DNA of 64,000 nucleotides from Acidobacterium sp. (GTDB lineage Bacteria > Acidobacteriota > Vicinamibacteria > Vicinamibacterales > UBA2999): the NCBI GenBank assembly GCA_002737365.1, contig NSIL01000004.1, forward strand, positions 128,019 to 192,018. The letters are read 5' to 3'. Each line of letters opens with the position of its first letter. Positions within the stretch are counted from its first letter, which is position 1. The translations under genes were made by a program, and so were the position numbers. The notes beneath the pieces are model-generated. The model searched no databases and was not told where the DNA came from. It worked only from the letters and a program-made list of their open reading frames with translations. Of this stretch, positions 1-64,000 are shown in pieces.

Positions 1-6
1 GGATCC

Positions 7-1701
7 ATGCGTCGGGCCGTCATCTCTCTTTGCGTCTTGTTTGCCGTTGCCGGGTGCAACCAGCCAGCGGCACCGCCGGCCGCCACCCCGGCATCACCCG
101 CCAAGAAGCTCGGCATCCGCCCCGCGGGCGATACCGAGATTCAGCCCGACCTGAGCCAGCTGCCGCCAGACGTGCAGAAGGTCTACGCGCATATCGATGA
201 CAACATCGATGCGCACGTCGAGCACCTGCAGAAGTGGATTCGCCAGCCGAGCATCTCCAACTCCGGCGAAGGCATTCCCGAGTCGGCCGAGATGGTGAAG
301 GGCTTCTTCGACGAGCTCGGCTGCCAGCAGTCGCAGGTCTTCGATGTCGGCGTCACCGAATACGGCTCGCCCGGCAACCCCGTGGTGTATGCCAAGTGCG
401 ATGAGGGCGCCGAGAAGACCGTTCTCATCTACTGGATGTACGACACCATGCCCATCACCCAGCCGGATGCCTGGACGTCGCCGCCATTCGAGGCGCGGCT
501 GGTCGAACAGGCGCCATTCAAGAAGGTGCTGATCGGCCGCGGCGCCACCAACTCGAAGGGCCCGCAGATGTCGCAGTTGAACGCCCTGCGCGCCATCAAG
601 GCCGTGCACGGCAAGCTGCCGGTCAACGTGATCTTCGTGGCCGAGGGCGACGAAGAGCGCATGGACATCGGCCTCCGTAAGTTCGTGAAGGATCATCCTG
701 ACCTGCTGGCCGGGGCCGACGCCATGCTGTTGTTTGGCGGCCAGTCGGCCAGCGGCGGTGGCAGCTACGGTGCCGGTTCGGAGGGCTGTGTCTATGTCGA
801 ACTCATCACCAGCGGCAAGGCCTGGGGCCGCGGGCCCACCGGCTCGGACATTCACGGCTCCAATAAGCGCAGCGTCGACAGCCCGGCCTGGCGCCACATC
901 AAGATGCTGTCGTCGCTCGTCTCCGAGGACGGCAACACGCCGCTGATTGAAGGCTTTTACGAGGGCATGCTGCCGATCGAGAAGTTCCAGGAGGCTGAAT
1001 TGCGCACGGCCGCCGAACGCACCGACCTGAAGGTCGCGGCTGAAAACGTCGGCGTGGCGCGGTTCACGTCAGACGATCCGTTCACCATGCTCAAGAGCCA
1101 GCGCTACGGCACCTCGTTCAACCTCGATGGCATCTGGGGCGGCAACATGTATGCCGGCGGCGCCGGCGCCATTCTGCCCAACAAGGTCACCTCGAAGCAC
1201 AACTTCCGCTATGTGCCGAACATGACTGGCCCGGGAATCGTCAAGAAACTGCGCGCCCAGCTCGACAAGAACGGCTACCAGGACGTCGAGGTCAACCTGG
1301 TCGGCGACGTGCCTTGGGCAAAGATGAGCGCCGACTCTGAACTGGGTCGTGCCATGAAGCGCACCTACGAGGTGATGAACATTCCGCACGGTGAGCCGCG
1401 CGCCGAATGGTCGATTGGCGGCGGTGGTGCCGCGGCCGGCGGCTACTGGCCCGCCTACATGTTCGGCAACGGCGAAGTGGGGGAGAAGATCTCCAGTTTC
1501 AAGGGCGTGCCGATCGTGGGCGGCGGCGCCGGCTACGGCGGCCGCGCGCACGCGGCCAATGAATATTATGTGATCGAAGGCGCCGGCAAGGTCTACGGCA
1601 TGGCGGGCGCCGAGAAGGCCGTGGCGACGTTGATGTATGCGTTTGCCGGCAAGATTCCCCCGGCTCCCGCGAAGCCGGCGCCGACCAAGACCAACGAATG
1701 A
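7..1701 (+). CDS. M20/M25/M40-family metallopeptidase (dipeptidase-like), predicted lipoprotein
   Basis: 564-aa ORF. N-terminus MRRAVISLCVLFAVAGC is a signal peptide with a lipobox Cys. M20-like blocks are present (WIRQPSISNSGEGI, RGATNSKGP, FVAEGDEE). Its stop overlaps the next start (ATGA at 1698-1701). Confidence 0.85.
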   Translation: MRRAVISLCVLFAVAGCNQPAAPPAATPASPAKKLGIRPAGDTEIQPDLSQLPPDVQKVYAHIDDNIDAHVEHLQKWIRQPSISNSGEGIPESAEMVKGFFDELGCQQSQVFDVGVTEYGSPGNPVVYAKCDEGAEKTVLIYWMYDTMPITQPDAWTSPPFEARLVEQAPFKKVLIGRGATNSKGPQMSQLNALRAIKAVHGKLPVNVIFVAEGDEERMDIGLRKFVKDHPDLLAGADAMLLFGGQSASGGGSYGAGSEGCVYVELITSGKAWGRGPTGSDIHGSNKRSVDSPAWRHIKMLSSLVSEDGNTPLIEGFYEGMLPIEKFQEAELRTAAERTDLKVAAENVGVARFTSDDPFTMLKSQRYGTSFNLDGIWGGNMYAGGAGAILPNKVTSKHNFRYVPNMTGPGIVKKLRAQLDKNGYQDVEVNLVGDVPWAKMSADSELGRAMKRTYEVMNIPHGEPRAEWSIGGGGAAAGGYWPAYMFGNGEVGEKISSFKGVPIVGGGAGYGGRAHAANEYYVIEGAGKVYGMAGAEKAVATLMYAFAGKIPPAPAKPAPTKTNE

Positions 1702-2411
1702 TTGGCGTTCACGACCTCGCCAAGCAGTATCACGTCGGCGATCACGTGGTGCACGCCCTCAAGGGCGTCTCCATGGCGATCGCCGCCGCCGAGTTCGTCA
1801 CGATTGTCGGTCCCTCGGGATCAGGCAAGTCGACGTTCATGCACATCCTTGGCTGCCTCGATCGGCCGACGACCGGCCGCTACCTGCTCAACGGGCGTGA
1901 TGTCTCGACGCTGCCACCGGATGAACTGGCCCGCGTCCGGAACGAAACGATTGGGTTTGTGTTTCAGGGTTTCAACCTGCTGGCCAGGACCTCTGCTCTC
2001 GAGAATGTCGAGTTGCCGCTGCTGTACACCAGGCAGGGTGTCGTGAAGGCGTCGGAGCGACGCGAGCGAGCCATGCGAGCGCTCGAAGCCGTGGGCCTGA
2101 CCGATCGCGCCGATCACCATCCCAACCAGCTGTCGGGCGGTCAGCAGCAGCGTGTGGCCATCGCGCGCGCCCTGGTGACCCAGCCGTCACTCCTGCTGGC
2201 AGACGAGCCCACCGGAAATCTCGACAGCACCACCAGCCACGAGGTCATGGAGATCTTCGCGCGGCTCAGCAGTGATCGGGGACTCACCGTCGTGGTGATC
2301 ACTCACGAGCGCGACATCGCAGCCTATGGCACACGGACCGTGGATTTCAAGGACGGCCTGATCGTGTCGGACAAGGCCAACGACGCTCGCGTGCCCGCCC
2401 AGGTTGGATAA
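1698..2411 (+). CDS. ABC transporter ATP-binding protein, MacB/LolD-type
   Basis: Walker A GPSGSGKST, signature LSGGQQQR, Walker B LLLADEPTGNLD. Translationally coupled to the upstream peptidase. Confidence 0.93.
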   Translation: MIGVHDLAKQYHVGDHVVHALKGVSMAIAAAEFVTIVGPSGSGKSTFMHILGCLDRPTTGRYLLNGRDVSTLPPDELARVRNETIGFVFQGFNLLARTSALENVELPLLYTRQGVVKASERRERAMRALEAVGLTDRADHHPNQLSGGQQQRVAIARALVTQPSLLLADEPTGNLDSTTSHEVMEIFARLSSDRGLTVVVITHERDIAAYGTRTVDFKDGLIVSDKANDARVPAQVG

Positions 2412-2428
2412 ACGCCGGTGAAGAAACC

Positions 2429-3916
2429 GTGAAGAACTTCCTGCGTCATCCCGTCGTCGACACCGCGATCAAGGCTCTCAGTCGCAACCGGCTGCAGACC
2501 GTGCTGACGATGCTTGGCATCGCCGTGGGTGTGGCGACCGTGTTGGCGATGATGGCCGTGGGGGCGGGCGCGCAGCGGTCCATCGAGCAGCAAGTGCGCG
2601 CGGCGGGTCTCAATCAGATCACCATTCGTGCCGGCAACTGGCGACCCAAGGTGACTGACAGCGACGAAGCCGTCGCTCACCAGGGTGATGCGCGCGAGTC
2701 ACTGCGGCATCCGCTCGATCGGCTGAACGACGATGTGTTGCCGATCACCTTCCATCCGGAAGACGATCCGATGGAGAAACACGATCACCCGACGGCGCGT
2801 CAGCGCCTGGGTGACCTCGAAGCCGGGCTTGGCTCTGCGGCCACCATGACGTTTGACGATGCGGAAGCGCTGCGGCAACTGCCGGGCGTGCAGTATGTGG
2901 CCGGTGGCATCCACGAGAACGTGCGCGTCCATCTAGATGCGAAGCGGTGGTTCACGCGCATGCACGGCACCGACGTGATGATGCCGTCGATCAAGCGGGC
3001 GTGGGCCTTTTCCAGCGGCCGCTTCTTCACCGCGCGCGAACAGGAACGCGGTGCCCAGGTCGTGGTGCTGGGCCAGGTGGTCGCCGACAAGCTGTTCGGC
3101 CCAGGCGCGACACCGGTGGGACGCGACGTCGCCCTGTGGAACCAGCAGTTCGAAGTCATCGGCGTCGTCACCAGCGCCACCTGGGTGGTGCAGCCGGCGG
3201 CCGGTGACGACCAGTTCGATGCCGTCTACATGCCGTACACGACGACGCAGCGGCTGCTGAATTTGTCGAAGCTGAACGACATCACGGTGACGGCGGAATC
3301 GTCTGGCGATATCTCGCGGCTGTCCCGTGAGATCACCAAGCTGTTGCGCGTGCGTCATGGCATTGGCGACAACGAGGCAGATGACTTTACTTTGATCACG
3401 CAGGCAACCAAAGCGCTGACCACCGGCGGCTTGCCGCCGAGTGTGGCGCGCGCCGTGGCCTCGAACGTGGCCGAGCTTGAGAAAGTCACGCTTGAACAAC
3501 TGGCGATGACCATGGAGCGGGCGAGCCGGACCATGACGTGGCTGCTGGCGGCGGTGGCGGCGGTGTCGCTGCTGGTCGGTGGCATCGGCATCATGAACAT
3601 TACGCTGCTGTCGGTGACCGAGCGCACGCGCGAGATCGGCTTGCGAATGGCGGTGGGTGCTCGCGGCAAGGACGTGATGCGCCAGTTCCTGTTCGAGGCC
3701 GTCGTCATCAGCGCCGCCGGCGGACTGGCCGGCATTGTCGTTGGCATGATCGCGTCGATCGGCATCGCCCGCCTGCTGCAATGGGCGACCGTCGTCTCGC
3801 CATGGTCGGTGGCCCTCGCGTTCGGCATCGCCACGGCGGTTGGGGTGTTTTTCGGCTGGTACCCGGCCCGCCGCGCCTCGAAACTGGATCCGATCGTCGC
3901 GCTGCGCCGAGACTAG
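2429..3916 (+). CDS. ABC transporter permease, MacB/FtsX family with large periplasmic domain
   Basis: GTG start. N-terminal TM (LRNRLQTVLTMLGIAVGVATV), long extracytoplasmic segment, and a C-terminal FtsX 3-TM block (GGIGIMNITLLSVTERTREIGLRMAVGA...YPARRASKLDPIVALR). Confidence 0.9.
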   Translation: MKNFLRHPVVDTAIKALSRNRLQTVLTMLGIAVGVATVLAMMAVGAGAQRSIEQQVRAAGLNQITIRAGNWRPKVTDSDEAVAHQGDARESLRHPLDRLNDDVLPITFHPEDDPMEKHDHPTARQRLGDLEAGLGSAATMTFDDAEALRQLPGVQYVAGGIHENVRVHLDAKRWFTRMHGTDVMMPSIKRAWAFSSGRFFTAREQERGAQVVVLGQVVADKLFGPGATPVGRDVALWNQQFEVIGVVTSATWVVQPAAGDDQFDAVYMPYTTTQRLLNLSKLNDITVTAESSGDISRLSREITKLLRVRHGIGDNEADDFTLITQATKALTTGGLPPSVARAVASNVAELEKVTLEQLAMTMERASRTMTWLLAAVAAVSLLVGGIGIMNITLLSVTERTREIGLRMAVGARGKDVMRQFLFEAVVISAAGGLAGIVVGMIASIGIARLLQWATVVSPWSVALAFGIATAVGVFFGWYPARRASKLDPIVALRRD

Positions 3917-3977
3917 TTCCCAGGCTTCCACCTTCGCCAAGGCTACGGCGGACAGGCCTTTTGGAGAAACGAGACCG

Positions 3978-5315
3978 ATGCTTCAGTTCGTTTATGTGAG
4001 CGCGCAGATTGCGGTTCGCGCACTGGGCCGTAACCGACTTCGGACGGGCCTCACCATGCTTGGTGTGGTGATCGGCGTCGCCGCCGTGATTGCGATGGTG
4101 GCGCTTGGCACCGGCGCCCGCGGTTCGGTCGAGACGTCACTGAAGTCGGCCGGTACCAATATCATCCAGGTCAGTGCGGGCAATTTCACCCGTGGCGGCG
4201 AGAGCATGAACATCGCCAGCGGCCTGGGAGCGGCAACCACGCTGACGGCCGAGGATGCCGGCGTGATCCGACAGATCGCCGGTGTGCAACACGTGGCCGG
4301 CGGCGTGCGCAATCGCGCGTTTGCCAAGTCGGCCCATCGCCAGTTCTTCACGCAGATTCGCGGCGTCGATCCGGCGCTCGCCGACATTCACGGCTGGGAA
4401 TGGTTGGGGGGCCGGTTTGAAGTGGGCTCGGAGCGCGCTGTGATGGGCCGGGCGGCGAGTCGCGAGCTGTTTGGTGAAGGGTTCGACCCGGTGGGGGAGA
4501 AGATCACGATCGGCGATCAGACGTTGGTCGTGGCCGGATACTTCCGCACCAACGACACCGACATGGACGAAACCGTGTTCGTGCCGCTCGCGACAGGACA
4601 AGCGATGTGGAACGTGCGTCACCTGCACACGATCACGGTGTCAGTGGAGCAGGCGGGGGATGCCAGTCGCGTCGCAGCAGCCATTACCGATCTCTTGCGA
4701 GAACGCCACCAGCGCGGGCGTCAGGCGACTCGCGCCACTGGGCTCGGCGGCCTCCAGGCGCCGGGAGCCATGGCCGGCGCCGACGACTTCACGGTCAAGA
4801 CGCAAGCGGCGGCCAATGTGACCAAGGGGCTTTATACCTCGGTGGCAGCCTTCGCGCTGGCGAACATGCCCAAGCTTGATCAGGTCACACTGCAGGAAAT
4901 GTCGAGCACGCTCAGCCGTGCGGGCGCCACGATGACGGCGCTACTGGGCAGCATTGCCGCCATCTCGTTGATCGTCGGCGGCATTGGCATCATGAACATC
5001 ATGCTGGTGTCGGTGACCGAGCGGACCAAGGAGATTGGCATCCGGCTGGCGGTCGGCGCTCGCCGTCGGGACGTGCTGGTCCAGTTCCTGGTCGAAGCCA
5101 TGGTGATGAGCCTGATCGGTGGCGCGATCGGTGTCGTCATTGGTCTCGCCGCGGCCGAAGGGCTGACCGCCGTGCTCGACTGGCCGACCGAGGTGTCGCT
5201 GACCACGGTGGTGTCGGCGTTTGCGATTGCCGCGCTCGTCGGGATTGTCTTCGGGTACTACCCAGCACGACGCGCCTCGCGCCTGGATCCGATCGACTCC
5301 CTGCGCTATGAGTAA
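3978..5315 (+). CDS. second MacB/FtsX-family ABC permease (paralog of 2429..3916)
   Basis: The track ORF starts at 3840. I prefer ATG 3978 (MLQFVYVSAQIAVRALGRNRLRTGLTMLGVV) because GGAGA lies 10 nt upstream. Same C-terminal FtsX block (GGIGIMNIMLVSVTERTKEIGIRLAVGA...YPARRASRLDPIDSLRYE). Confidence 0.88.
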   Translation: MLQFVYVSAQIAVRALGRNRLRTGLTMLGVVIGVAAVIAMVALGTGARGSVETSLKSAGTNIIQVSAGNFTRGGESMNIASGLGAATTLTAEDAGVIRQIAGVQHVAGGVRNRAFAKSAHRQFFTQIRGVDPALADIHGWEWLGGRFEVGSERAVMGRAASRELFGEGFDPVGEKITIGDQTLVVAGYFRTNDTDMDETVFVPLATGQAMWNVRHLHTITVSVEQAGDASRVAAAITDLLRERHQRGRQATRATGLGGLQAPGAMAGADDFTVKTQAAANVTKGLYTSVAAFALANMPKLDQVTLQEMSSTLSRAGATMTALLGSIAAISLIVGGIGIMNIMLVSVTERTKEIGIRLAVGARRRDVLVQFLVEAMVMSLIGGAIGVVIGLAAAEGLTAVLDWPTEVSLTTVVSAFAIAALVGIVFGYYPARRASRLDPIDSLRYE

Positions 5316-5628
5316 AGCATCGGCGATGATTCTGTGTCGTGCCGTCAGCATTCTGGTCTTGGTCCTCGTTGGCGTCGCGTATCGGTTCGGGTTGGGTGGT
5401 GCCCCCGTGTATCTCGGTGACGATGAAGCGCACTTCGCCGTCGGCAGCGACGCCATCGCGGCGACCGGCCGCAACCTGAACGGCGACTTCCTGCCACTGT
5501 TCTTCAACCTTGCCGATCCACAGAGCGATCCCCAGGACCTGGCCGGTGCGCCGTCGCGGAAATCATCAACGACATCGACCGACGCCCCTCCGCGGCGATC
5601 CTTCGCCGGGTCGGCCCCTGACGCGTGA
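5308..5628 (+). other. short ORF, possibly an N-terminal remnant of a polytopic membrane (glycosyltransferase-like) gene
   Basis: ATG 5308 overlaps the stop of the permease. It encodes one TM helix (ILCRAVSILVLVLVGVAY) and a ...DDEAHFAVGSDAIAATGRNLNGDFLPLFFNLADP... segment, then degenerates into a Pro/Ser/Arg-rich tail. No full-length partner frame was found. Confidence 0.25.
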
Positions 5629-5642
5629 TCTACCACTCTGGC

Positions 5643-7403
5643 ATGCGGTTTCCCCGTCAGCGCGCGCTACTCTTGGTCGCGCTCTACGGCGTCCTGAGTG
5701 TCGTCTTTTGCGCCGCCCTCTTCGAGCACCCCAATCGACTGGGCGTCAACGACTGGGACCAGCATCTCTTCTACTACGGTGCCGTACTGAAGAATGTCGT
5801 CGAGTACGGCCAGGCGCCGTTCTGGAATCCGTGGTACTGCGGTGGCAACGTGCTGTGGCAGAACCCGCAAGTCGGCCTGCTGAGTCCGGTCTACCCGCTG
5901 GCGTTGGTCGTGCCCCTGCAGTTGGCGATGAAGATCAACATCGTGCTGCACTACTGGGTCGGCTTCATCGGCATGCACGTGTTGCTCACGCGCGTGGTGG
6001 GGCTGACGTTTGTCCCGGCGGTGGTCTTCCTGGCCACGCTCGTCACGGCGGCCGGTGCACCGGCCATTCATGTCGCGGTCGGGCACAGCGTGTTCCTGCC
6101 TGGGTTCTATTTGCCGGCCATGCTGTATTTCCTGTTTCGCGCCTTCACGACCGGCGCGATTAAGGACGCGTTGCTCGCCGCTGCGATTCTCGCGCTGATG
6201 GTCTTCAACGGCGGGGTCCACATTCTGCCCATGGCGCTTGCCTCGGTCGGATTCTTCGCCGCGCTGGCCGCCGCCATGACGCGCCGCGTGCGGCCGTTGG
6301 TCGTCACGCTGGTGTTTGTCGCGGCAGGGCTGGCTTATGCGGCACCCAAGCTGCTGCCCGTCAGCTTGTTCGTATCCGACGAGCGGTTCTGGGATACCCG
6401 CAATCCCACCGAGCATCCCGATCGCATGACGCTCGAGATGGTCACCCACACGTACTTGAATCCCGACCAGAGTCTTCGCACTAAGCTGGATCAACAGCGG
6501 CATGGCTGGCACGAGTACGGCAACTACATCGGGCCGGCCTCGGCGCTGTTGTTGGTCGCCGGATTGTTCGTGGCCTTGTGGGGTCGCGGGGCGCCCGATG
6601 CGTGGTTGGGCCGAGCCCTCGCGCTGACAGCAGCATTCCTGTTTGTGTTGTCGCTCGGAGAGTTCAGTGCCTGGGCGCCGGCCTCGTTGTTGAAGCACCT
6701 CCCGCTGTTCTCGAGTTTCAGGATTCCAAGCCGTTACACGATTCCATCATTGCTGTTTGGCGCGATGGCCCTGGGCTGGGTCGTGCGTGGGTTCGCGCTC
6801 GATGCACGTTCGCGCGTCGTTCAGGTCGTCGCCGGCGTGCTCTGCCTGGCGATCGCCGCGCATCTGATTAGCGTGAACCGGGCCCAGTTCAAGGGCGTAT
6901 TCAGCGTCGAGCCGTTCGACACGACATTTCCGTGGCTGGGCGGACCGAATGACGGCATCACGACTGACTTCGAGTCCAGTGCCTACACGCGCACGTCGCC
7001 CATGCTGCGCGCGCTCATGAGCGACCGGTTCTTTTACTACTGCTATGAATCGCTGCAGTTAGTCCGCAACTCAAGTCCAGAGAAGCCGTTGCTGTTCACC
7101 GAGGACGAAGCGACCATTACCGGGGCCAGGTTCACACCCAATCGAGTGGACTTCGCGATTGTTGGTGCCGCCACGCCCACGCGTTTGTACCTGAACTACA
7201 ACTGGGGGCCCGGCTGGACCAGCACGGCCGGCACCGTCGAGCATCCACCCGAGCGCATTGCCTCGGTCATGCTGCAGCCAGGCCAGACGGGCCGGTATGT
7301 CTTCTCGTTCGTTCCGCCAGGGCTCTGGGCCGGGATCGGAATCTTCCTGGCCGCTCTCGGACTGTCGTTCGTGGTGTGGCGCCGCTTGCTGCTACTTCGC
7401 TGA
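5643..7403 (+). CDS. large polytopic integral membrane protein, function unknown (GT-C/YfhO-like architecture is a guess)
   Basis: About 586 aa from ATG 5643 (MRFPRQRALLLVALYG). At least 10 hydrophobic helices are followed by a soluble C-terminal domain and a final TM. No catalytic motif recognised by eye. Confidence 0.7.
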   Translation: MRFPRQRALLLVALYGVLSVVFCAALFEHPNRLGVNDWDQHLFYYGAVLKNVVEYGQAPFWNPWYCGGNVLWQNPQVGLLSPVYPLALVVPLQLAMKINIVLHYWVGFIGMHVLLTRVVGLTFVPAVVFLATLVTAAGAPAIHVAVGHSVFLPGFYLPAMLYFLFRAFTTGAIKDALLAAAILALMVFNGGVHILPMALASVGFFAALAAAMTRRVRPLVVTLVFVAAGLAYAAPKLLPVSLFVSDERFWDTRNPTEHPDRMTLEMVTHTYLNPDQSLRTKLDQQRHGWHEYGNYIGPASALLLVAGLFVALWGRGAPDAWLGRALALTAAFLFVLSLGEFSAWAPASLLKHLPLFSSFRIPSRYTIPSLLFGAMALGWVVRGFALDARSRVVQVVAGVLCLAIAAHLISVNRAQFKGVFSVEPFDTTFPWLGGPNDGITTDFESSAYTRTSPMLRALMSDRFFYYCYESLQLVRNSSPEKPLLFTEDEATITGARFTPNRVDFAIVGAATPTRLYLNYNWGPGWTSTAGTVEHPPERIASVMLQPGQTGRYVFSFVPPGLWAGIGIFLAALGLSFVVWRRLLLLR

Positions 7404-7865
7404 GACCACGAATGGCAGCTCGACCTCGAACGGCTCTCCGCGCGTCAGGTAGGTTATCTTCACCATCACATCTTCGCCGGCAACCGGCTTGCCGTCGGCC
7501 ACCCAGCTCTCGCCGCTATCGTCGATGCCGAGGGCAATCTCTTCCGGTGCCGCATCCTGGCGCGACACGACCACCATCACCTTCGAGGCCACCGACGCCG
7601 GCAGGTCTTCGCGCACTGAGTCACTGAACCAGATGCGATGCTTGCCGCCGCGATCGAGCACCACCTCGTAGTGCACCTCGCCGTTCATCATTACCAGGCC
7701 GCCGTGATGCGCCGAGTGATCCCCATGCGGCGTCGTGATGCCCGCATGCTGCGCGTCGTTGGGCTTCGGCGCCGGCGTGGCAGCGGGCGCCGCGGGGGTT
7801 GAGCACGCGACACTGAGCACCACCGCCCCCAAGCCCCCAAGCCACCAAGCCCCCCAGCTCCTCAT
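7392..7865 (-). CDS. small His-rich lipoprotein, function unknown
   Basis: 157 aa from ATG 7865 within the 452-aa track ORF. MRSWGAWWLGGLGAVVLSVAC is a signal peptide with a lipobox. His-rich stretch HAGITTPHGDHSAHHGG. Its ATG overlaps the TGA of the upstream formamidase (tcat at 7862-7865). Confidence 0.65.
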   Translation of the reverse strand: MRSWGAWWLGGLGAVVLSVACSTPAAPAATPAPKPNDAQHAGITTPHGDHSAHHGGLVMMNGEVHYEVVLDRGGKHRIWFSDSVREDLPASVASKVMVVVSRQDAAPEEIALGIDDSGESWVADGKPVAGEDVMVKITYLTRGEPFEVELPFVVSAK

Positions 7866-8875
7866 CGAAAGATTCCCTTGGGCATCTTGACGTGAACGCC
7901 CATGGTGCCGTCCACCAGCTGAGTGATTGCCACATCCCCGGCCATGCTGGTGAGCTGGTAGGCCTGATGCTTGTCCATCTTGCGGGTGGCCGCCAGGAAG
8001 TCGACCATCTCCTGGATTGCGATGCGCGTCGCCTTGGTGAGGTCGACGTCCGTGCCCATGCTGATGAAGTGGGTGCTGGTTTCGGCGCGCGGCCAGGCCA
8101 GCGTCATGCCCTTGCGGACGGTGAGCTGCACTTTGCCGCGGAGCGAGGTCTCGAGTCCGGTCTGGTCGACCTCGCCATCGCCCTGCGCGGCATGTCCGTC
8201 GCCAATCTCGAACAGGGCGCCCGGCACGTGCACGGGAATCCACAGCGTGGTGCCGGCGACCAGTTCCTTGTTGTCGAGATTGCCGGCGTGGATGCCCGGC
8301 GGATTGCTGCTGACGCGGCCCTGTGCCGGCGGCGGTGCCACGCCCATGCTGCCAAAAAATGGCCTCAGCGGGATCATGGCCCCCATGAACGAGGCTGTCA
8401 TGGCCTTGCGGTCCATCTGGATGATGGTGGGCCCGCGGCCCGAGACGCAGTTCTCGCGGACGAATCCGCTGCAACCGTTGTAGCCGTACGAAATCGGCAG
8501 GTCGATCGACAGCAGCTTGACCTCGAGTGCATCGCCCGGCTCGGCGCCGGTGATGAAGACCGGGCCGGTCAGGATGTGTCCGCCCGGGCCGCGGTCGGTC
8601 ACTTTCTCGACGATGGCGCGCAGCGAGGCCTGGACGTCGGCGGCGGGCACGCCGGCCTTCTCGAGGCGATCCGGCACCGATGTCAGCAGCGTGTCTACAT
8701 CGATGACGTCGCCGGATGCGATGGTCAAAACCGGCTTGGTCTCGGACCAATAGTGTCCGTAGGCGACGGTGGTGGGTGTGGCTTCCAGCCGGTGGGTCTT
8801 AGGGGATTGGGCGGCGGCCGAGGCGCCCAGCAGGCAGGCCAGGGCGACAATTAGAGACGTATTCGTGCCCGTCAT
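7862..8875 (-). CDS. acetamidase/formamidase-family amidohydrolase with N-terminal signal peptide
   Basis: 337 aa. FmdA/AmdA-type block FEIGDGHAAQGDGEV. N-terminus MTGTNTSLIVALACLLGASAAAQ looks like a cleavable signal peptide. Confidence 0.85.
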   Translation of the reverse strand: MTGTNTSLIVALACLLGASAAAQSPKTHRLEATPTTVAYGHYWSETKPVLTIASGDVIDVDTLLTSVPDRLEKAGVPAADVQASLRAIVEKVTDRGPGGHILTGPVFITGAEPGDALEVKLLSIDLPISYGYNGCSGFVRENCVSGRGPTIIQMDRKAMTASFMGAMIPLRPFFGSMGVAPPPAQGRVSSNPPGIHAGNLDNKELVAGTTLWIPVHVPGALFEIGDGHAAQGDGEVDQTGLETSLRGKVQLTVRKGMTLAWPRAETSTHFISMGTDVDLTKATRIAIQEMVDFLAATRKMDKHQAYQLTSMAGDVAITQLVDGTMGVHVKMPKGIFR

Positions 8876-8892
8876 CCGCGCATTCTACTCCT

Positions 8893-10143
8893 ATGCTATT
8901 GACCATGTCGCAGCCGTGGTACCGCGAAGTCAGCCGTCAGCAGTGGAAAACCTTCCTCACCACGTTCGCCGCGTGGACGCTTGATGCCTTCGACTTCACC
9001 ATCCTCACGTTCGTCCTGATTGATATCCAGCAGAGCTTCACTGTGAACAAGGCGCTGGCCGGTGCGCTGGGCACGGTCACGCTCTTCTTCCGGGTGTTCG
9101 GCGGCATCGGCGCCGGGACACTCGCGGATCGCTTTGGCCGCAAGGGGCCAATTCTGTTCTCGATCGCGTGGTACACGACGTTTGCGCTGCTGAGCGGCAT
9201 GTCGACGTCCTACGTGATGTTGTTCTCCATGCGGGGCCTCTTCGGCATCGGCATGGGCGGGATGTGGGCCGCCGGTATGCCGCTGGCCCTCGAGCAATGG
9301 CCCGCGAAACATCGCGGCCTCGCCTCCGGAATTCTGCAGGGCGGATACTCCACCGGATTCCTGCTGTCGTCGATCGTTTATCAACTGGCGTACCCGCTGG
9401 TGAGCGATCGGCCCGAGTGGGCGTGGCGCTTCATGCTGTGGGCCGGCGTCGTGCCGGCGATGATCGTGTTTGGCTTGATGTGGCGCGTGCCGGAAAGTCC
9501 GGTCTGGCTGGAAGATCAGCGCAGGCAGGCGGCCGCTGGCGGTATCCGTCGCTTGTCGTTGGCGCGGTTGTTCGACCAAGATCTTCGGTGGGTGACGCTG
9601 CATACATCACTCCTGATGGGCGCATTCGTCTTCATGTACCAGTCATCGACCTTCTGGTATCCGACGCTGCTGACGCAACTGCAGCAGAAGCCGCTGGCGT
9701 TCCTGGTCCTGCTCAACCTCGGCGGCTCCGTCGGTTCCGGCGCATTCGGATATTTGTCGGAGAAGATCGGCCGGCGCGGCTCGGCCACCGTCGGCGTGGT
9801 CGGCGGCCTGTTGTCGGTGTACATGTTCCTGTATTCAACGAGCTCTGCGGGACTGCTGGCCGGAGCGGCGATCTTTGGGACGATGTCGATCGGCGGATGG
9901 GGAATGGTTCCGGGGTATCTCGCCGAGCGATTTCCGACCGATGCGCGCGGCGTCGGCACGGGGTTCGCCTATCACCTCGGGGTTGGCCTCGCCGCCTCGT
10001 CGCCCTACATCGTGGGCACGTTGCAGGATGGCGGCATGGATCTGCGCAAGGCCATGTTGATGTGCATCGTCGGCGGCGCCACGTCGATCCTGTTGCTGTT
10101 GTGGATGGGCCCAGAGACCCGGGGCCGCGAACTCAATAGTTGA
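8893..10143 (+). CDS. MFS transporter
   Basis: 416 aa, about 12 TM. MFS loop motif GTLADRFGRKGP between TM2 and TM3. The start could be ATG 8893 or 8905. Confidence 0.85.
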   Translation: MLLTMSQPWYREVSRQQWKTFLTTFAAWTLDAFDFTILTFVLIDIQQSFTVNKALAGALGTVTLFFRVFGGIGAGTLADRFGRKGPILFSIAWYTTFALLSGMSTSYVMLFSMRGLFGIGMGGMWAAGMPLALEQWPAKHRGLASGILQGGYSTGFLLSSIVYQLAYPLVSDRPEWAWRFMLWAGVVPAMIVFGLMWRVPESPVWLEDQRRQAAAGGIRRLSLARLFDQDLRWVTLHTSLLMGAFVFMYQSSTFWYPTLLTQLQQKPLAFLVLLNLGGSVGSGAFGYLSEKIGRRGSATVGVVGGLLSVYMFLYSTSSAGLLAGAAIFGTMSIGGWGMVPGYLAERFPTDARGVGTGFAYHLGVGLAASSPYIVGTLQDGGMDLRKAMLMCIVGGATSILLLLWMGPETRGRELNS

Positions 10144-10202
10144 AAGTTGACAGTTTAAGTAATTACTTCAACGACCAACTGCCAACGTTCAAGTCTCAAC
10201 TT

Positions 10203-11594
10203 CTAGGCCAGCGCCTTGATGATGTCCCAGCGCGTGATGATGTAGGTCGCGTCGAGCTTGAAGTCCCTCACCAGCACCGCCGGGCTTCCCGGTGTCAACA
10301 TCGCCGCCAGCGCATCGACGCTCGTGGAGATGTCGGCGAAGGGGATGGCGGGTTGCATGATGCCTTCCACTGGCCCGTGCAGCACATCGGGATTCTTGAC
10401 GATCTCTGAGTAAAGATAGCCTTCGTTCACCGAACCTACCAGGCGGCCATCAGCCGTCACGGGAATCTGGGAGTAGGCGTGCTCGGTCAGGATGTGGGCG
10501 GCCTTCTCGACGGTGTCGTTCCGATCGATGGTGACGAGTGACGCCTTCAGCCGGTTGGCGACCAGGTCGCGCGCCGTCAGGCCCTTGCGGTCGACAAAGC
10601 CTTTTTCGCGCATCCAGTCGGGGTTGTACATCTTGCCCAGGTAACGCGTGCCGTGGTCGTGGAAGATCACGACTACGGTTTCGCCTTTCTTGAAGTGGTC
10701 GGCAAGCTGGATCAGCCCGGCCATGGCCGAGCCTGCGGAGTTGCCGGCGAAGATGCCCTCTTCGCGCGCAATTCTTCCGGTCATGATCGCCGCGTCGCGG
10801 TCGGTCACCTTCTCGAAGTGATCGATCAGGTTGAAGTCGACGTTTTTCGGCAGAAAGTCTTCACCGATACCCTCAGTGATGTAGGGATAAATCTCGTTCT
10901 TGTCGAAGATCCCGGTCTCTTTGTATTTCTTGAACACCGAGCCGTAGGTGTCGATGCCCCAGGCCTTGACCGAGGGCTTCTTTTCTTTCAGGTACTTCGC
11001 GGTGCCGCAGATGGTGCCGCCCGTGCCCACACCGACCACCAGGTGGTCGACCGTACCGTCGGTCTGGTCCCAAATTTCCGGTCCGGTCTGCTCGTAGTGG
11101 GCCTGCGCGTTCGACGGGTTGTCGTACTGGTTAGCCTTCCACGAATTCGGCGTGTCGCGCTCGAGTCGTGACGACACTGAGTAGTACGACCGCGGATCCT
11201 CTGGGTCGACGTCGGTGGGGCAGACAATCACTTCAGCCCCGAACGCCCGCAGCGCATCCACCTTCTCCTTCGACTGCTTGTCGGTGGTGGTGAACACACA
11301 CTTGTAGCCCTTGACCACTGCGGCGATGGCCAGGCCCATGCCGGTGTTGCCCGAGGTGCCTTCGATGATGGTGCCGCCGGGCTTGAGCTTGCCCGCCTGC
11401 TCGGCGTCCTCGATCATCTGCAACGCCATGCGGTCCTTGGTCGAGTTACCCGGGTTGACGGTTTCGATCTTGGCGTAGACGTCGGCCGCGATCAGCCCTT
11501 TCGGGATTCGGTTGAGGCGGACCATCGGCGTGTTGCCGATGGTCTCGAGGATGTTGTCGTGGAGCTTCTTGGCCATGCCGGTCGTTGTCATCAT
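10203..11594 (-). CDS. cystathionine beta-synthase-like PLP enzyme (CysK/CBS fold plus C-terminal CBS-domain pair)
   Basis: 463 aa. PLP-lysine block NPGNSTKDRMAL, GTSGNTG loop, and an added C-terminal region of about 120 aa typical of a CBS pair. Confidence 0.85.
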   Translation of the reverse strand: MMTTTGMAKKLHDNILETIGNTPMVRLNRIPKGLIAADVYAKIETVNPGNSTKDRMALQMIEDAEQAGKLKPGGTIIEGTSGNTGMGLAIAAVVKGYKCVFTTTDKQSKEKVDALRAFGAEVIVCPTDVDPEDPRSYYSVSSRLERDTPNSWKANQYDNPSNAQAHYEQTGPEIWDQTDGTVDHLVVGVGTGGTICGTAKYLKEKKPSVKAWGIDTYGSVFKKYKETGIFDKNEIYPYITEGIGEDFLPKNVDFNLIDHFEKVTDRDAAIMTGRIAREEGIFAGNSAGSAMAGLIQLADHFKKGETVVVIFHDHGTRYLGKMYNPDWMREKGFVDRKGLTARDLVANRLKASLVTIDRNDTVEKAAHILTEHAYSQIPVTADGRLVGSVNEGYLYSEIVKNPDVLHGPVEGIMQPAIPFADISTSVDALAAMLTPGSPAVLVRDFKLDATYIITRWDIIKALA

Positions 11595-11659
11595 ACCCGC
11601 ACGACATTACCGGCACACCGTGGCGACAAACCTTCAGGTTTGTCGTTTGTCGTGCCGTG

Positions 11660-11920
11660 TCACCCGCCGGTGAGCACTTCTGGTGCGAGGCCGAAGCAGG
11701 GCAGCACCGTGGATTCGATGGGCGCGAGGCCTCGGCAGGTGTGGCTGGACAGGACGCCGATGTTGGTGAGCTGCAGCACTTCGATCTCCCGGGTCAACTG
11801 GTGCACCAACCAGCTTTCCTGCACGCCGTAGTGGTTGCACCAGCGGATGCGCTCCTGCAGGGCGCCGACGCGCGGGTGGGGCGACATGACCTCCAGCGGC
11901 GGGTCTTCAGACCCGCCTGG
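11660..11920 (-). pseudogene. C-terminal remnant of a Uma2-family (DUF820) endonuclease gene
   Basis: In-frame translation ...DPPLEVMSPHPRVGALQERIRWCNHYGVQESWLVHQLTREIEVLQL...STVLPCFGLAPEVL matches the Uma2 C-terminal pattern (EV.SPS...K...Y...GV.E.WLVD...V.V...LPGF.L). The N-terminal ~100 aa are absent. The frame opens right after the stop of the upstream gene. Confidence 0.5.
11898..11917 (-). terminator. perfect 8-bp stem / 4-nt loop hairpin just downstream of the cupin gene stop
   Basis: GGCGGGTC-TTCA-GACCCGCC. It begins 4 nt past the TAA (11921-11923) on the minus strand and has no U-tract. A second AGACCCGCC copy at 11922-11930 overlaps the stop codon. Confidence 0.4.
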
Positions 11921-12574
11921 TTAGACCCGCCGCTCCGCGCACTTCGCGTTGCTGTAGCCGGAGCGGAACGGAGTAACGATGCCCGATTGGGCGTCGAAGC
12001 GATGGCGCGTCACGCATGCGGTGTCGTTCGCCAGCAGGTGAATGGACACCGACGGACCCCTCGACACGGTCTTCACGTAATGAATGTCGTCCAGCGGCGG
12101 CAGCAGCGTGTAAAACTCGCCGCGCTTCACCGTCTGCTGGCGCGCCACGGCCAGCGTGGCTCGCCCATCATCGCTGCCATCGTCCAGGCGACGATACACC
12201 GTCTCTGACTGCCGGCCGCGATAGACGCCGATCAGGCCCCAGGCGAGGTGATCGTGAATGGGCGTCTCGGCGCCGGCGGGAATGACGAGCGAGAACAGGC
12301 AGAGCGAGCCGTCCTCCGCGCGATAGAGCGCGTACTGCCCGATGCCGCTGCCCATGCCGCTCGCGAGATCGGGCTCGGCGTATTTCCTCGGGAGCCAGCC
12401 ATCGGCGCCGAGCAGCTTACCGAACGCCGGCCGCAGCGCCTCAACGCGGGCAGCGGTATCGGGAATGTCGTGCGTCAGCCGGCGAGTCTCGTCAACGAGC
12501 GCGCGAATTTCCGGCGCATCGACGAGAAAGCCGAAGTCGGTGGCATGCGGGTGAGGATGGCCGAAATCGCACAT
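11921..12574 (-). CDS. cysteine dioxygenase type I-like cupin (thiol dioxygenase family)
   Basis: About 217 aa from ATG 12574. Cupin metal site pattern ETPIHDHLAWGLIGVYRG ... IHYV..., typical of bacterial CDO / 3-mercaptopropionate dioxygenase homologs. Confidence 0.7.
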   Translation of the reverse strand: MCDFGHPHPHATDFGFLVDAPEIRALVDETRRLTHDIPDTAARVEALRPAFGKLLGADGWLPRKYAEPDLASGMGSGIGQYALYRAEDGSLCLFSLVIPAGAETPIHDHLAWGLIGVYRGRQSETVYRRLDDGSDDGRATLAVARQQTVKRGEFYTLLPPLDDIHYVKTVSRGPSVSIHLLANDTACVTRHRFDAQSGIVTPFRSGYSNAKCAERRV

Positions 12575-12703
12575 TGCGAAAACTATCAACACAATCGGGG
12601 CAGACGTTGCCTTCGAGGAAAAAAGTGACCTTCGCCAGGTGAAGTGCCGGCCAACACATGCCTGTGATGATACGTCTCCGGCATCGTTCTTGTCAGACAG
12701 TTA

Positions 12704-12719
12704 TCCGCCTGAAGGCGGA
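12704..12719 (-). terminator. 6-bp stem hairpin downstream of the sortilin/BNR gene
   Basis: TCCGCC-TGAA-GGCGGA, 18 nt past the stop at 12737-12739. No U-tract. Confidence 0.3.
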
Positions 12720-12736
12720 CTACACACCGGCGGTGA

Positions 12737-15700
12737 TTAGCCGCCGATCTTCTTGAACTGCGCTTCGAGGGCCGCCAGTTCCTTCACGAGGTCGGCGTAG
12801 CGGTCGTAGGCGTCCTTGCCGACCTTTTGATCGGCCTGCGTGATCATGCGCTGCACGTTACCCAGCTGATCGACCAGCATGCCCTGCGTGTAGATGCCGG
12901 GCGTCGTGACGACCTTCGCGTAGAGCTCGCGCAACGGGTGATCGTACTTCGTGATGCCGGGCGAACTGCCCGGGCCGCCGGTTTCGAGCACTGGCTTGAG
13001 GCCGGCCTTCTGCATGGCCTGTTCGATGCCCTGCTGCAGCTTGCGCGCGTCGCTGATCGCATCGCGCACCTGCAACTGGAACTTCACCTGTTCGGCAATG
13101 TCGCCGTCGGTGACGCCGTCGGCGGCCAGGCGCGGATCGGACTTGAGGTCGAAGGTGCGCGTGATGGTCTGGCCACCGGCGGTCAGGCGGACGCTGTATT
13201 TGCCGGGCGGCACCATGGGTCCGCCGCCCCCGCCGTCGGGATTGGCCGCGGTCCACGGACCGGGATAGCGCAGGTCCCACGTCATGCGCTGCATCCCGGC
13301 TTCAGCGCGAATGCCAGCCGAGCCGCCGCTACCGCCGCGAAACGGTCCGCGCATCTCTGCTGTGGGGGCACCGGCGCTGCGCGGCGCCAGCACGTTCCAC
13401 GTCTTCAGCGCGCCGCCCTTGGCGTCAAGCACTTCAAGCTTGGTGTCAGCGCCGGGCGCGGTGGCGAAGTACAGATCGATCTGCGCGCCGGTCATCGGGT
13501 ACTCCGGCTCGTCTGGCGACGCCGCCGCGGTGCCATTGCGGAAGCGGATCACCTCGCGAGGCTGGAACAGCGCCACCGCGGGAAGCGCGCGGGTTTGTTC
13601 GGCGGGACTAAAGTCCCACCCTCCGGGCACGACGTACTCACCGCCGTCGTGACCGCCGGTTGCGCCGGGCGCCGCATTGGCCAGCGCCGCCAGTTGCTGC
13701 AGCGGCGTGATGTTGTCCATGATGTACGCCGACCGGCCCATCGTCGAGATCACCAGGTCATTGCGGTGCACTTTGATGTCGGTCACCGGCGTCGCCGGCA
13801 GGCTGTGCTGCAGCGACTGCCAGTTCTTGCCGCTGTTGAACGACACGAAGAAGCCGAACTCGGTGCCGGCATAGAGCAAGCCGGCCTGCTTCGGATCCTC
13901 GCGGACGACGCGGGTCGGGTGATCGATGGGGATGCCGTTCTTGCCGTCGGTCAGCAGCGTCCAAGACTCGCCGTAGTTGTCGGTGCGATAGATATAAGGC
14001 TTAAGGTCATGCTCGCGCATGAAGCGGTAGCCGGCGATGTAGGCGCGGCCCTTCATGTGCGGCGAGTCTTCGACGGTCTGGATGCGCGCGCCGAGCAGGT
14101 CATTTGGCGTGACGTTCTTCCAGGTCTTGCCGTTGTCGCGCGTCACGCTGACCGGACCGTCGTTGGCGCCCACCCAGATCACGCCCTTCTCGAGGCGCGA
14201 TTCGATCATGGCGTAAATCGTCGAGTAGACCTCTTCGCCCGTGACGTCGCGCGTGATCGGGTTGCCCGAAACGATCTGATACTGCGGCTCTTTCGCCGTC
14301 AGGTCTGGGCTGATGACCTCCCATGAAATGCCTTCATCGATCGAGCGGTGCAGCACGTGCGAGGCCTGGTAGATCACCCGTTCGTCGTGCGGCGAGACGT
14401 AGACCACCGTCTGGCGCGGGAAGCGGTACTTGATCTCGTCTGGATCGTGGCCGTAGCGGTTCTGCGGATAGACCCAGTAGTGCTTCTCCTGGCCCGTGGC
14501 CGTGTTGTAGCGGCCGACTTCACCCTTGCAGGCGCCCCACACCACCAGGCCGTTCTTCTTCGGCCAGATCTGGCCGGTCTCGCAGCCCGACGCCTGCTGC
14601 CACGCCTGCGCCGGGTGCTCGAAGCCCCACGACACCGGCGGAATGCTCGGGATGATCAGCGTGCTGTTGTCCTGCTGCGGCATGTAGAGGCGATACGGAT
14701 ATTGCTCGTCGACGGCCACCATGTAGTACTCGGCGGTCGGCTGATTGAGAATCGACGACCAGCTCTTCGCGCCGTTGAGGCTGACGTTGGCGCCACCGTC
14801 ATTGACCTGCAGAATGATGTTGGGGTTGTCGGGGTTGAACCACATGCCGTGGTTATCGCCGTGGGGCGTCGACACCGTCGCGAAGGTCTTGCCACCGTCG
14901 ACCGACTTCTGCAGACCCAGCTCGTTGACCCAGACGTCGTTTTCGTTCTTCGGATTGACGTTGACGTAGTGGAAATAGAACGGCCGCGCCCGCAGCCGCT
15001 GGCTGTTGTTGATGTTGGTCCAGGTCTCGCCGGCGTCGTTCGAGCGATACAGGCCGCCCTGGTTGCCCAGGCCCTCGACCATGGCGTAGAGCACGCGCGG
15101 GTTACTGCGCGCGATCTCGATGTCGATCTTGCCGATCAAATCCTTGGGCAGGCCGTTGGTGATGTGCTTCCACGTTTCGCCGCCATCGGTGGACTTGTAG
15201 ATGCCGCCTTCGCTGGCTGGGCCACCGCTGATAATGTCCCAGCCCTTGCGGAAGCCCTTGTACATCGCCGCGTAGAGAATGTCGGGGTTCTCCCAGTCCA
15301 CCTCGATGTCGCGACCGCCGGTCTCGTGGTTCACGAACAGCGTCTTCTTCCAGGTCTTGCCGGCGTCGGTGGTCTTGAAGATGCCGCGCTCGTCGTTTGG
15401 TCCGAAGGGGGAGCCGAGGGCCGCCAGCCACACCGTGTTGGTGTTGAACGGGTGCACCTTGATGCCGCCGATCTGGCCGGAGTCCTTCAGGCCCATGAAC
15501 TCCCACTTCTTGCCCGCGTCGGTCGACTTGTAAACCCCGCGGCCGATGATCACATTCGAGCGGATGGCGGCGCTGCCGGTCCCCACCCACACGTGATTCG
15601 GATTCGACGGCGCGACGTCGATCGAGCCAATCGACCCGGTGTCGATCTGCCCGTCGCTGACCGGCACCCACGAAATGCCCGCATCGTCGGTCTTCCAGAC

Positions 15701-15940
15701 CCCGCCGCCGACGCCGCCGAAGTAAAACGTGTGGGGCTGCTGGCGAACACCGGAGTAGGCCGTGACTCGGCCACCGCGCGTCGCGCCGACGCTGCGCCAC
15801 TTCAGGTCCTTGTAGGCGTTAGCCGGCACCACCTGGTTCGCGTTGCCTTGCGCATTCGCGCGTGAGTCAATTCCGGTGGAGTAGACGAGCAGGGCAAGTG
15901 CCACAGAGCCCAGGGCACGGACGAATGTCACACGGTTCAT
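12737..15940 (-). CDS. secreted sortilin/VPS10-type BNR-repeat protein (glycosyl-hydrolase-like beta-propeller)
   Basis: About 1067 aa. Repeated S-x-D-x-G-x-T-W (BNR/Asp-box) motifs: TDDAGISW, STDAGKKW, TTDAGKTW, STDGGETW, SNDAGETW, SVDGGKTF, TRDNGKTW. Signal peptide present. I prefer ATG 15940 with GAGG 7 nt upstream over the TTG at 15955. Confidence 0.88.
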   Translation of the reverse strand: MNRVTFVRALGSVALALLVYSTGIDSRANAQGNANQVVPANAYKDLKWRSVGATRGGRVTAYSGVRQQPHTFYFGGVGGGVWKTDDAGISWVPVSDGQIDTGSIGSIDVAPSNPNHVWVGTGSAAIRSNVIIGRGVYKSTDAGKKWEFMGLKDSGQIGGIKVHPFNTNTVWLAALGSPFGPNDERGIFKTTDAGKTWKKTLFVNHETGGRDIEVDWENPDILYAAMYKGFRKGWDIISGGPASEGGIYKSTDGGETWKHITNGLPKDLIGKIDIEIARSNPRVLYAMVEGLGNQGGLYRSNDAGETWTNINNSQRLRARPFYFHYVNVNPKNENDVWVNELGLQKSVDGGKTFATVSTPHGDNHGMWFNPDNPNIILQVNDGGANVSLNGAKSWSSILNQPTAEYYMVAVDEQYPYRLYMPQQDNSTLIIPSIPPVSWGFEHPAQAWQQASGCETGQIWPKKNGLVVWGACKGEVGRYNTATGQEKHYWVYPQNRYGHDPDEIKYRFPRQTVVYVSPHDERVIYQASHVLHRSIDEGISWEVISPDLTAKEPQYQIVSGNPITRDVTGEEVYSTIYAMIESRLEKGVIWVGANDGPVSVTRDNGKTWKNVTPNDLLGARIQTVEDSPHMKGRAYIAGYRFMREHDLKPYIYRTDNYGESWTLLTDGKNGIPIDHPTRVVREDPKQAGLLYAGTEFGFFVSFNSGKNWQSLQHSLPATPVTDIKVHRNDLVISTMGRSAYIMDNITPLQQLAALANAAPGATGGHDGGEYVVPGGWDFSPAEQTRALPAVALFQPREVIRFRNGTAAASPDEPEYPMTGAQIDLYFATAPGADTKLEVLDAKGGALKTWNVLAPRSAGAPTAEMRGPFRGGSGGSAGIRAEAGMQRMTWDLRYPGPWTAANPDGGGGGPMVPPGKYSVRLTAGGQTITRTFDLKSDPRLAADGVTDGDIAEQVKFQLQVRDAISDARKLQQGIEQAMQKAGLKPVLETGGPGSSPGITKYDHPLRELYAKVVTTPGIYTQGMLVDQLGNVQRMITQADQKVGKDAYDRYADLVKELAALEAQFKKIGG

Positions 15941-15991
15941 GGTCAACCTCAGCAAAACGGAGCCAGATAGTAGACCGAGAGTATAGCGGGA

Positions 15992-16579
15992 CTATTCGCT
16001 GCTGCTCAGACCCGCCCAGCGTGTTGTCTCGATGTGTATCCCGAGCTGATCGAGCAACCGGACGCAGGTGTAGTTGACCATGTCGTCGATCGTCTTCGGC
16101 CGCGAGTAGAGCGCCGGCATGGGCGGCGAGATCACCACGCCCATGCGCGACAGCTTCAGCATGTTCTCGAGGTGGATCTCGCTGAGCGGCGCTTCGCGCA
16201 CGGCCAGCACCAGCTTGCGGCGTTCCTTCAGCACGACATCAGCGGCGCGATGAATCAGGTTGTCGCCCAGGCCGTGGGCGATGGCGGCCAGCGTGCGCAC
16301 GCTGCACGGCGCGATCACCATGCCCATGGTGACGAATGACCCGCTCGAAATGGTCGCGCCCTGGTCGGTGAGGGGGTGGACGACGGTGGCCAGCTTCGTC
16401 ACCTGCTCCGGGGTGTAGCTGGTTTCGTGAACCAGCGTGCGGGCGCCCCAGCGGCTCATCACCAGGTGCGTCTCAATGCCGGTGCTCTGGAGCATTTCCA
16501 GTAGCCGCACGCCGTAGATGGTGCCGCTGGCGCCGGTGATAGCGACGATCAGCCGTTGAGGAGTATTACTGGTCTGCAT
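15992..16579 (-). CDS. ubiX: flavin prenyltransferase UbiX
   Basis: 195 aa. RLIVAITGASGTIYGVRLLE N-terminus plus conserved ...MVIAPCS..TLAAIAHG..DNLI.RAADV.LKERR.LVL..RE.PL... blocks. Confidence 0.9.
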   Translation of the reverse strand: MQTSNTPQRLIVAITGASGTIYGVRLLEMLQSTGIETHLVMSRWGARTLVHETSYTPEQVTKLATVVHPLTDQGATISSGSFVTMGMVIAPCSVRTLAAIAHGLGDNLIHRAADVVLKERRKLVLAVREAPLSEIHLENMLKLSRMGVVISPPMPALYSRPKTIDDMVNYTCVRLLDQLGIHIETTRWAGLSSSE

Positions 16580-16669
16580 GTAATTTACGTTGGTCTAGCA
16601 AATGTAACATCGGTGTAACACGCCGCCAGGCTGCTTCAGGCACTATACTGTTCAGTAATCAATCGTTTC

Positions 16670-17752
16670 ATGATTCGCTACCTCATTATTGCTCTGGGCC
16701 TGATGTTGTGCGTGACCACCTCGTCCGCGTCCGCGCAGACGGCCACCCCTCAACCGACGGCCAAGCCCGCCGCCGCGCCGCCACCGGCGATTCGCCGCTG
16801 GGTTGACGTGCAGCAATTGTCGTTTGGTGGCCGGTTTCGCTGGTTCGAGAACAGTTCCGGCCGGCTGGTATCGAGCACGCTGCAATGGCAGCCGCAGATT
16901 CGCGCCCGCTTCCTGTTCGACAAGGCCGCCAAGTACAGCATCAACGGCTTTGCCTCGAGTGGTCTGACGTTCCCATCCAGCTGGAACAATACGGGTGGTG
17001 GCCTCGGCACGTTCTCCGGCGCCTTCAACCTCAAGCAACTGTTCGCGCAGGCGGAGCCGAAAAAAGGTCTCGAGTTCCAGGCCGGTGGCCTGTACATGAA
17101 CCGCGGCGAGATGGCAGAACACATCGCCTACGACAACGACGCCTTCATCGAGGGGGAGCGGGTGACCGTGAGGCCGGCCAAGGGATGGCTCAAGCAAGTG
17201 GCCGTCACCACCGGCTATCTCGGCGACTTCCGGGAGCCGAACGTGTTCAAGCGATTCGATCGCATGGACGACTGGAACTACGGTCAGGCATTGGTCGATG
17301 TCGGTCTCGGGCCACATATCGCGGCGTCAGTGGACTACACCTATGAGAACGGCCGCGACATCTGGCGCGAAGGCGTCAACTTCAAGTTGCCGTCATCGGT
17401 GAAACTGCTCACGTTGCTCAAGTTCGAGGCGTACCAGCGCATTGCCACGGTGGATGGCAACGGCTTCAACGCCTCGGCCGACCTGCGATGGAAACGCCTG
17501 GCCGTAACCGGCGGCGTGATGGCAGTGGATCCCTTCTACAGCACCAGAGAGGGACCCTACAACGGCGACCGCTACGAGACCGGCACCCGCTACTATTCAA
17601 TCTGGACGGTCGCGCTTATTCCCGAGCTGACGCTCCAGGCCTTCCACACCCAGGCGTTTGCCACCGACTTTCCAATCAACATCCAGCGCCGCTTCGACAT
17701 CATCCTGACCTTCAACCCGACCGCGACCCTCAAGCGCGCGCGAGTCTTCTAA
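16670..17752 (+). CDS. hypothetical secreted protein, probable outer-membrane beta-barrel
   Basis: 360 aa. Signal peptide MIRYLIIALGLMLCVTTSSASAQ, alternating amphipathic strands rich in aromatics and Gly, and a C-terminal Phe (...RARVF). Confidence 0.6.
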   Translation: MIRYLIIALGLMLCVTTSSASAQTATPQPTAKPAAAPPPAIRRWVDVQQLSFGGRFRWFENSSGRLVSSTLQWQPQIRARFLFDKAAKYSINGFASSGLTFPSSWNNTGGGLGTFSGAFNLKQLFAQAEPKKGLEFQAGGLYMNRGEMAEHIAYDNDAFIEGERVTVRPAKGWLKQVAVTTGYLGDFREPNVFKRFDRMDDWNYGQALVDVGLGPHIAASVDYTYENGRDIWREGVNFKLPSSVKLLTLLKFEAYQRIATVDGNGFNASADLRWKRLAVTGGVMAVDPFYSTREGPYNGDRYETGTRYYSIWTVALIPELTLQAFHTQAFATDFPINIQRRFDIILTFNPTATLKRARVF

Positions 17753-18959
17753 CCAGCAGGAACACCGCCATCGACGTGGCCAGCGCCGGCAAGGTCGCGC
17801 CAATCGGCGCGGCGAGCTTGTAGACGGCAAATCCCAGGACCCACGCGGCCACGCCGGCGAGGTTGAAGGCCGGCATCGCCGCAGTCTGGTAGATCGCGGC
17901 CACGTCCACCTTCGAGCGAAGTATTACGAAGTGCGCCAGGAAGATCCCGCCGACGGGGACGAGCACCGAACCGAGCAGCACCATCAGATCGGCGAAACTC
18001 GTCAGCCAGGCCGTGGAGATCAAGCCGAGCGCGGTTCCGACCAGGCCGATCACCCATACCGACCCGGTGCCGGTGGACTGTGGTGCGAGCGTCCGCCACG
18101 CCAGCGACGACATGTAGATGTTCACGAAATTGGTGGTGACCGTCGCGAGCACGACCAACAAGGCCGCCCACCATCCCATGCCGGTCGCCGCCAGCATCGC
18201 CCCCGGGTCGTCACTGCCCGCGATGCGCGCCAGGCTCCAGCCGAGCGGCATCAGCCACAGCGCGGGTATCGCGAGGCCGGCAAACACTGCCGTCGCGCTC
18301 GCGCCCGGTGAACGGGTGTAACGCGAGTAGTCCGCGAACATCAGCAACCACGACACTTGATAGCCGATGACCACGTCGATGCCCCACAGGATCGATGGCG
18401 GCGCCACGGCGACAGCCAGTTCCACCCTGGCCGGCAGCGTGAAGGCCGCCCAGGTGAGCATGAACCCCGCCATGGCCATCAGCGGCACCGCGATGCGATC
18501 CGCCAGGCCAACCGCACGTGGTCCGCGCGCGACAATCAGCGTAGCCGCCACGCCGATGGCCGCCGACCAGACCCACGCCGACCCCGGTCCGCCGAGCAGC
18601 TGTGAGCACACCGAGGCCGCAATGGTGTTGTTGACGGCAATCCAGGCAAAGTTCGTGAGGTAGAGCAGTCCCGAGACGGCCTGCGCCCCGCGCAGCCCCA
18701 GTGGATCGCGGGCGGCCACCATCGACGGAACGCCGAAGCGGGAGCCGACCGGCGCGAGTACGGCCACCAGCAACGCCCCGAACAACGCGCCCACCACCAC
18801 CAGCACCATCGCGTCCCTTCCGCCGTAGCGGGAGGCAAGCACCGCGCCGGTCTGCAGCGTCGTCGCGACGACGTTGGCGGCGAGGAAGATCAGGAAGAGG
18901 TCGAATGCCGGCTGGGTCCGTTGCGTTTCGGGAATCGGTGAGAGGTCAGCGGCGTCCAT
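17730..18959 (-). CDS. NCS1-family permease (purine/cytosine permease CodB-like)
   Basis: About 409 aa from ATG 18959 (MDAADLSPIPETQRTQPAFDLFLIFLAANV...). About 12 TM. The track ORF carries an implausible 84-aa N-terminal extension. Confidence 0.75.
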   Translation of the reverse strand: MDAADLSPIPETQRTQPAFDLFLIFLAANVVATTLQTGAVLASRYGGRDAMVLVVVGALFGALLVAVLAPVGSRFGVPSMVAARDPLGLRGAQAVSGLLYLTNFAWIAVNNTIAASVCSQLLGGPGSAWVWSAAIGVAATLIVARGPRAVGLADRIAVPLMAMAGFMLTWAAFTLPARVELAVAVAPPSILWGIDVVIGYQVSWLLMFADYSRYTRSPGASATAVFAGLAIPALWLMPLGWSLARIAGSDDPGAMLAATGMGWWAALLVVLATVTTNFVNIYMSSLAWRTLAPQSTGTGSVWVIGLVGTALGLISTAWLTSFADLMVLLGSVLVPVGGIFLAHFVILRSKVDVAAIYQTAAMPAFNLAGVAAWVLGFAVYKLAAPIGATLPALATSMAVFLLVRRLARA

Positions 18960-19016
18960 GACAGGGGCCTCGGCAGTATAGCGGCCGGCCCGCGATGGCG
19001 CCCGGTTTCTGATATC

Positions 19017-19060
19017 CTCCCCCGGCAAACCAGATTCCGAACCGGAATCTGGTGGGGGAG
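19017..19060 (+). promoter_or_regulatory. long imperfect palindrome / 5'-UTR hairpin that pairs the Shine-Dalgarno of the TonB receptor gene
   Basis: CTCCCCC(19017-23) ggcaaa CCAGATTCCG(19030-39) aac CGGAATCTGG(19043-52) t GGGGGAG(19054-60), with the ATG at 19063. 17 Watson-Crick pairs in total. The 3' arm is the only SD-like sequence upstream of the gene. Confidence 0.5.
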
Positions 19061-19062
19061 CT

Positions 19063-21897
19063 ATGATTTTTAAAGTTTTGAGACTTTTCGTGACGACCGC
19101 TGCGATCCTGGTCGCCGCGCTGCCTGCGGCAGCGCAATCAACCACCGGCACCATCACGGGACGGGCACTTGACTCGAGCGGGGGCATTCTCCCTGGCGTC
19201 GACGTCAGCATTTCGAGTCCGGCGATGATCGGTGGTCCGCGTCAGGCCGTTACTGACTCGCTTGGCAGCTTTCGCTTCGGCCAAGTGCCGCCCGGCACCT
19301 ACGAGGTGAAGTTTCAGCTGCCGAGCTTCCGCGCCCTGACGATCAGCGCCGTGGTCGTCAACGCCGGTGCGACGGCCACTGTCAACGGTCCACTGCAACT
19401 GGACACGCTGGCTGAGTCGATCACGGTCACAAGCAGCACGCCGACCATCGATCTCCAGTCCACGACGGTTGGCGTGAATTGGAGCGAGGAGCAGATGGAG
19501 AACCTGCCCTACGGACGCGGCATCCGCGGCTTGGCCCGCCTGGTGCCCGGCCTGTCGCCCACCCAGTTCGACGTCGGTGGTAATACGGTGGGCGGCTCGA
19601 CTACGACCGGCGCCCGATCGTACGGACGTGCCGGTGGCGAACTGATCAAGTTCGACGGCGTGGTGTGGGATCAGTTCTTCGGCGACTACAACACCTACGA
19701 TCAGGTCTCGGTCTCGGGCGCGGCCAAGGGTGCCGAGTCGCAGAGCCCAGGCGCCACGCTCAGCTTCGTCGTCAAGTCGGGCGGCAACAAGTTCAGCGGC
19801 GCCTACCTGCTGGCGTGGCAGGACGGTGCGTTTCAGGGCGACAACGTCACCGACTCGCTCAGGCAGCAGGGCTTCGACCCCGGCAACAACAAGTTCACCC
19901 GCTACAACGATATCAGCCTCGATCTGGGTGGTCCGATCGTCCGGGACAAACTGTGGTTCTACGCGGCCTACGGTTACAACTACTCGGGCTTGCTGATTCC
20001 CGGCTTTGTCTCCACCAAGACCAACGAACAGGTCGAGTACTTTACGCGTCTCGACAACCCGACACTGAAGCTGACCTACCAGTTGTCGAAGAACAACAAG
20101 CTCGAGCTGACGGAGCAAGTGAACCGCAAGTGGCAGCCCTATCGCAATGCCAGCTCGTTCGTGCCGGCGGAGGCCGCCCAGAACCAGCAGGCGTGGACCC
20201 AGATCGGCCCGGCGCTGAAGTTCACGCGCATCATGAGCCAGAGCATGACGCTCGATGCCAGCTTCAATCGTTCCGGGTACTGGTGGCCCGACTACGCGAA
20301 CAGCGATGACGTCCGGACCACGGACCTCACGACGACCCACACGCGCGGTGCCTTCCTCGAGCAGAAGCGCGAACCGGTGCGCTGGGGCTGGAACGGCACG
20401 TGGTCGTGGTACCGCACCTTTGGCAAGATGAACCACGAGATCAAGTCGGGCGTGCTTGGGTACGACAGCACCAACTACGTCGAGAACTATGGTTACCCGA
20501 ATCAGCAGCTCTATCGATACCGCAGCCTGGCCGGCGACACCAACTTCTTCCAGCGCCCCGACTCGGTGCAGGTGTTCGAGTATCCCAACAACACCAATGC
20601 CGGCATTCGCTACAGCTCGTGGTACGCCAACGACAGCGTGAACCTGACGCCGCAATTGACCCTGAACGCCGGGGTCCGGTTCGACCGCTATTCGTCGCGG
20701 CTGCCCGAGCAGGGCAACCCTGGCACCGGACCGTTCGCTACCGCGAGGGTCTATGCCGAGAACAAGAGCTTCCCAACCTACAATGCCTGGTCCCCCCGGC
20801 TGTCGGCGGTCTATGACCTGACCGGCAGTGGCCGCATTGCCATCAAGGCCAGCTACGGGCGGTACTCGGCCAATGGCTCCGGCGTGAATGCCGCCGCCGG
20901 TCCGGTCGCCAACTCAGTGAACCCGGCTGCGACGCTGGTGTCGACGTACACACGGTGGGACGGCCGCATCCCGTACACGCCGGTCGCCGCCGATCTGACC
21001 GGCGTCACCGGCCAAAGCCGTGACAGCCGCCTCGATCCGTCCCTCAAGGGCGAGTACCTCATCGAATACACCGGTGGCGTCGATCTCGGTCTTGGTCGCG
21101 ACACCTCGGTCCGCTTTAACGTCGTCCGCAAGGGCGACTACCGTGGCAGCAAGGAACTGAACGTGGCGCAGCCGTTCTCGGCCTTCAGCGACGTGGTGAC
21201 CGGCGTCGATCCCGGCCGCGACAACATCGCCGGCACGGCCGACGATGGCGTGGTCCGCGTGTGGTCGGTGCCACGCAGCTATCCGCGGTTCGGGCAGGTG
21301 CAATCATTGTTCACCAACGCCGCGCCGGGCGAAGGCGACGACCGGTTTACCGCGTTCGAAGCGACGTTCAATAAGAGCCATACCAACGGCTGGTCGCTGC
21401 TGGCGTCGTACCAGATCGACAAGCGCGACGTGAAGAACATTGCCCCGCGCAATCCGAACGAGGCCGCCTACAACTGGGAACTGCCCGAGACCTACCAGGG
21501 TGTGCGGTTGAGCGGGACGGTCAACCTGCCGTGGAAGTTGCTGGTGTCATCCACGTTCACCGCCCAGCAGGGCGAGTACTACAACCGCATCGCCCAGGTC
21601 CGCGACGCGCTCAACACTCTGGTGAATGTCACAGTCGAGGGCCAAGCCGGCCGCTACGATTGGGTCAAGTTGTCAGATCTCCGCCTGTCAAAGACCATGG
21701 GGCTGTTCAAGGGGCACTCCTTCGAGGCGATGTTCGACGTGTTCAACCTGACCAACTCGAGCGTGGTGCTGCGCCGGGTGACGACCAACGGCCCCAATTA
21801 CAACAAGCCGTTGTCGACCGGTGGCATTGACGCCGCGTCGGCCAACCCGATTCCAGCAGCGCGCGTGTTCCGCATCAGCGCTCGCTATCGCTTCTAG
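19063..21897 (+). CDS. TonB-dependent outer-membrane receptor with N-terminal carboxypeptidase-regulatory-like domain
   Basis: 944 aa. Signal peptide, then GTITGRALDSSGGILPGVDVSI...TDSLGSFRFGQVPPGTYEVKF (CarboxypepD_reg-like), a plug/barrel-sized remainder, and a C-terminal aromatic residue (...ARYRF). Confidence 0.88.
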   Translation: MIFKVLRLFVTTAAILVAALPAAAQSTTGTITGRALDSSGGILPGVDVSISSPAMIGGPRQAVTDSLGSFRFGQVPPGTYEVKFQLPSFRALTISAVVVNAGATATVNGPLQLDTLAESITVTSSTPTIDLQSTTVGVNWSEEQMENLPYGRGIRGLARLVPGLSPTQFDVGGNTVGGSTTTGARSYGRAGGELIKFDGVVWDQFFGDYNTYDQVSVSGAAKGAESQSPGATLSFVVKSGGNKFSGAYLLAWQDGAFQGDNVTDSLRQQGFDPGNNKFTRYNDISLDLGGPIVRDKLWFYAAYGYNYSGLLIPGFVSTKTNEQVEYFTRLDNPTLKLTYQLSKNNKLELTEQVNRKWQPYRNASSFVPAEAAQNQQAWTQIGPALKFTRIMSQSMTLDASFNRSGYWWPDYANSDDVRTTDLTTTHTRGAFLEQKREPVRWGWNGTWSWYRTFGKMNHEIKSGVLGYDSTNYVENYGYPNQQLYRYRSLAGDTNFFQRPDSVQVFEYPNNTNAGIRYSSWYANDSVNLTPQLTLNAGVRFDRYSSRLPEQGNPGTGPFATARVYAENKSFPTYNAWSPRLSAVYDLTGSGRIAIKASYGRYSANGSGVNAAAGPVANSVNPAATLVSTYTRWDGRIPYTPVAADLTGVTGQSRDSRLDPSLKGEYLIEYTGGVDLGLGRDTSVRFNVVRKGDYRGSKELNVAQPFSAFSDVVTGVDPGRDNIAGTADDGVVRVWSVPRSYPRFGQVQSLFTNAAPGEGDDRFTAFEATFNKSHTNGWSLLASYQIDKRDVKNIAPRNPNEAAYNWELPETYQGVRLSGTVNLPWKLLVSSTFTAQQGEYYNRIAQVRDALNTLVNVTVEGQAGRYDWVKLSDLRLSKTMGLFKGHSFEAMFDVFNLTNSSVVLRRVTTNGPNYNKPLSTGGIDAASANPIPAARVFRISARYRF

Positions 21898-21915
21898 GTC
21901 AAGAGGAGCAGCCCT

Positions 21916-22821
21916 ATGAAACGCGCATTTCTCGCTCTTGTCTTTATTCTGGTTGCCCACGTCCCGGCGTTCGCCACGTGGTCGGTGATCGCCGTTGACG
22001 CGCGAACCGGCCAGGTCATCGTGGCTTCGGCCACGTGCGTCCGCCAGCAAGGCTTTCCGCAGCGCCAGCCGACTCCGTCCCGCGACTTGATGGAACTGCA
22101 GGCGGTGATCGTCCCGGGCATTGGCGTGGCTGCGTGTCAGGCCGGCGCCGACAACACCCGCGAGAACCAGATGCTGGTCTACGCCGAGCTCAAGCAGGGA
22201 ACGCCACCGACGAAGATTCTCGACCTGCTCAAGGCCCACGAGGCCAACCGCAAGCCCGAAGATCAGATGGAACGCCGCCAGTTCGGCATTCTCGCCATTC
22301 CCGACGGCAAGCAGATCACGGCACAGAACAATCGGGCCGGCTTCAACGGCGCCAACAACTCGGTGTCGTCGTTGTACTTCGGCGGCCGGGTCGGCGATAT
22401 CCACTACCAGGTGCAAGGCAACACGCTGCTGGGCGATGCGGTGATGCACCAGGCGGCCCTGGCGTTTACTCGCGCCACCGGTACCATGGCTGACCGCGTC
22501 ATGGCGGCCATGGACGCGGCCGACGCCAACGGCGGCGACCACCGCTGCAACTGCGGCACCAGCGTGATCGACTTTGCGCCGTGCGATAACAAGACCTCGT
22601 ACGTCGCCTACATCACCATCGCCGAAAAAGACGATGCGATGGGCGCGACGCACAATGATGGCCAGTACTCGGTCTACCTGAGCGTGACCGACCTCAACAC
22701 AGTGAAGGGCGAAAGCGGCAACCCGGTGAAGACCCTGCGGACGCGGTATGACGCATGGAAGAAGGCCGGTTCCCGCAAGACCGGCCCGATGCCGCCGTCG
22801 CTCTACAAGGGCACCAAGTAA
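21916..22821 (+). CDS. DUF1028-family (Ntn-hydrolase fold) secreted protein
   Basis: 301 aa. AAGAGGAG RBS at 21901-08. A signal peptide is followed immediately by TWSVIAVDARTGQVIVASATC, the DUF1028 N-terminal nucleophile pattern. Confidence 0.7.
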   Translation: MKRAFLALVFILVAHVPAFATWSVIAVDARTGQVIVASATCVRQQGFPQRQPTPSRDLMELQAVIVPGIGVAACQAGADNTRENQMLVYAELKQGTPPTKILDLLKAHEANRKPEDQMERRQFGILAIPDGKQITAQNNRAGFNGANNSVSSLYFGGRVGDIHYQVQGNTLLGDAVMHQAALAFTRATGTMADRVMAAMDAADANGGDHRCNCGTSVIDFAPCDNKTSYVAYITIAEKDDAMGATHNDGQYSVYLSVTDLNTVKGESGNPVKTLRTRYDAWKKAGSRKTGPMPPSLYKGTK

Positions 22822-22830
22822 CCCCATCGA

Positions 22831-22861
22831 CTGCCCGTCCGGCTTGGCGCCGGACGGGCAG
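22831..22861 (+). terminator. rho-independent-like terminator (12-bp perfect stem)
   Basis: CTGCCCGTCCGG-cttggcg-CCGGACGGGCAG followed by TATACTT. It starts 10 nt after the DUF1028 stop. Confidence 0.65.
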
Positions 22862-22875
22862 TATACTTGCGCTCC

Positions 22876-24144
22876 ATGCGCGCCACCGTGTTGTCTGCCC
22901 TCGTTCTGCTCGCTACCGCCACCGGCATCGCCCAGGCGCCACAGCCGGCATTTGTCCTGCAGCCCGATCGCGTCTTCGACGGCGAGACCATGCACGCCGG
23001 CTGGGTGGTGGTCGTGCGCAGCGATCGCATCATCGCCGCCGGTCCGCCAGCCACGACCAATGCCCCGGGCGGGGCACGCACCATCGCGCTGTTGGGTACC
23101 ACGCTCATGCCCGGCCTGATCGAAGGCCACTCGCACCTGCTGTTGCATCCCTACAACGAGACCTCCTGGAACGATCAAGTGCTGCGCGAACCGCTCGCGC
23201 TTCGAGTCGCGCGCGGGGTGAATCATGCTCTCGCCACGCTGATGGCCGGCGTGACGACGGTGCGGGACCTTGGCAGCGAGGGCGCCGCCTACGCCGATGT
23301 CGGACTGAGGCAGGCCATCAACGAAGGCATCGTGCCGGGGCCGCGGATGCTGGTGGCGGGACCGGCCATGGTCGTCACCGGCAGCTATGCGCCGAAGGGC
23401 TTCGCACCTGAAGTGACCGTGCCGCAGGGCGCCGAAGAAGCCGATGGTTTGGACGGCGTCGTGCGGGTCGCCCGCGGCCAGATCGCCAAGGGCGTCGACG
23501 TCATCAAAATCTACGCCGACTACCGGTGGGGTCCGAATGGCGAGACCCGGCCCGGCTTCACCCTGGGCGAGATTCAGCGCATTGTCGAGGCCGCCAACAG
23601 CAGCGGCCGGCCGGTCGTCGCCCACGCCTCGTCGCCGGAAGGGATGCGCCGCGCCATCATGGGCGGCGTCGAAACAATTGAGCACGGCGATGACGGTACG
23701 CCGGAGATCTGGAAGCTGATGGTCGAGAAGAACGTCGCGTTCTGCCCGACGATTGCCGCCGGTGATGCCACCTCACAGTATGCCGGGTGGAAGAAGGGCG
23801 TTGACCCCGAGCCGGCGCGCATCACGCGCAAGCGCGAGACGTTCAAGGCGGCGCTCGCCGCCGGCGTGAAGATGTGCTTCGGCGGCGACGTCGGCGTGTA
23901 TGCCCACGGCGACAACGTCCGCGAGCTGGAACTGATGGTGGAGTGGGGCATGACGCCGGCGGCAGCGCTGGTGGCGGCGACCTCCGGCAATGCCACTTAC
24001 TTCCGGCAGGCCGAGCGCATCGGCCGCGTCAAGCCGGGCCTGTTCGCCGACCTGATTGCGGTCACCGGCGACCCGGCCACCGATGTCACGGCTCTGCGCC
24101 GCGTGAAGTTCGTGATGAAGAGCGGCAACATCTACAAGCAGTAG
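22876..24144 (+). CDS. amidohydrolase-superfamily metallohydrolase (prolidase/imidazolonepropionase-like), secreted
   Basis: ATG 22876 ([21 protein letters not shown] signal peptide). HxH motif LIEGHSHLL, plus ...VDVIKIYAD..., ...VVAHA..., ...IEHG..., ...FGGDVGV... metal-ligand blocks. Confidence 0.85.
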
Positions 24145-24146
24145 GT

Positions 24147-24204
24147 CGCAGATTACGAAGGACAGCCGCAGATTACGAACAGCCACCGATTAGACGCAGA
24201 TTAG
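24147..24204. repeat. direct repeats CGCAGATTA(CGAA) x3 plus an extra GATTAG, in the intergenic region upstream of the M28 peptidase
   Basis: A perfect 13-mer CGCAGATTACGAA occurs at 24147-24159 and 24167-24179 (20-bp phasing). CGCAGATTA recurs at 24195-24203, and GATTAG at 24188-24193. Confidence 0.8.
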
Positions 24205-24225
24205 GCACCGACAGAAAAGGCAGAC

Positions 24226-25797
24226 ATGTCACGACTCTCTTCACTAGCCTTCATCCTCCTCCTCAGTGTGCCGCTGGTCGCGCAGGAACCCGCCGCCAAG
24301 TGGTGGGCCCATATCGTCTTTCTGGCCAACGACTCAATGAACGGCCGCGACACGGGCAGTCCCGAGCATCGCAAGGCGGCTGAGTACATTGCGGCCGAGT
24401 TCAAGAAGGCGGGACTCGAGCCAGGCGGCACCAACGGCTACTTCCAGCCCATTCGCTTCCGCTCGCGGCGCATCGTCGAGGCGCAGTCGAGCCTGGCGCT
24501 GGTGCGGCCGGGCGGTGCGGTTGAAACCGTGGTGCTCGGTGACGAGGCGACGTTCTCGATGCGCATCGAGCCGGCGCCGAGCGTCGAAGCGCCCATCGTG
24601 TTCGCCGGCTACGGCCTGCAAGTGCCCGAAGCGAAGCACGACGATCTGGCCGGTCTCGACCTCAAGGGCAAGATCGTATTGTTGCTCACGGGCGGGCCGT
24701 CGCACATCCCTGGGCCACTGCTGGCGCACTATCAGTCGATTCGGTGGGAGTATCTGAAGAAGGCCGGCGCCGTCGGCGTCTTCTCGATCCAGAACCCCAA
24801 GGGTCAGGACATCCCGTGGGATCGGTCGAAGCTGTCGCGGTTCATGCCGGCACTGGCGATCGCGGACCCGGCATTGGACGAAACCCTCGGCCAGCAGACG
24901 GCGGTGACCATCAACCCGGCGCGGGCTGAGCGGTTCTTTACCGGCTCCGGCCACACCTTCAATGAGCTGTTGGCGCTGTCAACTGACGGCAAGGTGCTGC
25001 CGCGGTTCGCCATTCCTGCGACGGCGCGGGTCAAGGTGGCGATTGACGCCAAGACGATCGAGTCCGACAACGTCGTGGGTGTGCTGCGCGGCAGTGATCC
25101 GGCGTTGCGCAACGAGTACGTCGCGGTCTCCGCCCACATCGACCATGTCGGCGTCGGCGAGCCGATCGGCGGCGATCGCATCTACAACGGCGCCATGGAC
25201 AACGCGTCGGGCATTGCCACGCTGATCGAGACGGCTGCGGCCGCCGCGGCTGCGGGTGCACCGAAGCGGTCGCTCGTGTTCGTCGCTGTGACCGCTGAGG
25301 AAAAGGGCCTGCTCGGCTCGCGTTATTTTGCCAACCGGCCGTCGATCGCCGGCGGCACGATTGTCGCCAATCTCAACACCGACATGTTCCTGCCGCTGTT
25401 CCCGCTAAAGAGCCTGGTGGTGCAGGGGTTGGAGGAGTCGGACCTCGCCGAAGACCTCAAGCGCGTGGCCCGGCCGCTCGCCATCGAGGTGCTGTCCGAC
25501 CCGGAGCCCGAACGCAACGCGTTTATCCGCAGCGATCAGTACAGTTTCATCAAGACCGGCGTGCCGGCGCTGTCGCTGAAGGTCGGCTTCGTGAAGGGCT
25601 CGCCCGAGCACCAGACCGTGCTCAAGTGGCGCACCGAGCGCTACCACGCGCCGAGCGACGACCTGGATCAGCCGATCAACCGCCAGGCCGCCGAGAACTT
25701 CGGCACGATCTATCTCTCGGTCGTGCAGGCGGTCGCCAACCGCCCGACGCGGCCGCAGTGGAACGGCGACAGCTTCTTCAGGCGCTTCGCGAGGTAA
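24226..25797 (+). CDS. M28-family aminopeptidase with PA (protease-associated) domain, secreted
   Basis: 523 aa. Signal peptide present. M28 zinc-ligand blocks SAHIDHVG, NGAMDNASG, FVAVTAEEKGLLGS, and ...YHAPSD. Confidence 0.88.
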   Translation: MSRLSSLAFILLLSVPLVAQEPAAKWWAHIVFLANDSMNGRDTGSPEHRKAAEYIAAEFKKAGLEPGGTNGYFQPIRFRSRRIVEAQSSLALVRPGGAVETVVLGDEATFSMRIEPAPSVEAPIVFAGYGLQVPEAKHDDLAGLDLKGKIVLLLTGGPSHIPGPLLAHYQSIRWEYLKKAGAVGVFSIQNPKGQDIPWDRSKLSRFMPALAIADPALDETLGQQTAVTINPARAERFFTGSGHTFNELLALSTDGKVLPRFAIPATARVKVAIDAKTIESDNVVGVLRGSDPALRNEYVAVSAHIDHVGVGEPIGGDRIYNGAMDNASGIATLIETAAAAAAAGAPKRSLVFVAVTAEEKGLLGSRYFANRPSIAGGTIVANLNTDMFLPLFPLKSLVVQGLEESDLAEDLKRVARPLAIEVLSDPEPERNAFIRSDQYSFIKTGVPALSLKVGFVKGSPEHQTVLKWRTERYHAPSDDLDQPINRQAAENFGTIYLSVVQAVANRPTRPQWNGDSFFRRFAR

Positions 25798-25804
25798 AGA
25801 GCTG

Positions 25805-26986
25805 TTAAACCACGTTGGCTTCGGCGGCGGTGGTTCGGCGACTGAAGCGATCGAGCGCGAACGGGGAGAGATCGAACTTCGGGTCGCGCCCCGTGATGAC
25901 GTCGGCCAGGATGCGGCCGGCCGCTGGTGCATGCTGGAATCCGTGGCCGCTGAAGCCGGCAATCGTGTAGAAGCCTTCGACGTCGATTGATGGCCCGATG
26001 ATCGGATTGTGATCCGACGTCATCTCGTACAGCCCGGCCCACGCGTGTGACACGGCGGCATCGGCGAGTGCGGGCAAACGCTGCATCGCCACCTCGATCA
26101 CCTGTGGCAGGAAATCCCATCGCACGGTGATGTCGAAGCCTGGCTGTTCATCCGGATCGCCCATGCCGAACAGCAGTCCGCCGCCTTCGCGGTGGAAATA
26201 GAAGCCGGTATCGAAGTCGATCACCAGCAGCTTGTTCTTCGGCACGCGGCCGGCGTTCACGGGATCGTCCCATGACCCGCCGCCCGGTGCTGAGGCGATG
26301 AAGATGTGGCGGCGCTCGGGCTCGACCGGCACGTCGACGCCGCACAGGCGGCCAATCGACTTGGCCCACGGTCCCGCAGCATTCACGACCAGCGGCGTGG
26401 AAATGTTTCCGTGCGACGTGCGGACTTCGACGATGCGGTTGCCGTCGAGGCGAATGCCACTGACTTCAGTCTCGCGAACAATCTCGACGCCTCTGGCCTG
26501 CGCGCCCTTCGCAAAGCCCACGGTCACGCCGTTGGGGTCGGCGACGCCATCGGCAGCGCAGAAGGTCGCGCCTTTCACGCCCGTGACGTCGAGACCGGGC
26601 GCCAGCGCCTGGGCCTCGGCGGGGGAGAGCCACTGCACATCGACGCCGCGCGACTGCTGGAGCTGGACGTTCTTGAGAAAAGTGGCGACGTGCCCGGCCT
26701 TGGACAGCAGGAAGAGATATCCGTCCTGGTGAAAATCGATCGGCGTGCCGACCAGCTCTTCAAACCGCGCCATCATGGCAATCGATTCAAGCGAAAGGTC
26801 GATGTTGGCGGGATGCGAGAACTGGTGCCGCACGCCGCCGGCATTCTTGCCAGTGGAACCGGCGGCGAGTTGCGGCTCGCGCTCGATCAGCACGACGTTG
26901 GTCATCCCGCGCTGGGTGAGATGCCAGGCGACGCTGCAGCCCATGCATCCGCCGCCGACGATCACGACATCTGCTGTGTTCTTCAT
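25805..26986 (-). CDS. FAD-dependent oxidoreductase (sarcosine oxidase beta / DAO family)
   Basis: 393 aa. Dinucleotide fold DVVIVGGGCMGCSVAWHL at the N-terminus, with DAO-family length and blocks. Confidence 0.85.
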   Translation of the reverse strand: MKNTADVVIVGGGCMGCSVAWHLTQRGMTNVVLIEREPQLAAGSTGKNAGGVRHQFSHPANIDLSLESIAMMARFEELVGTPIDFHQDGYLFLLSKAGHVATFLKNVQLQQSRGVDVQWLSPAEAQALAPGLDVTGVKGATFCAADGVADPNGVTVGFAKGAQARGVEIVRETEVSGIRLDGNRIVEVRTSHGNISTPLVVNAAGPWAKSIGRLCGVDVPVEPERRHIFIASAPGGGSWDDPVNAGRVPKNKLLVIDFDTGFYFHREGGGLLFGMGDPDEQPGFDITVRWDFLPQVIEVAMQRLPALADAAVSHAWAGLYEMTSDHNPIIGPSIDVEGFYTIAGFSGHGFQHAPAAGRILADVITGRDPKFDLSPFALDRFSRRTTAAEANVV

Positions 26987-27011
26987 GACGGCAATCTCAA
27001 TTTATCAGACT

Positions 27012-27884
27012 TCATGAGGCTGTCGTGCGCGCAGCGGTCTGGCGGGTGGCCAGGGCGACGCCGAGCAGGACCAGGAGCGCGCCGGCAAACGCGCTGACCG
27101 GAAGCCGCTCCGCCAGGAACACCGCACCCCAACTGATGCCGAACACGGGAATCAAATAGGTCACCGCCATCGCGGTCACCGCGCCGGTGCGCACGATCAA
27201 TCGGAAGTACAGCACGTAGGCCAGGGCCGTGCACAACACGCCAAGCGCCAGGGCACAGGCCCACGCCTGCAGCGACGGCGGCGTGGCCGGCCAGCGCGCC
27301 AGCGCCAGCGGCGCCAGTACGGCCGCAGCGGCAAGCTGGCTACCGCCGGCCACGGCCATCGACGCGACGCCTGCGAGAGAGCGGCGGGCGTAGTGCGCGG
27401 AGATGCCATAAAGGACGGTCGCCGTGAGCGCCGCCAGCACCGCCAGGCTCTGGCCGCCAATGGCCAACGTGGGCCAGGCCAGCACCAGCACTCCGCCGAA
27501 GCCGAGGGCCAACCCGGCGAGGCGCGCCGGCGCCAGTCGCTCCCCGAGCCAGACCGCTGCGGTAACGGCGCCAAACAGTGGCACCGTGGCGTTCAACACG
27601 GAATTCAGGCCGGCCGGCAGCGTGAGTGCGGCGTACGCGAACAGGGTGAACGGTACTGCGGTGTTGATGACGCCCAACACAATCAACGGCCGCTGTTGCC
27701 GGACCAGGACCGTTAACAGCCCCCGGTGCCACAGGACCAACGCGAGCAGCATCGCGGCAATCGCGACGCGCACGAAAATCAGGGGGATCGGCCCGAACTC
27801 AGGCGCCGCGATCCGCATGAACAGAAACGAGGCGCCCCATAGCGCGCCGAGGATCAGCAGGTCGACAGCGTCGCGGCTGGCCAT
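27012..27884 (-). CDS. DMT-superfamily (EamA) transporter
   Basis: 290 aa, 10 predicted TM arranged as two EamA-like halves. Confidence 0.8.
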   Translation of the reverse strand: MASRDAVDLLILGALWGASFLFMRIAAPEFGPIPLIFVRVAIAAMLLALVLWHRGLLTVLVRQQRPLIVLGVINTAVPFTLFAYAALTLPAGLNSVLNATVPLFGAVTAAVWLGERLAPARLAGLALGFGGVLVLAWPTLAIGGQSLAVLAALTATVLYGISAHYARRSLAGVASMAVAGGSQLAAAAVLAPLALARWPATPPSLQAWACALALGVLCTALAYVLYFRLIVRTGAVTAMAVTYLIPVFGISWGAVFLAERLPVSAFAGALLVLLGVALATRQTAARTTAS

Positions 27885-27993
27885 GTCTTACCGACGGCGT
27901 CCGACTGGGTGGCGCAGCTCCAGCATGGTCAGTAGTATGGCGCGAGCGGGGCTGTCAGGCGAGCAGCAGGGACGAAGTGGCAGGTCCGGCGCC

Positions 27994-27999
27994 TATAAT
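27994..27999 (+). promoter_or_regulatory. candidate -10 box (perfect TATAAT) for the esterase-like gene
   Basis: TATAAT sits in otherwise GC-rich DNA, 34 nt upstream of ATG 28033. The -35 region (GACGAA at 17-nt spacing) is poor. Confidence 0.3.
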
Positions 28000-28032
28000 T
28001 GGCCCAACGTTCGTGACCGACGGGAGGTAGTG

Positions 28033-29652
28033 ATGAGGCGATGGGTGGGTGCTCTCAGCGTGGCGGTGGTCGCCGCCGTGGCTGGCGTGATGGCGCAAAC
28101 GCCGGCGGCCAGCCGCGGCGTGCGGGTTGAGATCTCGTTTCCCGCCAGCGTCCACAGCGGTCCGGTCACCGGCCGGGTCTACGTGATGGTGTCGCGCACC
28201 AACGACCGCGAGCCCCGCCTGCAGATCGGCCGTACCGGCACGCCGTTCTTTGGACGCGACGTCGAGAAGCTGGCGCCAGGGCAGTCGGCCATCATCGACG
28301 TAACGGACCTGGGGACACCCGTGGCCAGCCTTCGCGACCTGCCGCCCGGCGATTACTACGTGCAGGGCTTCGTTAACATCTACTCTGAGTTCAAGCGCGC
28401 CGACGGCCACGTCGTCTGGATGCACGACGACCAGTGGGAAGGGCAGCGCTGGAACATCTCACCGGGCAACCTCTACAGCGATCCACAGCGGGTGCGGATC
28501 GACGCGACCACCGAAACCATCAAGTTGTCGGCCACCAACATGATTCCGGCGGTCGTGGTGCCGGCCGACACGCTGTGGGTGAAGCGCTTCAAGATTCAGA
28601 GCGCGCTGCTGACGAAGTTCTGGGGCCGGCCGATCTATCTCGGCGCGACCGTGCTGCTGCCTCGCGACTACGACACTGCGACGGTCAGGTACCCGGTGCT
28701 CTACCGGCAAGGCCACTTCGGGCTCGGCGCGCCGCTCGGCTTCCAGGACGGCAGCGAGATTGCAGAGGCGTGGGCGCGTGACGACTTCCCGCGCATGTTG
28801 GTGGTGACGCTGCAGCACCCCTCGCCGTACTTCGACGACAGTTACGGCGTGAACTCCGTCAATCTCGGTCCCTACGGCGACGCGCTGATTGAGGAGTTGA
28901 TCCCGGAAGTAGAGAAGCGCTATCGCGCCATCGGCCAGCAGTGGGCGCGCATTACCGACGGCGGCTCCACCGGCGGGTGGATCTCGCTCGCGCACCAGAT
29001 CTTCTATCCCGATTTCTACGGCGGCGTGTGGTCGTACTGTCCCGATTCGGTGACCTTCACCGATGTCGAGGGCATCAACGTCTACAAGGACGACAACGCC
29101 TTCTACCGCAAGGTCGACTGGCGGACCGTGCCCATCATCAACACGCGCGAGGTGAACGGGCACGTGCGCCTGACCTCGGAGCAGCGCAATCACATGGAGC
29201 TGGTCAATGGGACCAAAGGCCGGTCGGGTGAACAGCTCGACATCTGGTCGGCAGTGTTCGGGCCGCTCGGCAAGGACGGCTACTTCGAGCCGCTGCTCGA
29301 CAAGCGCACCGGCACGATCAACCGGGCGGTGGCCGACTATTGGCGCGAGCACTACGACTTGCTGGAGTACCTCAAGCGGAACTGGACCACCGTTGGTCCC
29401 AAGCTGGTGGGCAAGGTCCACGTCTATACCGGGACCATGGATAACTTCTTCCTCAACAACTCGACCCGCGAGCTGGACGAGTGGATGAAGACCACCGCGA
29501 ATCCGCACTACGAAGGCTTCTTCCTCTACGGCGATGGCAAGGGCCACTGCTGGCAGGGCCCCGAGACGACCGCCGAGCGGCTGAAACAGATGGCCGCGCA
29601 CATCATGAGCCGCAAGCCCGACGGCATGACCACGCCGTGGTGGCGGTACTGA
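28033..29652 (+). CDS. secreted esterase-like alpha/beta hydrolase (enterochelin-esterase-like 'putative esterase' family)
   Basis: 539 aa from ATG 28033 with GGGAGG 6 nt upstream. Signal peptide MRRWVGALSVAVVAAVAGVMA. GxSxG-type nucleophile elbow in ITDGGSTGGWISL. The track ORF (27424) has a spurious 203-aa extension antisense to the EamA gene. Confidence 0.65.
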   Translation: MRRWVGALSVAVVAAVAGVMAQTPAASRGVRVEISFPASVHSGPVTGRVYVMVSRTNDREPRLQIGRTGTPFFGRDVEKLAPGQSAIIDVTDLGTPVASLRDLPPGDYYVQGFVNIYSEFKRADGHVVWMHDDQWEGQRWNISPGNLYSDPQRVRIDATTETIKLSATNMIPAVVVPADTLWVKRFKIQSALLTKFWGRPIYLGATVLLPRDYDTATVRYPVLYRQGHFGLGAPLGFQDGSEIAEAWARDDFPRMLVVTLQHPSPYFDDSYGVNSVNLGPYGDALIEELIPEVEKRYRAIGQQWARITDGGSTGGWISLAHQIFYPDFYGGVWSYCPDSVTFTDVEGINVYKDDNAFYRKVDWRTVPIINTREVNGHVRLTSEQRNHMELVNGTKGRSGEQLDIWSAVFGPLGKDGYFEPLLDKRTGTINRAVADYWREHYDLLEYLKRNWTTVGPKLVGKVHVYTGTMDNFFLNNSTRELDEWMKTTANPHYEGFFLYGDGKGHCWQGPETTAERLKQMAAHIMSRKPDGMTTPWWRY

Positions 29653-29678
29653 CCGGACAGCGTCACGACGCTGCCCGG
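29653..29678. terminator. hairpin between convergent genes (possible bidirectional terminator)
   Basis: CCGG-a-CAGCGTC-ac-GACGCTG-c-CCGG, between the esterase stop (29652) and the katG stop (29688). Confidence 0.35.
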
Positions 29679-29687
29679 TCAACAGGT

Positions 29688-31907
<2,220 letters not shown>

Positions 31908-33119
31908 CTACCGAACGACGGCGACGCCGCGCAGGTAGACCGCCGAGATCTTCCGCGTATTAGTAATGTCGTCCAACGGGTTGGCGTCGAGCACGATGAA
32001 GTCGGCGGTCTTGCCCGCGGCGATGGTGCCGGTGTTCGGCACCCGCACGAACTCGGCGGCGTTGCGGGTGGCCGCGACCAGGACCTGCGCCGCTGTCATA
32101 CCCGACGCCACCATGTCGGCCATCTCGACGTGCGGCGCCCACGGGGTGTTGCCGTCGGTGCCGATGGCAATCCTGACGCCGGCGGCCGACAGCTTCGCCA
32201 GGTTCCGAGCTTGGATGCCAAACGCCTGCTGGGCCTGCGGCCGATCGGTCGCGGCCGCCTGGATCTTCTGCAGCTCGCCATCGCCGATGCGGCCGCGCAG
32301 CCAGCTGTAATCCACCACAACGCCGCGGTCGGGCATGTTCGGGATCAGCACCACGTTCGGGCGCGCCTTGAACAGCGCCACGATGTCGCCATCGATGTCG
32401 CGATCGCGAATGCCGTGCGCGAAGGCGTCGACGCCGGCCCTCAGCAGGCCCTTGGCGTCTTCGAGCGAGAAGATGTGCGCGGCCACACGGAGCTTCAGCT
32501 GGTGGGCCTCGTCAATCACCGGGCCATACAGGGCCGGTGTCAGTTTCGGGAACTTGCCGTCGCGGTCGTCCACCCAGATCTTGATCAGGTCGACCTTCCT
32601 GGCGGCTTCCTCCTGCACCGCCTTGCGGGCTTCGGCCTCGCTGGTGATCCAGTGGGGCACCTCGGTGCGACCTTTCTCCGGCGCGGTAATGCCGCGGCCG
32701 GCCAGGAACAGGCGCGCGACCCCGGGCGTGGCCTGTGCGCGCTGGGTGAAGGCTGCGTCGGTGCCATCAAGCCCCATGCTGAGCGCCGCGCCGACGCCAA
32801 ACCGCGCTCGTTGCTGCAGGTCGGCGACCAGTTCGGGGGCCGTGGTGCTGGTGTGGACGTGGGTATCGACAATCGCCGGCATCACCGTTTTGCCGGAGAG
32901 GCTGATCCGCGTGGCCCCCGCGGGGACTTTCACCGTGGCGGCGGCGCCGGCCTGCGTGATGCGGTCACCCTGCATCACCACCGTCGCGTTCTCGATGACG
33001 CGGCCATCGCCTACGATCACGCGGGCACCCTCGAAGACGGTGGCGGCCGGCGCCTGCGCGCGCGTGACGGTGAACGCGATTGCGGCTGCGGCTGCGGTTA
33101 GTAGAAGTCGTCTGGTCAT
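31908..33119 (-). CDS. amidohydrolase-superfamily metallohydrolase, secreted
   Basis: About 403 aa from ATG 33119 (MTRRLLLTAAAAAIAFTV signal). HxH motif IVDTHVHT, plus ...KIWVDD..., ...AAHIF..., ...FAHG..., ...IGTDG.... Confidence 0.85.
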   Translation of the reverse strand: MTRRLLLTAAAAAIAFTVTRAQAPAATVFEGARVIVGDGRVIENATVVMQGDRITQAGAAATVKVPAGATRISLSGKTVMPAIVDTHVHTSTTAPELVADLQQRARFGVGAALSMGLDGTDAAFTQRAQATPGVARLFLAGRGITAPEKGRTEVPHWITSEAEARKAVQEEAARKVDLIKIWVDDRDGKFPKLTPALYGPVIDEAHQLKLRVAAHIFSLEDAKGLLRAGVDAFAHGIRDRDIDGDIVALFKARPNVVLIPNMPDRGVVVDYSWLRGRIGDGELQKIQAAATDRPQAQQAFGIQARNLAKLSAAGVRIAIGTDGNTPWAPHVEMADMVASGMTAAQVLVAATRNAAEFVRVPNTGTIAAGKTADFIVLDANPLDDITNTRKISAVYLRGVAVVR

Positions 33120-33158
33120 GATTCTGTTGTTTCCCTCAAGCCTCAAGCCCCAAGCCAA

Positions 33159-34114
33159 TCATTTCTTATAGACCTCCCCGTCCTTCATCACGAACAGCAC
33201 GCGCTGCAGGGCGATGATGTCGGTGAGCGGGTCGCCGTCAACCGCGACGAGGTCCGCGGCCAATCCGGTGGTCATCGATCCGGTGACGCCGCCGAGGCCC
33301 ATCGATTCGGCGGCGAGCGAGGTCATACCAATGATGGCATCCATCGGCCGCTGCCCCGACTTCACGTGCTCGATCGGCTCGCGCGCGTTCTGCCCATGCG
33401 CCCCGGCCACCGCGTCAGTGCCCATCACCATCTTCAGGCCGGGCGTCTTGAGGGCCGCGCCGAACATGACGTCCTTCGACTCCAGTGCCCTGGCCATCGA
33501 CGCGAAGCCCTGCTCGGTGTAGTTACCGATGCCGAGAAAGCGCGACTTGTTCTCGAGGTAGTGCAGCGTGGCGAGACCGCCATGTTCCACCACCGTGCAC
33601 CGTGCCCGCGCCGCGCGAATCATCGATTCCGGGCTGTGCGCGTGCACCATGCTGCGCAGTCCCTGCGCTCGCGCCTCGCTGCACGCGGCGTCGAGCTGTT
33701 CCTGTGACAGCGCCATCCGCCTTCTTCTTGCGGCTGTCGGCGCGAATCTCGTCGGGCGTCCTCTTCGGGTTCGAAATCTGTCCTCGCGACGACAGCAGTC
33801 GGGGGCCGGGAATCACGCCGCGCGCGAGCGCGTCGCGCAGCGGCTTGTCCGACATGGCCCCGACGCTCTGCACCATGGTAGAGCCCGCCACCAGATTGAG
33901 GTAGGCGTTCTCGGCGCCGTACAGGGCGGCCTGCTCCAGCGGCGCCGCCGACGCGAACGACTGTGCCGTCGCGCACGGTGACGACCGTGTTGCGCAGAAT
34001 CTGGCCTTTACCGTCGACCACGATGCGCGCGCGCAGCGTGACCTCCAGAGCCTGCTGCGCGCCGGGCACGGCCACTAGGGCCGACAGCAGGACCGCAACC
34101 AGGGTGGTTCGCAT
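33159..34114 (-). pseudogene. fragmented amidohydrolase gene (tandem to 31908..33119)
   Basis: Three pieces in three frames. N-terminal: MRTTLVAVLLSALVAVPGAQQ...RARIVVDGKG...VTVRDGT. Middle: ...EQAALYGAENAYLNLVAGSTMVQSVGAMSDKPLRDALARGVIPGPRLL. C-terminal: LSQEQLDAACSEARAQGLRSMVHAHS...VVEHG...GTDAVAG...LVAVDGDPL. The HxH region is missing and the total length is about 300 bp too short. Confidence 0.8.
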
Positions 34115-34216
34115 GCCGCCGATTATGCGCCAAGTCAGGGTGGGCTCCGGTGGGTTAGAATCGCCGCGCCGCAGGCTCCCTGCCGGCCGCCAACAAGAGA
34201 GTGAGTCATAGACCAG

Positions 34217-35878
34217 ATGAGCCGCAGGACCTTCGGATTAGCGCTTGGCGCCGCCGCCGTCGGGGGACCGTTGCACGCCCTCTCGTCCGGCGAACCCGCC
34301 CAGGCCCGGCCGGCCGTCACGAGACCAGACGAGCTGTGCGACCTCGGCGCCGTTGACCTGGCCGCGCGCATCCGGCGTAAAGACGTGTCAGCCCGCGATG
34401 TGATGGCCGCGCACCTGGCGCGGATCGAGCGCGTCAACCCGAAGGTTAACGCGATCGTGACGCTGGTGGCCGGTCGCGCCATGGCCGATGCCGCGCGTGC
34501 TGACGAGTAGACCGCCCGCGGAGGAGCGCTTGGCGTGCTGCACGGGTTGCCGGTCGCGCACAAAGATCTGGTCGACACCGCCGGCATCCGCACCACGCGC
34601 GGGTCGCTGTTCTATAAGGACAACATCCCCACGCGCGACGCGCTGATCGTGACCCGCATCAAGGCCGCCGGTGCGGTCATGTGCGGCAAGACCAACACGC
34701 CTGAACTCGGCGCCGGATCGCAGACGTTCAACCAGGTGTTCGGTGCGACGCGCAATCCGTACGATGTCACCAAGACCTGCGACGGCAGCAGCGGCGGCGC
34801 CGCGGTCGCGCTGGCGTGCGAGATGGTACTGATCGCTGATGGCAGCGACACCGGCGGCTCACTCCTCAATCCGGCCGCCTTCTGCAACGTGGTCGGCTTG
34901 CGGCCGTCGCCCGGCCACGCGCCAACCGAGGGCGGGTGGGACCCGCTGTCGGTGTCGGGGCCGATGGCCCGGTCGGTGGCTGACGCCGCGCTGTTCCTGA
35001 GCGCGATCGCGATTCCCGATGGACGCAGTCCGCTGTCGCTCATCGACGATCCGGCCCGCTATCGGGCCGCCCTCGACCGCCACTTCAAGGGCGTGCGCGT
35101 CGCCGGGTGGCAGGGACTCGGCGGCATTCCCTTCGAGAGCGAGATCCGCACCGTCGTTGACGGCAATCGACGTGTGTTCGCGGACCTGGGATGCGTGATC
35201 GAAGACGCCGAGCCTGACTTCACGGGCGTGGACCAGGCCTTTCCGGCGCTGCGCTTCGCCGCCAACCATCCGCGCAATTCGGCGCTGCTGCGCGAGCGGC
35301 CCGAATGGGTGAAGGATACGATCAAGTACGAGGCGGCGGCGGAACGGCTCACCGGCGTCGATCTCGGGCGCGCCACGGCGCGACAGACGTTGATGTTCTA
35401 GCAGAGCCGCCAGTTCTTCGAGCGCTATGACTACTTCGTGCTGCCGGTCACGCAGGTCTCGCCGTTTGATGTCACGACGCCGTACCCGACCCAGGTGGCG
35501 GGCACACCCATGCCGACCTATCTCGACTGGATGCGGTCGTGCTGGTATGTCACCTTCATGACCAACCCGGCCATCTCGGTCCCGGCCGGCTTCACGGCGG
35601 CCGGCCTGCCCATCGGCATTCAGATTGTCGGGCGCCATCGCGACGAGTGGAGCGTGCTGCAACTGGCGCACGCGTTCGAGGGCACGACGCACCACAGCCG
35701 GCGCCGGCCGGCGCTGCTTGGGGCGTCGCGCCCTGGCCGCAAGAGGACCAAAGCCGACGACGCCAAGGCCGATGTCTTGGAAAAACGCTGTCTGATTAAC
35801 CGAGCAGGGCCCGGGTGGCCCAGGCACAGACGAACCCGATGTAGTTGCCCACCGCGTACCCGAAGATGCCGAGGATGA
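34217..35878 (+). pseudogene. amidase-signature (AS) family amidase with Tat signal peptide, interrupted by two in-frame TAG codons
   Basis: One reading frame carries MSRRTFGLALGAAAVGG (twin-Arg motif) ... RADE-TAG(34508)-TARGGALGVLHGLPVAHKDL ... GSSGGAAVALA ... TLMF-TAG(35399)[15 protein letters not shown]...ISVPAGF...[11 protein letters not shown]. The 3' end is uncertain because the frame runs on into the convergent gene. Confidence 0.75.
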
Positions 35879-36932
35879 TGCCGGGCGTCACGAGGCCCGG
35901 CCACTTCATCGACATCGCCAGCGCGAGCGCCGACCCGGGACCGCCCACGGCCGCCTGGCTCGCAATCGTGATACTGCCCAGGTCGAGGCCCAATCGCCAA
36001 CCCGCGCCGTAAACGACCGTGGCATGGATCGCGACAATCGTGATCATGTAGGCGAAGAGCACCAGCCCCTGGCCGATGAGGGCGCTGAAGACCGCCGAGG
36101 TGCCGATCACGACGAAGAACAGGTGGAGCGCGAAATACGAGAGTACCGCGGCGCCGTTGAATCGCTTGAGCGCGGGTAACTGCGCGGCCGCGAGCGCCAG
36201 GGTCGTCTGCCAGAGCACCAGCGGAGATCCCGGCAGTAGCGGCGAGAGGAACTCGGAGGCCCAGAGAATGGCCAGCGGCAGCGCGCCGAGGACGGCGAGG
36301 TCGGCGATGCCAATCTCGGCGTGAGACCAGCGCCGGCGGATGTCCTGGGCGGCTTCGGCGGTCGCATCGGGTGCGCCGTCTGGAAGCGGCTTGTAGAAGC
36401 GCACCAGCAGGCGGTAGAGCGCGACCTGCGCGAGCATCCACGGCACCGTCGAGAGGTTGTTGGCCACCGCAGCCGCGGCAAACACGTTCGGATCAGTCCG
36501 CAGTTCGCGGCCGACGGCGGCGAAGTTCATGCCGCCGCCCACGAACGATCCCGCGAACTGGCCCGAGAGCTTCCAGGTCTCGGACCCGACCAGGGGCGCG
36601 AAGGCGAGGCTGGCCAGCAGCGCGCCGGCAAAGCTGCCGAGGATCGCGAGCCCGAACGCCGTGACCATCACCCTGCCGGCGGTACGCAGCTCGCGGAGAT
36701 CCGAGGAGAGGATCACCAGCACGATTGCGTACGGAATCGCGTAGGTGTTGACGCCGTCGTAGGCGGGCGAGGCGTGCGGCATCACGCCGATGTTCGAGAG
36801 GATAATGCCGGCCAGCGTGCAGACCACCGCCGAGCTGATCTGCTGCACGAACGCGAACCGCTGCTCCAGCGCGCGTGCGCCCGCGATCACGCCGAGCATG
36901 AACGCCATCAGGGCGACTGGATGCTCGATCAT
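35796..36932 (-). CDS. polytopic membrane protein, DUF819-like
   Basis: 378 aa, about 11 TM. Last gene of the minus-strand operon, 3 nt after the OppF-like stop. The family assignment is from memory of the DUF819/YjcL architecture. Confidence 0.6.
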
Positions 36933-36935
36933 GGC

Positions 36936-37904
36936 CTATGCCTGCAAGTGGCAGGCACTGACGTGCCCGGCACCCACGGGCCGCAATGTGGGGACCTGTT
37001 CGGCGCACACCGCCACCGCCTGCGGGCAGCGGGTGCGGAAGACGCAGCCCGAAGGCGGCGTAATCTGGCTGGCCGGCTCACCCTTGAGGGCCAGACGGGT
37101 CCGCGGCCGGCCCGGTTCCGCCACCGGCACGGCCGAGAGCAGCGCCTGCGTGTAGGGGTGCGCCGGACGGCTGAACAGCGCGGTCTTCGGCGCCAGTTCC
37201 ATGACGCGTCCGAGGTAGATCACCGCCACATGGTCCGCGATGTGCTCCACCACCGCCAGGTCGTGTGCGATGAACAGCATCGTCAGGGCGTGCCGCTCCT
37301 TCAGGTCGCTGAGCAGGTTGATGACCTGCGCCTGGATCGAGACGTCGAGCGCCGAGACGGGTTCGTCGGCGACCAGGAATTCCGGCTGCACCGCCAGCGC
37401 CCGGGCGATGACCAGTCGCTGCCGCTGTCCGCCAGAGAACTCATGGGGGAAGCGCACGAGGTAGTCGGCCGGCAGGCCCACCTCGTCGAGCAGCGCGGCG
37501 GCGCGCGCTGTTCGATCGGCCCGGGTGCCGATCCGATGCAGCGCCAGCGCGTGCCGCAACATCGCGCCGACCGTCTCGCGCGGATTCAAGGCGGCGTAGG
37601 GGTCCTGGAAGACAATCTGCATGCGCTTGCGGGCGCGGCGCAGGTCGGGCTTCGCCAGGGCCAGCACGTCGACGCCGTCGAAGTGCACCGATCCCGCCGT
37701 GGCCGGTTCGAGCCGCAGTACGAGGCGGCCGACGGTGGTCTTGCCCGAGCCGCTTTCGCCGACCAGGCCCAGCACGTCACCGCGCTGGATCGAAAAGCTC
37801 ACGCCGTCGACCGCCTTCACGTGTCCGACGACCCGCTGCAGAAGGCCGCCGTGCAGAGGGAAGTGCTTGACCAGTCCGTCGACCCGCAGCAGCGCGTCGG
37901 TCAT
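36936..37904 (-). CDS. oligopeptide/dipeptide-type ABC transporter ATP-binding protein (OppF/DppF-like)
   Basis: ATG 37904 ([15 protein letters not shown]). Walker [10 protein letters not shown], signature FSGGQRQR, and a C-terminal oligopeptide-ABC extension (CVFRTRCP). ATGA overlap with the upstream gene. Confidence 0.92.
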
Positions 37905-38926
37905 GCGTGCGCCTCTGCCGAGAGAGCCAGGTCGCGCCAGCGCCCGCACCGAACGTCATGTCCGGGCCCGCTCGATTCGAGGGCCGGCGCGGTCGCCAGG
38001 CAAGCCGGCACCACGTGGCCGCAGCGATTGGAGAAGCGGCACCCAGGTGGCAGCAGCGCCAGCGTCGGCACCTGACCGGGAATGGCGGGCAGGCGGCCGC
38101 CGGCCCGGCCCAGGCGCGGCCTCGATGCGAGCAGTCCGGCGGTGTACGGCATGCGCGGGTTTGCGAACAGGTCCGCGACCTCACTCGACTCCACCACCTG
38201 ACCGGCGTACATCACGAGCACCCGGTCGGCAATGGAGGCGACGACGCTCAGGTCGTGGGTGATGAAGATGACGGCCATGCCGAGCTGGGCCTGGAGGTCC
38301 TCGATGAGATCCAGTATCTGGGCCTGGATCGTGACGTCGAGGGCCGTGGTCGGCTCGTCGGCGATCAGCACGCTCGGCTTACACGCCAGCGCCATGGCGA
38401 TCATCACGCGCTGACGCATGCCCCCGGACAGCTCGTGCGGAAAGCTCCCGGCCCGCCGCTGCGGCTCGGGAATGCCAACGAGCGCCAGCATGTCCACGGC
38501 ATGGGCCAGCGCCCGGTCGCGACTGAGGCCCTCGTGGCATTCGACGACCTCGGCGACCTGCGCGCCCACGGTATGGACCGGATTGAGGCTCGTCATCGGC
38601 TCCTGGAAGATCATGCCGACGTGGCGGCCGCGGACGTCGCGCATCTCGTCCTCGGACAGCGTCGTCAGCTCGCGGCCTGACAGGCGGATCGACCCGCCGG
38701 CGATGCGCCCGGTGCCGGCCGGCAGCAGGCGCATGATCGAGAGCGCCGTCACCGACTTACCCGATCCACTTTCGCCGACGATGGCCAGCGTTTCGCCGGC
38801 TCCGACCGAGAAGCTGACGCCGTCGACAGCGACGAGCGGACCGCCATTCCCGGACGCGAAGGTCGCGCGCAGATCGCGGACCTCGAGCAGCGGGGCCGTG
38901 GTGCTGGCCGGCACAGCGCCGCTCAC
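37901..38926 (-). CDS. oligopeptide/dipeptide-type ABC transporter ATP-binding protein (OppD/DppD-like)
   Basis: GTG 38926. Walker [10 protein letters not shown], signature LSGGMRQR, C-terminal CRFSNRC block. GTGA overlap with the upstream gene. Confidence 0.92.
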
Positions 38927-40347
38927 CGCCGTCCGAGCTCCTCGAGCGCCTGCGCAACACCGTCCAGGTGCGTGAGATGCATCGAGGCGTAGTTCGGGGC
39001 GAGGACCACACCGTGGCCGCCGGCACGATAGGTGGCGAGCACCGACCGCCGCACGATGTCGGTCGAACAGCGCGCGGTGTCCGGCCGCGTGCGAGGTGCA
39101 TCGACGCCCACACCCATGTAGACCTTCGCCCGACCCTCAACACCGCGCACCGCTTCAGCGCACTGCCCGAAGACATAGGTGTCGGGATCCATCCCGGCCG
39201 AGACCAGTTCCGCGAACGGGGCTTCGTTCAGGCCGAGGATGCGGAAGAGCGCGGCCGTGCTCTCATCGGGCGTGAAGTCGCGCAACACGGTCTTGCGCAG
39301 GAAGCCGAGCTCCTTATTCCAGACTTCGCCGGCCTGGTGCTGGTAGGTGATTGGCTTGACGAAGTCGGCGTAGCGGGTCTGCTCGGCCCACGGCCACTGT
39401 GCCCGGCGCAGCAGATTGAAGTGGTTGCGGTTCCACACGTTGAGGCCGAAGGGCAGCGTCGGCTTGCACCACTTCACCAAGCCGTAGAGCTCTCGGTCGA
39501 GGTCCTTGTTGCGCTCGAGCCAGAACTTCTCCCACACCAGTGCCTCGGGGTTCTCGAGCAGAACCCGCAGGAACGTGACCAAGGTACCGTCCACGAACGT
39601 CTTGCCGGCCGCCGCCTCCTGCATGAAGTCGTAGAGCCGCAGCAGCGCTTGGCGGCAGGCCTCGACGTTGACACCGCGCTCGCCGGCCTCTTGCCGCGCG
39701 GCCGGCGAGAAGTCGCCGGGCGCTCCGCCCTGAATCAACGTGTCGAGCGGCGAGTTGCGCTCGTTGCACCACATCACGCCGTCGATCGGGTGATTGCGCA
39801 CCTGGTCTTCGAGCATCGAGTGAATCCACGTGCGGTAGCCCGGGTGTGATGTCGACGGCTCGCTGCCGAAGCGGCCGAGCAGATCCACCTCCATGGCCTG
39901 GGCCAGTGTCGGCACCTCGACGGCGGCGGCCGAGCCGTGGCCGGCGTACTTGAAGAACGGCTCCATCAGCTCGATGTAGACCTGCATGCCGCGGGCGTGC
40001 GCGGCCGGCAGCACCATCTTCAGGATGTCCTTGCCCTCGAACTCGCGATCGCGACTGCGATAGTCGGCCATGAACGTGTCGCGGTAGTAGCGCGGGTCGG
40101 GATCGAAGTACGCGCCGCCGCGCATTTGATACGGCTTGGGCACGCCGTGATCGGGCCAGCCATCAAGCGCGTGGCTGATCGATCGTCCGCTCTTGAGGCC
40201 GAGCCAGCTGACAGTGCCCAGCATCAGCACGTTGACGCCGACGCGGTGCTGCAGCGTGTCGAGCACCGCCTCGACGCCCTCGTCCACGAAGCTGATTGGA
40301 CTGATCTGAATACCGACGAACTTGTCCTGCGGCAGGGGAGTGGTCAT
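38923..40347 (-). CDS. hypothetical protein (474 aa), no family recognised; possibly a TIM-barrel glycosidase-like fold
   Basis: ATG 40347 ([33 protein letters not shown]...) overlaps the TGA of the aminotransferase. It has a normal globular composition, unlike the Arg/Pro-rich upstream part of the 755-aa track ORF. The alternating beta/alpha-like pattern in the first ~300 aa is only suggestive. Confidence 0.7.
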
Positions 40348-41522
40348 GTGGTGGCTCTCGACTTGGTCGTGAAGCCGGCGATGCGGCTCATCGCTTCGCG
40401 GATGAGCGGCAGCGGCTGCAGATAGCTGATCCGGATGTAGTCGCGGCTGGTGTCGCCGAACATCGTACCCGGAAATACCATCACGCCGGTTTCGCGCAGC
40501 AGCCGCTCGCAGAAGTCGGGTGCGGCGAGGCCGGAAGAGGAAATGTTCGTGTAGATGTAGAAGGCGCCGCCGGGGTGTCCGTAGGTGAAACCGGCGGCGG
40601 TCAGTGCCGGCATCAGCCACGCCCGCCGGGCCGCGTAGTCGTCCAGCATCTGCTGCACCGGCTCCTGGGGGCCGGTCAGCGCGGCCAGCGCCGCATACTG
40701 GCTGATGGTGCAGGTGTTGATCGAGAGCGTGTGTCGCGGCTCTGTTACCTTGGCCACGAAATCGCCCGGGGCGGCGAGGTAGCCGACCCGCCAGCCGGTC
40801 ATCGCATAGGTCTTCGAGAAGCCGTTCAGCGTCACCGTGCGGTCGCGCATGCCGGGCAGCGTCGCAATCGACAGGTGCTGATTGGGCGCGTAGATCATGC
40901 GGGCATAGATCTCGTCGGCGACGATGAGCAGGTCGTGCTGCAGCGCCAGGTCGGCGATGGCGCGAATCACGGCCGGTGGTGTGACCGCTCCGGTCGGGTT
41001 GTTGGGCGTAGTCAGCACGAACATCCGCGTGCGCGGGCCGATGCGGGCGGCGATCTCGGCGACGTCGAGTGCGAAGTCGTCTTTCTCGTGGGTCGGCACC
41101 GGCACCGGGACGCCGCCGCACAGGCGCACCGCCGTGTCGTAGGTGGTGAAGCGCGGGCTGGTGATGAGCACCTCGTCGCCCGGCGTGCATAGGCCCAGCA
41201 TCGCGAGCATGATGCCTTCCTGCGCGCCGGCCGTCACCACGATCTCGTCGCTGCCGTAGTCGAGGCCGTGCGCGGCCTTCAGATCGGCGGCAATCGCGGC
41301 GCGCAGGGCCGGCAAGCCGGTGGGGCCGGTGTAGTGATGATGATTGGCGTCGATGGCCGCCTTGGCCGCCGCCACGATGTGCGCCGGGGTGTGGAAATCC
41401 GGATCGCCGCGGCCGAGCGCGATCACGTCCGTCATGCCGGCGGCGAGCGACAGCATGCGCATCCGGAACGCGCCGTCTTCCTCGACGATGCGCGGCGCGA
41501 GCCGCGAGGCGAGCAGACTCAC
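40344..41522 (-). CDS. class I/II PLP-dependent aminotransferase (AspC-like)
   Basis: 392 aa, GTG start overlapping the upstream stop. Blocks GRGDPDFHTP, NPNNPTG, and the PLP-lysine block FSKTYAMTGWRVGY. Confidence 0.9.
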   Translation of the reverse strand: MSLLASRLAPRIVEEDGAFRMRMLSLAAGMTDVIALGRGDPDFHTPAHIVAAAKAAIDANHHHYTGPTGLPALRAAIAADLKAAHGLDYGSDEIVVTAGAQEGIMLAMLGLCTPGDEVLITSPRFTTYDTAVRLCGGVPVPVPTHEKDDFALDVAEIAARIGPRTRMFVLTTPNNPTGAVTPPAVIRAIADLALQHDLLIVADEIYARMIYAPNQHLSIATLPGMRDRTVTLNGFSKTYAMTGWRVGYLAAPGDFVAKVTEPRHTLSINTCTISQYAALAALTGPQEPVQQMLDDYAARRAWLMPALTAAGFTYGHPGGAFYIYTNISSSGLAAPDFCERLLRETGVMVFPGTMFGDTSRDYIRISYLQPLPLIREAMSRIAGFTTKSRATT

Positions 41523-42745
41523 CCGTGCATCCTCTTGCCGGCGACGAAGGTCATGCGGATGCGATCGAGCGCGAAGAGATCCTGGTCGGGATTGCCGTCT
41601 ACCACGATCAGGTCAGCCGCCTTGCCGGCCTCGAGCGTGCCGATGATGGAGTCCATACGCGAGAGCCGCGCCGCCCGAATGGTGATCGAGGCGAGCGCGT
41701 CCATGGCGTCGGCGCACACGCCCACCTTCACCATGTGCGCGAGCTCGGGCGCGATGACGTCGTGTTCGACCGCGGGGCTGCCGGCATCGGTGCCGAAGAC
41801 GATCGATACGCCCGCCCTAGCGGCGCGCACCAGACCCTCGTAGCGGGCCGGATTGGCCACCGCCTTCTGCCGTTCCTCGATCTTCCAGTCGGGAATGCCG
41901 AACTTCTTTGCCACCTCGGGCTGGCTCTGCTGCACGAGAGGCGCGAAGGTCGTCACGATCGGAATCTTCTTTGCGAGGAGCAGGGCTACCGTCGACTCGG
42001 ACATCGAGCCGCCGTGCTCCACGCAGTCGACCCCGAAGCGGGCGACCCGTTCGATGCACGCATCGTAGGTGGCGTGAGCCGTGATCGGCAGGTTGTTGCG
42101 GTGCGCTTCGTCGATGACGGCGTGAAGTTCTTCATCGGTGAACTCCAGCGTGTCGTGACAGGCCATGATCTTGATGAGATCGGCCCCGCCGCGCACCTGC
42201 TCGCGCACGGCTCGCCGCATCTCGTCGGCGCCGCTCGCCTCGCGGCACACCCAGTAGGTGTGGCCGCCGGTCTGGATGATGGCCGCACCGCACACCTTCA
42301 CGCGCGGGCCGGGGAAGATGCCCTGCTCGATGGCCTGCTTCGAGTAGAGGTTCAGGTCGTGGAAGCCGAGGTCGCGGACCATCGTGACGCCGGCGCGCAG
42401 GCTCTTCAGCATGTTGGCCGCGGCCTTGAACACCGAGATCGGCCGCGGGTCGTCCATCGACTGGCGCGCCAGGTCGTGAATGCCGTCCCAGTTCAGGTGC
42501 GCGTGGCTGTTGATGAGGCCGGGCATGATCGTGCCGCCGGTCTCAATCACCGGGGCATCGCTGGCCGGCCGTGCTGCCCGCGCGCCGACCGCGACGATCT
42601 TGCCGGCCTTCAGCTCGACGAAGCCGTCCTCGATGAGCGGGCCGGCCATCGTCAGCACCCGGCCCGTCAGCACCAGGTGCGGCAGCGGCAGGTCGAACAT
42701 GGGCTTGGTGATCTTCTGGTAGCGCCAGGCGGCAGGCTCGGGCAT
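41519..42745 (-). CDS. amidohydrolase-superfamily metallohydrolase
   Basis: About 408 aa from ATG 42745 with GAAGGAG 7 nt upstream. HxH motif LINSHAHL, plus ...ADLIKIMA..., ...ITAHA..., ...VEHG..., ...FGTDAG.... Confidence 0.88.
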   Translation of the reverse strand: MPEPAAWRYQKITKPMFDLPLPHLVLTGRVLTMAGPLIEDGFVELKAGKIVAVGARAARPASDAPVIETGGTIMPGLINSHAHLNWDGIHDLARQSMDDPRPISVFKAAANMLKSLRAGVTMVRDLGFHDLNLYSKQAIEQGIFPGPRVKVCGAAIIQTGGHTYWVCREASGADEMRRAVREQVRGGADLIKIMACHDTLEFTDEELHAVIDEAHRNNLPITAHATYDACIERVARFGVDCVEHGGSMSESTVALLLAKKIPIVTTFAPLVQQSQPEVAKKFGIPDWKIEERQKAVANPARYEGLVRAARAGVSIVFGTDAGSPAVEHDVIAPELAHMVKVGVCADAMDALASITIRAARLSRMDSIIGTLEAGKAADLIVVDGNPDQDLFALDRIRMTFVAGKRMHG

Positions 42746-42764
42746 GGGAAAGGCTCCTTCGGAC

Positions 42765-43946
42765 TCAGAGGGGCAACACGCGCCGGTCGATCGGGTGCGT
42801 GGATTGAAAGCGGCTGGCAACCTCGACGGCGCCGTCGCCGACGATGAGCGTGTCGATGGTGCGCCAGCCGTCACGGGACGGGCGATAGACGCCCGGCTCG
42901 CACGAAAATACCATCCCGGCGGCCGCCGGGGTGTGGTCGCCGGGAGCCAGCCACGGCGCTTCGTGGCCCTCGACACCCATGCCGTGCCCGATGCGGTGGC
43001 GAATCACCTCGCCGAACCCGGCCGCGCGAATCGGCGCCAGCGCGGCGGCGTTGACCTCGGCACAGGTGCGCCCGCGCGCCAGCGCGTCGACGGTGGCGCG
43101 GTTCGCTTCGTCCATCGCTTGCATGACGGCGCGCTGCTCAAGGCTGATCGCGCCGCAGACCAGCGTGACGCCACTTTCGGCGTGATAGCCACCGAGGCTG
43201 CAGCCGATGCCGGCAATCACCGGCTCGCCGGCACGCGGGCGGCGGCCGAGGACGGCGCCGTGCGGCAGCGCGGCGCGCGGGCCGGAGTGCACCGATGCCG
43301 TGATGCCGACCTTCGTGCCCTGGAACGCGGCGCCGTGCGTGGCCACGAGGGCGGCGCGGGCGTGGCCGGTGCAGTCCGCCATCAGATCCAGCTCGGTGGC
43401 CCCCTGGCGGATGAGGTCGGCGCCAGCGGCGAGCAACCGTTCGAGGACGAGGTCGGCGAACCGTGCCGCTTCGCGGATAAGGGCGAGCTCGTCGTCGTGC
43501 TTCACCGCGCGTTCGGGGCGCACGTGGTCCGCTAGGTCGAGGTGAGTCAGGCGGGCCCGGGCGGCCTCGAGCAGACGCGCCTCGAGCGCGTCGATGCCGA
43601 GGCGCCGGGCGCCGGTCTCGCCGATCATCCACAACGCCGGCGGCACGTCGCCTGGGAACTCGTCGTAGGCCGTGACGGCCACGCCGGGCACGTCGCGCGC
43701 GTTCTCGAGCTCGAGGTGCGGCACGAGCAGTCGTGCTTCGCCGTCCACCGGTACCCACAGGCCCATCGGGCGTTCATTCACCGAGAAGTGCCAGCCCGTG
43801 GCGTAGGTCACGTTCCCGGCCGCCAGGACCAGCAGGCCGTCGAGGCCCGCCGCCGCGGCGCGTGCCCGCAGGCGATCGCGGACGGCGGCCCGGAGGGCCG
43901 GCGCTATCGGCGCCAGTGGCGCCCGGACCGGCGCGGCCGATGTCAC
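42765..43946 (-). CDS. M24-family metallopeptidase (Xaa-Pro dipeptidase / creatinase / ectoine-hydrolase-like)
   Basis: About 393 aa from GTG 43946 (GTGA overlap with the upstream stop). Pita-bread metal-ligand blocks ...VHSGPRAALPHG..., ...HRIGHGMGVEGHEAPWL..., ...MVFSCEPGVY.... Confidence 0.88.
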   Translation of the reverse strand: MTSAAPVRAPLAPIAPALRAAVRDRLRARAAAAGLDGLLVLAAGNVTYATGWHFSVNERPMGLWVPVDGEARLLVPHLELENARDVPGVAVTAYDEFPGDVPPALWMIGETGARRLGIDALEARLLEAARARLTHLDLADHVRPERAVKHDDELALIREAARFADLVLERLLAAGADLIRQGATELDLMADCTGHARAALVATHGAAFQGTKVGITASVHSGPRAALPHGAVLGRRPRAGEPVIAGIGCSLGGYHAESGVTLVCGAISLEQRAVMQAMDEANRATVDALARGRTCAEVNAAALAPIRAAGFGEVIRHRIGHGMGVEGHEAPWLAPGDHTPAAAGMVFSCEPGVYRPSRDGWRTIDTLIVGDGAVEVASRFQSTHPIDRRVLPL

Positions 43947-45022
43947 AGTCGCGCCTCGCGCCACGGCCCGACGACGCTGAGCGTCTCGGCCACGCCGAGC
44001 TCGAGGCCGAGCGCCGTGAGATCGGTGAGCACGTCGTTGTCGAGCGGCACACCCACGGCGAGCTTGGTGGCCACGCGCCGGGCCTCCTGCTCGCCGGGCA
44101 GCAGCACTTCCTCGACGCCGGGGCGCAGCGCCCGCGACTTCACCATCCGCGCGAAATCGTCCATCCGCCGCTTGAACTCGGCCAGCGGCATGAACCACTC
44201 GATGTCGATGGCGGTGAGTGTGTGGCTCACATCCAGCTTGCCTGGGTCGGCGTAGGGCGTGAGACCGTAGCCGCCTCCGCCGATGACGCCGGTGAGCACG
44301 TCGGTCATGAACGCGAGGCCGTAGCCCTTGTAGGTGCCGATGCCGAGCAGCGCGCCGGTCATGGCCGCATTCGGGTCATTGGTCTCGTGTCCGTCGGGCG
44401 TGAGCGCCCAGTCGAGCGGCATCGGCCGGCCCTCGCGTGCGTGCCACTGCATCATGCCCTTGCCAGCGGTTGTGAGCGCGATGTCGAGCACCGCCGGAAA
44501 GCCGAGGCCCGTCGGGGCGGCGATGCCCCAGGGGTTGGTGCCGACCGCGCCCTCGTGCGCGCCCCACGGCGCCATCTCGGGTCCGGCGTTGGTGAAGGCG
44601 ATGCCCAGGCAGCCCGCATCGGAGGCCTGACAGGCGTGCACGGCACTCGACCCGAAGTGGGTCGAGTTGCGAACGACCACCTGGCCGATGCCGCAGACCT
44701 TCGCCTTGGCGACGGCAAGCGTCATCGCCCGAGCCGCGGCCACGGTGCCGATGCCGTTGTGCGCATCGACCAGGGCCAGGGCCGGACTCTCCTTGACGAT
44801 TTCCCACGGCGCTCGCGGATCGACCTGCCGGCTGCTGAGACGCTGCTGATAGCGGCGCAGCCGGCGCACACCCTGGCCGTGGCCGGGATGAAAGCGGAGC
44901 TCTGAGAAGACCAACGCGCGGCCGAAGATGCTGGCGTCCTCATCGGGCAGGCCGAGGGCGCGGAAGACCGCGATCGTGAACGCTTCGAGGCTGTCGCGGG
45001 TGACGGACGTGAGTGAAATCAT
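43943..45022 (-). CDS. Ldh_2-family (malate/L-lactate/ureidoglycolate dehydrogenase; Pyr2C/Pip2C reductase family) oxidoreductase
   Basis: 359 aa. Family blocks ...HNGIGTVAA..., ...VRNSTHFG..., ...AFTNAGP.MAPWG...GTNPW..AAP.... First gene of the minus-strand operon. Confidence 0.88.
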   Translation of the reverse strand: MISLTSVTRDSLEAFTIAVFRALGLPDEDASIFGRALVFSELRFHPGHGQGVRRLRRYQQRLSSRQVDPRAPWEIVKESPALALVDAHNGIGTVAAARAMTLAVAKAKVCGIGQVVVRNSTHFGSSAVHACQASDAGCLGIAFTNAGPEMAPWGAHEGAVGTNPWGIAAPTGLGFPAVLDIALTTAGKGMMQWHAREGRPMPLDWALTPDGHETNDPNAAMTGALLGIGTYKGYGLAFMTDVLTGVIGGGGYGLTPYADPGKLDVSHTLTAIDIEWFMPLAEFKRRMDDFARMVKSRALRPGVEEVLLPGEQEARRVATKLAVGVPLDNDVLTDLTALGLELGVAETLSVVGPWREARL

Positions 45023-45389
45023 TGGCTACCGGAGTGACGCCGGCACCACACACAGCCGGCCGCCGTCACAACGCTCTCTAGAATACACGGGCCAGCGCGC
45101 CGACGACCGCCGCGCCGCTCTGTAGTCAGCCCATCTCCCGCCGCCCGCAAATGCAGGAAATGCGACACGCGTGCGTCGCACCTACGTCGAGATTGCTTCG
45201 GCGCAACTGCAGGTCACGACAATGCCGCACGCGGATTCACCGCCGCCTTCGGCACGCGACCTGCCGTAGTCCGCGACGGTGACCCTGCCGTCGGTCGACT
45301 CGCCCGGCGAGACCTAGCGGCGGACCTGTTGAATCGTGTGGTACGCGGGCACAATTTACTCATGGTGGTGAGTCAATCATACTCGTGCA

Positions 45390-45638
45390 ATAAGTAAGCG
45401 GCTGCAAGTCCTCCTAGACGAGGCTGAATGTCTCGAACTGCAGCAGGTGGCCGGCCGACGTCGCATGACGGTGGCCGCGTGGGTGCGTGAGACGTTGCGG
45501 GCGGTACGGCAGCGCGAGCCAGTCGGGGACGTGGCGGCCAAGCTTGCTGCGGTGCGAGCGGCTGGCCGGCACGCCTTTCCGACAGCCGACACGGTGGATG
45601 ACATGAATGCTGAGATCCAGCGTGGCTACCTCGCATGA
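45390..45638 (+). pseudogene. ribbon-helix-helix (CopG/VapB-like) antitoxin gene with apparently lost start codon
   Basis: In-frame reading after the TGA at 45369 gives (ATA)[41 protein letters not shown].... The RHH strand-helix region lies upstream of the first usable start (GTG 45447). There is no ATG/GTG/TTG between 45372 and 45446. The ATA at 45390 sits where an ATG would be expected. Confidence 0.55.
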
Positions 45639-46033
45639 TCCTCGTCGATGCGAACGTGCCGATGTAACTGGTCGGCGCCCCGCATCCGCTCAAGGTCGAT
45701 AGCCAGCGTCTGCTGGAGCAGCTCCTCTCAGAACGGGAACGCCTGGTGACCGACGCCGAGCTGCTGCAGGAGATTCTCCACCGCTACGTCGCGGTGAATC
45801 GTCGCGACGCCATTCAACCGGCGTTCGACGCGTTGCTCGGCATCGTGGACGACGTCCTGCCCATCGATGCCGCGATCATGGAACGCGCCAAAACGATCGT
45901 GCTGGCCCGCGCGCAACTCTCGGCCAGGGATGCGACCATGCCGCGGTGATGGCCGAACATGGCATCGCCCGCATCCTGAGCTTCGACCACGGCTTCGACG
46001 GCCTGCCAAGGTGTCCAGCGCATCGGTAGCTGA
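45635..46033 (+). pseudogene. PIN-domain (VapC-like) toxin gene, inactivated
   Basis: ATG 45635 overlaps the antitoxin stop (ATGA). Reading gives [13 protein letters not shown](45665)-LVGAPHPLK...[14 protein letters not shown]...LSARDA, then a -1 shift near 45932-36, [24 protein letters not shown], a second shift near 46010, and GVQRIGS-TGA(46031-33). The reconstructed length of about 133 aa is typical for VapC. Confidence 0.75.
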
Positions 46034-46120
46034 CGAAGCCGTAGCGGACGATCTTGGAGGCCGCGCCGGTCCTGCAGTGGATGGGGCCACCGCCCCCGCT
46101 ATAGGCCGTCGCGAGATCGG

Positions 46121-47008
46121 CTACGGCTCGAGCGCCAGCAGGTCGGCGAGGTTGGCACCGGGTGCGTCGAAGCTGCCGAGTTCTCCGGCCGGAGCCGTCA
46201 GCAGTACGGTGATGCCCGGGCCGTAGCCGGCGCGCGGACCATCCGTGCTGCAGACGACGCCGATGGCGCGGGCGCCGGTGAGATACCCGTGATTGAAGCG
46301 GCTGTCGGTGTCATCGAGAGCCACGATGTCGCCGAGACGCAGCCGATCCAGCCCGAGCTCTTGCAGCAGCTCTCGATCAGTGGTTTGCAAGTGGACGCTG
46401 CCGCCTTCTGACGTCAGTCCGAGACCGGCGCCCACGAGATGGGCCGGGATGCGTGCCGTCACGCCGATGAGCACGCGCCCGTCCTCCTCGCGTGCGGGTA
46501 GCACGTCGATCAAATCGGGGGACAGGCTGCGGAGCGCAATGGCCGGGTGCGCCGTGAACTTCATGCCGACGCCCTCGGCGCGCACCACGATCTGGTCGCC
46601 CACGGCCATCTTCCCGCGGGCCGCCTTGGGCAGATGGACGATCAGCTGTTCCGAGAAGCGGCCCGACTTGCCGGTGACGATGCCGCGCGTGCCGGCCGCT
46701 TGGCCGGTCATCACCGTGGCGCGATTGCCCACGCACGCATAGGTGATGAGGCCGCGGTTCTTCATGTCGTCGGCCTGGCGAATGCTCGCGCCCGGGTGAA
46801 TGCAGTCGGCGGCCCAGCCAAACGCGCGGTCACCCACCGACACGTTGTAGACGAGGCCGCCCCACGCGGGCAGCAGGAACGCGGTGCCATCGGCGGCCAG
46901 CCGGTACGGCTCGGCCGGCAACGCCGGCAGGCTCGGATGCGCGACGGCGCCGGCGACCGAGACGGCAATAAGGTCGGCACGATTGCTCGCAATCATCTTG
47001 GCGGTCAT
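46121..47008 (-). CDS. conserved hypothetical protein, DUF4438-like (paralog B)
   Basis: 295 aa from ATG 47008 (ATGA overlap with paralog A). Shares blocks with paralog A: VYN..VGDRAFGWAAD...PG.SI, RG.VTG, RLGD..A..D.D.RF, GPGI..L.T.P. The DUF4438 name is from memory and unverified. Confidence 0.7.
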   Translation of the reverse strand: MTAKMIASNRADLIAVSVAGAVAHPSLPALPAEPYRLAADGTAFLLPAWGGLVYNVSVGDRAFGWAADCIHPGASIRQADDMKNRGLITYACVGNRATVMTGQAAGTRGIVTGKSGRFSEQLIVHLPKAARGKMAVGDQIVVRAEGVGMKFTAHPAIALRSLSPDLIDVLPAREEDGRVLIGVTARIPAHLVGAGLGLTSEGGSVHLQTTDRELLQELGLDRLRLGDIVALDDTDSRFNHGYLTGARAIGVVCSTDGPRAGYGPGITVLLTAPAGELGSFDAPGANLADLLALEP

Positions 47009-47874
47009 GACGGCTTCCGTATGGCGAGCGTGGTGGCGATGTTGGCGCTCGGGTCGATAGTGAAGCCCAGGGCGTCCTCCGGACCGGTGATGAGCGTGAG
47101 GATGCCCGGACCGTGTCCCGTCAGCACCGAATCGCCGTGAATGCACAGACAAATAGCCACCCAGCCGCGGCGGTACGATCGGCCGAAGCGATGGTCGACA
47201 TCGCGGATGGCGATGAGATCGCCGAGCCGCATTTGATCGATGCCCAGTTCGGCCATCAGCGCCCGGTCGCCCGACATCAGGTCCTGATCGACGAACTCGG
47301 CGTTCAATTCGGCGCCTGAGCCCATGATGCGAGCCGGCAGCTCCATGGCCACGGGACAGATGACCCGGCCGCCGTCCACCCTGAGGCCGAATGCCTCGGC
47401 CAGGGCCGGACTGGTCTTCTTGAACTCGAGCGCGGAATGACCGTCGAGTCGCAGGCCGCGGCCCGTGGCCCGAATCTGGACCGTGTCGCCGATGGTCATC
47501 CGTTCAAGGACCTCTGGCTCGAAATCCACGAGCAGCCGCGCGTGTTCGCCGGTCACGACGCCGCGGGCGCCGCGTGCGAGGCCGCTTGTGACCTCGGCGC
47601 CGTTACCGATGCAGGTCAGGTAATGGAGGGCGTAGTCAGCGCGTTCGTCAGCGTGGGTGATCGACACGCCGGGCTCCAGATGGTCGGCGGCCCAGCCGAA
47701 CGCCCGATCACCGACGCGGGCGTTGTAGACGATGCCGTACATCCCCGGGAGGGTCGTGGCCCTGCCGTCGGGCCAGTGCAGGTAGGCACCCTGTCGGATT
47801 GCCGGTTGGCTCACCTGGCCCGTGACGGCCATCTCGACCAGGTCGCTGGTGTTCCACGTCAGGCCGTCGTGCAT
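47005..47874 (-). CDS. conserved hypothetical protein, DUF4438-like (paralog A)
   Basis: 289 aa from ATG 47874 (MHDGLTWNTSDLVEM...). Clear paralog of 46121..47008. Divergent from the plus-strand operon across a 91-bp spacer. Confidence 0.7.
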   Translation of the reverse strand: MHDGLTWNTSDLVEMAVTGQVSQPAIRQGAYLHWPDGRATTLPGMYGIVYNARVGDRAFGWAADHLEPGVSITHADERADYALHYLTCIGNGAEVTSGLARGARGVVTGEHARLLVDFEPEVLERMTIGDTVQIRATGRGLRLDGHSALEFKKTSPALAEAFGLRVDGGRVICPVAMELPARIMGSGAELNAEFVDQDLMSGDRALMAELGIDQMRLGDLIAIRDVDHRFGRSYRRGWVAICLCIHGDSVLTGHGPGILTLITGPEDALGFTIDPSANIATTLAIRKPS

Positions 47875-47904
47875 GCGTCCTCTCGCGTTTGGCGCGCAAG
47901 CCGG

Positions 47905-47932
47905 TTGGCTTGTCGCCGGTCGACAATATACA
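47905..47932 (+). promoter_or_regulatory. candidate sigma70-like promoter of the 15-gene plus-strand operon
   Basis: TTGGCT (47905-10), 16-nt spacer, TATACA (47927-32), 34 nt upstream of ATG 47966. It overlaps the only AT-rich patch (ACAATATACACTGT, partly palindromic) in the divergent spacer. Confidence 0.3.
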
Positions 47933-47965
47933 CTGTTCGCCGCTGGTGCCGCCGCCAATCGCGCG

Positions 47966-49513
47966 ATGGCCGGGAAGAAGGTCTCCGAGACGATGGGTTA
48001 CGCCGCATTTCTGGAACGGGTCGGGCAGGTCAACGACCTGATCATTGCCAAGCAGATTCTGGCATGGGACGCGCGCACGATGATGCCGCCCGGGGGCGCC
48101 GCGACACGCGCCAAGCAAGAGGCCACGCTGATGGTGATGGCCCGCGACCTGCTGGTGTCGGACGACACTCGGCGGCTGCTCGACCAGGCCGAGGCCGAGA
48201 CAGCCGGACGTGCGGCCGACAGCGTCGAGCGCGCCAACTGCGCCCAGGCCCGGGAGGCTATCGACTATCACCTGCGGATTCCCGGCGCGCTCGTGGCCAA
48301 ACGTGCCGAACTCGGCGCCATCGGCCATGAGGTGTGGGCGCATGCGCGGGCCGAGAGCAACTTCGCCGCCTTCGTGCCCACGCTCGAAGAAACGGTGGCG
48401 CTCAACCGCGAGATGGCCGAGTACATCGGCTATGCCGCGCATCCCTATGACGCCCTGATGTACCGGTTCGAGCCGGGCGAGACCGTCGCCTCGCTGCAGC
48501 CGCTCTTTGCCACGCTGCGCGCCGCGATGCTGCCGCTCGTCGGCGCGATCGGCCAGCGCCCGGCGCCGCGGCTCGACTTCCTGCAACGCGCCTATCCGCG
48601 CGAGGCGCAGCTGGCCTTCGGCCTCTCGATGGCGAAGAAGATCGGCTACGACCTCCACCGCGGCCGTCTCGATACCACCGTGCACCCCTTCGAGGTGTCG
48701 TTCACGAGGAACGACGTCCGCATCACCACCCGCATCAACGAGCGGTGGATGCCGTCGAGCCTGTTCGGCTCGCTGCACGAGGCCGGACACGCCCTCTACG
48801 AGCAGTACGCCGACCCGGCCTTTGTGCGCACACCGCTCGCCACTGACCTCGTGGGCCTGTACGCCGTGAGCGGGGTGAGCTTCGGCGCGCATGAGAGCCA
48901 GTCGCGGCTCTTCGAGAATCACGTCGGCCGCAGCCGCGAGTTCTGGGACCTGAACTTCCCGGAAGCGCGCGCCGCCTTTCCGGAGCAGCTGGCCGATGTC
49001 GACGTCGAGACGTTCTGGCGCGGCGTGAACCGCGTGGCCCCCGGGCTCATCCGCGTGGAGGCTGACGAGCTGACGTACGACTTCCACATCATGCTGCGTG
49101 TGGAGATCGAAGCCGCCCTCGTCGACGGCAGCCTCAAGGTCACCGACCTGCCCGAGGCCTGGAACGCCAAGATCAAGGAATACCTGGGTCTCGAGGTGCC
49201 GAACGATCGGCTCGGCGTGCTGCAAGACGTGCACTGGTCGTCGGGCCAGATCGGTACCTTCTGCAACTACACCATCGGCAACGTGATGGCCGGCCAGCTC
49301 TTCGAGGCGGCCGTGAAGGACCCGCGCGTCTCTACCGGGCTGTCGACGGCCGACTACACGCCGCTACGCGAGTGGATGACCGAACACGTGCACCAGCACG
49401 GCCGTCGCTACACCCGCAACGAACTGCTTGTGCGGGCCACCGGCCGCACGCTCGATCCCGCGCCCTACATCGCGCACCTGACGAGCAAATACTCGACCAT
49501 CTACGGACTGTGA
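47966..49513 (+). CDS. M32-family carboxypeptidase (Taq-type thermostable carboxypeptidase 1 family)
   Basis: About 515 aa from ATG 47966. All M32 signature blocks are visible: HEAGHALYEQ (HExxH), HESQSRLFEN, IRVEADELTY, GVLQDVHWS. Confidence 0.92.
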   Translation: MAGKKVSETMGYAAFLERVGQVNDLIIAKQILAWDARTMMPPGGAATRAKQEATLMVMARDLLVSDDTRRLLDQAEAETAGRAADSVERANCAQAREAIDYHLRIPGALVAKRAELGAIGHEVWAHARAESNFAAFVPTLEETVALNREMAEYIGYAAHPYDALMYRFEPGETVASLQPLFATLRAAMLPLVGAIGQRPAPRLDFLQRAYPREAQLAFGLSMAKKIGYDLHRGRLDTTVHPFEVSFTRNDVRITTRINERWMPSSLFGSLHEAGHALYEQYADPAFVRTPLATDLVGLYAVSGVSFGAHESQSRLFENHVGRSREFWDLNFPEARAAFPEQLADVDVETFWRGVNRVAPGLIRVEADELTYDFHIMLRVEIEAALVDGSLKVTDLPEAWNAKIKEYLGLEVPNDRLGVLQDVHWSSGQIGTFCNYTIGNVMAGQLFEAAVKDPRVSTGLSTADYTPLREWMTEHVHQHGRRYTRNELLVRATGRTLDPAPYIAHLTSKYSTIYGL

Positions 49514-49518
49514 CCCCA

Positions 49519-50691
49519 ATGCCCACGACTCGTCTCGCGCACCGCGCCGCGCTGAAGGACACGCGCGTCAATATCCGGCTGCAGGAGATCGCCGACAGCC
49601 TGCCGGACGTCATCCGGATGGGCCGCGGCGACCCCGATTTCGACACGCCCGCGCACATCGTGCGCGCCGGGCAGGAGGCGCTGGCCAAGGGCGCCACGCA
49701 CTACACCCACGCGCAAGGCATCCTGCCGCTCCGTCAGGCCATCGCCAAGGACATCCTGGCGCGCGGCGGCGCCAGCTACACGCCCGAGCAGATCGTCGTG
49801 ACGCCCGGCGCGCAGCAGGCGCTGTTCACCGTGGCGCTCGGCCTGCTCGATCTAGGTGACGAGATGCTGGCCGCCTGCCCGGGCTACCACCCCTATCACC
49901 AGGCCGCCGAACTGGCCGGTGGGCGGGTCGTCGACATCCGCACGACGATGGCCACCAACTTCACGCTGACCGCCGAGATGGTCGAGGCGCACCTCACGCC
50001 GAAAACGAAGATCCTCGTCGTCGTCAACCCGAGCAACCCGACGGGCACGGTCACGCCGCCCGGCGAGGTGGCGCGGATCGCCGCCGTGGCCAGGGCGCAC
50101 GACCTGCTCGTCATTTCGGATGAGATCTACGCCCAGCTGACCTACGGCGACGCCCGCATCCAGCCGGTGGCGTCGCTGCCCGGCATGGCCGAGCGCACAA
50201 TCACGATTTCGGGCTTCTCGAAGACCTACGCCATGACCGGCTGGCGGGTCGGTTACTTCGCGGCCCCGGCCGATCTCGTGCCGGCGCTGGCCGCGGTCCA
50301 CAACGGGCTGGCCATCTCGACCGCCGCGGTGAGCCAGCATGCCGCGTTGGCCGCGCTGACCGGCCCGCAAGACTGCGTGGCCGACATGCGCCGCACCTAC
50401 GATGAGCGCCGCGTGGCCCTGTGCGAAGGGCTCCGGTCGATGGGCATCCCCTACGCCGACCCGCAGGGCGCCTTCTTCGTCTACGCCAACGTCTCCGGCG
50501 TGGGCATGGGCGCGACCGCGTTCTGCGAGAAAGTGCTGCGCGAGGGCCGGGTGCTGGTGTTTCCGGGTGTCGTCTACGGCGACTACACCGACGACTTCGT
50601 GCGCCTGTCGCTGACCCAGCCGGTCGACAAGATCCGCGAGGCCTGTGCGCGCATGGCGGCAGTCGTCGCTTCGATACGGGAGAGCGCATGA
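49519..50691 (+). CDS. class I/II PLP-dependent aminotransferase (paralog of 40344..41522)
   Basis: 390 aa from ATG 49519. Blocks GRGDPDFDTP, NPSNPTG, FSKTYAMTGWRVGY. Confidence 0.9.
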   Translation: MPTTRLAHRAALKDTRVNIRLQEIADSLPDVIRMGRGDPDFDTPAHIVRAGQEALAKGATHYTHAQGILPLRQAIAKDILARGGASYTPEQIVVTPGAQQALFTVALGLLDLGDEMLAACPGYHPYHQAAELAGGRVVDIRTTMATNFTLTAEMVEAHLTPKTKILVVVNPSNPTGTVTPPGEVARIAAVARAHDLLVISDEIYAQLTYGDARIQPVASLPGMAERTITISGFSKTYAMTGWRVGYFAAPADLVPALAAVHNGLAISTAAVSQHAALAALTGPQDCVADMRRTYDERRVALCEGLRSMGIPYADPQGAFFVYANVSGVGMGATAFCEKVLREGRVLVFPGVVYGDYTDDFVRLSLTQPVDKIREACARMAAVVASIRESA

Positions 50692-51167
50692 AGTCCGACA
50701 ACCCGAATGTGAAGAGCATCAAGCACATGGCCTTTGCCGTGCGTGATGCCGCCGCGGCCCTGGCCGCGTACGCCCGCTTCCTGCACGTGCCGGCCGACAC
50801 GGAGCTGAAGGTCTACCCGAAGTCGCAGAACCGGGTGGCGCTCTTCAACTTGGGCGGCATCGAGTACCAGCTCTGCGAGTCGATGCAGTCCGACGGCCGG
50901 TTCGCGACGTGGATCAATCAGCGCGGCGCCGAAGGCCTGCATCACATTTGCTACGAGGTGGACGACATCGACGCCGCGCTCGCGCACGCGCAGGCGCAGG
51001 GCGCTTCGCTGCGCATCTGCCAGGCCTGCCAGAAGTACGGCTCGCACCCGCACCCCGAAGGCTGGGTGGCCTTCCTCGACAACGAGGCCGGCGGCATCGA
51101 GATCGAGTTCATGCAGGTCTACACGCCAGAACAGTTGAAGAAGTACCAGGAATTCCAAGGGATTTGA
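50688..51167 (+). CDS. VOC-superfamily protein (glyoxalase/dioxygenase/methylmalonyl-CoA-epimerase-like)
   Basis: 159 aa from ATG 50688 (ATGA overlap). Pattern IKHMAFAVRD...GLHHICYEVDDIDAA...IEIEFMQ is typical of a paired beta-alpha-beta-beta-beta module. Confidence 0.75.
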   Translation: MKSDNPNVKSIKHMAFAVRDAAAALAAYARFLHVPADTELKVYPKSQNRVALFNLGGIEYQLCESMQSDGRFATWINQRGAEGLHHICYEVDDIDAALAHAQAQGASLRICQACQKYGSHPHPEGWVAFLDNEAGGIEIEFMQVYTPEQLKKYQEFQGI

Positions 51168-52162
51168 TGATGCCTGCCGCCAAGACCGTCACTGTCGGTT
51201 CCGCCACTGCCGCGCCGGGCACCGTTGTTCGCGGCGCCATTCCGGTCACGACACTCGCCGGTGGCACGCCGCTCGAGATTCCCGTCGTCGTCATCAGCGG
51301 CGCCCAGGGCGGGCCCTGTTTCTGGGTCGATGGCGCGATTCACGGCGACGAGCCCGAGGGCCCACTGGCGTGCCAGATCGCGATGCGCGAGATCGATCCG
51401 GCGCAGCTCTCAGGTACGGTCGTGCTGGTGCCGGTCATGAACGTGCCGGCGTTCGAGGCCGCGCAGCGCGGCAACCCGCTCGATACCTTCAGCTACGACA
51501 TGAACCGGATCTATCCGGGACGGGCGAACGGCTACCTCACCGAACGGATGGCGGCGGCGCACGCCGCGGCCATGACCGCCACCGCCGATTTCGAGATCTC
51601 GATCCATTCGGGCGGCGCGCATTCGTTCCTCGACAAGGCGATCTTCGTCGACGAATCGCCAGCCTCGGTGGAGCTGGCGACAGCGATGGGGCCCGGCTGG
51701 GGCTGCATCATGTCGTCGTTCAATCCGAAGGGAAGTCCCATGGCCCACATGAAGGACTCGGGCAAGGTGGGAATCACCGTGGAACTGGGCGGGCGGTCGG
51801 CGACCTCGCCAAAGGAATTCGCGCGGGTGGGGCGCGAACTGGCGAATTCGATTCTGAATATCGTGCGGCACTACAAGATGTATCCCGGCGCGGCGGCCTA
51901 CCCCTCACCGCGTTACAAGGGGCAGCAAGAGGCGCTCTTGGCGGCGGCGTCGGGCCTGTTCCTGCCGGCGCCCGGCGTCGGCTTCCTGACGATGATGAAA
52001 AAGGGCGACGCCATCGCCCGCATCACGAACATCTTCGGCGACACGCTGGCCGAGCTCAGTGCGCCCGCCGACGGCATGATCTTCGGTCTGCGTGCCCTGC
52101 CGAACGTGACGACAGGCGAATGGTGCTGCTTCTACTGCAAGGTGGAAGGGACGCGGGACTAG
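51167..52162 (+). CDS. succinylglutamate desuccinylase/aspartoacylase (AstE/AspA, M14-like) family deacylase
   Basis: 331 aa, start overlaps the upstream stop (TGATG). Zinc-site block AIHGDEPEG, plus NRIYPG and ISIHSGG blocks. Confidence 0.8.
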   Translation: MMPAAKTVTVGSATAAPGTVVRGAIPVTTLAGGTPLEIPVVVISGAQGGPCFWVDGAIHGDEPEGPLACQIAMREIDPAQLSGTVVLVPVMNVPAFEAAQRGNPLDTFSYDMNRIYPGRANGYLTERMAAAHAAAMTATADFEISIHSGGAHSFLDKAIFVDESPASVELATAMGPGWGCIMSSFNPKGSPMAHMKDSGKVGITVELGGRSATSPKEFARVGRELANSILNIVRHYKMYPGAAAYPSPRYKGQQEALLAAASGLFLPAPGVGFLTMMKKGDAIARITNIFGDTLAELSAPADGMIFGLRALPNVTTGEWCCFYCKVEGTRD

Positions 52163-52169
52163 GACGGCT

Positions 52170-53093
52170 GTGACCAACAACGCGGCATCGGCGCGCGACT
52201 TCGTAGGCTACGGCGAGACGCCGCCCGATGTCTGCTGGCCGGGCGGCGCGCGCCTGGCCGTGAACATCGTCCTCAATTACGAAGAGGGTTCCGAGTACTC
52301 GATCGGGGATGGTGACGGCTGCTCCGATGCCACACTCACGGAAGTCGCGCAAGCGCGGGTGCCGCAGGGGCTGCGTGACCTGGCGGCCGAGAGCATGTTC
52401 GAGTACGGCAGCCGCGTCGGATTCTGGCGGATCTATCGGCTGTTTCGCGAACGCCGGCTGCCGCTCACGGTGTTCGCGGCGGCGCTGGCGCTCGAGCGCA
52501 ATCCCGCGGCGGCGCGCGCCATCGCGGCCACCGACTGGGATGTCGTGTGCCACGGCTGGCGCTGGATCGAGCAGTACCTGCTCGACGAGGCGACCGAGCG
52601 CGACCACATCGCCCGCGCGCATAACGCCGTCACGCGGCTCATCGGCCGGGCTCCCGAGGGCTGGTATTGCCGCTATGCGCCGTCGCCGCACACCCGCCGA
52701 CTGGTGGTCGAGCACGGCGGCTTTGGCTACGACAGCGACGCCTACAACGACGAACTGCCGTACTGGGTGACGGTGGCCGGCCGCCCGCACCTGGTGGTGC
52801 CGTATTCGCTGGTGACCAACGATGCCAAGCTCGTTGGCGGACCGCTCGTGACCGGCCGCGTGTTCGGTGAGTTCCTCATCGACAGCTTCGAGGAACTGCT
52901 GGCCGAGTCACGGCACCAGCCGCGGATGATGTCGGTGGGTCTGCACGCACGGGTCATCGGCCAGCCGGGACGGATTGGCGGATTGCGGGCCTTTCTCGAC
53001 CACATCGAGGGGCGCCCCGGCGCGTGGCTGTGCCGGCGCGGCGACATCGCTGCCCACTGGCGCACGCAGGTGCCGCCTGGAGCGTCCCGGTGA
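52170..53093 (+). CDS. puuE: PuuE-type allantoinase-like polysaccharide-deacetylase-family hydrolase
   Basis: 307 aa, GTG start. Collinear with my memory of PuuE: NYEEG.E, EYGSRVGFWRI, LPLTVFA, HGWRW, EGWY, FGYDSDAYNDELPYW, PHLVVPYSL.TND, MSVGLHARV.GQPGR. Confidence 0.7.
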   Translation: MTNNAASARDFVGYGETPPDVCWPGGARLAVNIVLNYEEGSEYSIGDGDGCSDATLTEVAQARVPQGLRDLAAESMFEYGSRVGFWRIYRLFRERRLPLTVFAAALALERNPAAARAIAATDWDVVCHGWRWIEQYLLDEATERDHIARAHNAVTRLIGRAPEGWYCRYAPSPHTRRLVVEHGGFGYDSDAYNDELPYWVTVAGRPHLVVPYSLVTNDAKLVGGPLVTGRVFGEFLIDSFEELLAESRHQPRMMSVGLHARVIGQPGRIGGLRAFLDHIEGRPGAWLCRRGDIAAHWRTQVPPGASR

Positions 53094-53590
53094 GGCTGCC
53101 GCTGCTGGCCCCGGACGTGGCGCTGTTCGCCCCCTTCGGCGAGTTCATCGACGTGCCCGCGCAGGTCGGCCTTCGGCGGATGTACAGCCAATGGCTGGCG
53201 CCCGTGGCGGGTCTGGCGCTGCAGTTCCACACCAACCGGGTCGCGGCCTCCACCCTGCCCTTGCGTGTCGATCGGGTCGAGCGCCATCCCCACGCCGCGC
53301 AGCTATTCCTGCCGCTCGTGGCCTCGCAGTACGTCGTGACCGTGATGGCGGCCGACGCGGCCGGGGCGCCCGATCCGGCCTCGGCGCACGCGTTCCTGCT
53401 GCCGCCCACCATCGGGGTCGTCTACCGGACCGGTGTCTGGCATGCCGGCATGACGGCACTCGATACGGAAGGGAGTTTTGCCGTGATGATGTGGCGCGGC
53501 GCCGCGGACGATGACGTCTTCGCCGCCATTCCGTCGGTAGTCGTCGACGCACCGGCAGCCGTTGCCTCGTCAGGAGGCAGGTATGGCTAG
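53090..53590 (+). CDS. allA: ureidoglycolate lyase (AllA) family protein
   Basis: About 166 aa from GTG 53090 (GTGA overlap). Family pattern ...F.PFGEFI......ERHP.A.Q.F.PL......V.V......P....AF....G..Y..GVWH......F.V.... Confidence 0.6.
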   Translation: MRLPLLAPDVALFAPFGEFIDVPAQVGLRRMYSQWLAPVAGLALQFHTNRVAASTLPLRVDRVERHPHAAQLFLPLVASQYVVTVMAADAAGAPDPASAHAFLLPPTIGVVYRTGVWHAGMTALDTEGSFAVMMWRGAADDDVFAAIPSVVVDAPAAVASSGGRYG

Positions 53591-54263
53591 CCATCCGTTC
53601 GCCACCACGCTCGCGCCGATCGAGCAGACGCCGCTCAAGGTGCAGATCGCCGACCAGTTGCGGCGTGCCATCGTGACCGGGCGGCTGCGCCCGGGCGCGG
53701 CGCTCGTCGAAACCGCGCTCGCCGAGCAGCTCAACGTCAGCCGGGCGCCGATTCGCGAAGCGGTGCAGATTCTCGAGAACGATGGCCTAGTCGAAACCGT
53801 GGCCTACAAGGGCAAGCGCGTCAAGCCGCTCACGGTGCGCGAGGTCGTCGAAACCTGCGAGATGCGCACGGTGTTCGAGGTCACGGCCGCGCGGCGTCTG
53901 CTCGCGCACGGCACGGCGGTCGACACGTTGTGGCAGCCCTGCCGCGTGATGGAGGAGGCCGCCGCCGCCGGCGACCGCGAGGCGCTGGTCGTGGCCGACG
54001 AGGCGTTCCACCGGCGGCTCATCGAGCTCTCCGGTCATGCGCTCCTGACCCAATTCTGGGCCGGCCTCTATCTGCGGATCCATCAGATCATGTCGCTGCG
54101 CAACGACCGCGACGTAAACCTAGTCGACATCGCCGCCAACCATCCGCCGATCGTCCGCGCGCTCGCCGCGGGGGACGGCGCACTGGCGGAACAGCTGATC
54201 GCCGCACATACCCACGCGCTGGCCAGTTTCGATCCGGCCAGCGTCGCGGAGTCCCTGACATGA
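53583..54263 (+). CDS. GntR-family transcriptional regulator (FadR/FCD subfamily)
   Basis: About 226 aa from ATG 53583. Winged-HTH block QIADQLRRAIVTGRLRPGAALVETALAEQLNVSRAPIREAVQILENDGLV, followed by an all-helical FCD-like C-terminal domain. Confidence 0.88.
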   Translation: MASHPFATTLAPIEQTPLKVQIADQLRRAIVTGRLRPGAALVETALAEQLNVSRAPIREAVQILENDGLVETVAYKGKRVKPLTVREVVETCEMRTVFEVTAARRLLAHGTAVDTLWQPCRVMEEAAAAGDREALVVADEAFHRRLIELSGHALLTQFWAGLYLRIHQIMSLRNDRDVNLVDIAANHPPIVRALAAGDGALAEQLIAAHTHALASFDPASVAESLT

Positions 54264-55177
54264 GGGAGCCACAGACCGTGCTCATCACCGGCGCCGGCGG
54301 GTTTGTCGGCAGCGCCCTGGCCGAGGGCTTCGCGGCGCTCGGCTGGCGTGTGATGGCCGTCGACCGGGCGTTCGACGAGGCGACCGGCCAGCGCCTGGCT
54401 GGCTGCGATTTGGTCACGGCAGAGCTCGGCGATATCGTGCCGGGCGACCTGCCGACCGCGGCGCTGGTGATTCACGCCGCGGCCATCACGACCCCAGCCG
54501 CCGATCTCGGCTGGACGCCGGCGGCCCATGTGGCGGCCAACACCAGGCCGCTCGTCTCGATGCTCGAATACGCGGCTCGCACGCGTCCGGCGGCCTTCGT
54601 GTTCGTGAGTTCGAGCGGCGTCTTTGCCGCAGGCGATGGCCACACCGAGCTGACCGACGCCGACCTGCCGACCGGCCATTCACCCTATGCCTCCGCCAAG
54701 CGCGCTGGGGAATTGCTGACGGTGGCGGCACTTGAAGGCCTGGCGGCGGCGCACGTGATTCGCTTGGGCTACCTGTATGGGCCGCACGAGACCGCGCGGC
54801 CGAGCCGGTCACGCACCTCGGCCGTGGCCCGCTGGCTGGCGGCAGCACGCGACGGGCAGCCGCTCGTAGTGCCATCCGATGACCCGCTTCGCGACTGGAC
54901 TTTCACCCCCGACCTGGCGCCGGTACTGGCGCGGCTGGCTGCGCTGCCGCCCGCCGGGCGGCCGGTGCATCTCTGCAGCCCCCACATGCTGAGGGACAGC
55001 GCCATGGCCGGCGGCATTGCCGCGCTTGTCCCAGGCGCCAAGTGCGTGACGGAGCCGGCCGCCGTGCCGGCGAAGCCGCCGATGCGCGCGTCGGATTTGT
55101 CGCGCCTGGGCGCCGTACGGTGGACCGCCCCAGACGCGGCGCTGGCGCGCCTGGTCGGCACGGAGGTCACGGCATGA
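54260..55177 (+). CDS. NAD-dependent epimerase/dehydratase-family (extended SDR) protein
   Basis: 305 aa from ATG 54260 (ATGA overlap). Rossmann motif ITGAGGFVGSAL and catalytic YASAK. Confidence 0.82.
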   Translation: MREPQTVLITGAGGFVGSALAEGFAALGWRVMAVDRAFDEATGQRLAGCDLVTAELGDIVPGDLPTAALVIHAAAITTPAADLGWTPAAHVAANTRPLVSMLEYAARTRPAAFVFVSSSGVFAAGDGHTELTDADLPTGHSPYASAKRAGELLTVAALEGLAAAHVIRLGYLYGPHETARPSRSRTSAVARWLAAARDGQPLVVPSDDPLRDWTFTPDLAPVLARLAALPPAGRPVHLCSPHMLRDSAMAGGIAALVPGAKCVTEPAAVPAKPPMRASDLSRLGAVRWTAPDAALARLVGTEVTA

Positions 55178-56211
55178 GCGTCGTGCGCGTCATCCTCGTC
55201 GGGCTGGGCGCCCGGGCCCGCATCTGGCGGCGCGTTGTGGCGGCGCGTCCCGACTGCCGGATCGTCGGTCTCGTCGACCAACGCGTAGACGCTGTGATGG
55301 CCGCGGTGGCCGAGACGGCCGGCGCCGTCGGCGGCGCGACGCTCGCCGAGGTCACGGCGCGCGTGGCGGCCGACGCCGTCATCCTCAGCACGCCGCCCGG
55401 CGGCCGTGACGACCAGATCGCCGCGGCATGCGCCGCCGGGCTCGCGATCCTGGCGGAGAAGCCGCTGGCCGACAGCGTCGAGGCCGCCGAGGCGCATGTG
55501 GCGACGGCCGCGCGCGCCGGCGTGTCGCTCGCCGTCGGGCTGAACTTCCGTTACCTGGCCGTGACCCGGGCACTCAAGGCCCTGCTCACGCCCGAGCAGA
55601 TGGGCCGTCCCGAGTTTGCGCACTTCACCTACGAACGCTGGCGCGATGGACGGCTGCCGCATCTGAATAAGTACCCGCTCACGATGGATCACCCGATGCT
55701 CTGGGAGCAGTCGATCCATCATTTCGATCTGATGCGTTTTGTCTACGATGCCGAGCCGACCACGATTTCGGCCCGCACGTTCAACCCGTCGTGGTCAATG
55801 TATCGCGGCGACGCCAACGTCTCAGCGCTCATCATCTTCACGGGCGGGCTCGAAGTGACGTATCAAGGTACGTGGGCGGGTAACTGGCAGCCCATGACGT
55901 TCAACTGGCGCACCGAAACGCCCCACGGCGTCGTCATCCAGGCCGACATGTTCGGCGCGCTCGGCTATGCGCGCCGTGATGACGCGGCCCTGACGCCAGT
56001 CACCCTGCCCGCCGTCGAACCGTGGGTGGACGACGCGGCGGCGCTCTTCGACGACTTCGCTGCCCACGTCCGTGACGGGGCGCCGCTGCCGTGCCCCGGC
56101 ACCGACCACGTGCGTTCCCTGCGCATGGTGGCGGCCTGCATCGAGTCATCGATGACCGGCCGCGCCGTCGATCCCCGTGTCCCAGGACTGCAAAGGACGA
56201 GCCCCTCATGA
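55174..56211 (+). CDS. Gfo/Idh/MocA-family oxidoreductase
   Basis: 345 aa from ATG 55174 (ATGA overlap). N-terminal Rossmann VRVILVGLGARA and the EKP motif (LAEKPLA). Confidence 0.82.
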   Translation: MSVVRVILVGLGARARIWRRVVAARPDCRIVGLVDQRVDAVMAAVAETAGAVGGATLAEVTARVAADAVILSTPPGGRDDQIAAACAAGLAILAEKPLADSVEAAEAHVATAARAGVSLAVGLNFRYLAVTRALKALLTPEQMGRPEFAHFTYERWRDGRLPHLNKYPLTMDHPMLWEQSIHHFDLMRFVYDAEPTTISARTFNPSWSMYRGDANVSALIIFTGGLEVTYQGTWAGNWQPMTFNWRTETPHGVVIQADMFGALGYARRDDAALTPVTLPAVEPWVDDAAALFDDFAAHVRDGAPLPCPGTDHVRSLRMVAACIESSMTGRAVDPRVPGLQRTSPS

Positions 56212-57773
56212 AACTGCGCTACCTCGCGGCCCTCGCCGCCGGCCTTGCCATTGTCGGTGCGGCGGTGATGATGATTCGGACCGGACCGCGTGCCGCCAGC
56301 ACGATCGTCGTCGGCCTGAGCGCCGACGTCGCCACCTTCGAGCCGGCCAACATCTCAAGCCGCGACAACATGAACATCGCGCACCACATCTTCGCGTCGC
56401 TGTTCACGCTGGATATGGACGGCCAGCATCGGCCCAATCTGGCGCGCGAGCTGGCCATCTCCGAGGACGGGCTGGCCTATACCTACACCTTGCGTGAGGG
56501 CCTGACCTGCCACGACGGTGAGGCGCTCACGGCCGAAGACGTCGCCTACACCTTCGCCCGCATCGCCAATCCGGCCAACAAGTTCACCGGCAACGCGCCT
56601 GGTTTCGTCTTCAGCTCGATTGGCTTCCGCAGCGCCGAGGCGCTCGACCCACAGCGCGTGCGCATCACGATCGCCCAGAAGCACCCCATCGCCTTCGGCC
56701 TGCTGACCGAGATCAGCATCCACTGCAAGGACAGCTACGAGAGGATGAGCCCCGACCAGGCGGCGACGTCGCCGATTGGCTCCGGTCCGTATCGGCTGGC
56801 GTCCTGGTCGCGTGGGGCCGAGGTCGTCCTCGAGAAAGCGGGGGAATCCGCGGTCGCTTTCGACCGTATCGTCTGGCGGATCATTCCCGAGGCCTCCACC
56901 CGCGCCGCCGAGCTGATGGCCGGCAACGTCGATATCATCGCCAACGTGGCGCCGGATCAGGTCGCCGCCATCAACCAGTCGGGCGTCGCGGCCGTGCAGT
57001 CGGTGACGAGTACCCGCCGCATGTTCATCGGCTTCAACCAGGCCGAGCAGTTTGGCAAGACGCCCGGCGGGCGGGCGATTCGCGATCCGCGGGTGCGACG
57101 CGCCCTGCAGTACGCGGTCGACGTCCCGACGATCTGCCGGCAGTTGCTGCAGGTCGAGTGTCAACGAGCCACCGGCCTCGTCAACGCGGTCAACGCCAAC
57201 AAGGCCCTGTCGCCCTATCCCTTCGAGCCGGCCACGGCCGAGCGGCTGCTCGATGAGGCCGGCTGGCCCCGCGTCGACGGGAAGATGCGCTTCGCGCTGA
57301 CGCTGCAGGCCGGCCGCGGCCGGTACCTGAACGATGTCAACGTCGTGCAGGCCATCGGCCAGTACCTGCGTGATGCCGGTGTCGACGTGACGGTCGAATT
57401 GCTGGACTGGGCCAGCGTCTTTCAGCCGCTCCTGCGCACGCGCACCGCCGGGCCGCTCTTCTTCATGGGCACCGGCGGCGGTCTGTGGAGCCCCATCTAC
57501 GACATGAACGATCTGGCGCGCGTGGACTCCGGCACCAACTACCCGAACTGGTCCGACCCACGCTGGTTCTCGCGCTGGGATGCCCTCACCGATGCCGCCA
57601 CGCCCGACGACACCCGCCGCATCGTCGACGAGATGCTGCAGGTCTTCTACGACGACGGCCCGTGGCTGCACTTGTACTTCCAGCCCGACTTCTACGGCGT
57701 GTCTTCACGCGTCGAATGGAAGGCCCGGCCCGATGAGCGGATCTACGCGTTCGACGCGAGGCCCAAGGGCTGA
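56208..57773 (+). CDS. ABC transporter substrate-binding protein, family 5 (peptide/opine/nickel type)
   Basis: 521 aa from ATG 56208 (ATGA overlap). Signal/anchor sequence present. Typical SBP_bac_5 blocks (LA.....DG..YTF.LR.G...HDG..LTAEDV.YTF). Confidence 0.88.
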   Translation: MKLRYLAALAAGLAIVGAAVMMIRTGPRAASTIVVGLSADVATFEPANISSRDNMNIAHHIFASLFTLDMDGQHRPNLARELAISEDGLAYTYTLREGLTCHDGEALTAEDVAYTFARIANPANKFTGNAPGFVFSSIGFRSAEALDPQRVRITIAQKHPIAFGLLTEISIHCKDSYERMSPDQAATSPIGSGPYRLASWSRGAEVVLEKAGESAVAFDRIVWRIIPEASTRAAELMAGNVDIIANVAPDQVAAINQSGVAAVQSVTSTRRMFIGFNQAEQFGKTPGGRAIRDPRVRRALQYAVDVPTICRQLLQVECQRATGLVNAVNANKALSPYPFEPATAERLLDEAGWPRVDGKMRFALTLQAGRGRYLNDVNVVQAIGQYLRDAGVDVTVELLDWASVFQPLLRTRTAGPLFFMGTGGGLWSPIYDMNDLARVDSGTNYPNWSDPRWFSRWDALTDAATPDDTRRIVDEMLQVFYDDGPWLHLYFQPDFYGVSSRVEWKARPDERIYAFDARPKG

Positions 57774-58762
57774 TGGGCATCCTGGTCGCGCGCCGGTTGC
57801 TGCAGAGCGTCGTCGTCATCCTTGGCGTCACGCTCATCAGCTTCATCGCCCTCCATGCCGGGGGCGATCCGACCTACCTGTTCGTCAGCGAGCGGGCGAC
57901 CACCGAGGAGATCGCGCTTGTTCGCCAGGCGCTCGGATTCGATCGGCCGCTGCATGTGCAGTACCTGAGCTTCGTGGCCGACCTAGCCCGCGGCGACTTC
58001 GGCACCTCGCTCTCGTACCGCCAGCCGGCGCTCGACATCGTGCTTGCCGCCTTTCCGGCGACGATCGAGCTGGCGGTGTTCGCCTTCGCGATCGCCATCG
58101 TCGTGGCCATTCCGCTCGGCGTCGTCGCCGCCCTCAACCGCGGTACGGCCGTGGACGGCTCGATTACGATGCTCGGGCTGCTGGGGCAGTCGATTCCGAA
58201 TTTCTGGATGGGGATCATGCTGATCCTCTTCTTCGGGCTCAACCTGCGCTGGTTTCCGATCTCCGGCCACGTGCCGTTCCTCGTGCCACTGCTGAACGGC
58301 GACCTCGCCACGGCACTGGGCAACCTGCCGCGCACCCTCTATTTCCTCGTCATGCCGGGCGTGGCGGTGGCCACCTATTCGCTGGCCCGCAATACCCGGC
58401 TCGTGCGCTCGTCGATGCTCGAGGTGCTGGGACAGGACTACGTGCGCACGGCGCGCGCCAAGGGCCTGTCCGAGCAGGTCGTAGTGGTGCACCACGCGCT
58501 GCGCAACGCCTGGCTTCCGGTGGTGACGATGATCGGCCTCGAGTTCGGCTTCCTGCTGGGCGGCGTCGTCGTGACCGAGACCGTCTTCAGCTACCCGGGC
58601 ATCGGGCGGCTGCTGTTCAATGCGATCAACCAGCGCGACATTCCGGTCGTGCAGGCCGGCGTCATCCTACTGGCCGGCAACTTCATTCTGCTGAACACGG
58701 CAGTCGATCTCGTGTACGCCCGGCTCGATCCGCGCGTGTCGCTGACCCGGGGGCGGCGATGA
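57773..58762 (+). CDS. ABC transporter permease (DppB/OppB-like)
   Basis: 329 aa, TGATG overlap with the SBP gene. N-terminus ILVARRLLQSVVVILGVTLISF and the EAA-loop region YVRTARAKGLSE. Confidence 0.9.
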   Translation: MGILVARRLLQSVVVILGVTLISFIALHAGGDPTYLFVSERATTEEIALVRQALGFDRPLHVQYLSFVADLARGDFGTSLSYRQPALDIVLAAFPATIELAVFAFAIAIVVAIPLGVVAALNRGTAVDGSITMLGLLGQSIPNFWMGIMLILFFGLNLRWFPISGHVPFLVPLLNGDLATALGNLPRTLYFLVMPGVAVATYSLARNTRLVRSSMLEVLGQDYVRTARAKGLSEQVVVVHHALRNAWLPVVTMIGLEFGFLLGGVVVTETVFSYPGIGRLLFNAINQRDIPVVQAGVILLAGNFILLNTAVDLVYARLDPRVSLTRGRR

Positions 58763-59634
58763 GCCTGCGGCCAGACCCACGGCGGGCGTGGCGCAGCATG
58801 GTGAGGGCGAGATGGCCGCTGCTGGCGGTGGCCATTCTGGCCGTCGTGGTTGTGGTGGCGGCCTTCGGCCCTTGGCTGGCGCCGCTCGATCCGGAGCGTC
58901 AGAGCATCGTGTCGCGACTGTCGCCGCCGGGCACGACGGGCCCGCAGGGGATCACGCACTGGCTCGGGTCCGACGTGCTCGGCCGCGACGTGTTGTCGCG
59001 CCTGCTCTACGGCGCGCGCATCTCGTTGCTGGTCGGGCTGGCGGCGATTATGGTCGGCGGGACACTGGGGACGTTGGCGGGTCTCGTCTCCGGCTACTTC
59101 GGCGGCTGGATCGACGACCTGACGATGCGGCTCTGCGACATGCAGTTGGCGTTTCCGTTCGTGCTCCTGGCGATCATGTTCCTGGTGGTGCTGGGCCCGG
59201 GGGTCGGCAACCTCGTGCTAGTCCTCGGCATCGGCCAGTGGGTCACCTACGCCCGGATCGTCCGCGCCGAGACGCTGTCGCTGCGCGAGAAGGAGTTCGT
59301 CGAAGCGGCCCGCGCGCTGGGCGACCGCACCGCGACCATTCTGTTCCGCACGATTCTGCCGAACACCATCGCCCCGCTGACCGTCATTGCCTCGTTCAAC
59401 GTGGCGAGCGTGATACTCACCGAGGCGGCGTTGTCGTTTCTCGGCCTGGGCGTGCCGGCGTCGGTGCCGACCTGGGGCAGCATGCTGGCCGAGAGCCGCG
59501 ATACGCTGCTGGCGAACAAGTGGTGGCTCGCCGTGTTTCCTGGCGTCGCGATCATGCTGACCGTGCTCAGTTTCAACATCATCGGGGATTGGCTGCGGGA
59601 CGCCCTGGATCCGCGGCTGCGGGAGCGACAGTGA
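58759..59634 (+). CDS. ABC transporter permease (DppC/OppC-like)
   Basis: 291 aa from ATG 58759 (ATGA overlap). Blocks HWLGSDVLGRDVLSRLLYGARISL and EFVEAARALG (EAA loop). Confidence 0.9.
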   Translation: MSLRPDPRRAWRSMVRARWPLLAVAILAVVVVVAAFGPWLAPLDPERQSIVSRLSPPGTTGPQGITHWLGSDVLGRDVLSRLLYGARISLLVGLAAIMVGGTLGTLAGLVSGYFGGWIDDLTMRLCDMQLAFPFVLLAIMFLVVLGPGVGNLVLVLGIGQWVTYARIVRAETLSLREKEFVEAARALGDRTATILFRTILPNTIAPLTVIASFNVASVILTEAALSFLGLGVPASVPTWGSMLAESRDTLLANKWWLAVFPGVAIMLTVLSFNIIGDWLRDALDPRLRERQ

Positions 59635-59644
59635 GACAGCGAGA

Positions 59645-60727
59645 ATGAGAGTCGGGATCATCGGGGCCAGCTTTGCGCAGGCGGCGTATTTGCCGGCGCT
59701 GCGACACGTGCCTGGCGCAGACGTGGTCGCGGTGGCGTCGGCACGCCTGGCGAGCGCACAGAAGGCCGCGTCGGCTTTCGGCGTGCCGCATGCCTACGAC
59801 GACTGGCAGCGGATGCTCGCCGCGCACACCTTCGACCTGGTGTGCATCGCGACACCGACCGTGCAGCACGCGCTGCAGACCCTGGCCGCGATCGCCGCCG
59901 GCGCGCACGTGCTCTGTGAGAAGCCGACGGCGATGCACGCCGGCGAGGCGGCGCGCATGCTCGCCGCCGCTGAAGCCGCCGGCCGCGTGCACATGATTGA
60001 CCACGAGCTGCGCTTCAATCCCAATCGCGCGCGGATTCAGGCGCTCATCGCCGACGGCAGCCTCGGCGAGGTTCGGCATGTCATCATCAGCAACATCGGT
60101 CCGTCGTGGAACGACCCGGCCAGCCGGCCGAAGGGCGACTGGTGGAGCCAGGCGGAGCAGGGCGGCGGCCGCCTCGGCGCCAATGGCAGCCATCAGGTCG
60201 ACCTGCTGCGCTGGTGGCTGGGCGAGGCGGCCTGGGTGACTGGAGCCGCTCCGGTGATGGTGCCGGCGCGCCTCGACAAGGTTACCGGTGCGCCGTGGAC
60301 GGCGACGGCCGACGACGTCGCGTATTTCACCGCCGAGATGGCGAGCGGCGCCGTGGCCCAGGTATTCATGTCGGGCGTGGCCGCGCACAACATGAACAAC
60401 GTCACGCAGGTATTCGGCTCGAAGGGCACCGTGAAGCTCTCGACCGACGACGAGCGCCTCTGGTTCGCCAGGGCCGGGCAGGGGTTCGAGGACATCACCG
60501 AGACCGATCCGAACGCGTCGCTGCCGGGTGTGGGTCCGGGCATCTGGAACGTGTCTGTGGTCGGCGTGATGCAGGAATTGGCCGCGGCGATTCGTGAGCA
60601 GCGACGGCCGTTACGCGGCGCGACCTTCGTCGACGGCCTGGCCAATCAGCGCCTGCTCGACGCCGTGCGCGTGTCGGGCACCGAGCGCCGATGGGTGCGA
60701 CCGGAGGACATCGATGCCGGCGCTTGA
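59645..60727 (+). CDS. Gfo/Idh/MocA-family oxidoreductase (second copy)
   Basis: 360 aa. N-terminal MRVGIIGASFAQ and the EKP motif (LCEKPTA). Confidence 0.85.
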   Translation: MRVGIIGASFAQAAYLPALRHVPGADVVAVASARLASAQKAASAFGVPHAYDDWQRMLAAHTFDLVCIATPTVQHALQTLAAIAAGAHVLCEKPTAMHAGEAARMLAAAEAAGRVHMIDHELRFNPNRARIQALIADGSLGEVRHVIISNIGPSWNDPASRPKGDWWSQAEQGGGRLGANGSHQVDLLRWWLGEAAWVTGAAPVMVPARLDKVTGAPWTATADDVAYFTAEMASGAVAQVFMSGVAAHNMNNVTQVFGSKGTVKLSTDDERLWFARAGQGFEDITETDPNASLPGVGPGIWNVSVVGVMQELAAAIREQRRPLRGATFVDGLANQRLLDAVRVSGTERRWVRPEDIDAGA

Positions 60728-61421
60728 GGGCCAGACGGTGCTCGTGACCGGCGCGGCCCAGGGACTGGGCGCCGCCATCGCCCGCCATCTGCATGCCGGA
60801 GGCGCCCGGCTCATCCTGATGGACCGCGATGCCACGGGCCTCGCGGGCATCGCCGCCGAGTGCCGTGGCGCCGTGTCCGCCGTGGTGGACCTGGCCGACG
60901 CAGCCGATACCGCTCGGGCGATTGCCACCGCGGTCCGCGGGCCCGTCGACACGCTCATCCACAACGCGGCCATCCTCAAGATGGAGCCGGTCGACGTGGT
61001 GAGCCTCGCTACGTTCCAGGCTACGCTCAACGTCGGCATTCAGGCGGGGTTCCAGCTCACGCAGGCGGTGTGGCCGACGATGAAAGCCCGCGGCGGCGCC
61101 CTGGTCTTCGTGAGCTCGCGGTCGGGCATCGAAGGGTTCGCCGACGAGACGGCGTATTGTGCGTCGAAGCACGCGCTCGAAGGCTTCTCGAAGAGCCTGG
61201 CCCTCGAGGGCGCCGGGCACGGCATTCTCTCGGTCACGGTCACGCCGGGGATGTACATGCACACGCCGATGTCGGAAACCACCTACTCAGCGGAGTTGCG
61301 CGCGCAGTGGGTCGATCCGATCCGGCTCGCCCCGGCCTTCGCGTATCTCGCCACGCGTCCGCTCCACCTGTCCGGGCAGCGCCTGAACGCCTGGGACCTT
61401 TCGCAGGAACGCTCATCATGA
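60714..61421 (+). CDS. short-chain dehydrogenase/reductase (classical SDR)
   Basis: 235 aa from ATG 60714 (14-nt overlap with the upstream gene). Motifs TGAAQGLGAAIA (TGxxxGxG), NAA, and YCASKHAL (YxxxK). Confidence 0.88.
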   Translation: MPALEGQTVLVTGAAQGLGAAIARHLHAGGARLILMDRDATGLAGIAAECRGAVSAVVDLADAADTARAIATAVRGPVDTLIHNAAILKMEPVDVVSLATFQATLNVGIQAGFQLTQAVWPTMKARGGALVFVSSRSGIEGFADETAYCASKHALEGFSKSLALEGAGHGILSVTVTPGMYMHTPMSETTYSAELRAQWVDPIRLAPAFAYLATRPLHLSGQRLNAWDLSQERSS

Positions 61422-62782
61422 GCATGAAGCCCGTTTACGACTGGATCGACCAGCACGCCGACGAATGCATCGGCGATCTGCAGCGATTCGTGCAGCAGCC
61501 GTCGATTTCGGCCCAGAACATCGGCCTGCGCGAGTGCGCCTCGCTCGTGCGCGACATGATGCACGCCGACGGCCTGCCGGCCGACTTCCACGAGCTGGCG
61601 GCCGGCCCGCCCGTGGTGTTCGGGCATCTGCAGGCGAAACAGCCGGGCAAGAAGACCATCCTCTGCTACTCGCACTACGACGTGCAGCCGCCCGAACCGC
61701 TCGACAAGTGGACGCACGGCGGGCCCTGGTCGGCGGCGATTGTCGACGGCGTGCTCTACGGGCGCGGCGCCACCGACAACAAGTCAGGGGTGCTGGCGTT
61801 CCAGAAGGCGGCCAAGGCGTTTCTCCAGGTGCGCGGCGAGGTGCCATGCAATCTCAAGTTCCTGGTAGAAGGCGAGGAGGAAATCGGGTCTCCGCACCTG
61901 GCTGCCTGGGCCGCCCAGAATGCCCCACTGCTGGCGGCCGACGGGATGCACTGCCTCGACGGGTCGATGGAGACCGGCACCCAGGTACCGGACGTATCGC
62001 TCGGGCTCAAATCGGTGCTCTTCGTCGAGCTCACGGCGCGCGGTGCGAATAGCGACATCCACTCGCTGAACTTCCCGCTGGTGCCGGCGCCGGTGTGGGA
62101 ACTCATCTGGGCGCTGAACACGATCTTCAGCCGCGACCGCCGCATTCTGATCGAGGGCTGGGACGAAGGCATCTGGCAGCTTGGGCCCGACGACGAACAG
62201 CAGCTGGCCGACAAGGCGGGTCGCGTCAACCTGCAGGCGATGAAGGACGAGTGGGGCATTACCGAGTTCGCCGGCGGCCGCGACGGCATCGATGCCCTGC
62301 GGGCACGCTCCTACGAGCCCACGGCCAACATCCAGGGGTTGATTGCCGGCTACACCGGACCCGGCACGAAGACGATCGTGCCGAACGAAGCGCGGGCACG
62401 CCTCGACTTCCGGCTGATTCCGAACATCCAGCCGGCGGCCGCGATCCGCAAGCTGAAGGCGCACCTCGAGAAACACGGGTTCGGGCACATCGAGGTGAAA
62501 GCGTACGACAACGCCGAGCCGCCCTACAAAATCTCAGTCAAAGAAGACATCAGCCAGGCCATCATCGCCGCGGCGACCGAGGTTTACGGCGAGCTGCCGG
62601 TCGTCAACGGTGTGTCGGCCGAGGGCGCGATTCTGCGCCACGTGTGGATTCCGTGCGTGCTGACCGGTTTCGCCAACCCAGGCGCCAACCTGCACGCGCC
62701 CGATGAAAACATCCACCTCGACAAATACCTGCTCGGCATCAAGTATGCGGCGGCGATCATGGAGCACTTCAGCCGGACCTGA
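61418..62782 (+). CDS. M20-family metallopeptidase/deacylase (cytoplasmic paralog of 7..1701)
   Basis: 454 aa from ATG 61418 (ATGA overlap). Blocks FVQQPSISAQNIG, YSHYDVQP, RGATDNKSG, VEGEEEIGS. No signal peptide. Confidence 0.88.
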   Translation: MSMKPVYDWIDQHADECIGDLQRFVQQPSISAQNIGLRECASLVRDMMHADGLPADFHELAAGPPVVFGHLQAKQPGKKTILCYSHYDVQPPEPLDKWTHGGPWSAAIVDGVLYGRGATDNKSGVLAFQKAAKAFLQVRGEVPCNLKFLVEGEEEIGSPHLAAWAAQNAPLLAADGMHCLDGSMETGTQVPDVSLGLKSVLFVELTARGANSDIHSLNFPLVPAPVWELIWALNTIFSRDRRILIEGWDEGIWQLGPDDEQQLADKAGRVNLQAMKDEWGITEFAGGRDGIDALRARSYEPTANIQGLIAGYTGPGTKTIVPNEARARLDFRLIPNIQPAAAIRKLKAHLEKHGFGHIEVKAYDNAEPPYKISVKEDISQAIIAAATEVYGELPVVNGVSAEGAILRHVWIPCVLTGFANPGANLHAPDENIHLDKYLLGIKYAAAIMEHFSRT

Positions 62783-62790
62783 GCGTCGGG

Positions 62791-62808
62791 TGCGAGCTTG
62801 TTCTCGCA
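62791..62808. terminator. weak hairpin between convergent genes
   Basis: TGCGAG-cttgtt-CTCGCA followed by AAA, 9 nt after the M20 stop. Confidence 0.3.
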
Positions 62809-62831
62809 AAGCGGTTGTGTGAATCTGCGGC

Positions 62832-64000
62832 CTAGCGCTTGATGATCTCCGCCGCGCGAAACAGTTCGTCCGCCGATTGCAGCGTGATGCTTCGCAAGCG
62901 CTCGGGATAGTTCGGCGGCAGTTTCTTCAGGAAGCCGCGCACCGTGTCGGCCACGCTCGCCGACTGATAACCGCCGAGCGTGGCGTCGAGCCAGCGCTTG
63001 GGGAAGAAAACGTCGCCGGTCTTCTGGACCTCCCACAGCAGGTCGAGGCTGGGTTGTACATACTTTTCCGAGGCGGCGGCGCGCAGCGGGTGGTGCAGGT
63101 AGCTCAAGCCCTCGAGCACCCACGGCTCGCGCCGGCGATTGCTGACGTCTTTCAGTGACAGGAACCACTTCTCGCGCACGGCCGGATCCGCCGACAGCGC
63201 CGGCATCACGAACTCGAACCGGCCCTTGCGGTCGGGATTCTCAATGCGCGTGAGCTGCGTCTGCAGCACCTGCTGCCAGTCAGGGACCTGCCGCACGGCG
63301 AGTTCCAGCGCGAGCGACGTGTAGTCGGCCTCGGCCAACGGCAACCCCGTCACCGATTCCTCCTTCGCCCATACCTTGTGCAGCCAGTCCACGGTGCCCG
63401 GCGTGCGGGCCACGTTGCGCAGGGTCCCGAACCACGACGCCTTCTGGCTGGCGGTCTTCGCCTGGCCAAGGCCCTCGCGCATCAGCGATTCGAATCGCGG
63501 CGCGCGCGCCGTCATCTCGGCCGGCTTCAGGAATCGCCACCATGCGCCCGAGGCGTAGCCGAGAATGCGCGAGGTCATCTGCTCGTCGCTTTCCCGTGGC
63601 AGCGATTGCATGGCGAGGTCCACAAACGCGGCCGGTGGCACCTGGCCGTCGAGCATGGCGTCCCACAACGTGACCCAAGCGCTGCCGCGCGTGAGCGGGT
63701 CGTCAATTTCTGGCAGGGACTTCGTCAGGAACGCGATCGTGCCGCGATCGAGCGCGAACGATCCGTAGGCCCAGCCGCCGGCACTTGGCAGCACGTAGGT
63801 TGGCGCGGGCTTGCCGACGGCTTGCGGCACGTCGACGGAGGGACCGTTCATGTCCACGGTCACCATCTCGCGTCCCGTCGGCAGGCCCATCGCGATGCGT
63901 AGTTGCTGCGGCCAGACCAGGTTGCGGTTGCGCGGATCGCGCTGGTGGAAGGCCAGCCGCGCGATCTTGCCGTCCTTGATCTGCAAGTCGGTCTGGATCG
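62832..64000 (-). CDS. M1-family aminopeptidase, C-terminal part (gene continues beyond the window)
   Basis: The visible region of at least 384 aa resembles the all-helical C-terminal (ERAP1_C-like) domain of M1 aminopeptidases. The catalytic HExxH domain would lie past 64000. The frame appears open to the window edge. Confidence 0.65.
   Translation of the reverse strand, partial: IQTDLQIKDGKIARLAFHQRDPRNRNLVWPQQLRIAMGLPTGREMVTVDMNGPSVDVPQAVGKPAPTYVLPSAGGWAYGSFALDRGTIAFLTKSLPEIDDPLTRGSAWVTLWDAMLDGQVPPAAFVDLAMQSLPRESDEQMTSRILGYASGAWWRFLKPAEMTARAPRFESLMREGLGQAKTASQKASWFGTLRNVARTPGTVDWLHKVWAKEESVTGLPLAEADYTSLALELAVRQVPDWQQVLQTQLTRIENPDRKGRFEFVMPALSADPAVREKWFLSLKDVSNRRREPWVLEGLSYLHHPLRAAASEKYVQPSLDLLWEVQKTGDVFFPKRWLDATLGGYQSASVADTVRGFLKKLPPNYPERLRSITLQSADELFRAAEIIKR

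Follow-up and report, generated by a model that had tools for sequence, protein, structure and literature searches.

The OppD/OppF-type ATPase pair and the family-5 solute-binding protein with two permeases encoded in this DNA of Acidobacterium sp. (UBA2999) are very probably the five subunits of one PepT-family importer, which would serve a catabolic cluster of ~27 kb. The window, which is the whole stretch of 64,000 nt that was analysed (GCA_002737365.1, NSIL01000004.1, 128,019-192,018 of the forward strand), holds the two sets on opposite strands, with 17.3 kb between the end of the ATPase set at 38926 and the start of the binding-protein set at 56208. The initial annotation described these as two operons 17 kb apart. 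The distance is correct, but the description understates the link, because the two sets belong to one divergent cluster (35.8-62.8 kb), one set in each arm. This cluster has a 91-bp junction, one GntR regulator of its own and one operator-like site.

The ATPase genes are located near the end of the minus-strand arm. The OppF/DppF-type ABC ATPase (F; 36936..37949, minus strand) and the OppD/DppD-type ABC ATPase (D; 37901..38926, minus strand) each match the Pfam families ABC_tran and oligo_HPY. The likely start of F is an ATG at 37904 that overlaps the stop of D, and D starts with a GTG that overlaps the stop of the gene upstream. In both proteins, pattern searches recovered the Walker A and B motifs, the Q-loop and the signature; they also located an H-loop in D (ITHD), and the one in F (FIAHDL) was identified by reading the sequence. 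Each protein also has four C-terminal Cys residues. The top NCBIfam matches are DppF/OppF models for F, all under their equivalog cut-offs (337 bits versus a DppF cut-off of 660), and OppD/DppD models for D, also below cut-off (343 bits versus 541 for NF008246, the DppD-type dipeptide ABC transporter ATP-binding protein equivalog). Neighbours of the ATPases are a 474-aa protein without a family, an aminotransferase and a DUF819 membrane protein. Thus, as first proposed, the pair at 36936..38926 has no permease or binding protein among its flanking genes, as judged by Pfam.

The other set is found on the plus strand at 56208..59634. The binding protein (56208..57773, in a frame open from 56091) matches SBP_bac_5 with E=1.4e-68 and 232 bits, versus a cut-off of 32.4, and has a hydrophobic leader at its N-terminus; its ATG overlaps the stop of the preceding oxidoreductase gene. 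It is followed by a DppB/OppB-type permease (permB; 57773..58762, plus strand; BPD_transp_1 and BPD_transp_1_N) and by a DppC/OppC-type permease (permC; 58759..59634, plus strand; OppC_N and BPD_transp_1), whose ATG overlaps the permB stop. The EAA loops quoted for them, DYVRTARAKGLSE and EFVEAARALG respectively, were both recovered by pattern search. The predicted lack of an ATPase in this set also held when Pfam matches and neighbours were checked: the next genes encode a GFO/IDH/MocA oxidoreductase (59645..60727, plus strand) and a long M20 peptidase (60860..62782, plus strand) that ends the arm. The peptidase is the 640-aa ORF that was considered as a fused ATPase and ruled out by its Pfam match.

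These parts are those of the PepT family (TC 3.A.1.5), namely a family-5 binding protein, B-type and C-type permeases with EAA loops, and two ATPases with oligo_HPY extensions. No subunit reaches the NCBIfam equivalog cut-offs for OppABCDF, DppABCDF, GsiABCD, NikABCDE or CntABCDF, which suggests that the specificity differs from those of the Opp, Dpp, Gsi, Nik and Cnt systems. The binding protein scores 122 bits versus a GsiB cut-off of 594, and its resemblance to solved structures is remote (best GsiB/YliB, 2e-31); this comparison gave no clue to the ligand.

The remaining minus-arm genes encode mostly enzymes. The arm begins with tandem DUF4438 paralogues (46121..47008 and 47005..47874, minus strand; DUF4438 and DUF4438_C), whose sole solved relative is the uncharacterised TM1086 (3n99, 3dcl). 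Minus-strand ORFs at 45-49 kb had been candidates, by their size, for a missing permease or binding protein; two of them are these DUF4438 genes, and the other is a spurious ORF on the strand opposite M32. Four genes assigned by Pfam and NCBIfam follow on the same strand, for an Ldh_2-family dehydrogenase (43943..45022), an M24 hydrolase (~42765..43946), an amidohydrolase (maximal ORF 41519..42976) and a class I/II aminotransferase (40344..41522). None of these four (40344..45022) reaches an NCBIfam equivalog cut-off. The gap between the second DUF4438 gene and the Ldh_2 gene is 6-43 bp in six other genomes and 147 bp in the closest relative, and a 1.1 kb insert (45023..46120), whose ORFs match no Pfam family, is specific to the window.

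Downstream of the aminotransferase gene is the gene for the 474-aa soluble protein UNK474 (38923..40347, minus strand), which matches no Pfam or NCBIfam family. Its coding status is supported by a GC3 frame plot, and its identity is 75-97% across four phyla. The product is predicted to fold as a (beta/alpha)8 glycoside-hydrolase-like barrel, based on an AF2 model (pLDDT 79, pTM 0.83) with Foldseek matches to Cwp19, the PgaB C-terminal domain and GH42/GH35 enzymes. A 755-aa ORF in this position was rejected as a membrane component, because coding is confined to the final 474 codons, which specify a soluble product. The DUF4438 heteropair and this barrel without a Pfam family, both from families without known function, would be the hallmark enzymes of the proposed catabolic island. 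The last gene of the arm encodes the DUF819 membrane protein (35796..36932, minus strand; Pfam E=4e-54). Its link to the cluster is restricted to Acidobacteriota versions, in which it can directly follow F (L021) or occupy another position (L113), and it is missing from the cluster in other phyla.

Before the transporter genes, the plus arm (47966..56211; Pfam and NCBIfam assignments) encodes an M32 carboxypeptidase, an aminotransferase, an AstE/AspA-type deacylase, a PuuE-like CE4 hydrolase, a ureidoglycolate-lyase-like cupin, the GntR regulator, an SDR epimerase-like protein and a GFO/IDH/MocA protein. The cargo is probably rich in nitrogen, a conjugate of a sugar with an amino acid or peptide, given that peptidases and amidohydrolases occur in the cluster together with two aminotransferases, a glycosidase-like barrel and sugar-type oxidoreductases.

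The claim that the two sets are halves of a single transporter is supported by comparison with other genomes. The minus-arm order DUF4438a-DUF4438b-Ldh2-M24-amidohydrolase-aminotransferase-UNK474-D-F, divergent from M32-aminotransferase, is found at about 80 loci in four phyla. All 20 other cluster-bearing genomes tested, which span Acidobacteriota, Gemmatimonadota, Alphaproteobacteria and Limisphaerales, have the same split of orthologous ATPases and permeases, with the permB orthologue on the opposite arm 14-33 kb from UNK474. In these 20 genomes, permB orthologues are 70-98% identical, versus at most 51% for the next paralogue. The order of the plus-arm genes at 47966..56211 is also kept, as is the run GntR-epimerase-GFO-SBP-permB-permC-GFO-M20, in which the second oxidoreductase and the M20 peptidase are retained after permC; no Opp-type ATPase follows the SBP-permB-permC-GFO-M20 run in any of the 20. 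Conversely, orthologues of either half are missing from all 30 of the closest relatives sampled, which belong to the same genus or the same order (best identities at most 61% for D and 46% for permB). This neighbourhood in four phyla and the joint absence in relatives make it scarcely credible that the two sets are unrelated and adjacent by coincidence, even though every Opp-type set in the genome is dispersed. Identity to the window for the ATPases tracks that for the permeases across 17 genomes (r=0.97), as expected for any genes travelling in one cluster.

Three genomes are informative about which ATPases and permeases belong together. G032, a complete Longimicrobiales chromosome, contains two ATPase pairs and two permease pairs in all. 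One of each is in a contiguous SBP-B-C-D-F operon, and the others form the split set, as the sole orphan ATPase pair and the sole orphan permease pair. In G051, a Rhodobacteraceae MAG in which the cluster is rearranged, D and F have orthologues (65-68% identity) that have moved away from the UNK474 side to a position ~400 bp from SBP-permB-permC, where they are divergently transcribed. Finally, a paralogous cluster in G028 has both sets on one strand, in the order SBP-B-C-UNK-like-...-amidohydrolase-aminotransferase-GFO-...-D-F. From conserved co-location, co-occurrence and elimination, we infer that the five proteins would assemble into one complex that imports the substrate.

The two operons diverge from the 91-bp intergenic region at 47875..47965, which contains an operator-like inverted repeat, TTGTCGCCGGTCGACAAT, at 47908..47925. 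The GntR-family regulator (53562/53583..54263, plus strand) has a PhnR-like NCBIfam match with E=2e-30. A palindrome, (A/G)TTGTCGACAAT, is found at the corresponding position in most of the 46 loci that have this junction, including 38 in which it is present with at most two mismatches. The window lacks the exact consensus and has only a diverged variant, and the Acidobacteriota variant is conserved at three other loci (L021, L023 and L028). In the rearranged Rhodobacteraceae contig, the 12-mer palindrome occurs three times within the 40 kb examined: in the enzyme-arm divergent region, in the new intergenic region between D/F and SBP, and upstream of the GntR gene. An in-cluster GntR gene and a conserved junction palindrome, as a predicted binding site, are the features of a GntR-controlled divergent operon pair, to judge from sequence. 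A scan for sigma-70 promoters and terminators gave nothing above chance.

We infer that both arms are co-regulated. Transcription of each operon would begin at the shared 91-bp region, where the GntR protein from the plus arm most likely binds the putative operator, so that one signal could turn on both arms. The plus arm would then supply a periplasmic receptor and a membrane channel, and the minus arm a heterodimeric ATPase motor whose translation may be tightly coupled to that of the enzymes. Because the 1.1 kb insert lies between the shared promoter region and the genes that include the ATPases, transcription of the ATPases from that region is less certain in the window than in other genomes.

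The initial annotation also argued from the complementary absences in the two sets. These are real, but they prove less than first appeared: all Opp-type sets in the genome are split, which makes the absences a trait of the whole genome. A whole-genome inventory revealed only two OppDF-type ATPase pairs (the window pair and C16:33744-35590), three permease pairs (the window pair, C53:46716-48436 and C34:6126-8014) and three family-5 binding proteins, and none of the three permease pairs adjoins an ATPase pair. Cognate partners next to homologous sets elsewhere in the genome, which had been named as evidence against a single transporter, were searched for genome-wide and none was found.

Three permease pairs for two ATPase pairs, none adjacent, raise the alternative that the window ATPases are a shared energiser that powers, in the manner of MsmX or MsiK, both their own permeases and those at C34:6126-8014, C53:46716-48436 or both. 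We consider this unlikely. Sharing clearly occurs in the genus: two relatives that are each 100% complete (G010 and G011) have one ATPase pair for two to three permease pairs on other contigs, and the C16-type pair is, by elimination, the predicted multitask pair in these organisms. However, relatives without the cluster run C34a-type and C53-type permeases on the C16-type pair alone, so the window pair is not needed for them, and the window pair comes and goes only together with the cluster. One G022 operon, in which the binding protein and permease are C34a-like, encodes ATPases slightly nearer to the window pair (61/58%) than to the C16 pair (59/52%), but these differences are too small to count as evidence. 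Partner assignment by similarity to the ATPases of complete operons was dropped for the same reason. The window and C16 pairs are also about equally distant from the ATPases of outgroup operons, so a tree does not assign them to partners. Travelling with one permease set, the window pair appears not to be multitask.

The converse is far less probable, namely that the housekeeping pair at C16:33744-35590 powers the window permeases and the cluster ATPases are regulatory or act with the DUF819 protein. Multitasking of the C16-type pair in relatives, by elimination, and the position of the DUF819 gene directly after F in the window would fit such a role. However, DUF819 is not an ABC membrane domain, and outside Acidobacteriota the ATPases are always in the cluster and DUF819 is not. 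Moreover, the only other ATPase pair of the Longimicrobiales chromosome belongs to its own complete operon, the Rhodobacteraceae ATPases have relocated to the binding-protein and permease genes, and both window ATPases have the oligo_HPY extension that typifies ATPases of importers. The preferred reading is thus a dedicated importer; because the C16-type pair is general-purpose by elimination in relatives, some cross-energising may nonetheless occur in this genome.

The five part types, the EAA permeases and the ATPases with oligo_HPY and Cys motifs resemble those of E. coli oppABCDF, dppABCDF and gsiABCD (TC 3.A.1.5). In contrast to canonical PepT operons, the window genes are non-contiguous, with the ATPases on the opposite strand, 17 kb off, where nine enzyme genes precede them; the split is kept from phylum to phylum. 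MsmX of B. subtilis and MsmK of S. pneumoniae (PMC7658222) exemplify the orphan or multitask ATPases that serve sugar importers. As with these, the ATPase genes here are apart from the permease genes, and in the genus one unlinked unit must serve several permease pairs. However, MsmX and MsmK are single homodimeric MalK-type proteins that serve CUT1 systems from unrelated loci, whereas the window encodes a heterodimeric OppD/OppF pair that stays in the regulated cluster of its permeases and looks dedicated to them.

Agrobacterium takes up agrocinopine (AccA-E) and agropinic acid (AgaA) by PepT-family systems within opine or conjugate catabolic clusters. The window similarly has a PepT-family importer among catabolic enzymes with a local regulator, and its binding protein shows distant similarity to AccA and AgaA (E about 1e-19, PDB matches), although binders of peptides, nickel or glutathione are at least as close. 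A literature search found no described opine pathway that matches the enzyme set of DUF4438 pair, GH-like barrel, M32, M24 and M20 peptidases and PuuE-like hydrolase, and no description of the cluster in work on DUF4438, TM1086 or shared Opp ATPases.

We tentatively suggest, at somewhat less than even confidence, that the cluster is an undescribed ~27 kb island for a glyco-amino-acid or glycopeptide-like nutrient, passed between at least four phyla with its PepT importer permanently halved across the arms, and that its Vicinamibacterales hosts run two to three other Opp-type permease pairs off a single unlinked OppDF pair. That one OppDF pair powers several importers in Vicinamibacterales is, taken by itself, probable. 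Several importers on one ATPase unit have so far been documented mainly among sugar importers, and for the PepT family a heterodimeric multitask unit would be the first on record. The conserved split indicates that PepT-family ATPase genes can stay apart from their permease genes over long evolutionary periods. Automated annotation and transporter inventories would call each half incomplete, so that a working importer would be missed. The cluster is present in cultivable strains of Devosia, Rhizobium, Neorhizobium (N. galegae DS1499) and Aureimonas (A. jatrophae) and in the cultivable Pseudotabrizicola algicola. With four phyla, one regulator, one predicted operator and two families without a function, it offers a clearly delimited subject for the discovery of new pathways.

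The window is the end of a 192-kb contig (C34) in a genome of 3.05 Mb with approximately 67% G+C, and the closely related loci are labelled Acidobacteriota/Vicinamibacterales. On its minus strand, the overlapping genes for ATPase F (36936..37949) and ATPase D (37901..38926) each encode an ABC_tran domain followed by the oligo_HPY extension of Opp/Dpp ATPases, and all catalytic motifs of both proteins were found. The plus strand carries genes for a family-5 solute-binding protein (SBP; 56091/56208..57773), a B-type permease (permB; 57773..58762), and a C-type permease (permC; 58759..59634), and both EAA loops quoted for the permeases are present. These Pfam assignments uphold the identities that the initial annotation called from sequence alone. 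Domain searches also agree with the complementary absences it described: no permease or binding protein neighbors the ATPase pair, and the genes that follow permC encode an oxidoreductase and then an M20 peptidase. Hidden transporter genes, guessed from the sizes of open reading frames, were ruled out by domain searches that gave other products.

A continuous gene map, drawn from a plot of third-position G+C and domain searches, places both sets in one divergent cluster. The minus arm runs from 47874 down to 35796 and encodes two DUF4438 paralogues, an Ldh_2 dehydrogenase, an M24 hydrolase, an amidohydrolase, an aminotransferase, a 474-amino-acid protein (UNK474; 38923..40347), ATPases D and F, and a DUF819 membrane protein. 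The plus arm (47966 to 62782) encodes an M32 carboxypeptidase, an aminotransferase, an AstE/AspA-type deacylase, a PuuE-like hydrolase, a ureidoglycolate-lyase-like cupin, and a GntR regulator, followed by an SDR epimerase-like protein, a GFO/IDH/MocA oxidoreductase, the SBP, permB, permC, a second GFO/IDH/MocA oxidoreductase, and a long M20 peptidase. Four-base start/stop overlaps are common, including those of aminotransferase/UNK474, UNK474/D, D/F, first GFO/SBP, and permB/permC. The two arms start on either side of a 91-bp intergenic region and point away from each other; the sets described as 17 kb apart thus occupy the distal portions of a divergent operon pair. Only in this genome is a 1.1-kb insert (45023..46120) found between the second DUF4438 gene and Ldh_2; elsewhere these two genes are separated by 6 to 43 bp (six genomes) or 147 bp (the closest relative). 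The small minus-strand reading frames of the insert match no Pfam family. Because they are co-directional, transcription might plausibly continue through the insert into the ATPase genes.

Complementary absence had been the argument for a single transporter. The absence is real, but it is the rule throughout this genome, and by itself it proves little because every Opp-type set is split. Besides the window's own sets, the genome has one further OppDF-type ATPase pair (C16:33744-35590), two further permease pairs (C53:46716-48436 and C34:6126-8014), and two further family-5 binding proteins (C2:26689-28203 and C34:4350-6119), which makes totals of two, three, and three, respectively. Nowhere in the genome is a permease pair next to an ATPase pair, and no inventoried locus is at a contig end. 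Thus, the genome-wide search for other orphan OppDF or OppBC sets found no cognate partners beside homologous sets elsewhere.

Relatives of UNK474 number 203 in the genome collection, and the best 80 of these (73 to 97% identical) come from Acidobacteriota, Gemmatimonadota, Alphaproteobacteria (Rhodobacterales, Devosia, Rhizobium, Neorhizobium, and Aureimonas), and one Limisphaerales metagenome-assembled genome (MAG). Nearly all of these 80 loci share the gene order DUF4438a-DUF4438b-Ldh2-M24-amidohydrolase-aminotransferase-UNK474-D-F, with M32-aminotransferase diverging from it. In 20 of 20 cluster genomes searched, a permB orthologue (70 to 98% identity, versus at most 51% for the next paralogue) is present on the other arm, 14 to 33 kb and mostly 17 to 20 kb from UNK474. 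All plus arms fetched read GntR-epimerase-GFO-SBP (one or two copies)-permB-permC-GFO, with or without M20, and none has an Opp-type ATPase gene behind permC. No orthologue of window D or permB occurs in 30 same-genus or same-order genomes (at most 61% identity for D and 46% for permB). This joint absence indicates that the window's ATPases and permeases are accessory. Identities of the ATPases and permeases to those of the window co-vary (r = 0.97; 17 genomes), as those of any clustered genes would, and this fits transfer as one unit. Just two ATPase pairs and two permease pairs are encoded on G032, a complete Longimicrobiales chromosome; because one set is already a contiguous SBP-B-C-D-F operon, the halves of the other, the split cluster, match one to one by elimination.

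The shared split in the cluster genomes and the joint absence from relatives therefore support the proposal that the two operons are halves of one transporter, and we consider it highly probable that all five genes specify subunits of a single importer. We interpret this as a predicted importer of the PepT family, with its genes stably divided between the two arms of a catabolic island that occurs across phyla.

Several cluster versions differ in detail. Those of Alphaproteobacteria and Limisphaerales have an extra gene for a hydantoinase/dihydroorotase-like amidohydrolase of about 465 amino acids between UNK474 and ATPase D (L086, L050, and L040, at approximately 11420-12820), and those of Rhizobiales and Devosia have two tandem binding-protein genes. 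In loci of Rhodobacterales, Roseitalea, and Limisphaerales (L107, L118, and L108), the M20 gene is followed, after approximately 1 kb, by two ABC nucleotide-binding domains that lie about 1.9 kb apart. These domains share about 30% identity with OppD/F and resemble the two halves of a heterodimeric exporter; at some of the loci, another family-5 binding protein comes next, 43 to 49% identical to that of the window. In loci L025, L100, and L105, from MFD long-read MAGs, many cluster genes, D, F, and permC among them, are spread over several frames, which most likely reflects assembly indel errors rather than pseudogenes.

Two genomes have other layouts. In the Rhodobacteraceae MAG G051, D and F do not follow UNK474 (L098). 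Their orthologues (65 to 68% identity) are on the same 41-kb contig, about 400 bp from SBP-permB-permC-GntR-SBP2 and in divergent orientation to it (L123/L124, G051:C350:1-40000). The ATPase genes thus came to adjoin the permease genes when this cluster was rearranged. The usual place of D/F, behind the hydantoinase-like gene, is occupied by glmS and glmU. In G028, from the same order as the window's genome, a paralogous cluster (43 to 57% identity to window proteins) lies on one strand in the order SBP-B-C-UNK-like-x-amidohydrolase-aminotransferase-GFO-x-D-F (L121/L018, G028:C1:5051000-5063400). It shows the same ATPase/permease association in a third layout, and this order may be ancestral or an alternative.

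The split itself is a modest surprise; more useful leads are the conserved uncharacterized cluster and the host lineage's apparent multitask OppDF pair. The C16 ATPase pair is unlinked to any permease, and its type is found in nearly all 30 same-genus or same-order genomes (for example, at 92% identity in G011). Two same-genus genomes that are 100% complete, G010 and G011, each have this type as their only ATPase pair, and their two or three permease pairs lie on separate contigs. By elimination, the C16-type pair is probably a shared energizer, apparently a PepT-family ATPase heterodimer with a multitask role. Among documented systems, the closest parallel for ATPase genes located away from their permease genes comes from sugar importers with ATPases of the MsmX/MsmK type. 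The C16 F subunit has a truncated oligo_HPY domain without the four C-terminal Cys residues present in window D, window F, and C16 D. These data support assignment of the C16 pair to the C53-type and C34a-type (C34:6126-8014) permeases, with the cluster bringing its own pair. Some cross-use of pairs between permease sets is possible, and similarity to the ATPases of complete outgroup operons does not discriminate partners.

No cluster enzyme reaches an NCBIfam equivalog cut-off, and no description of the cluster was found in searchable literature. UNK474 is soluble and belongs to no Pfam or NCBIfam family. Its AF2 model (pLDDT 79) is a (beta/alpha)8 barrel whose fold resembles those of Cwp19, the glycosidase (C-terminal) domain of PgaB, and GH42/GH35 enzymes (TM approximately 0.47 to 0.5 of the query), and its MWCNER motif is invariant. 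The tandem DUF4438 genes (47005..47874 and 46121..47008) are always first in the ATPase-bearing arm; the only solved relative is the uncharacterized TM1086 of Thermotoga, and no publication mentioning the family was found. Among solved structures, binders of peptides, nickel, glutathione, and opines are all related to the binding protein remotely and to an equal degree. Because the cluster mixes peptidases, amidohydrolases, two aminotransferases, a glycosidase-like barrel, and three sugar-type oxidoreductases, its contents suggest that the cargo might be a nitrogen-rich conjugate of a sugar and an amino acid or peptide.

The GntR-family protein encoded in the plus arm is a candidate local regulator. 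A palindrome, (A/G)TTGTCGACAAT, is found in the junction between DUF4438a and M32, and we infer that it is a putative operator of the cluster. Of 47 junction sequences (46 loci and the window), 44 contain GTCGACAA, and the palindrome's 12-mer is present with at most two mismatches in 38 of the 46 loci. The consensus 12-mer is absent from the window, which has a variant, TTGTCGCCGGTCGACAAT, at 47908..47925 that is conserved among its acidobacterial relatives. A consensus promoter and terminator scan of the window was uninformative. In G051, the 40 kb examined contain three copies of the operator-like 12-mer, all of them in intergenic regions that resemble promoters: at the enzyme-arm junction, in the new intergenic region between D/F and SBP, and upstream of the GntR gene.

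Follow-up and report, generated by a model that had tools for sequence, protein, structure and literature searches.

The window analysed here is a 64,000-nt stretch of an Acidobacterium sp. contig whose features of interest are collected in Table 1. ORF mapping and Pfam confirm 15 plus-strand genes at 47966-62782, and Pfam agrees with every family that an initial annotation had assigned to them, including the embedded GntR/FCD regulator, whose product g07 carries both domains. Each of the 15 genes has a GC3 of 0.85-0.92 in its own frame. Eleven of the 14 junctions overlap (seven by 4 nt, two by 1 nt, one by 8 nt and one by 14 nt) and the other three leave gaps of 5, 7 and 10 nt, exactly the geometry first described. 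Gene calls made independently on identical contigs agree on the boundaries of this arm, with alternative starts for M32 (47993), AstE (51170) and permease C (58798). The overlaps depend in part on the choice of start codon. An NTGA overlap is cheap at 68% G+C, and the feature beyond chance is conservation: the gene order recurs in about 28 loci (below), the 8-nt AllA/GntR overlap is also found in loci L005 and L006, and the 14-nt overlap of g13 and g14 in L005, L006 and L007. Promoter-like and terminator-like sites within the operon show no excess over shuffled expectation. Stoichiometric products, as proposed initially, are not demonstrated by translational coupling.

Table 1. Features of the divergent cluster, with window positions and supporting matches
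Feature	Position	Strand	Assignment	Evidence
m10	35796..36932	-	DUF819 membrane protein, last minus-arm gene	PF05684, 184 bits
m09	36936..37904	-	OppF/DppF-type ABC ATPase	ABC_tran + oligo_HPY; NF008453 380 bits
m08	37901..38926	-	OppD/DppD-type ABC ATPase	ABC_tran + oligo_HPY; OppD subfamily 361 bits
m07	38923..40347	-	cytoplasmic glycoside-hydrolase-like (beta/alpha)8 barrel	without Pfam match; AF2/Foldseek
m06	40344..41522	-	class I/II aminotransferase 2	PF00155, 221 bits; 45% identical to g02
m05	41519..42745	-	amidohydrolase-superfamily dipeptidase-like enzyme	Amidohydro_1
m04	42765..43946	-	M24 creatinase/prolidase-type metallohydrolase	Creatinase_N + Peptidase_M24
m03	43943..45022	-	Ldh_2 family NAD(P) 2-hydroxy/2-oxo-acid or cyclic-imine oxidoreductase	PF02615, 340 bits
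insertion	45023..46120	+	lineage-specific, 1.1 kb, decayed vapBC-like pair	comparison with L005, L006
m02	46121..47008	-	DUF4438 protein b	PF14505 + PF20999; 40% identical to m01
m01	47005..47874	-	DUF4438 protein a, first minus-arm gene	PF14505 + PF20999
operator	47910..47927		putative GntR operator TTGTCGCCGGTCGACAAT	within 91-nt divergent promoter region
g01	47966..49513	+	M32 (Taq-type) carboxypeptidase	PF02074, 553 bits
g02	49519..50691	+	class I/II aminotransferase 1	PF00155, 228 bits
g03	50688..51167	+	VOC/glyoxalase-fold, methylmalonyl-CoA-epimerase-like	Glyoxalase_4
g04	51167..52162	+	AstE/AspA-family zinc deacylase	PF24827; HxxE motif
g05	52170..53093	+	PuuE-type metal-independent cyclic amidohydrolase (allantoinase-like)	3cl6 PuuE, 301 bits
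g06	53090..53590	+	diverged AllA-like cupin (ureidoglycolate-lyase family)	PF04115, 76 bits
g07	53583..54263	+	GntR/FCD transcriptional regulator	GntR + FCD domains
g08	54260..55177	+	extended-SDR NAD-dependent epimerase/dehydratase-family	PF01370; GxxGxxG + YxxxK motifs
g09	55174..56211	+	Gfo/Idh/MocA oxidoreductase 1	PF01408, PF22725, PF02894; EKP motif
g10	56208..57773	+	family-5 solute-binding protein (SBP)	PF00496, 232 bits; N-terminal hydrophobic segment
g11	57773..58762	+	DppB/OppB-type permease	BPD_transp_1 + N-terminal domain
g12	58759..59634	+	DppC/OppC-type permease	BPD_transp_1 + OppC_N
g13	59645..60727	+	Gfo/Idh/MocA oxidoreductase 2	Pfam
g14	60714..61421	+	classical SDR	adh_short, 144 bits; YxxxK
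g15	61418..62782	+	M20 dipeptidase/deacylase	Peptidase_M20

The 15 genes are real, but most likely form only the plus arm of a divergent catabolic regulon of 25 genes and about 27 kb (35796-62782), as judged from the sequence. Its minus-strand arm lies beyond the 15-gene operon at 35796-47874, and G+C is about 0.68-0.70 across 32-62 kb compared with about 0.64 elsewhere in the window. Between the arms lie 91 nt of promoter region. All 27 orthologous divergent intergenic regions examined carry the core GTCGACAA, and most of the non-acidobacterial ones among them have the entire GntR-type palindrome ATTGTCGACAAT. Most likely, the embedded GntR/FCD repressor, whose gene is preceded by a Shine-Dalgarno-like AGGAGG, would control both arms via this one palindromic operator. 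The 1.1-kb insertion contains small plus-strand ORFs at 45390/45447-45638 and 45668-45949; a stop at 45666 and frame changes interrupt its weak PIN match (20.7 bits). It is outside the pathway and is missing from L005 and L006, in which Ldh_2 directly adjoins DUF4438b. Membership of m10 is uncertain: a 68% identical homologue flanks a reduced cluster in L026, and in L088 and L089 the ATPase genes are not followed by a DUF819 gene.

The putative transporter is divided over the two arms. An ABC importer without ATPases, as initially described, is correct for the plus-strand operon, which supplies the SBP and two permeases, but not for the cluster, since OppD and OppF are encoded at 36936-38926 on the minus strand (with a 4-nt overlap between m09 and m08 if m09 starts at the in-frame ATG at 37904, read from the translation). 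No further Opp-type permease or SBP that could partner these ATPases is present in the 64-kb window. The same split occurs in the two other genomes checked, Rhizobium and Longimicrobiales, where the ATPase pair closes the divergent arm; in L088 and L089, m08 has its place after m07 as it does here. The SBP g10 has YliB/GsiB as best PDB match (113 bits) and is distant kin of AgaA and AccA.

The gene-neighbourhood check suggested with the initial annotation was strongly positive. Both arms retain their order of genes in four phyla (Acidobacteriota, Gemmatimonadota, Alphaproteobacteria and Verrucomicrobiota), about 28 loci of these phyla share the order of the 15 genes, and the same 20-25 genes share order and orientation in Acidobacteriota, Gemmatimonadota/Longimicrobiales, Rhodobacterales, Devosia/Rhizobium/Pelagibacterium and Limisphaerales. 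Among 80 retrieved genome loci, PuuE homologues of at least 65% identity are always in the cluster and those at or below 64% lie outside it, a few reduced variants excepted. The verrucomicrobial locus L016 is about as close to the Rhodobacterales loci (74-77% nucleotide identity) as two of these are to each other (74-76%), which indicates horizontal transfer; the cluster probably spread in this way among freshwater and soil bacteria. The best-conserved genes include the VOC gene g03 (72-97% identity in cluster loci), m05 spans 66-97%, and g08 is the least conserved (42-87%). Gene content varies: L017 is without DUF4438 and M24, AstE is absent from L006, L019, L021 and L033, all Gemmatimonadota-type loci, 12 cluster loci have an extra DHDPS-family gene, the Rhizobium locus adds an AllB-like amidohydrolase and an M14 peptidase, and L006 adds PF00144 DD-peptidase-family genes. 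This pattern of gain and loss is as compatible with a modular island as with a single pathway.

Catalytic motifs are intact in M32 (five of five signature motifs), both SDRs, both Gfo proteins and AstE. No cluster protein reached an NCBIfam equivalog cutoff, and a literature search retrieved no publication describing the cluster, in line with the initial statement that no characterised pathway matches. Neither g02 nor m06 reached any NCBIfam cutoff; g03 scored 66 bits against TIGR03081 (cutoff 115), g15 318 bits against the PRK06446 subfamily (cutoff 369), and m05 191 bits against its best match, the Caulobacter-type Xaa-Pro dipeptidase (cutoff 500). The M24 protein m04 scored 113 bits as PepQ-like, again under the cutoff. 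For g15, no allantoate amidohydrolase model was among the best 25 NCBIfam matches listed. The Ldh_2 protein m03 is not AllD-like: it scores 216 bits with 1v9n and 174 bits with sulfolactate dehydrogenase, but 104 bits with AllD. Sugar 3-dehydrogenases, namely levoglucosan dehydrogenase (6a3f) and DgpA, are the nearest functionally named solved relatives of g13, outscored by two unnamed oxidoreductase structures. The sole structural relative of m01 is TM1086 (3n99/3dcl), a protein of unknown function.

The term "ureide-type" hydrolase in the initial annotation was too vague for the PuuE-like enzyme. g05 retains the Glu-His-Trp triad (E38/H128/W132) plus H259, scores 360 bits against TIGR03212 (cutoff 424.6) and differs from context-free PuuE homologues at two clade-specific positions only; its predicted active site is indistinguishable from that of PuuE homologues outside the cluster and from that of allantoinase PuuE. 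A CE4 sugar de-N-acetylase was rejected because the triad is of the metal-free PuuE type. The PF04115 match of g06 spans only profile positions 57-145 of 162. Outside the cluster, an allA homologue directly adjoins puuE in 13 loci; the one in L037 matches PF04115 over the full length (109 bits). Together, g05 and g06 look like a diverged puuE-allA pair. Allantoicase and AllC were found in neither arm with Pfam and NCBIfam profiles, so known rules would count this "ureide" branch as incomplete.

m07 had no match in Pfam or NCBIfam; a minority of its homologues (67-90% identical) show weak PF02638 (GHL10) similarity. Its AF2 model is a confident TIM barrel (pLDDT 83, pTM 0.86) with the glycan hydrolases Cwp19 (E 2.7e-10), PgaB GH153, GH42 and GH164 as top Foldseek matches and an invariant N195-E196-R197 at a strand end. 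By predicted fold alone (TM about 0.5) it is glycosidase-like, and this gene, outside the view of the initial annotation, lends some support to the glyco-conjugate substrate suggested there. It is without a signal peptide, which distant relatives have.

On balance, we give about an even chance to a single catabolic regulon, spread by horizontal transfer, whose products would take up and break down a putatively nitrogen-rich, glyco-/ureido-peptide-like substrate. The periplasmic SBP and the permeases of the plus arm, seen in the sequence like the OppD/OppF pair of the minus arm, would combine with the latter into a single Opp/Dpp-type importer that takes up a peptide-like solute. In the cytoplasm, the m07 barrel and four NAD(P) oxidoreductases (two Gfo/Idh/MocA, one extended and one classical SDR) may strip off or oxidise a glycosyl or polyol moiety. 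Five metallohydrolases (M32 carboxypeptidase, M20, M24, the prolidase-like amidohydrolase and the AstE-type deacylase) would take off amino acids and N-acyl groups, including at tertiary-amide (Xaa-Pro-type) bonds. The PuuE-type allantoinase, with its catalytic residues in place, and the diverged AllA-like lyase could then open and split a hydantoin or ureide unit of a presumed substrate, and two class-I aminotransferases, Ldh_2 and VOC might turn the freed amino acids into oxo and hydroxy acids. We know of no abundant natural compound that joins sugar, peptide and hydantoin; there are weak hints of hydroxyproline glycopeptides and of muropeptides.

Alternatively, though this seems rather unlikely, the cluster could be a composite nitrogen-scavenging island, in which independent small pathways (oligopeptide uptake with exopeptidases, allantoin, and a sugar or polyol) share one regulator rather than serving one complex substrate. 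Modules do come and go independently between genomes, g05 matches true allantoinase at conserved positions, and L042 and L047 are reduced to AT-VOC-AstE-PuuE-AllA with a transporter of their own. However, some 20 genes held in order and orientation in four phyla, with overlapping junctions, would be unusual for unrelated functions; a single putative transporter is divided over both arms, one putative operator occupies the shared promoter, and an allantoin pathway would be left without allantoicase or AllC.

Small O-glycopeptides rich in hydroxyproline or proline, derived from cell-wall glycoproteins of the extensin/AGP type in plants or algae, are an improbable substrate. Here the peptide importer would bring in the glycopeptides, m07 and the oxidoreductases would cleave off and oxidise arabinose or galactose, and the two Xaa-Pro-dipeptidase-like enzymes m04 and m05, together with M32 and M20, would cut Xaa-Pro/Hyp bonds. 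On a Granulicella plasmid, a 31%-identical periplasmic m07 relative lies inside a complete hydroxyproline operon that also encodes an M1 peptidase, a PPIase and aminopeptidase P; L092 and L109 repeat the hydroxyproline context, a relative in a Parabacteroides PUL adjoins GH43 and a prolyl oligopeptidase, and the extra DHDPS-family gene would fit as well. Yet these are minority associations (Hyp genes near m07 relatives in two of 39 large metagenome loci, GH127 beta-L-arabinofuranosidase in six of 63 loci), Pfam finds no proline-racemase-type epimerase, D-Hyp dehydrogenase or aldehyde dehydrogenase in either arm, and the AT-VOC-AstE-PuuE-AllA core is not accounted for.

Imported peptidoglycan fragments (muropeptides) are very improbable. 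Import of murein peptides by MppA/Opp-type systems is established. A GHL10-like enzyme would cleave the disaccharide, deacylases and exopeptidases would take off the stem peptide, and aminotransferases and oxidoreductases would handle D-Glu/DAP and the lactyl-sugar; g02 and m06 do score on LL-DAP aminotransferase models, under cutoff, and the PF00144 genes of L006 and the M14 peptidase of Rhizobium would suit this substrate. m07's top fold match Cwp19 (PMC6016235) and DigH (PMC12288456), the characterised GHL10 proteins, both act on peptidoglycan glycan. Against this, Pfam detects no AmpD/AmiD amidase, NagZ, AnmK, MurQ, LdcA or NagA family in either arm, the triad of g05 is not CE4, and the weak PF02638 signal of the homologues is absent in m07 of the window.

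That a known pathway is present in disguise (allantoin utilisation, Doe/Eut ectoine degradation or an Agrobacterium-type opine/Amadori operon) is hardly credible: the PuuE and AllA families, the distant likeness of g04 to DoeB (also PDB entry 6twl, 80 bits) and of m04 to DoeA, and the kinship of the SBP to AgaA and AccA would speak for it, but the DoeB (102 vs 403 bits), DoeA (38-43 vs 575-613 bits) and AllD (120 vs 496 bits) scores fall far short of their cutoffs, no allantoicase/AllC, DoeC/DoeD-type genes, FAD opine oxidase or amadoriase occur in the cluster, and the literature search was empty.

In conclusion, the cluster, found nearly gene for gene in at least four phyla, has the architecture of an ordinary catabolic operon and probably encodes a new pathway.

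The 15 plus-strand genes of the initial annotation (g01–g15, 47966–62782) do not make up the whole unit. A minus-strand arm of ten genes (m01–m10, 35796–47874) had been missed, which begins directly upstream, runs divergently across a 91-nt gap and carries the ATPases of the importer. Both arms together form a cluster of 25 genes (35796–62782). For the plus-strand arm itself, the ORF map, Pfam searches and a junction check reproduced the genes, families, overlaps and gaps as first described. The 15 ORFs have an in-frame GC3 of 0.85–0.92, lack internal stops and agree with independent gene calls on identical public contigs except for three alternative starts. In Pfam they correspond to M32, class I/II aminotransferase, VOC, AstE/AspA, Polysacc_deac_1 (PuuE-like) and Ureidogly_lyase (g01–g06), GntR+FCD, NAD epimerase, Gfo/Idh/MocA and SBP_bac_5 (g07–g10), and two BPD_transp_1 permeases, Gfo/Idh/MocA, adh_short and M20 (g11–g15). 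The catalytic signatures are intact, with five of five M32 motifs, GxxGxxG/YxxxK in the SDRs, EKP in the Gfo proteins and HxxE in AstE. All genes lie on the same strand and are joined by 4-nt overlaps (50688, 53090, 54260, 55174, 56208, 58759, 61418), 1-nt overlaps (51167, 57773), an 8-nt (53583) and a 14-nt overlap (60714) or gaps of 5, 7 and 10 nt. The tight coupling is as proposed, and this layout gives indirect support to a putative single transcript over 47966–62782, but overlaps alone do not suffice to justify the stoichiometric expression that had been derived from it. Promoter-like and terminator-like sites within the arm did not exceed the shuffled expectation, and no terminator hairpin above chance was found 3' of g15. 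In other genomes gaps reach 80–143 nt, with insertions at module borders.

The divergent arm is packed as tightly, with 4-nt overlaps at six junctions. Between Ldh_2 (m03) and the second DUF4438 gene (m02) lies a 1.1-kb insertion (45023–46120) that is missing from orthologous loci. It holds a small plus-strand antitoxin-like ORF (45390/45447–45638), which overlaps by ATGA with a downstream PIN/VapC-like frame that frame shifts and a stop at 45666 interrupt. The insertion looks like a decayed vapBC pair, antisense inside the minus-strand operon. Just left of the cluster (31908–35401) are further amide-hydrolase genes, which may be truncated or frameshifted: they include a 416-aa Amidohydro_1 protein, a 217-aa fragment whose match is limited to the last two thirds (C-terminal) of the Amidohydro_1 profile and a 288-aa Amidase covering profile positions 47–278 of 445. 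On the other side, a minus-strand M1-family aminopeptidase gene with an ERAP1_C domain (62832–64000) converges with the operon end and continues beyond the window; an M1 peptidase likewise adjoins distant relatives of m07 in Granulicella and in three metagenome loci. The window also contains distant paralogues (7–1701 and 22867–24144), namely an M20 protein that shares 30% identity with g15 and an amidohydrolase that shares 31% with m05.

Genes of the divergent arm, the putative operator, the DHDPS/DapA-family insertion and the loci carrying the cluster (L numbers denote homologue loci retrieved from other genomes or metagenomes)
Feature	Location	Strand	Remark
DUF4438 (m01)	47005-47874	-	
Second DUF4438 (m02)	46121-47008	-	
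Ldh_2 (m03)	43943-45022	-	
M24 creatinase/prolidase-type hydrolase (m04)	42765-43946	-	
Amidohydrolase (m05)	41519-42745	-	best model is the Caulobacter-type Xaa-Pro dipeptidase
Second class-I aminotransferase (m06)	40344-41522	-	45% identity to g02
474-aa protein (m07)	38923-40347	-	without Pfam or NCBIfam match
OppD-like ATPase (m08)	37901-38926	-	oligo_HPY domain
OppF-like ATPase (m09)	36936-37904	-	oligo_HPY domain
DUF819 (m10)	35796-36932	-	
Putative operator TTGTCGCCGGTCGACAAT	47910-47927		the window, divergent intergenic region
DHDPS/DapA-family gene	L020 11415-12317; also L011, L014, L016, L018, L027-L030, L032, L034, L035		
Acidobacteriota carriers	L008, L009, L022, L043		
Gemmatimonadota and Longimicrobiales carriers	L005, L012, L017, L019, L021, L023, L033		
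Rhodobacterales carriers	L010, L018, L020, L032 and others		
Devosia, Rhizobium and Pelagibacterium carriers	L024-L031, L034, L035		
Verrucomicrobiota carrier	L016		Limisphaerales MAG

The importer had been described as ATPase-less. This is correct for the 15-gene arm but not for the cluster, since the divergent arm encodes an OppD/OppF-like pair. By Pfam the Opp/Dpp-type set is complete, comprising SBP_bac_5, two BPD_transp_1 permeases and two ABC_tran+oligo_HPY ATPases, with its genes divided over two divergent operons about 18 kb apart. Because no other Opp-type binding protein or permease was found in the window, g10–g12 would most likely use the m08/m09 pair. The same split, with binding protein and permeases on one side and the ATPases at the arm end on the other, occurs in Rhizobium sp. 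RU36D and a Longimicrobiales contig, both of the other genomes checked. The system shares the family-5 binding protein, the B- and C-type permeases and the two oligo_HPY ATPases with E. coli DppABCDF and GsiABCD, but differs from these Opp/Dpp/Gsi importers in the distribution of its genes over two divergent operons. The binding protein g10 is far from every solved one, with YliB/GsiB as the best PDB match (113 bits).

Homologues of the PuuE-like g05 number in the thousands. We retrieved 80 genome loci around g05 relatives and searched them with all 25 cluster proteins. Homologues with at least 65% identity were all located in this cluster, both arms of which kept their gene order and orientation, whereas those with at most 64% identity stood in unrelated contexts; in L037, for example, the neighbours are an ABC system of sugar/nucleoside type and an allA of full length. 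This pattern is broken by a few reduced variants, which retain AT-VOC-AstE-PuuE-AllA (L042, L045, L047, L051, L026), some of which additionally carry the amidohydrolase-AT2-m07 trio and a Gfo gene. The neighbourhood comparison suggested in the initial annotation therefore gave a positive result, as the order of the 15 genes recurs in Acidobacteriota and in other phyla. Per-protein identity between phyla is 65–90%; the Verrucomicrobiota locus is 74–77% identical to Rhodobacterales loci at the nucleotide level, compared to 74–76% among the latter. In addition, G+C amounts to about 0.67–0.72 at 32000–62000 (cluster and left flank) and to about 0.61–0.67 at 1–32000 and 62001–64000, which is consistent with the 32–62 kb region being acquired DNA. 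The cross-phylum identities, the closeness of the Verrucomicrobiota locus to Rhodobacterales and the raised G+C point to horizontal transfer of the cluster. Plasmids were considered as the vehicle and rejected, as a close m07 homologue is absent from PLSDB; the cluster itself was not found on PLSDB plasmids either.

Lineage-specific gains and losses make the borders of modules within the cluster visible. Twelve loci have an additional DHDPS/DapA-family gene between the AllA-like g06 and the regulator g07; its carriers are Rhodobacterales, Devosia, Pelagibacterium and the Verrucomicrobiota locus, and it is absent in Acidobacteriota and Gemmatimonadota. PF00144 genes are added in L006. The divergent arm of Rhizobium sp. 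RU36D (L088) has gained two genes, at 11425–12831 and 14944–16617. They encode a cyclic amidohydrolase resembling AllB/hydantoinase/dihydroorotase, which scores 286 bits on the AllB model and stays below its cutoff, and an M14 peptidase of 557 aa. AstE is lost in four Gemmatimonadota-type loci and DUF4438/M24 in L017. Because modules differ between genomes in this way, a composite nitrogen-scavenging island is a serious rival to a single pathway; in that case the cluster would be ordinary. Its architecture is ordinary: catabolic enzymes in the cytoplasm are combined with an ABC importer and a local repressor of the GntR family. Out of the ordinary are the combination of enzymes, the conserved transporter split and the maintenance of about 20–25 genes as a block in four phyla.

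The candidate regulator g07 combines an N-terminal GntR winged helix-turn-helix (PF00392, 61 bits) with a C-terminal FCD domain (PF07729, 75 bits). All 27 orthologous divergent intergenic regions contain a GTCGACAA core, and most of them the perfect palindrome ATTGTCGACAAT, often 35–45 nt downstream of a -35-like box GCTTGACA. The inverted repeat fits the T.GT...AC.A type, the form expected of an operator of the GntR/FadR family, and its position suggests that one repressor could govern both arms. We infer that g07 binds this putative operator. A search of the window for further copies of the full 12-mer palindrome with up to two mismatches, a threshold that misses the window's own copy with its three mismatches, gave two unrelated matches, which is within chance expectation.

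Two adjacent genes of the cluster, g05 and g06, resemble a gene pair of bacterial purine/ureide catabolism. In this pathway puuE is paired with allA, and AllA is a ureidoglycolate lyase; the PuuE allantoinase was reportedly described by Ramazzina and colleagues in 2008. g05 is a homologue with the NodB/CE4 fold and aligns with P. fluorescens PuuE (3cl6) over residues 8–302 (301 bits). In place of the CE4 metal site it has the Glu-His-Trp triad (E38, H128, W132), which is invariant together with H259 both inside and outside the cluster. A comparison of 28 cluster-clade sequences with 45 out-of-cluster PuuE homologues revealed only two clade-specific positions, while about 75 residues were invariant in both. 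Given the retained triad and His259 and the two clade-specific positions, g05 is predicted to be a metal-independent cyclic amidohydrolase with an active site indistinguishable from that of allantoinase. The same small number of clade-specific positions led us to reject a paralogue with a reshaped active site, and the metal-free PuuE-type triad excludes a sugar or peptidoglycan de-N-acetylase. g06, directly downstream, appears from its profile matches to be a diverged AllA-like cupin: it scores 76 bits on PF04115 (cutoff 23), covers only the central part of the profile (positions 57–145 of 162) and stays below cutoff on all NCBIfam AllA models. In 13 loci outside the cluster an allA homologue directly adjoins puuE; the profile match was checked for L037 and is full-length there (109 bits, positions 1–158). 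Since allA accompanies puuE outside the cluster, g05–g06 looks like a recruited copy of the pair. Yet g05 remains under the TIGR03212 cutoff (360.5 versus 424.6 bits), belongs to a distinct clade of at least 65% identity found only in the cluster, and is embedded with g06 among peptidases and sugar-type oxidoreductases. The cluster also lacks the genes from urate to allantoin, allantoicase and AllC: among the 25 products there was no Pfam or NCBIfam match to uricase, HIU hydrolase, OHCU decarboxylase, allantoicase or AllC. Ldh_2 (m03) was rejected as AllD, with 120 bits on TIGR03175 against a cutoff of 496; in the PDB it matched AllD with 104 bits, 1v9n with 216 and sulfolactate dehydrogenase with 174. 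By known rules a ureide branch would thus be incomplete.

This gap may be filled by the AstE-type deacylase g04 together with the aminotransferase and the VOC protein. The proposed order of ring opening, deacylation and transamination would resemble ectoine degradation by DoeA-DoeB-DoeD-DoeC, in which a ring-opening hydrolase is likewise followed by an AstE-family deacylase and then by an aminotransferase. DoeB is the nearest characterised relative of g04, and m04 has an M24/creatinase fold like DoeA. However, the scores are far from the equivalog cutoffs (102 versus 403 bits for DoeB, 38–43 versus 575–613 for DoeA), the ring-opener beside g04 is of PuuE rather than M24 type, the aminotransferases are class I instead of class III and an aldehyde dehydrogenase is absent.

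Two Gfo-family enzymes and further reductases in one cluster recall oxidoreductive glycoside cleavage as in LgdA, DgpA and Bacteroides BT_2158/2159. Among solved proteins with a named function, g13 is closest to levoglucosan dehydrogenase and DgpA, both sugar 3-dehydrogenases, and they are outscored by two unnamed oxidoreductases. In contrast to these systems, the cluster has no xylose-isomerase-like TIM-barrel lyase partner, scores low (106 bits versus 650) and has peptide import as its context. The Agrobacterium opine and Amadori operons (aga/moa, acc, moc, soc) also employ a family-5 binding protein importer and a local regulator, along with oxidoreductases and amide/lactam hydrolases that act on a sugar-amino-acid conjugate, and AgaA and AccA are among the g10 matches, with low identities. 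Here the differences are that orthology is absent, that no FAD opine oxidase or amadoriase is encoded, and that the cluster, not located on PLSDB plasmids, is hosted mostly by non-Agrobacterium freshwater and soil taxa. None of the 25 proteins reached an NCBIfam equivalog cutoff, and literature searches found no published description of the cluster, in agreement with the earlier statement that it matches no characterised pathway. Orthologues are named 'allantoinase', 'polysaccharide deacetylase family protein', 'hypothetical protein' or 'DUF4438 domain-containing protein' in the source records. For DUF4438 there was no functional lead beyond the uncharacterised TM1086 structure and no functional paper in literature searches; its AF2 model is poor (pLDDT 63.5), with TM1086 as the sole Foldseek match.

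By sequence, m07 has no match in Pfam, NCBIfam or the PDB, profile search included, and a minority of its orthologues match PF02638 weakly. The confident model is a (beta/alpha)8 barrel (pLDDT 83, pTM 0.86), for which Foldseek returned Cwp19 (GHL10, E 2.7e-10) as the best PDB match, followed by PgaB (GH153), GH42 and GH164. The TM is about 0.5 and the identity 13%, and we describe m07 as a glycoside-hydrolase-like (GHL10/clan GH-A-like) TIM barrel on the basis of fold similarity. E196-R197, but not N195, is invariant even in 31%-identical relatives; a clear nucleophile Glu could not be assigned. Since it lacks a signal peptide, unlike its distant relatives with Tat signals, m07 would act in the cytoplasm. 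It differs in this and in being undetected by Pfam from Cwp19, DigH and PgaB.

The relatives of m07 provide a weak hint that hydroxyproline-rich O-glycopeptides are the substrate. On the Granulicella tundricola plasmid pACIX901 (L090, 384196–403578), a 31%-identical Tat-signal relative is flanked by a peptidyl-prolyl isomerase and aminopeptidase P. Upstream of it lie an M1 peptidase and a complete hydroxyproline operon (proline racemase family, three-subunit D-Hyp dehydrogenase, DHDPS family, aldehyde dehydrogenase), and two metagenome loci are arranged similarly. Another relative is located near GH43 and a prolyl oligopeptidase in a Parabacteroides PUL, a GH127 beta-L-arabinofuranosidase neighbours periplasmic relatives in 6 of 63 loci, and m04 and m05 both resemble Xaa-Pro dipeptidases in NCBIfam. 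However, these are minority associations: of 39 large metagenome loci only 2 contain hydroxyproline genes, for which reason we rejected a systematic link with the periplasmic relatives and kept no more than the weak hint. The PuuE core would also be left without explanation. No single conserved partner emerged in the metagenome loci of periplasmic relatives (L092–L171). Besides GH127, a DUF5695 protein with a length near 930 aa recurred in 9 of these loci, TonB-dependent receptors in 7 and FG-GAP/ASPIC proteins in 4. A second weak hint, to peptidoglycan fragments (muropeptides), comes from the GHL10-like fold, because both characterised GHL10 proteins, Cwp19 (PMC6016235) and DigH (PMC12288456), cleave murein glycan, but the canonical recycling families are absent from the cluster. 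On chemical grounds alone we also considered cyanopeptides (anabaenopeptins, aeruginosins, cyanopeptolins), t6A/ct6A nucleosides, flavins/F420, mycosporines, pyoverdines and nonulosonic-acid glycopeptides; the present data support none of them.

In its boldest reading, to which we give somewhat less than an even chance, the cluster would encode a hitherto undescribed route for breaking down a glyco- or ureido-peptide that is abundant in the environment. Part of this pathway would be m07 as a new family of cytoplasmic glycoside hydrolases, a first function for the DUF4438 pair and a PuuE/AllA pair that purine catabolism supplied for a new substrate, and the unit as a whole would move between phyla as a block. 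Candidates would be an algal or plant-wall hydroxyproline O-glycopeptide, or a modified peptide with a cyclic ureide or hemiaminal ring; the glyco-conjugate named in the initial annotation was well chosen as a possibility. The question is directly testable, as a candidate operator is defined and carriers are available in culture (Devosia sp. Naph2, Pelagibacterium lentulum, Rhizobium sp. RU36D and Pseudorhodobacter sp. MZDSW-24AT). A single pathway would provide functions for the 'dark' families DUF4438, m07 and the PuuE subclade and an example of an ABC importer with its parts held on two divergent operons. If the genes indeed form one pathway, the cluster marks a compound that is used as nitrogen and carbon source by many freshwater and soil bacteria, among them Acidobacteriota, Gemmatimonadota, Rhodobacterales, Devosia/Rhizobium and Verrucomicrobiota, yet has not been connected to genes.
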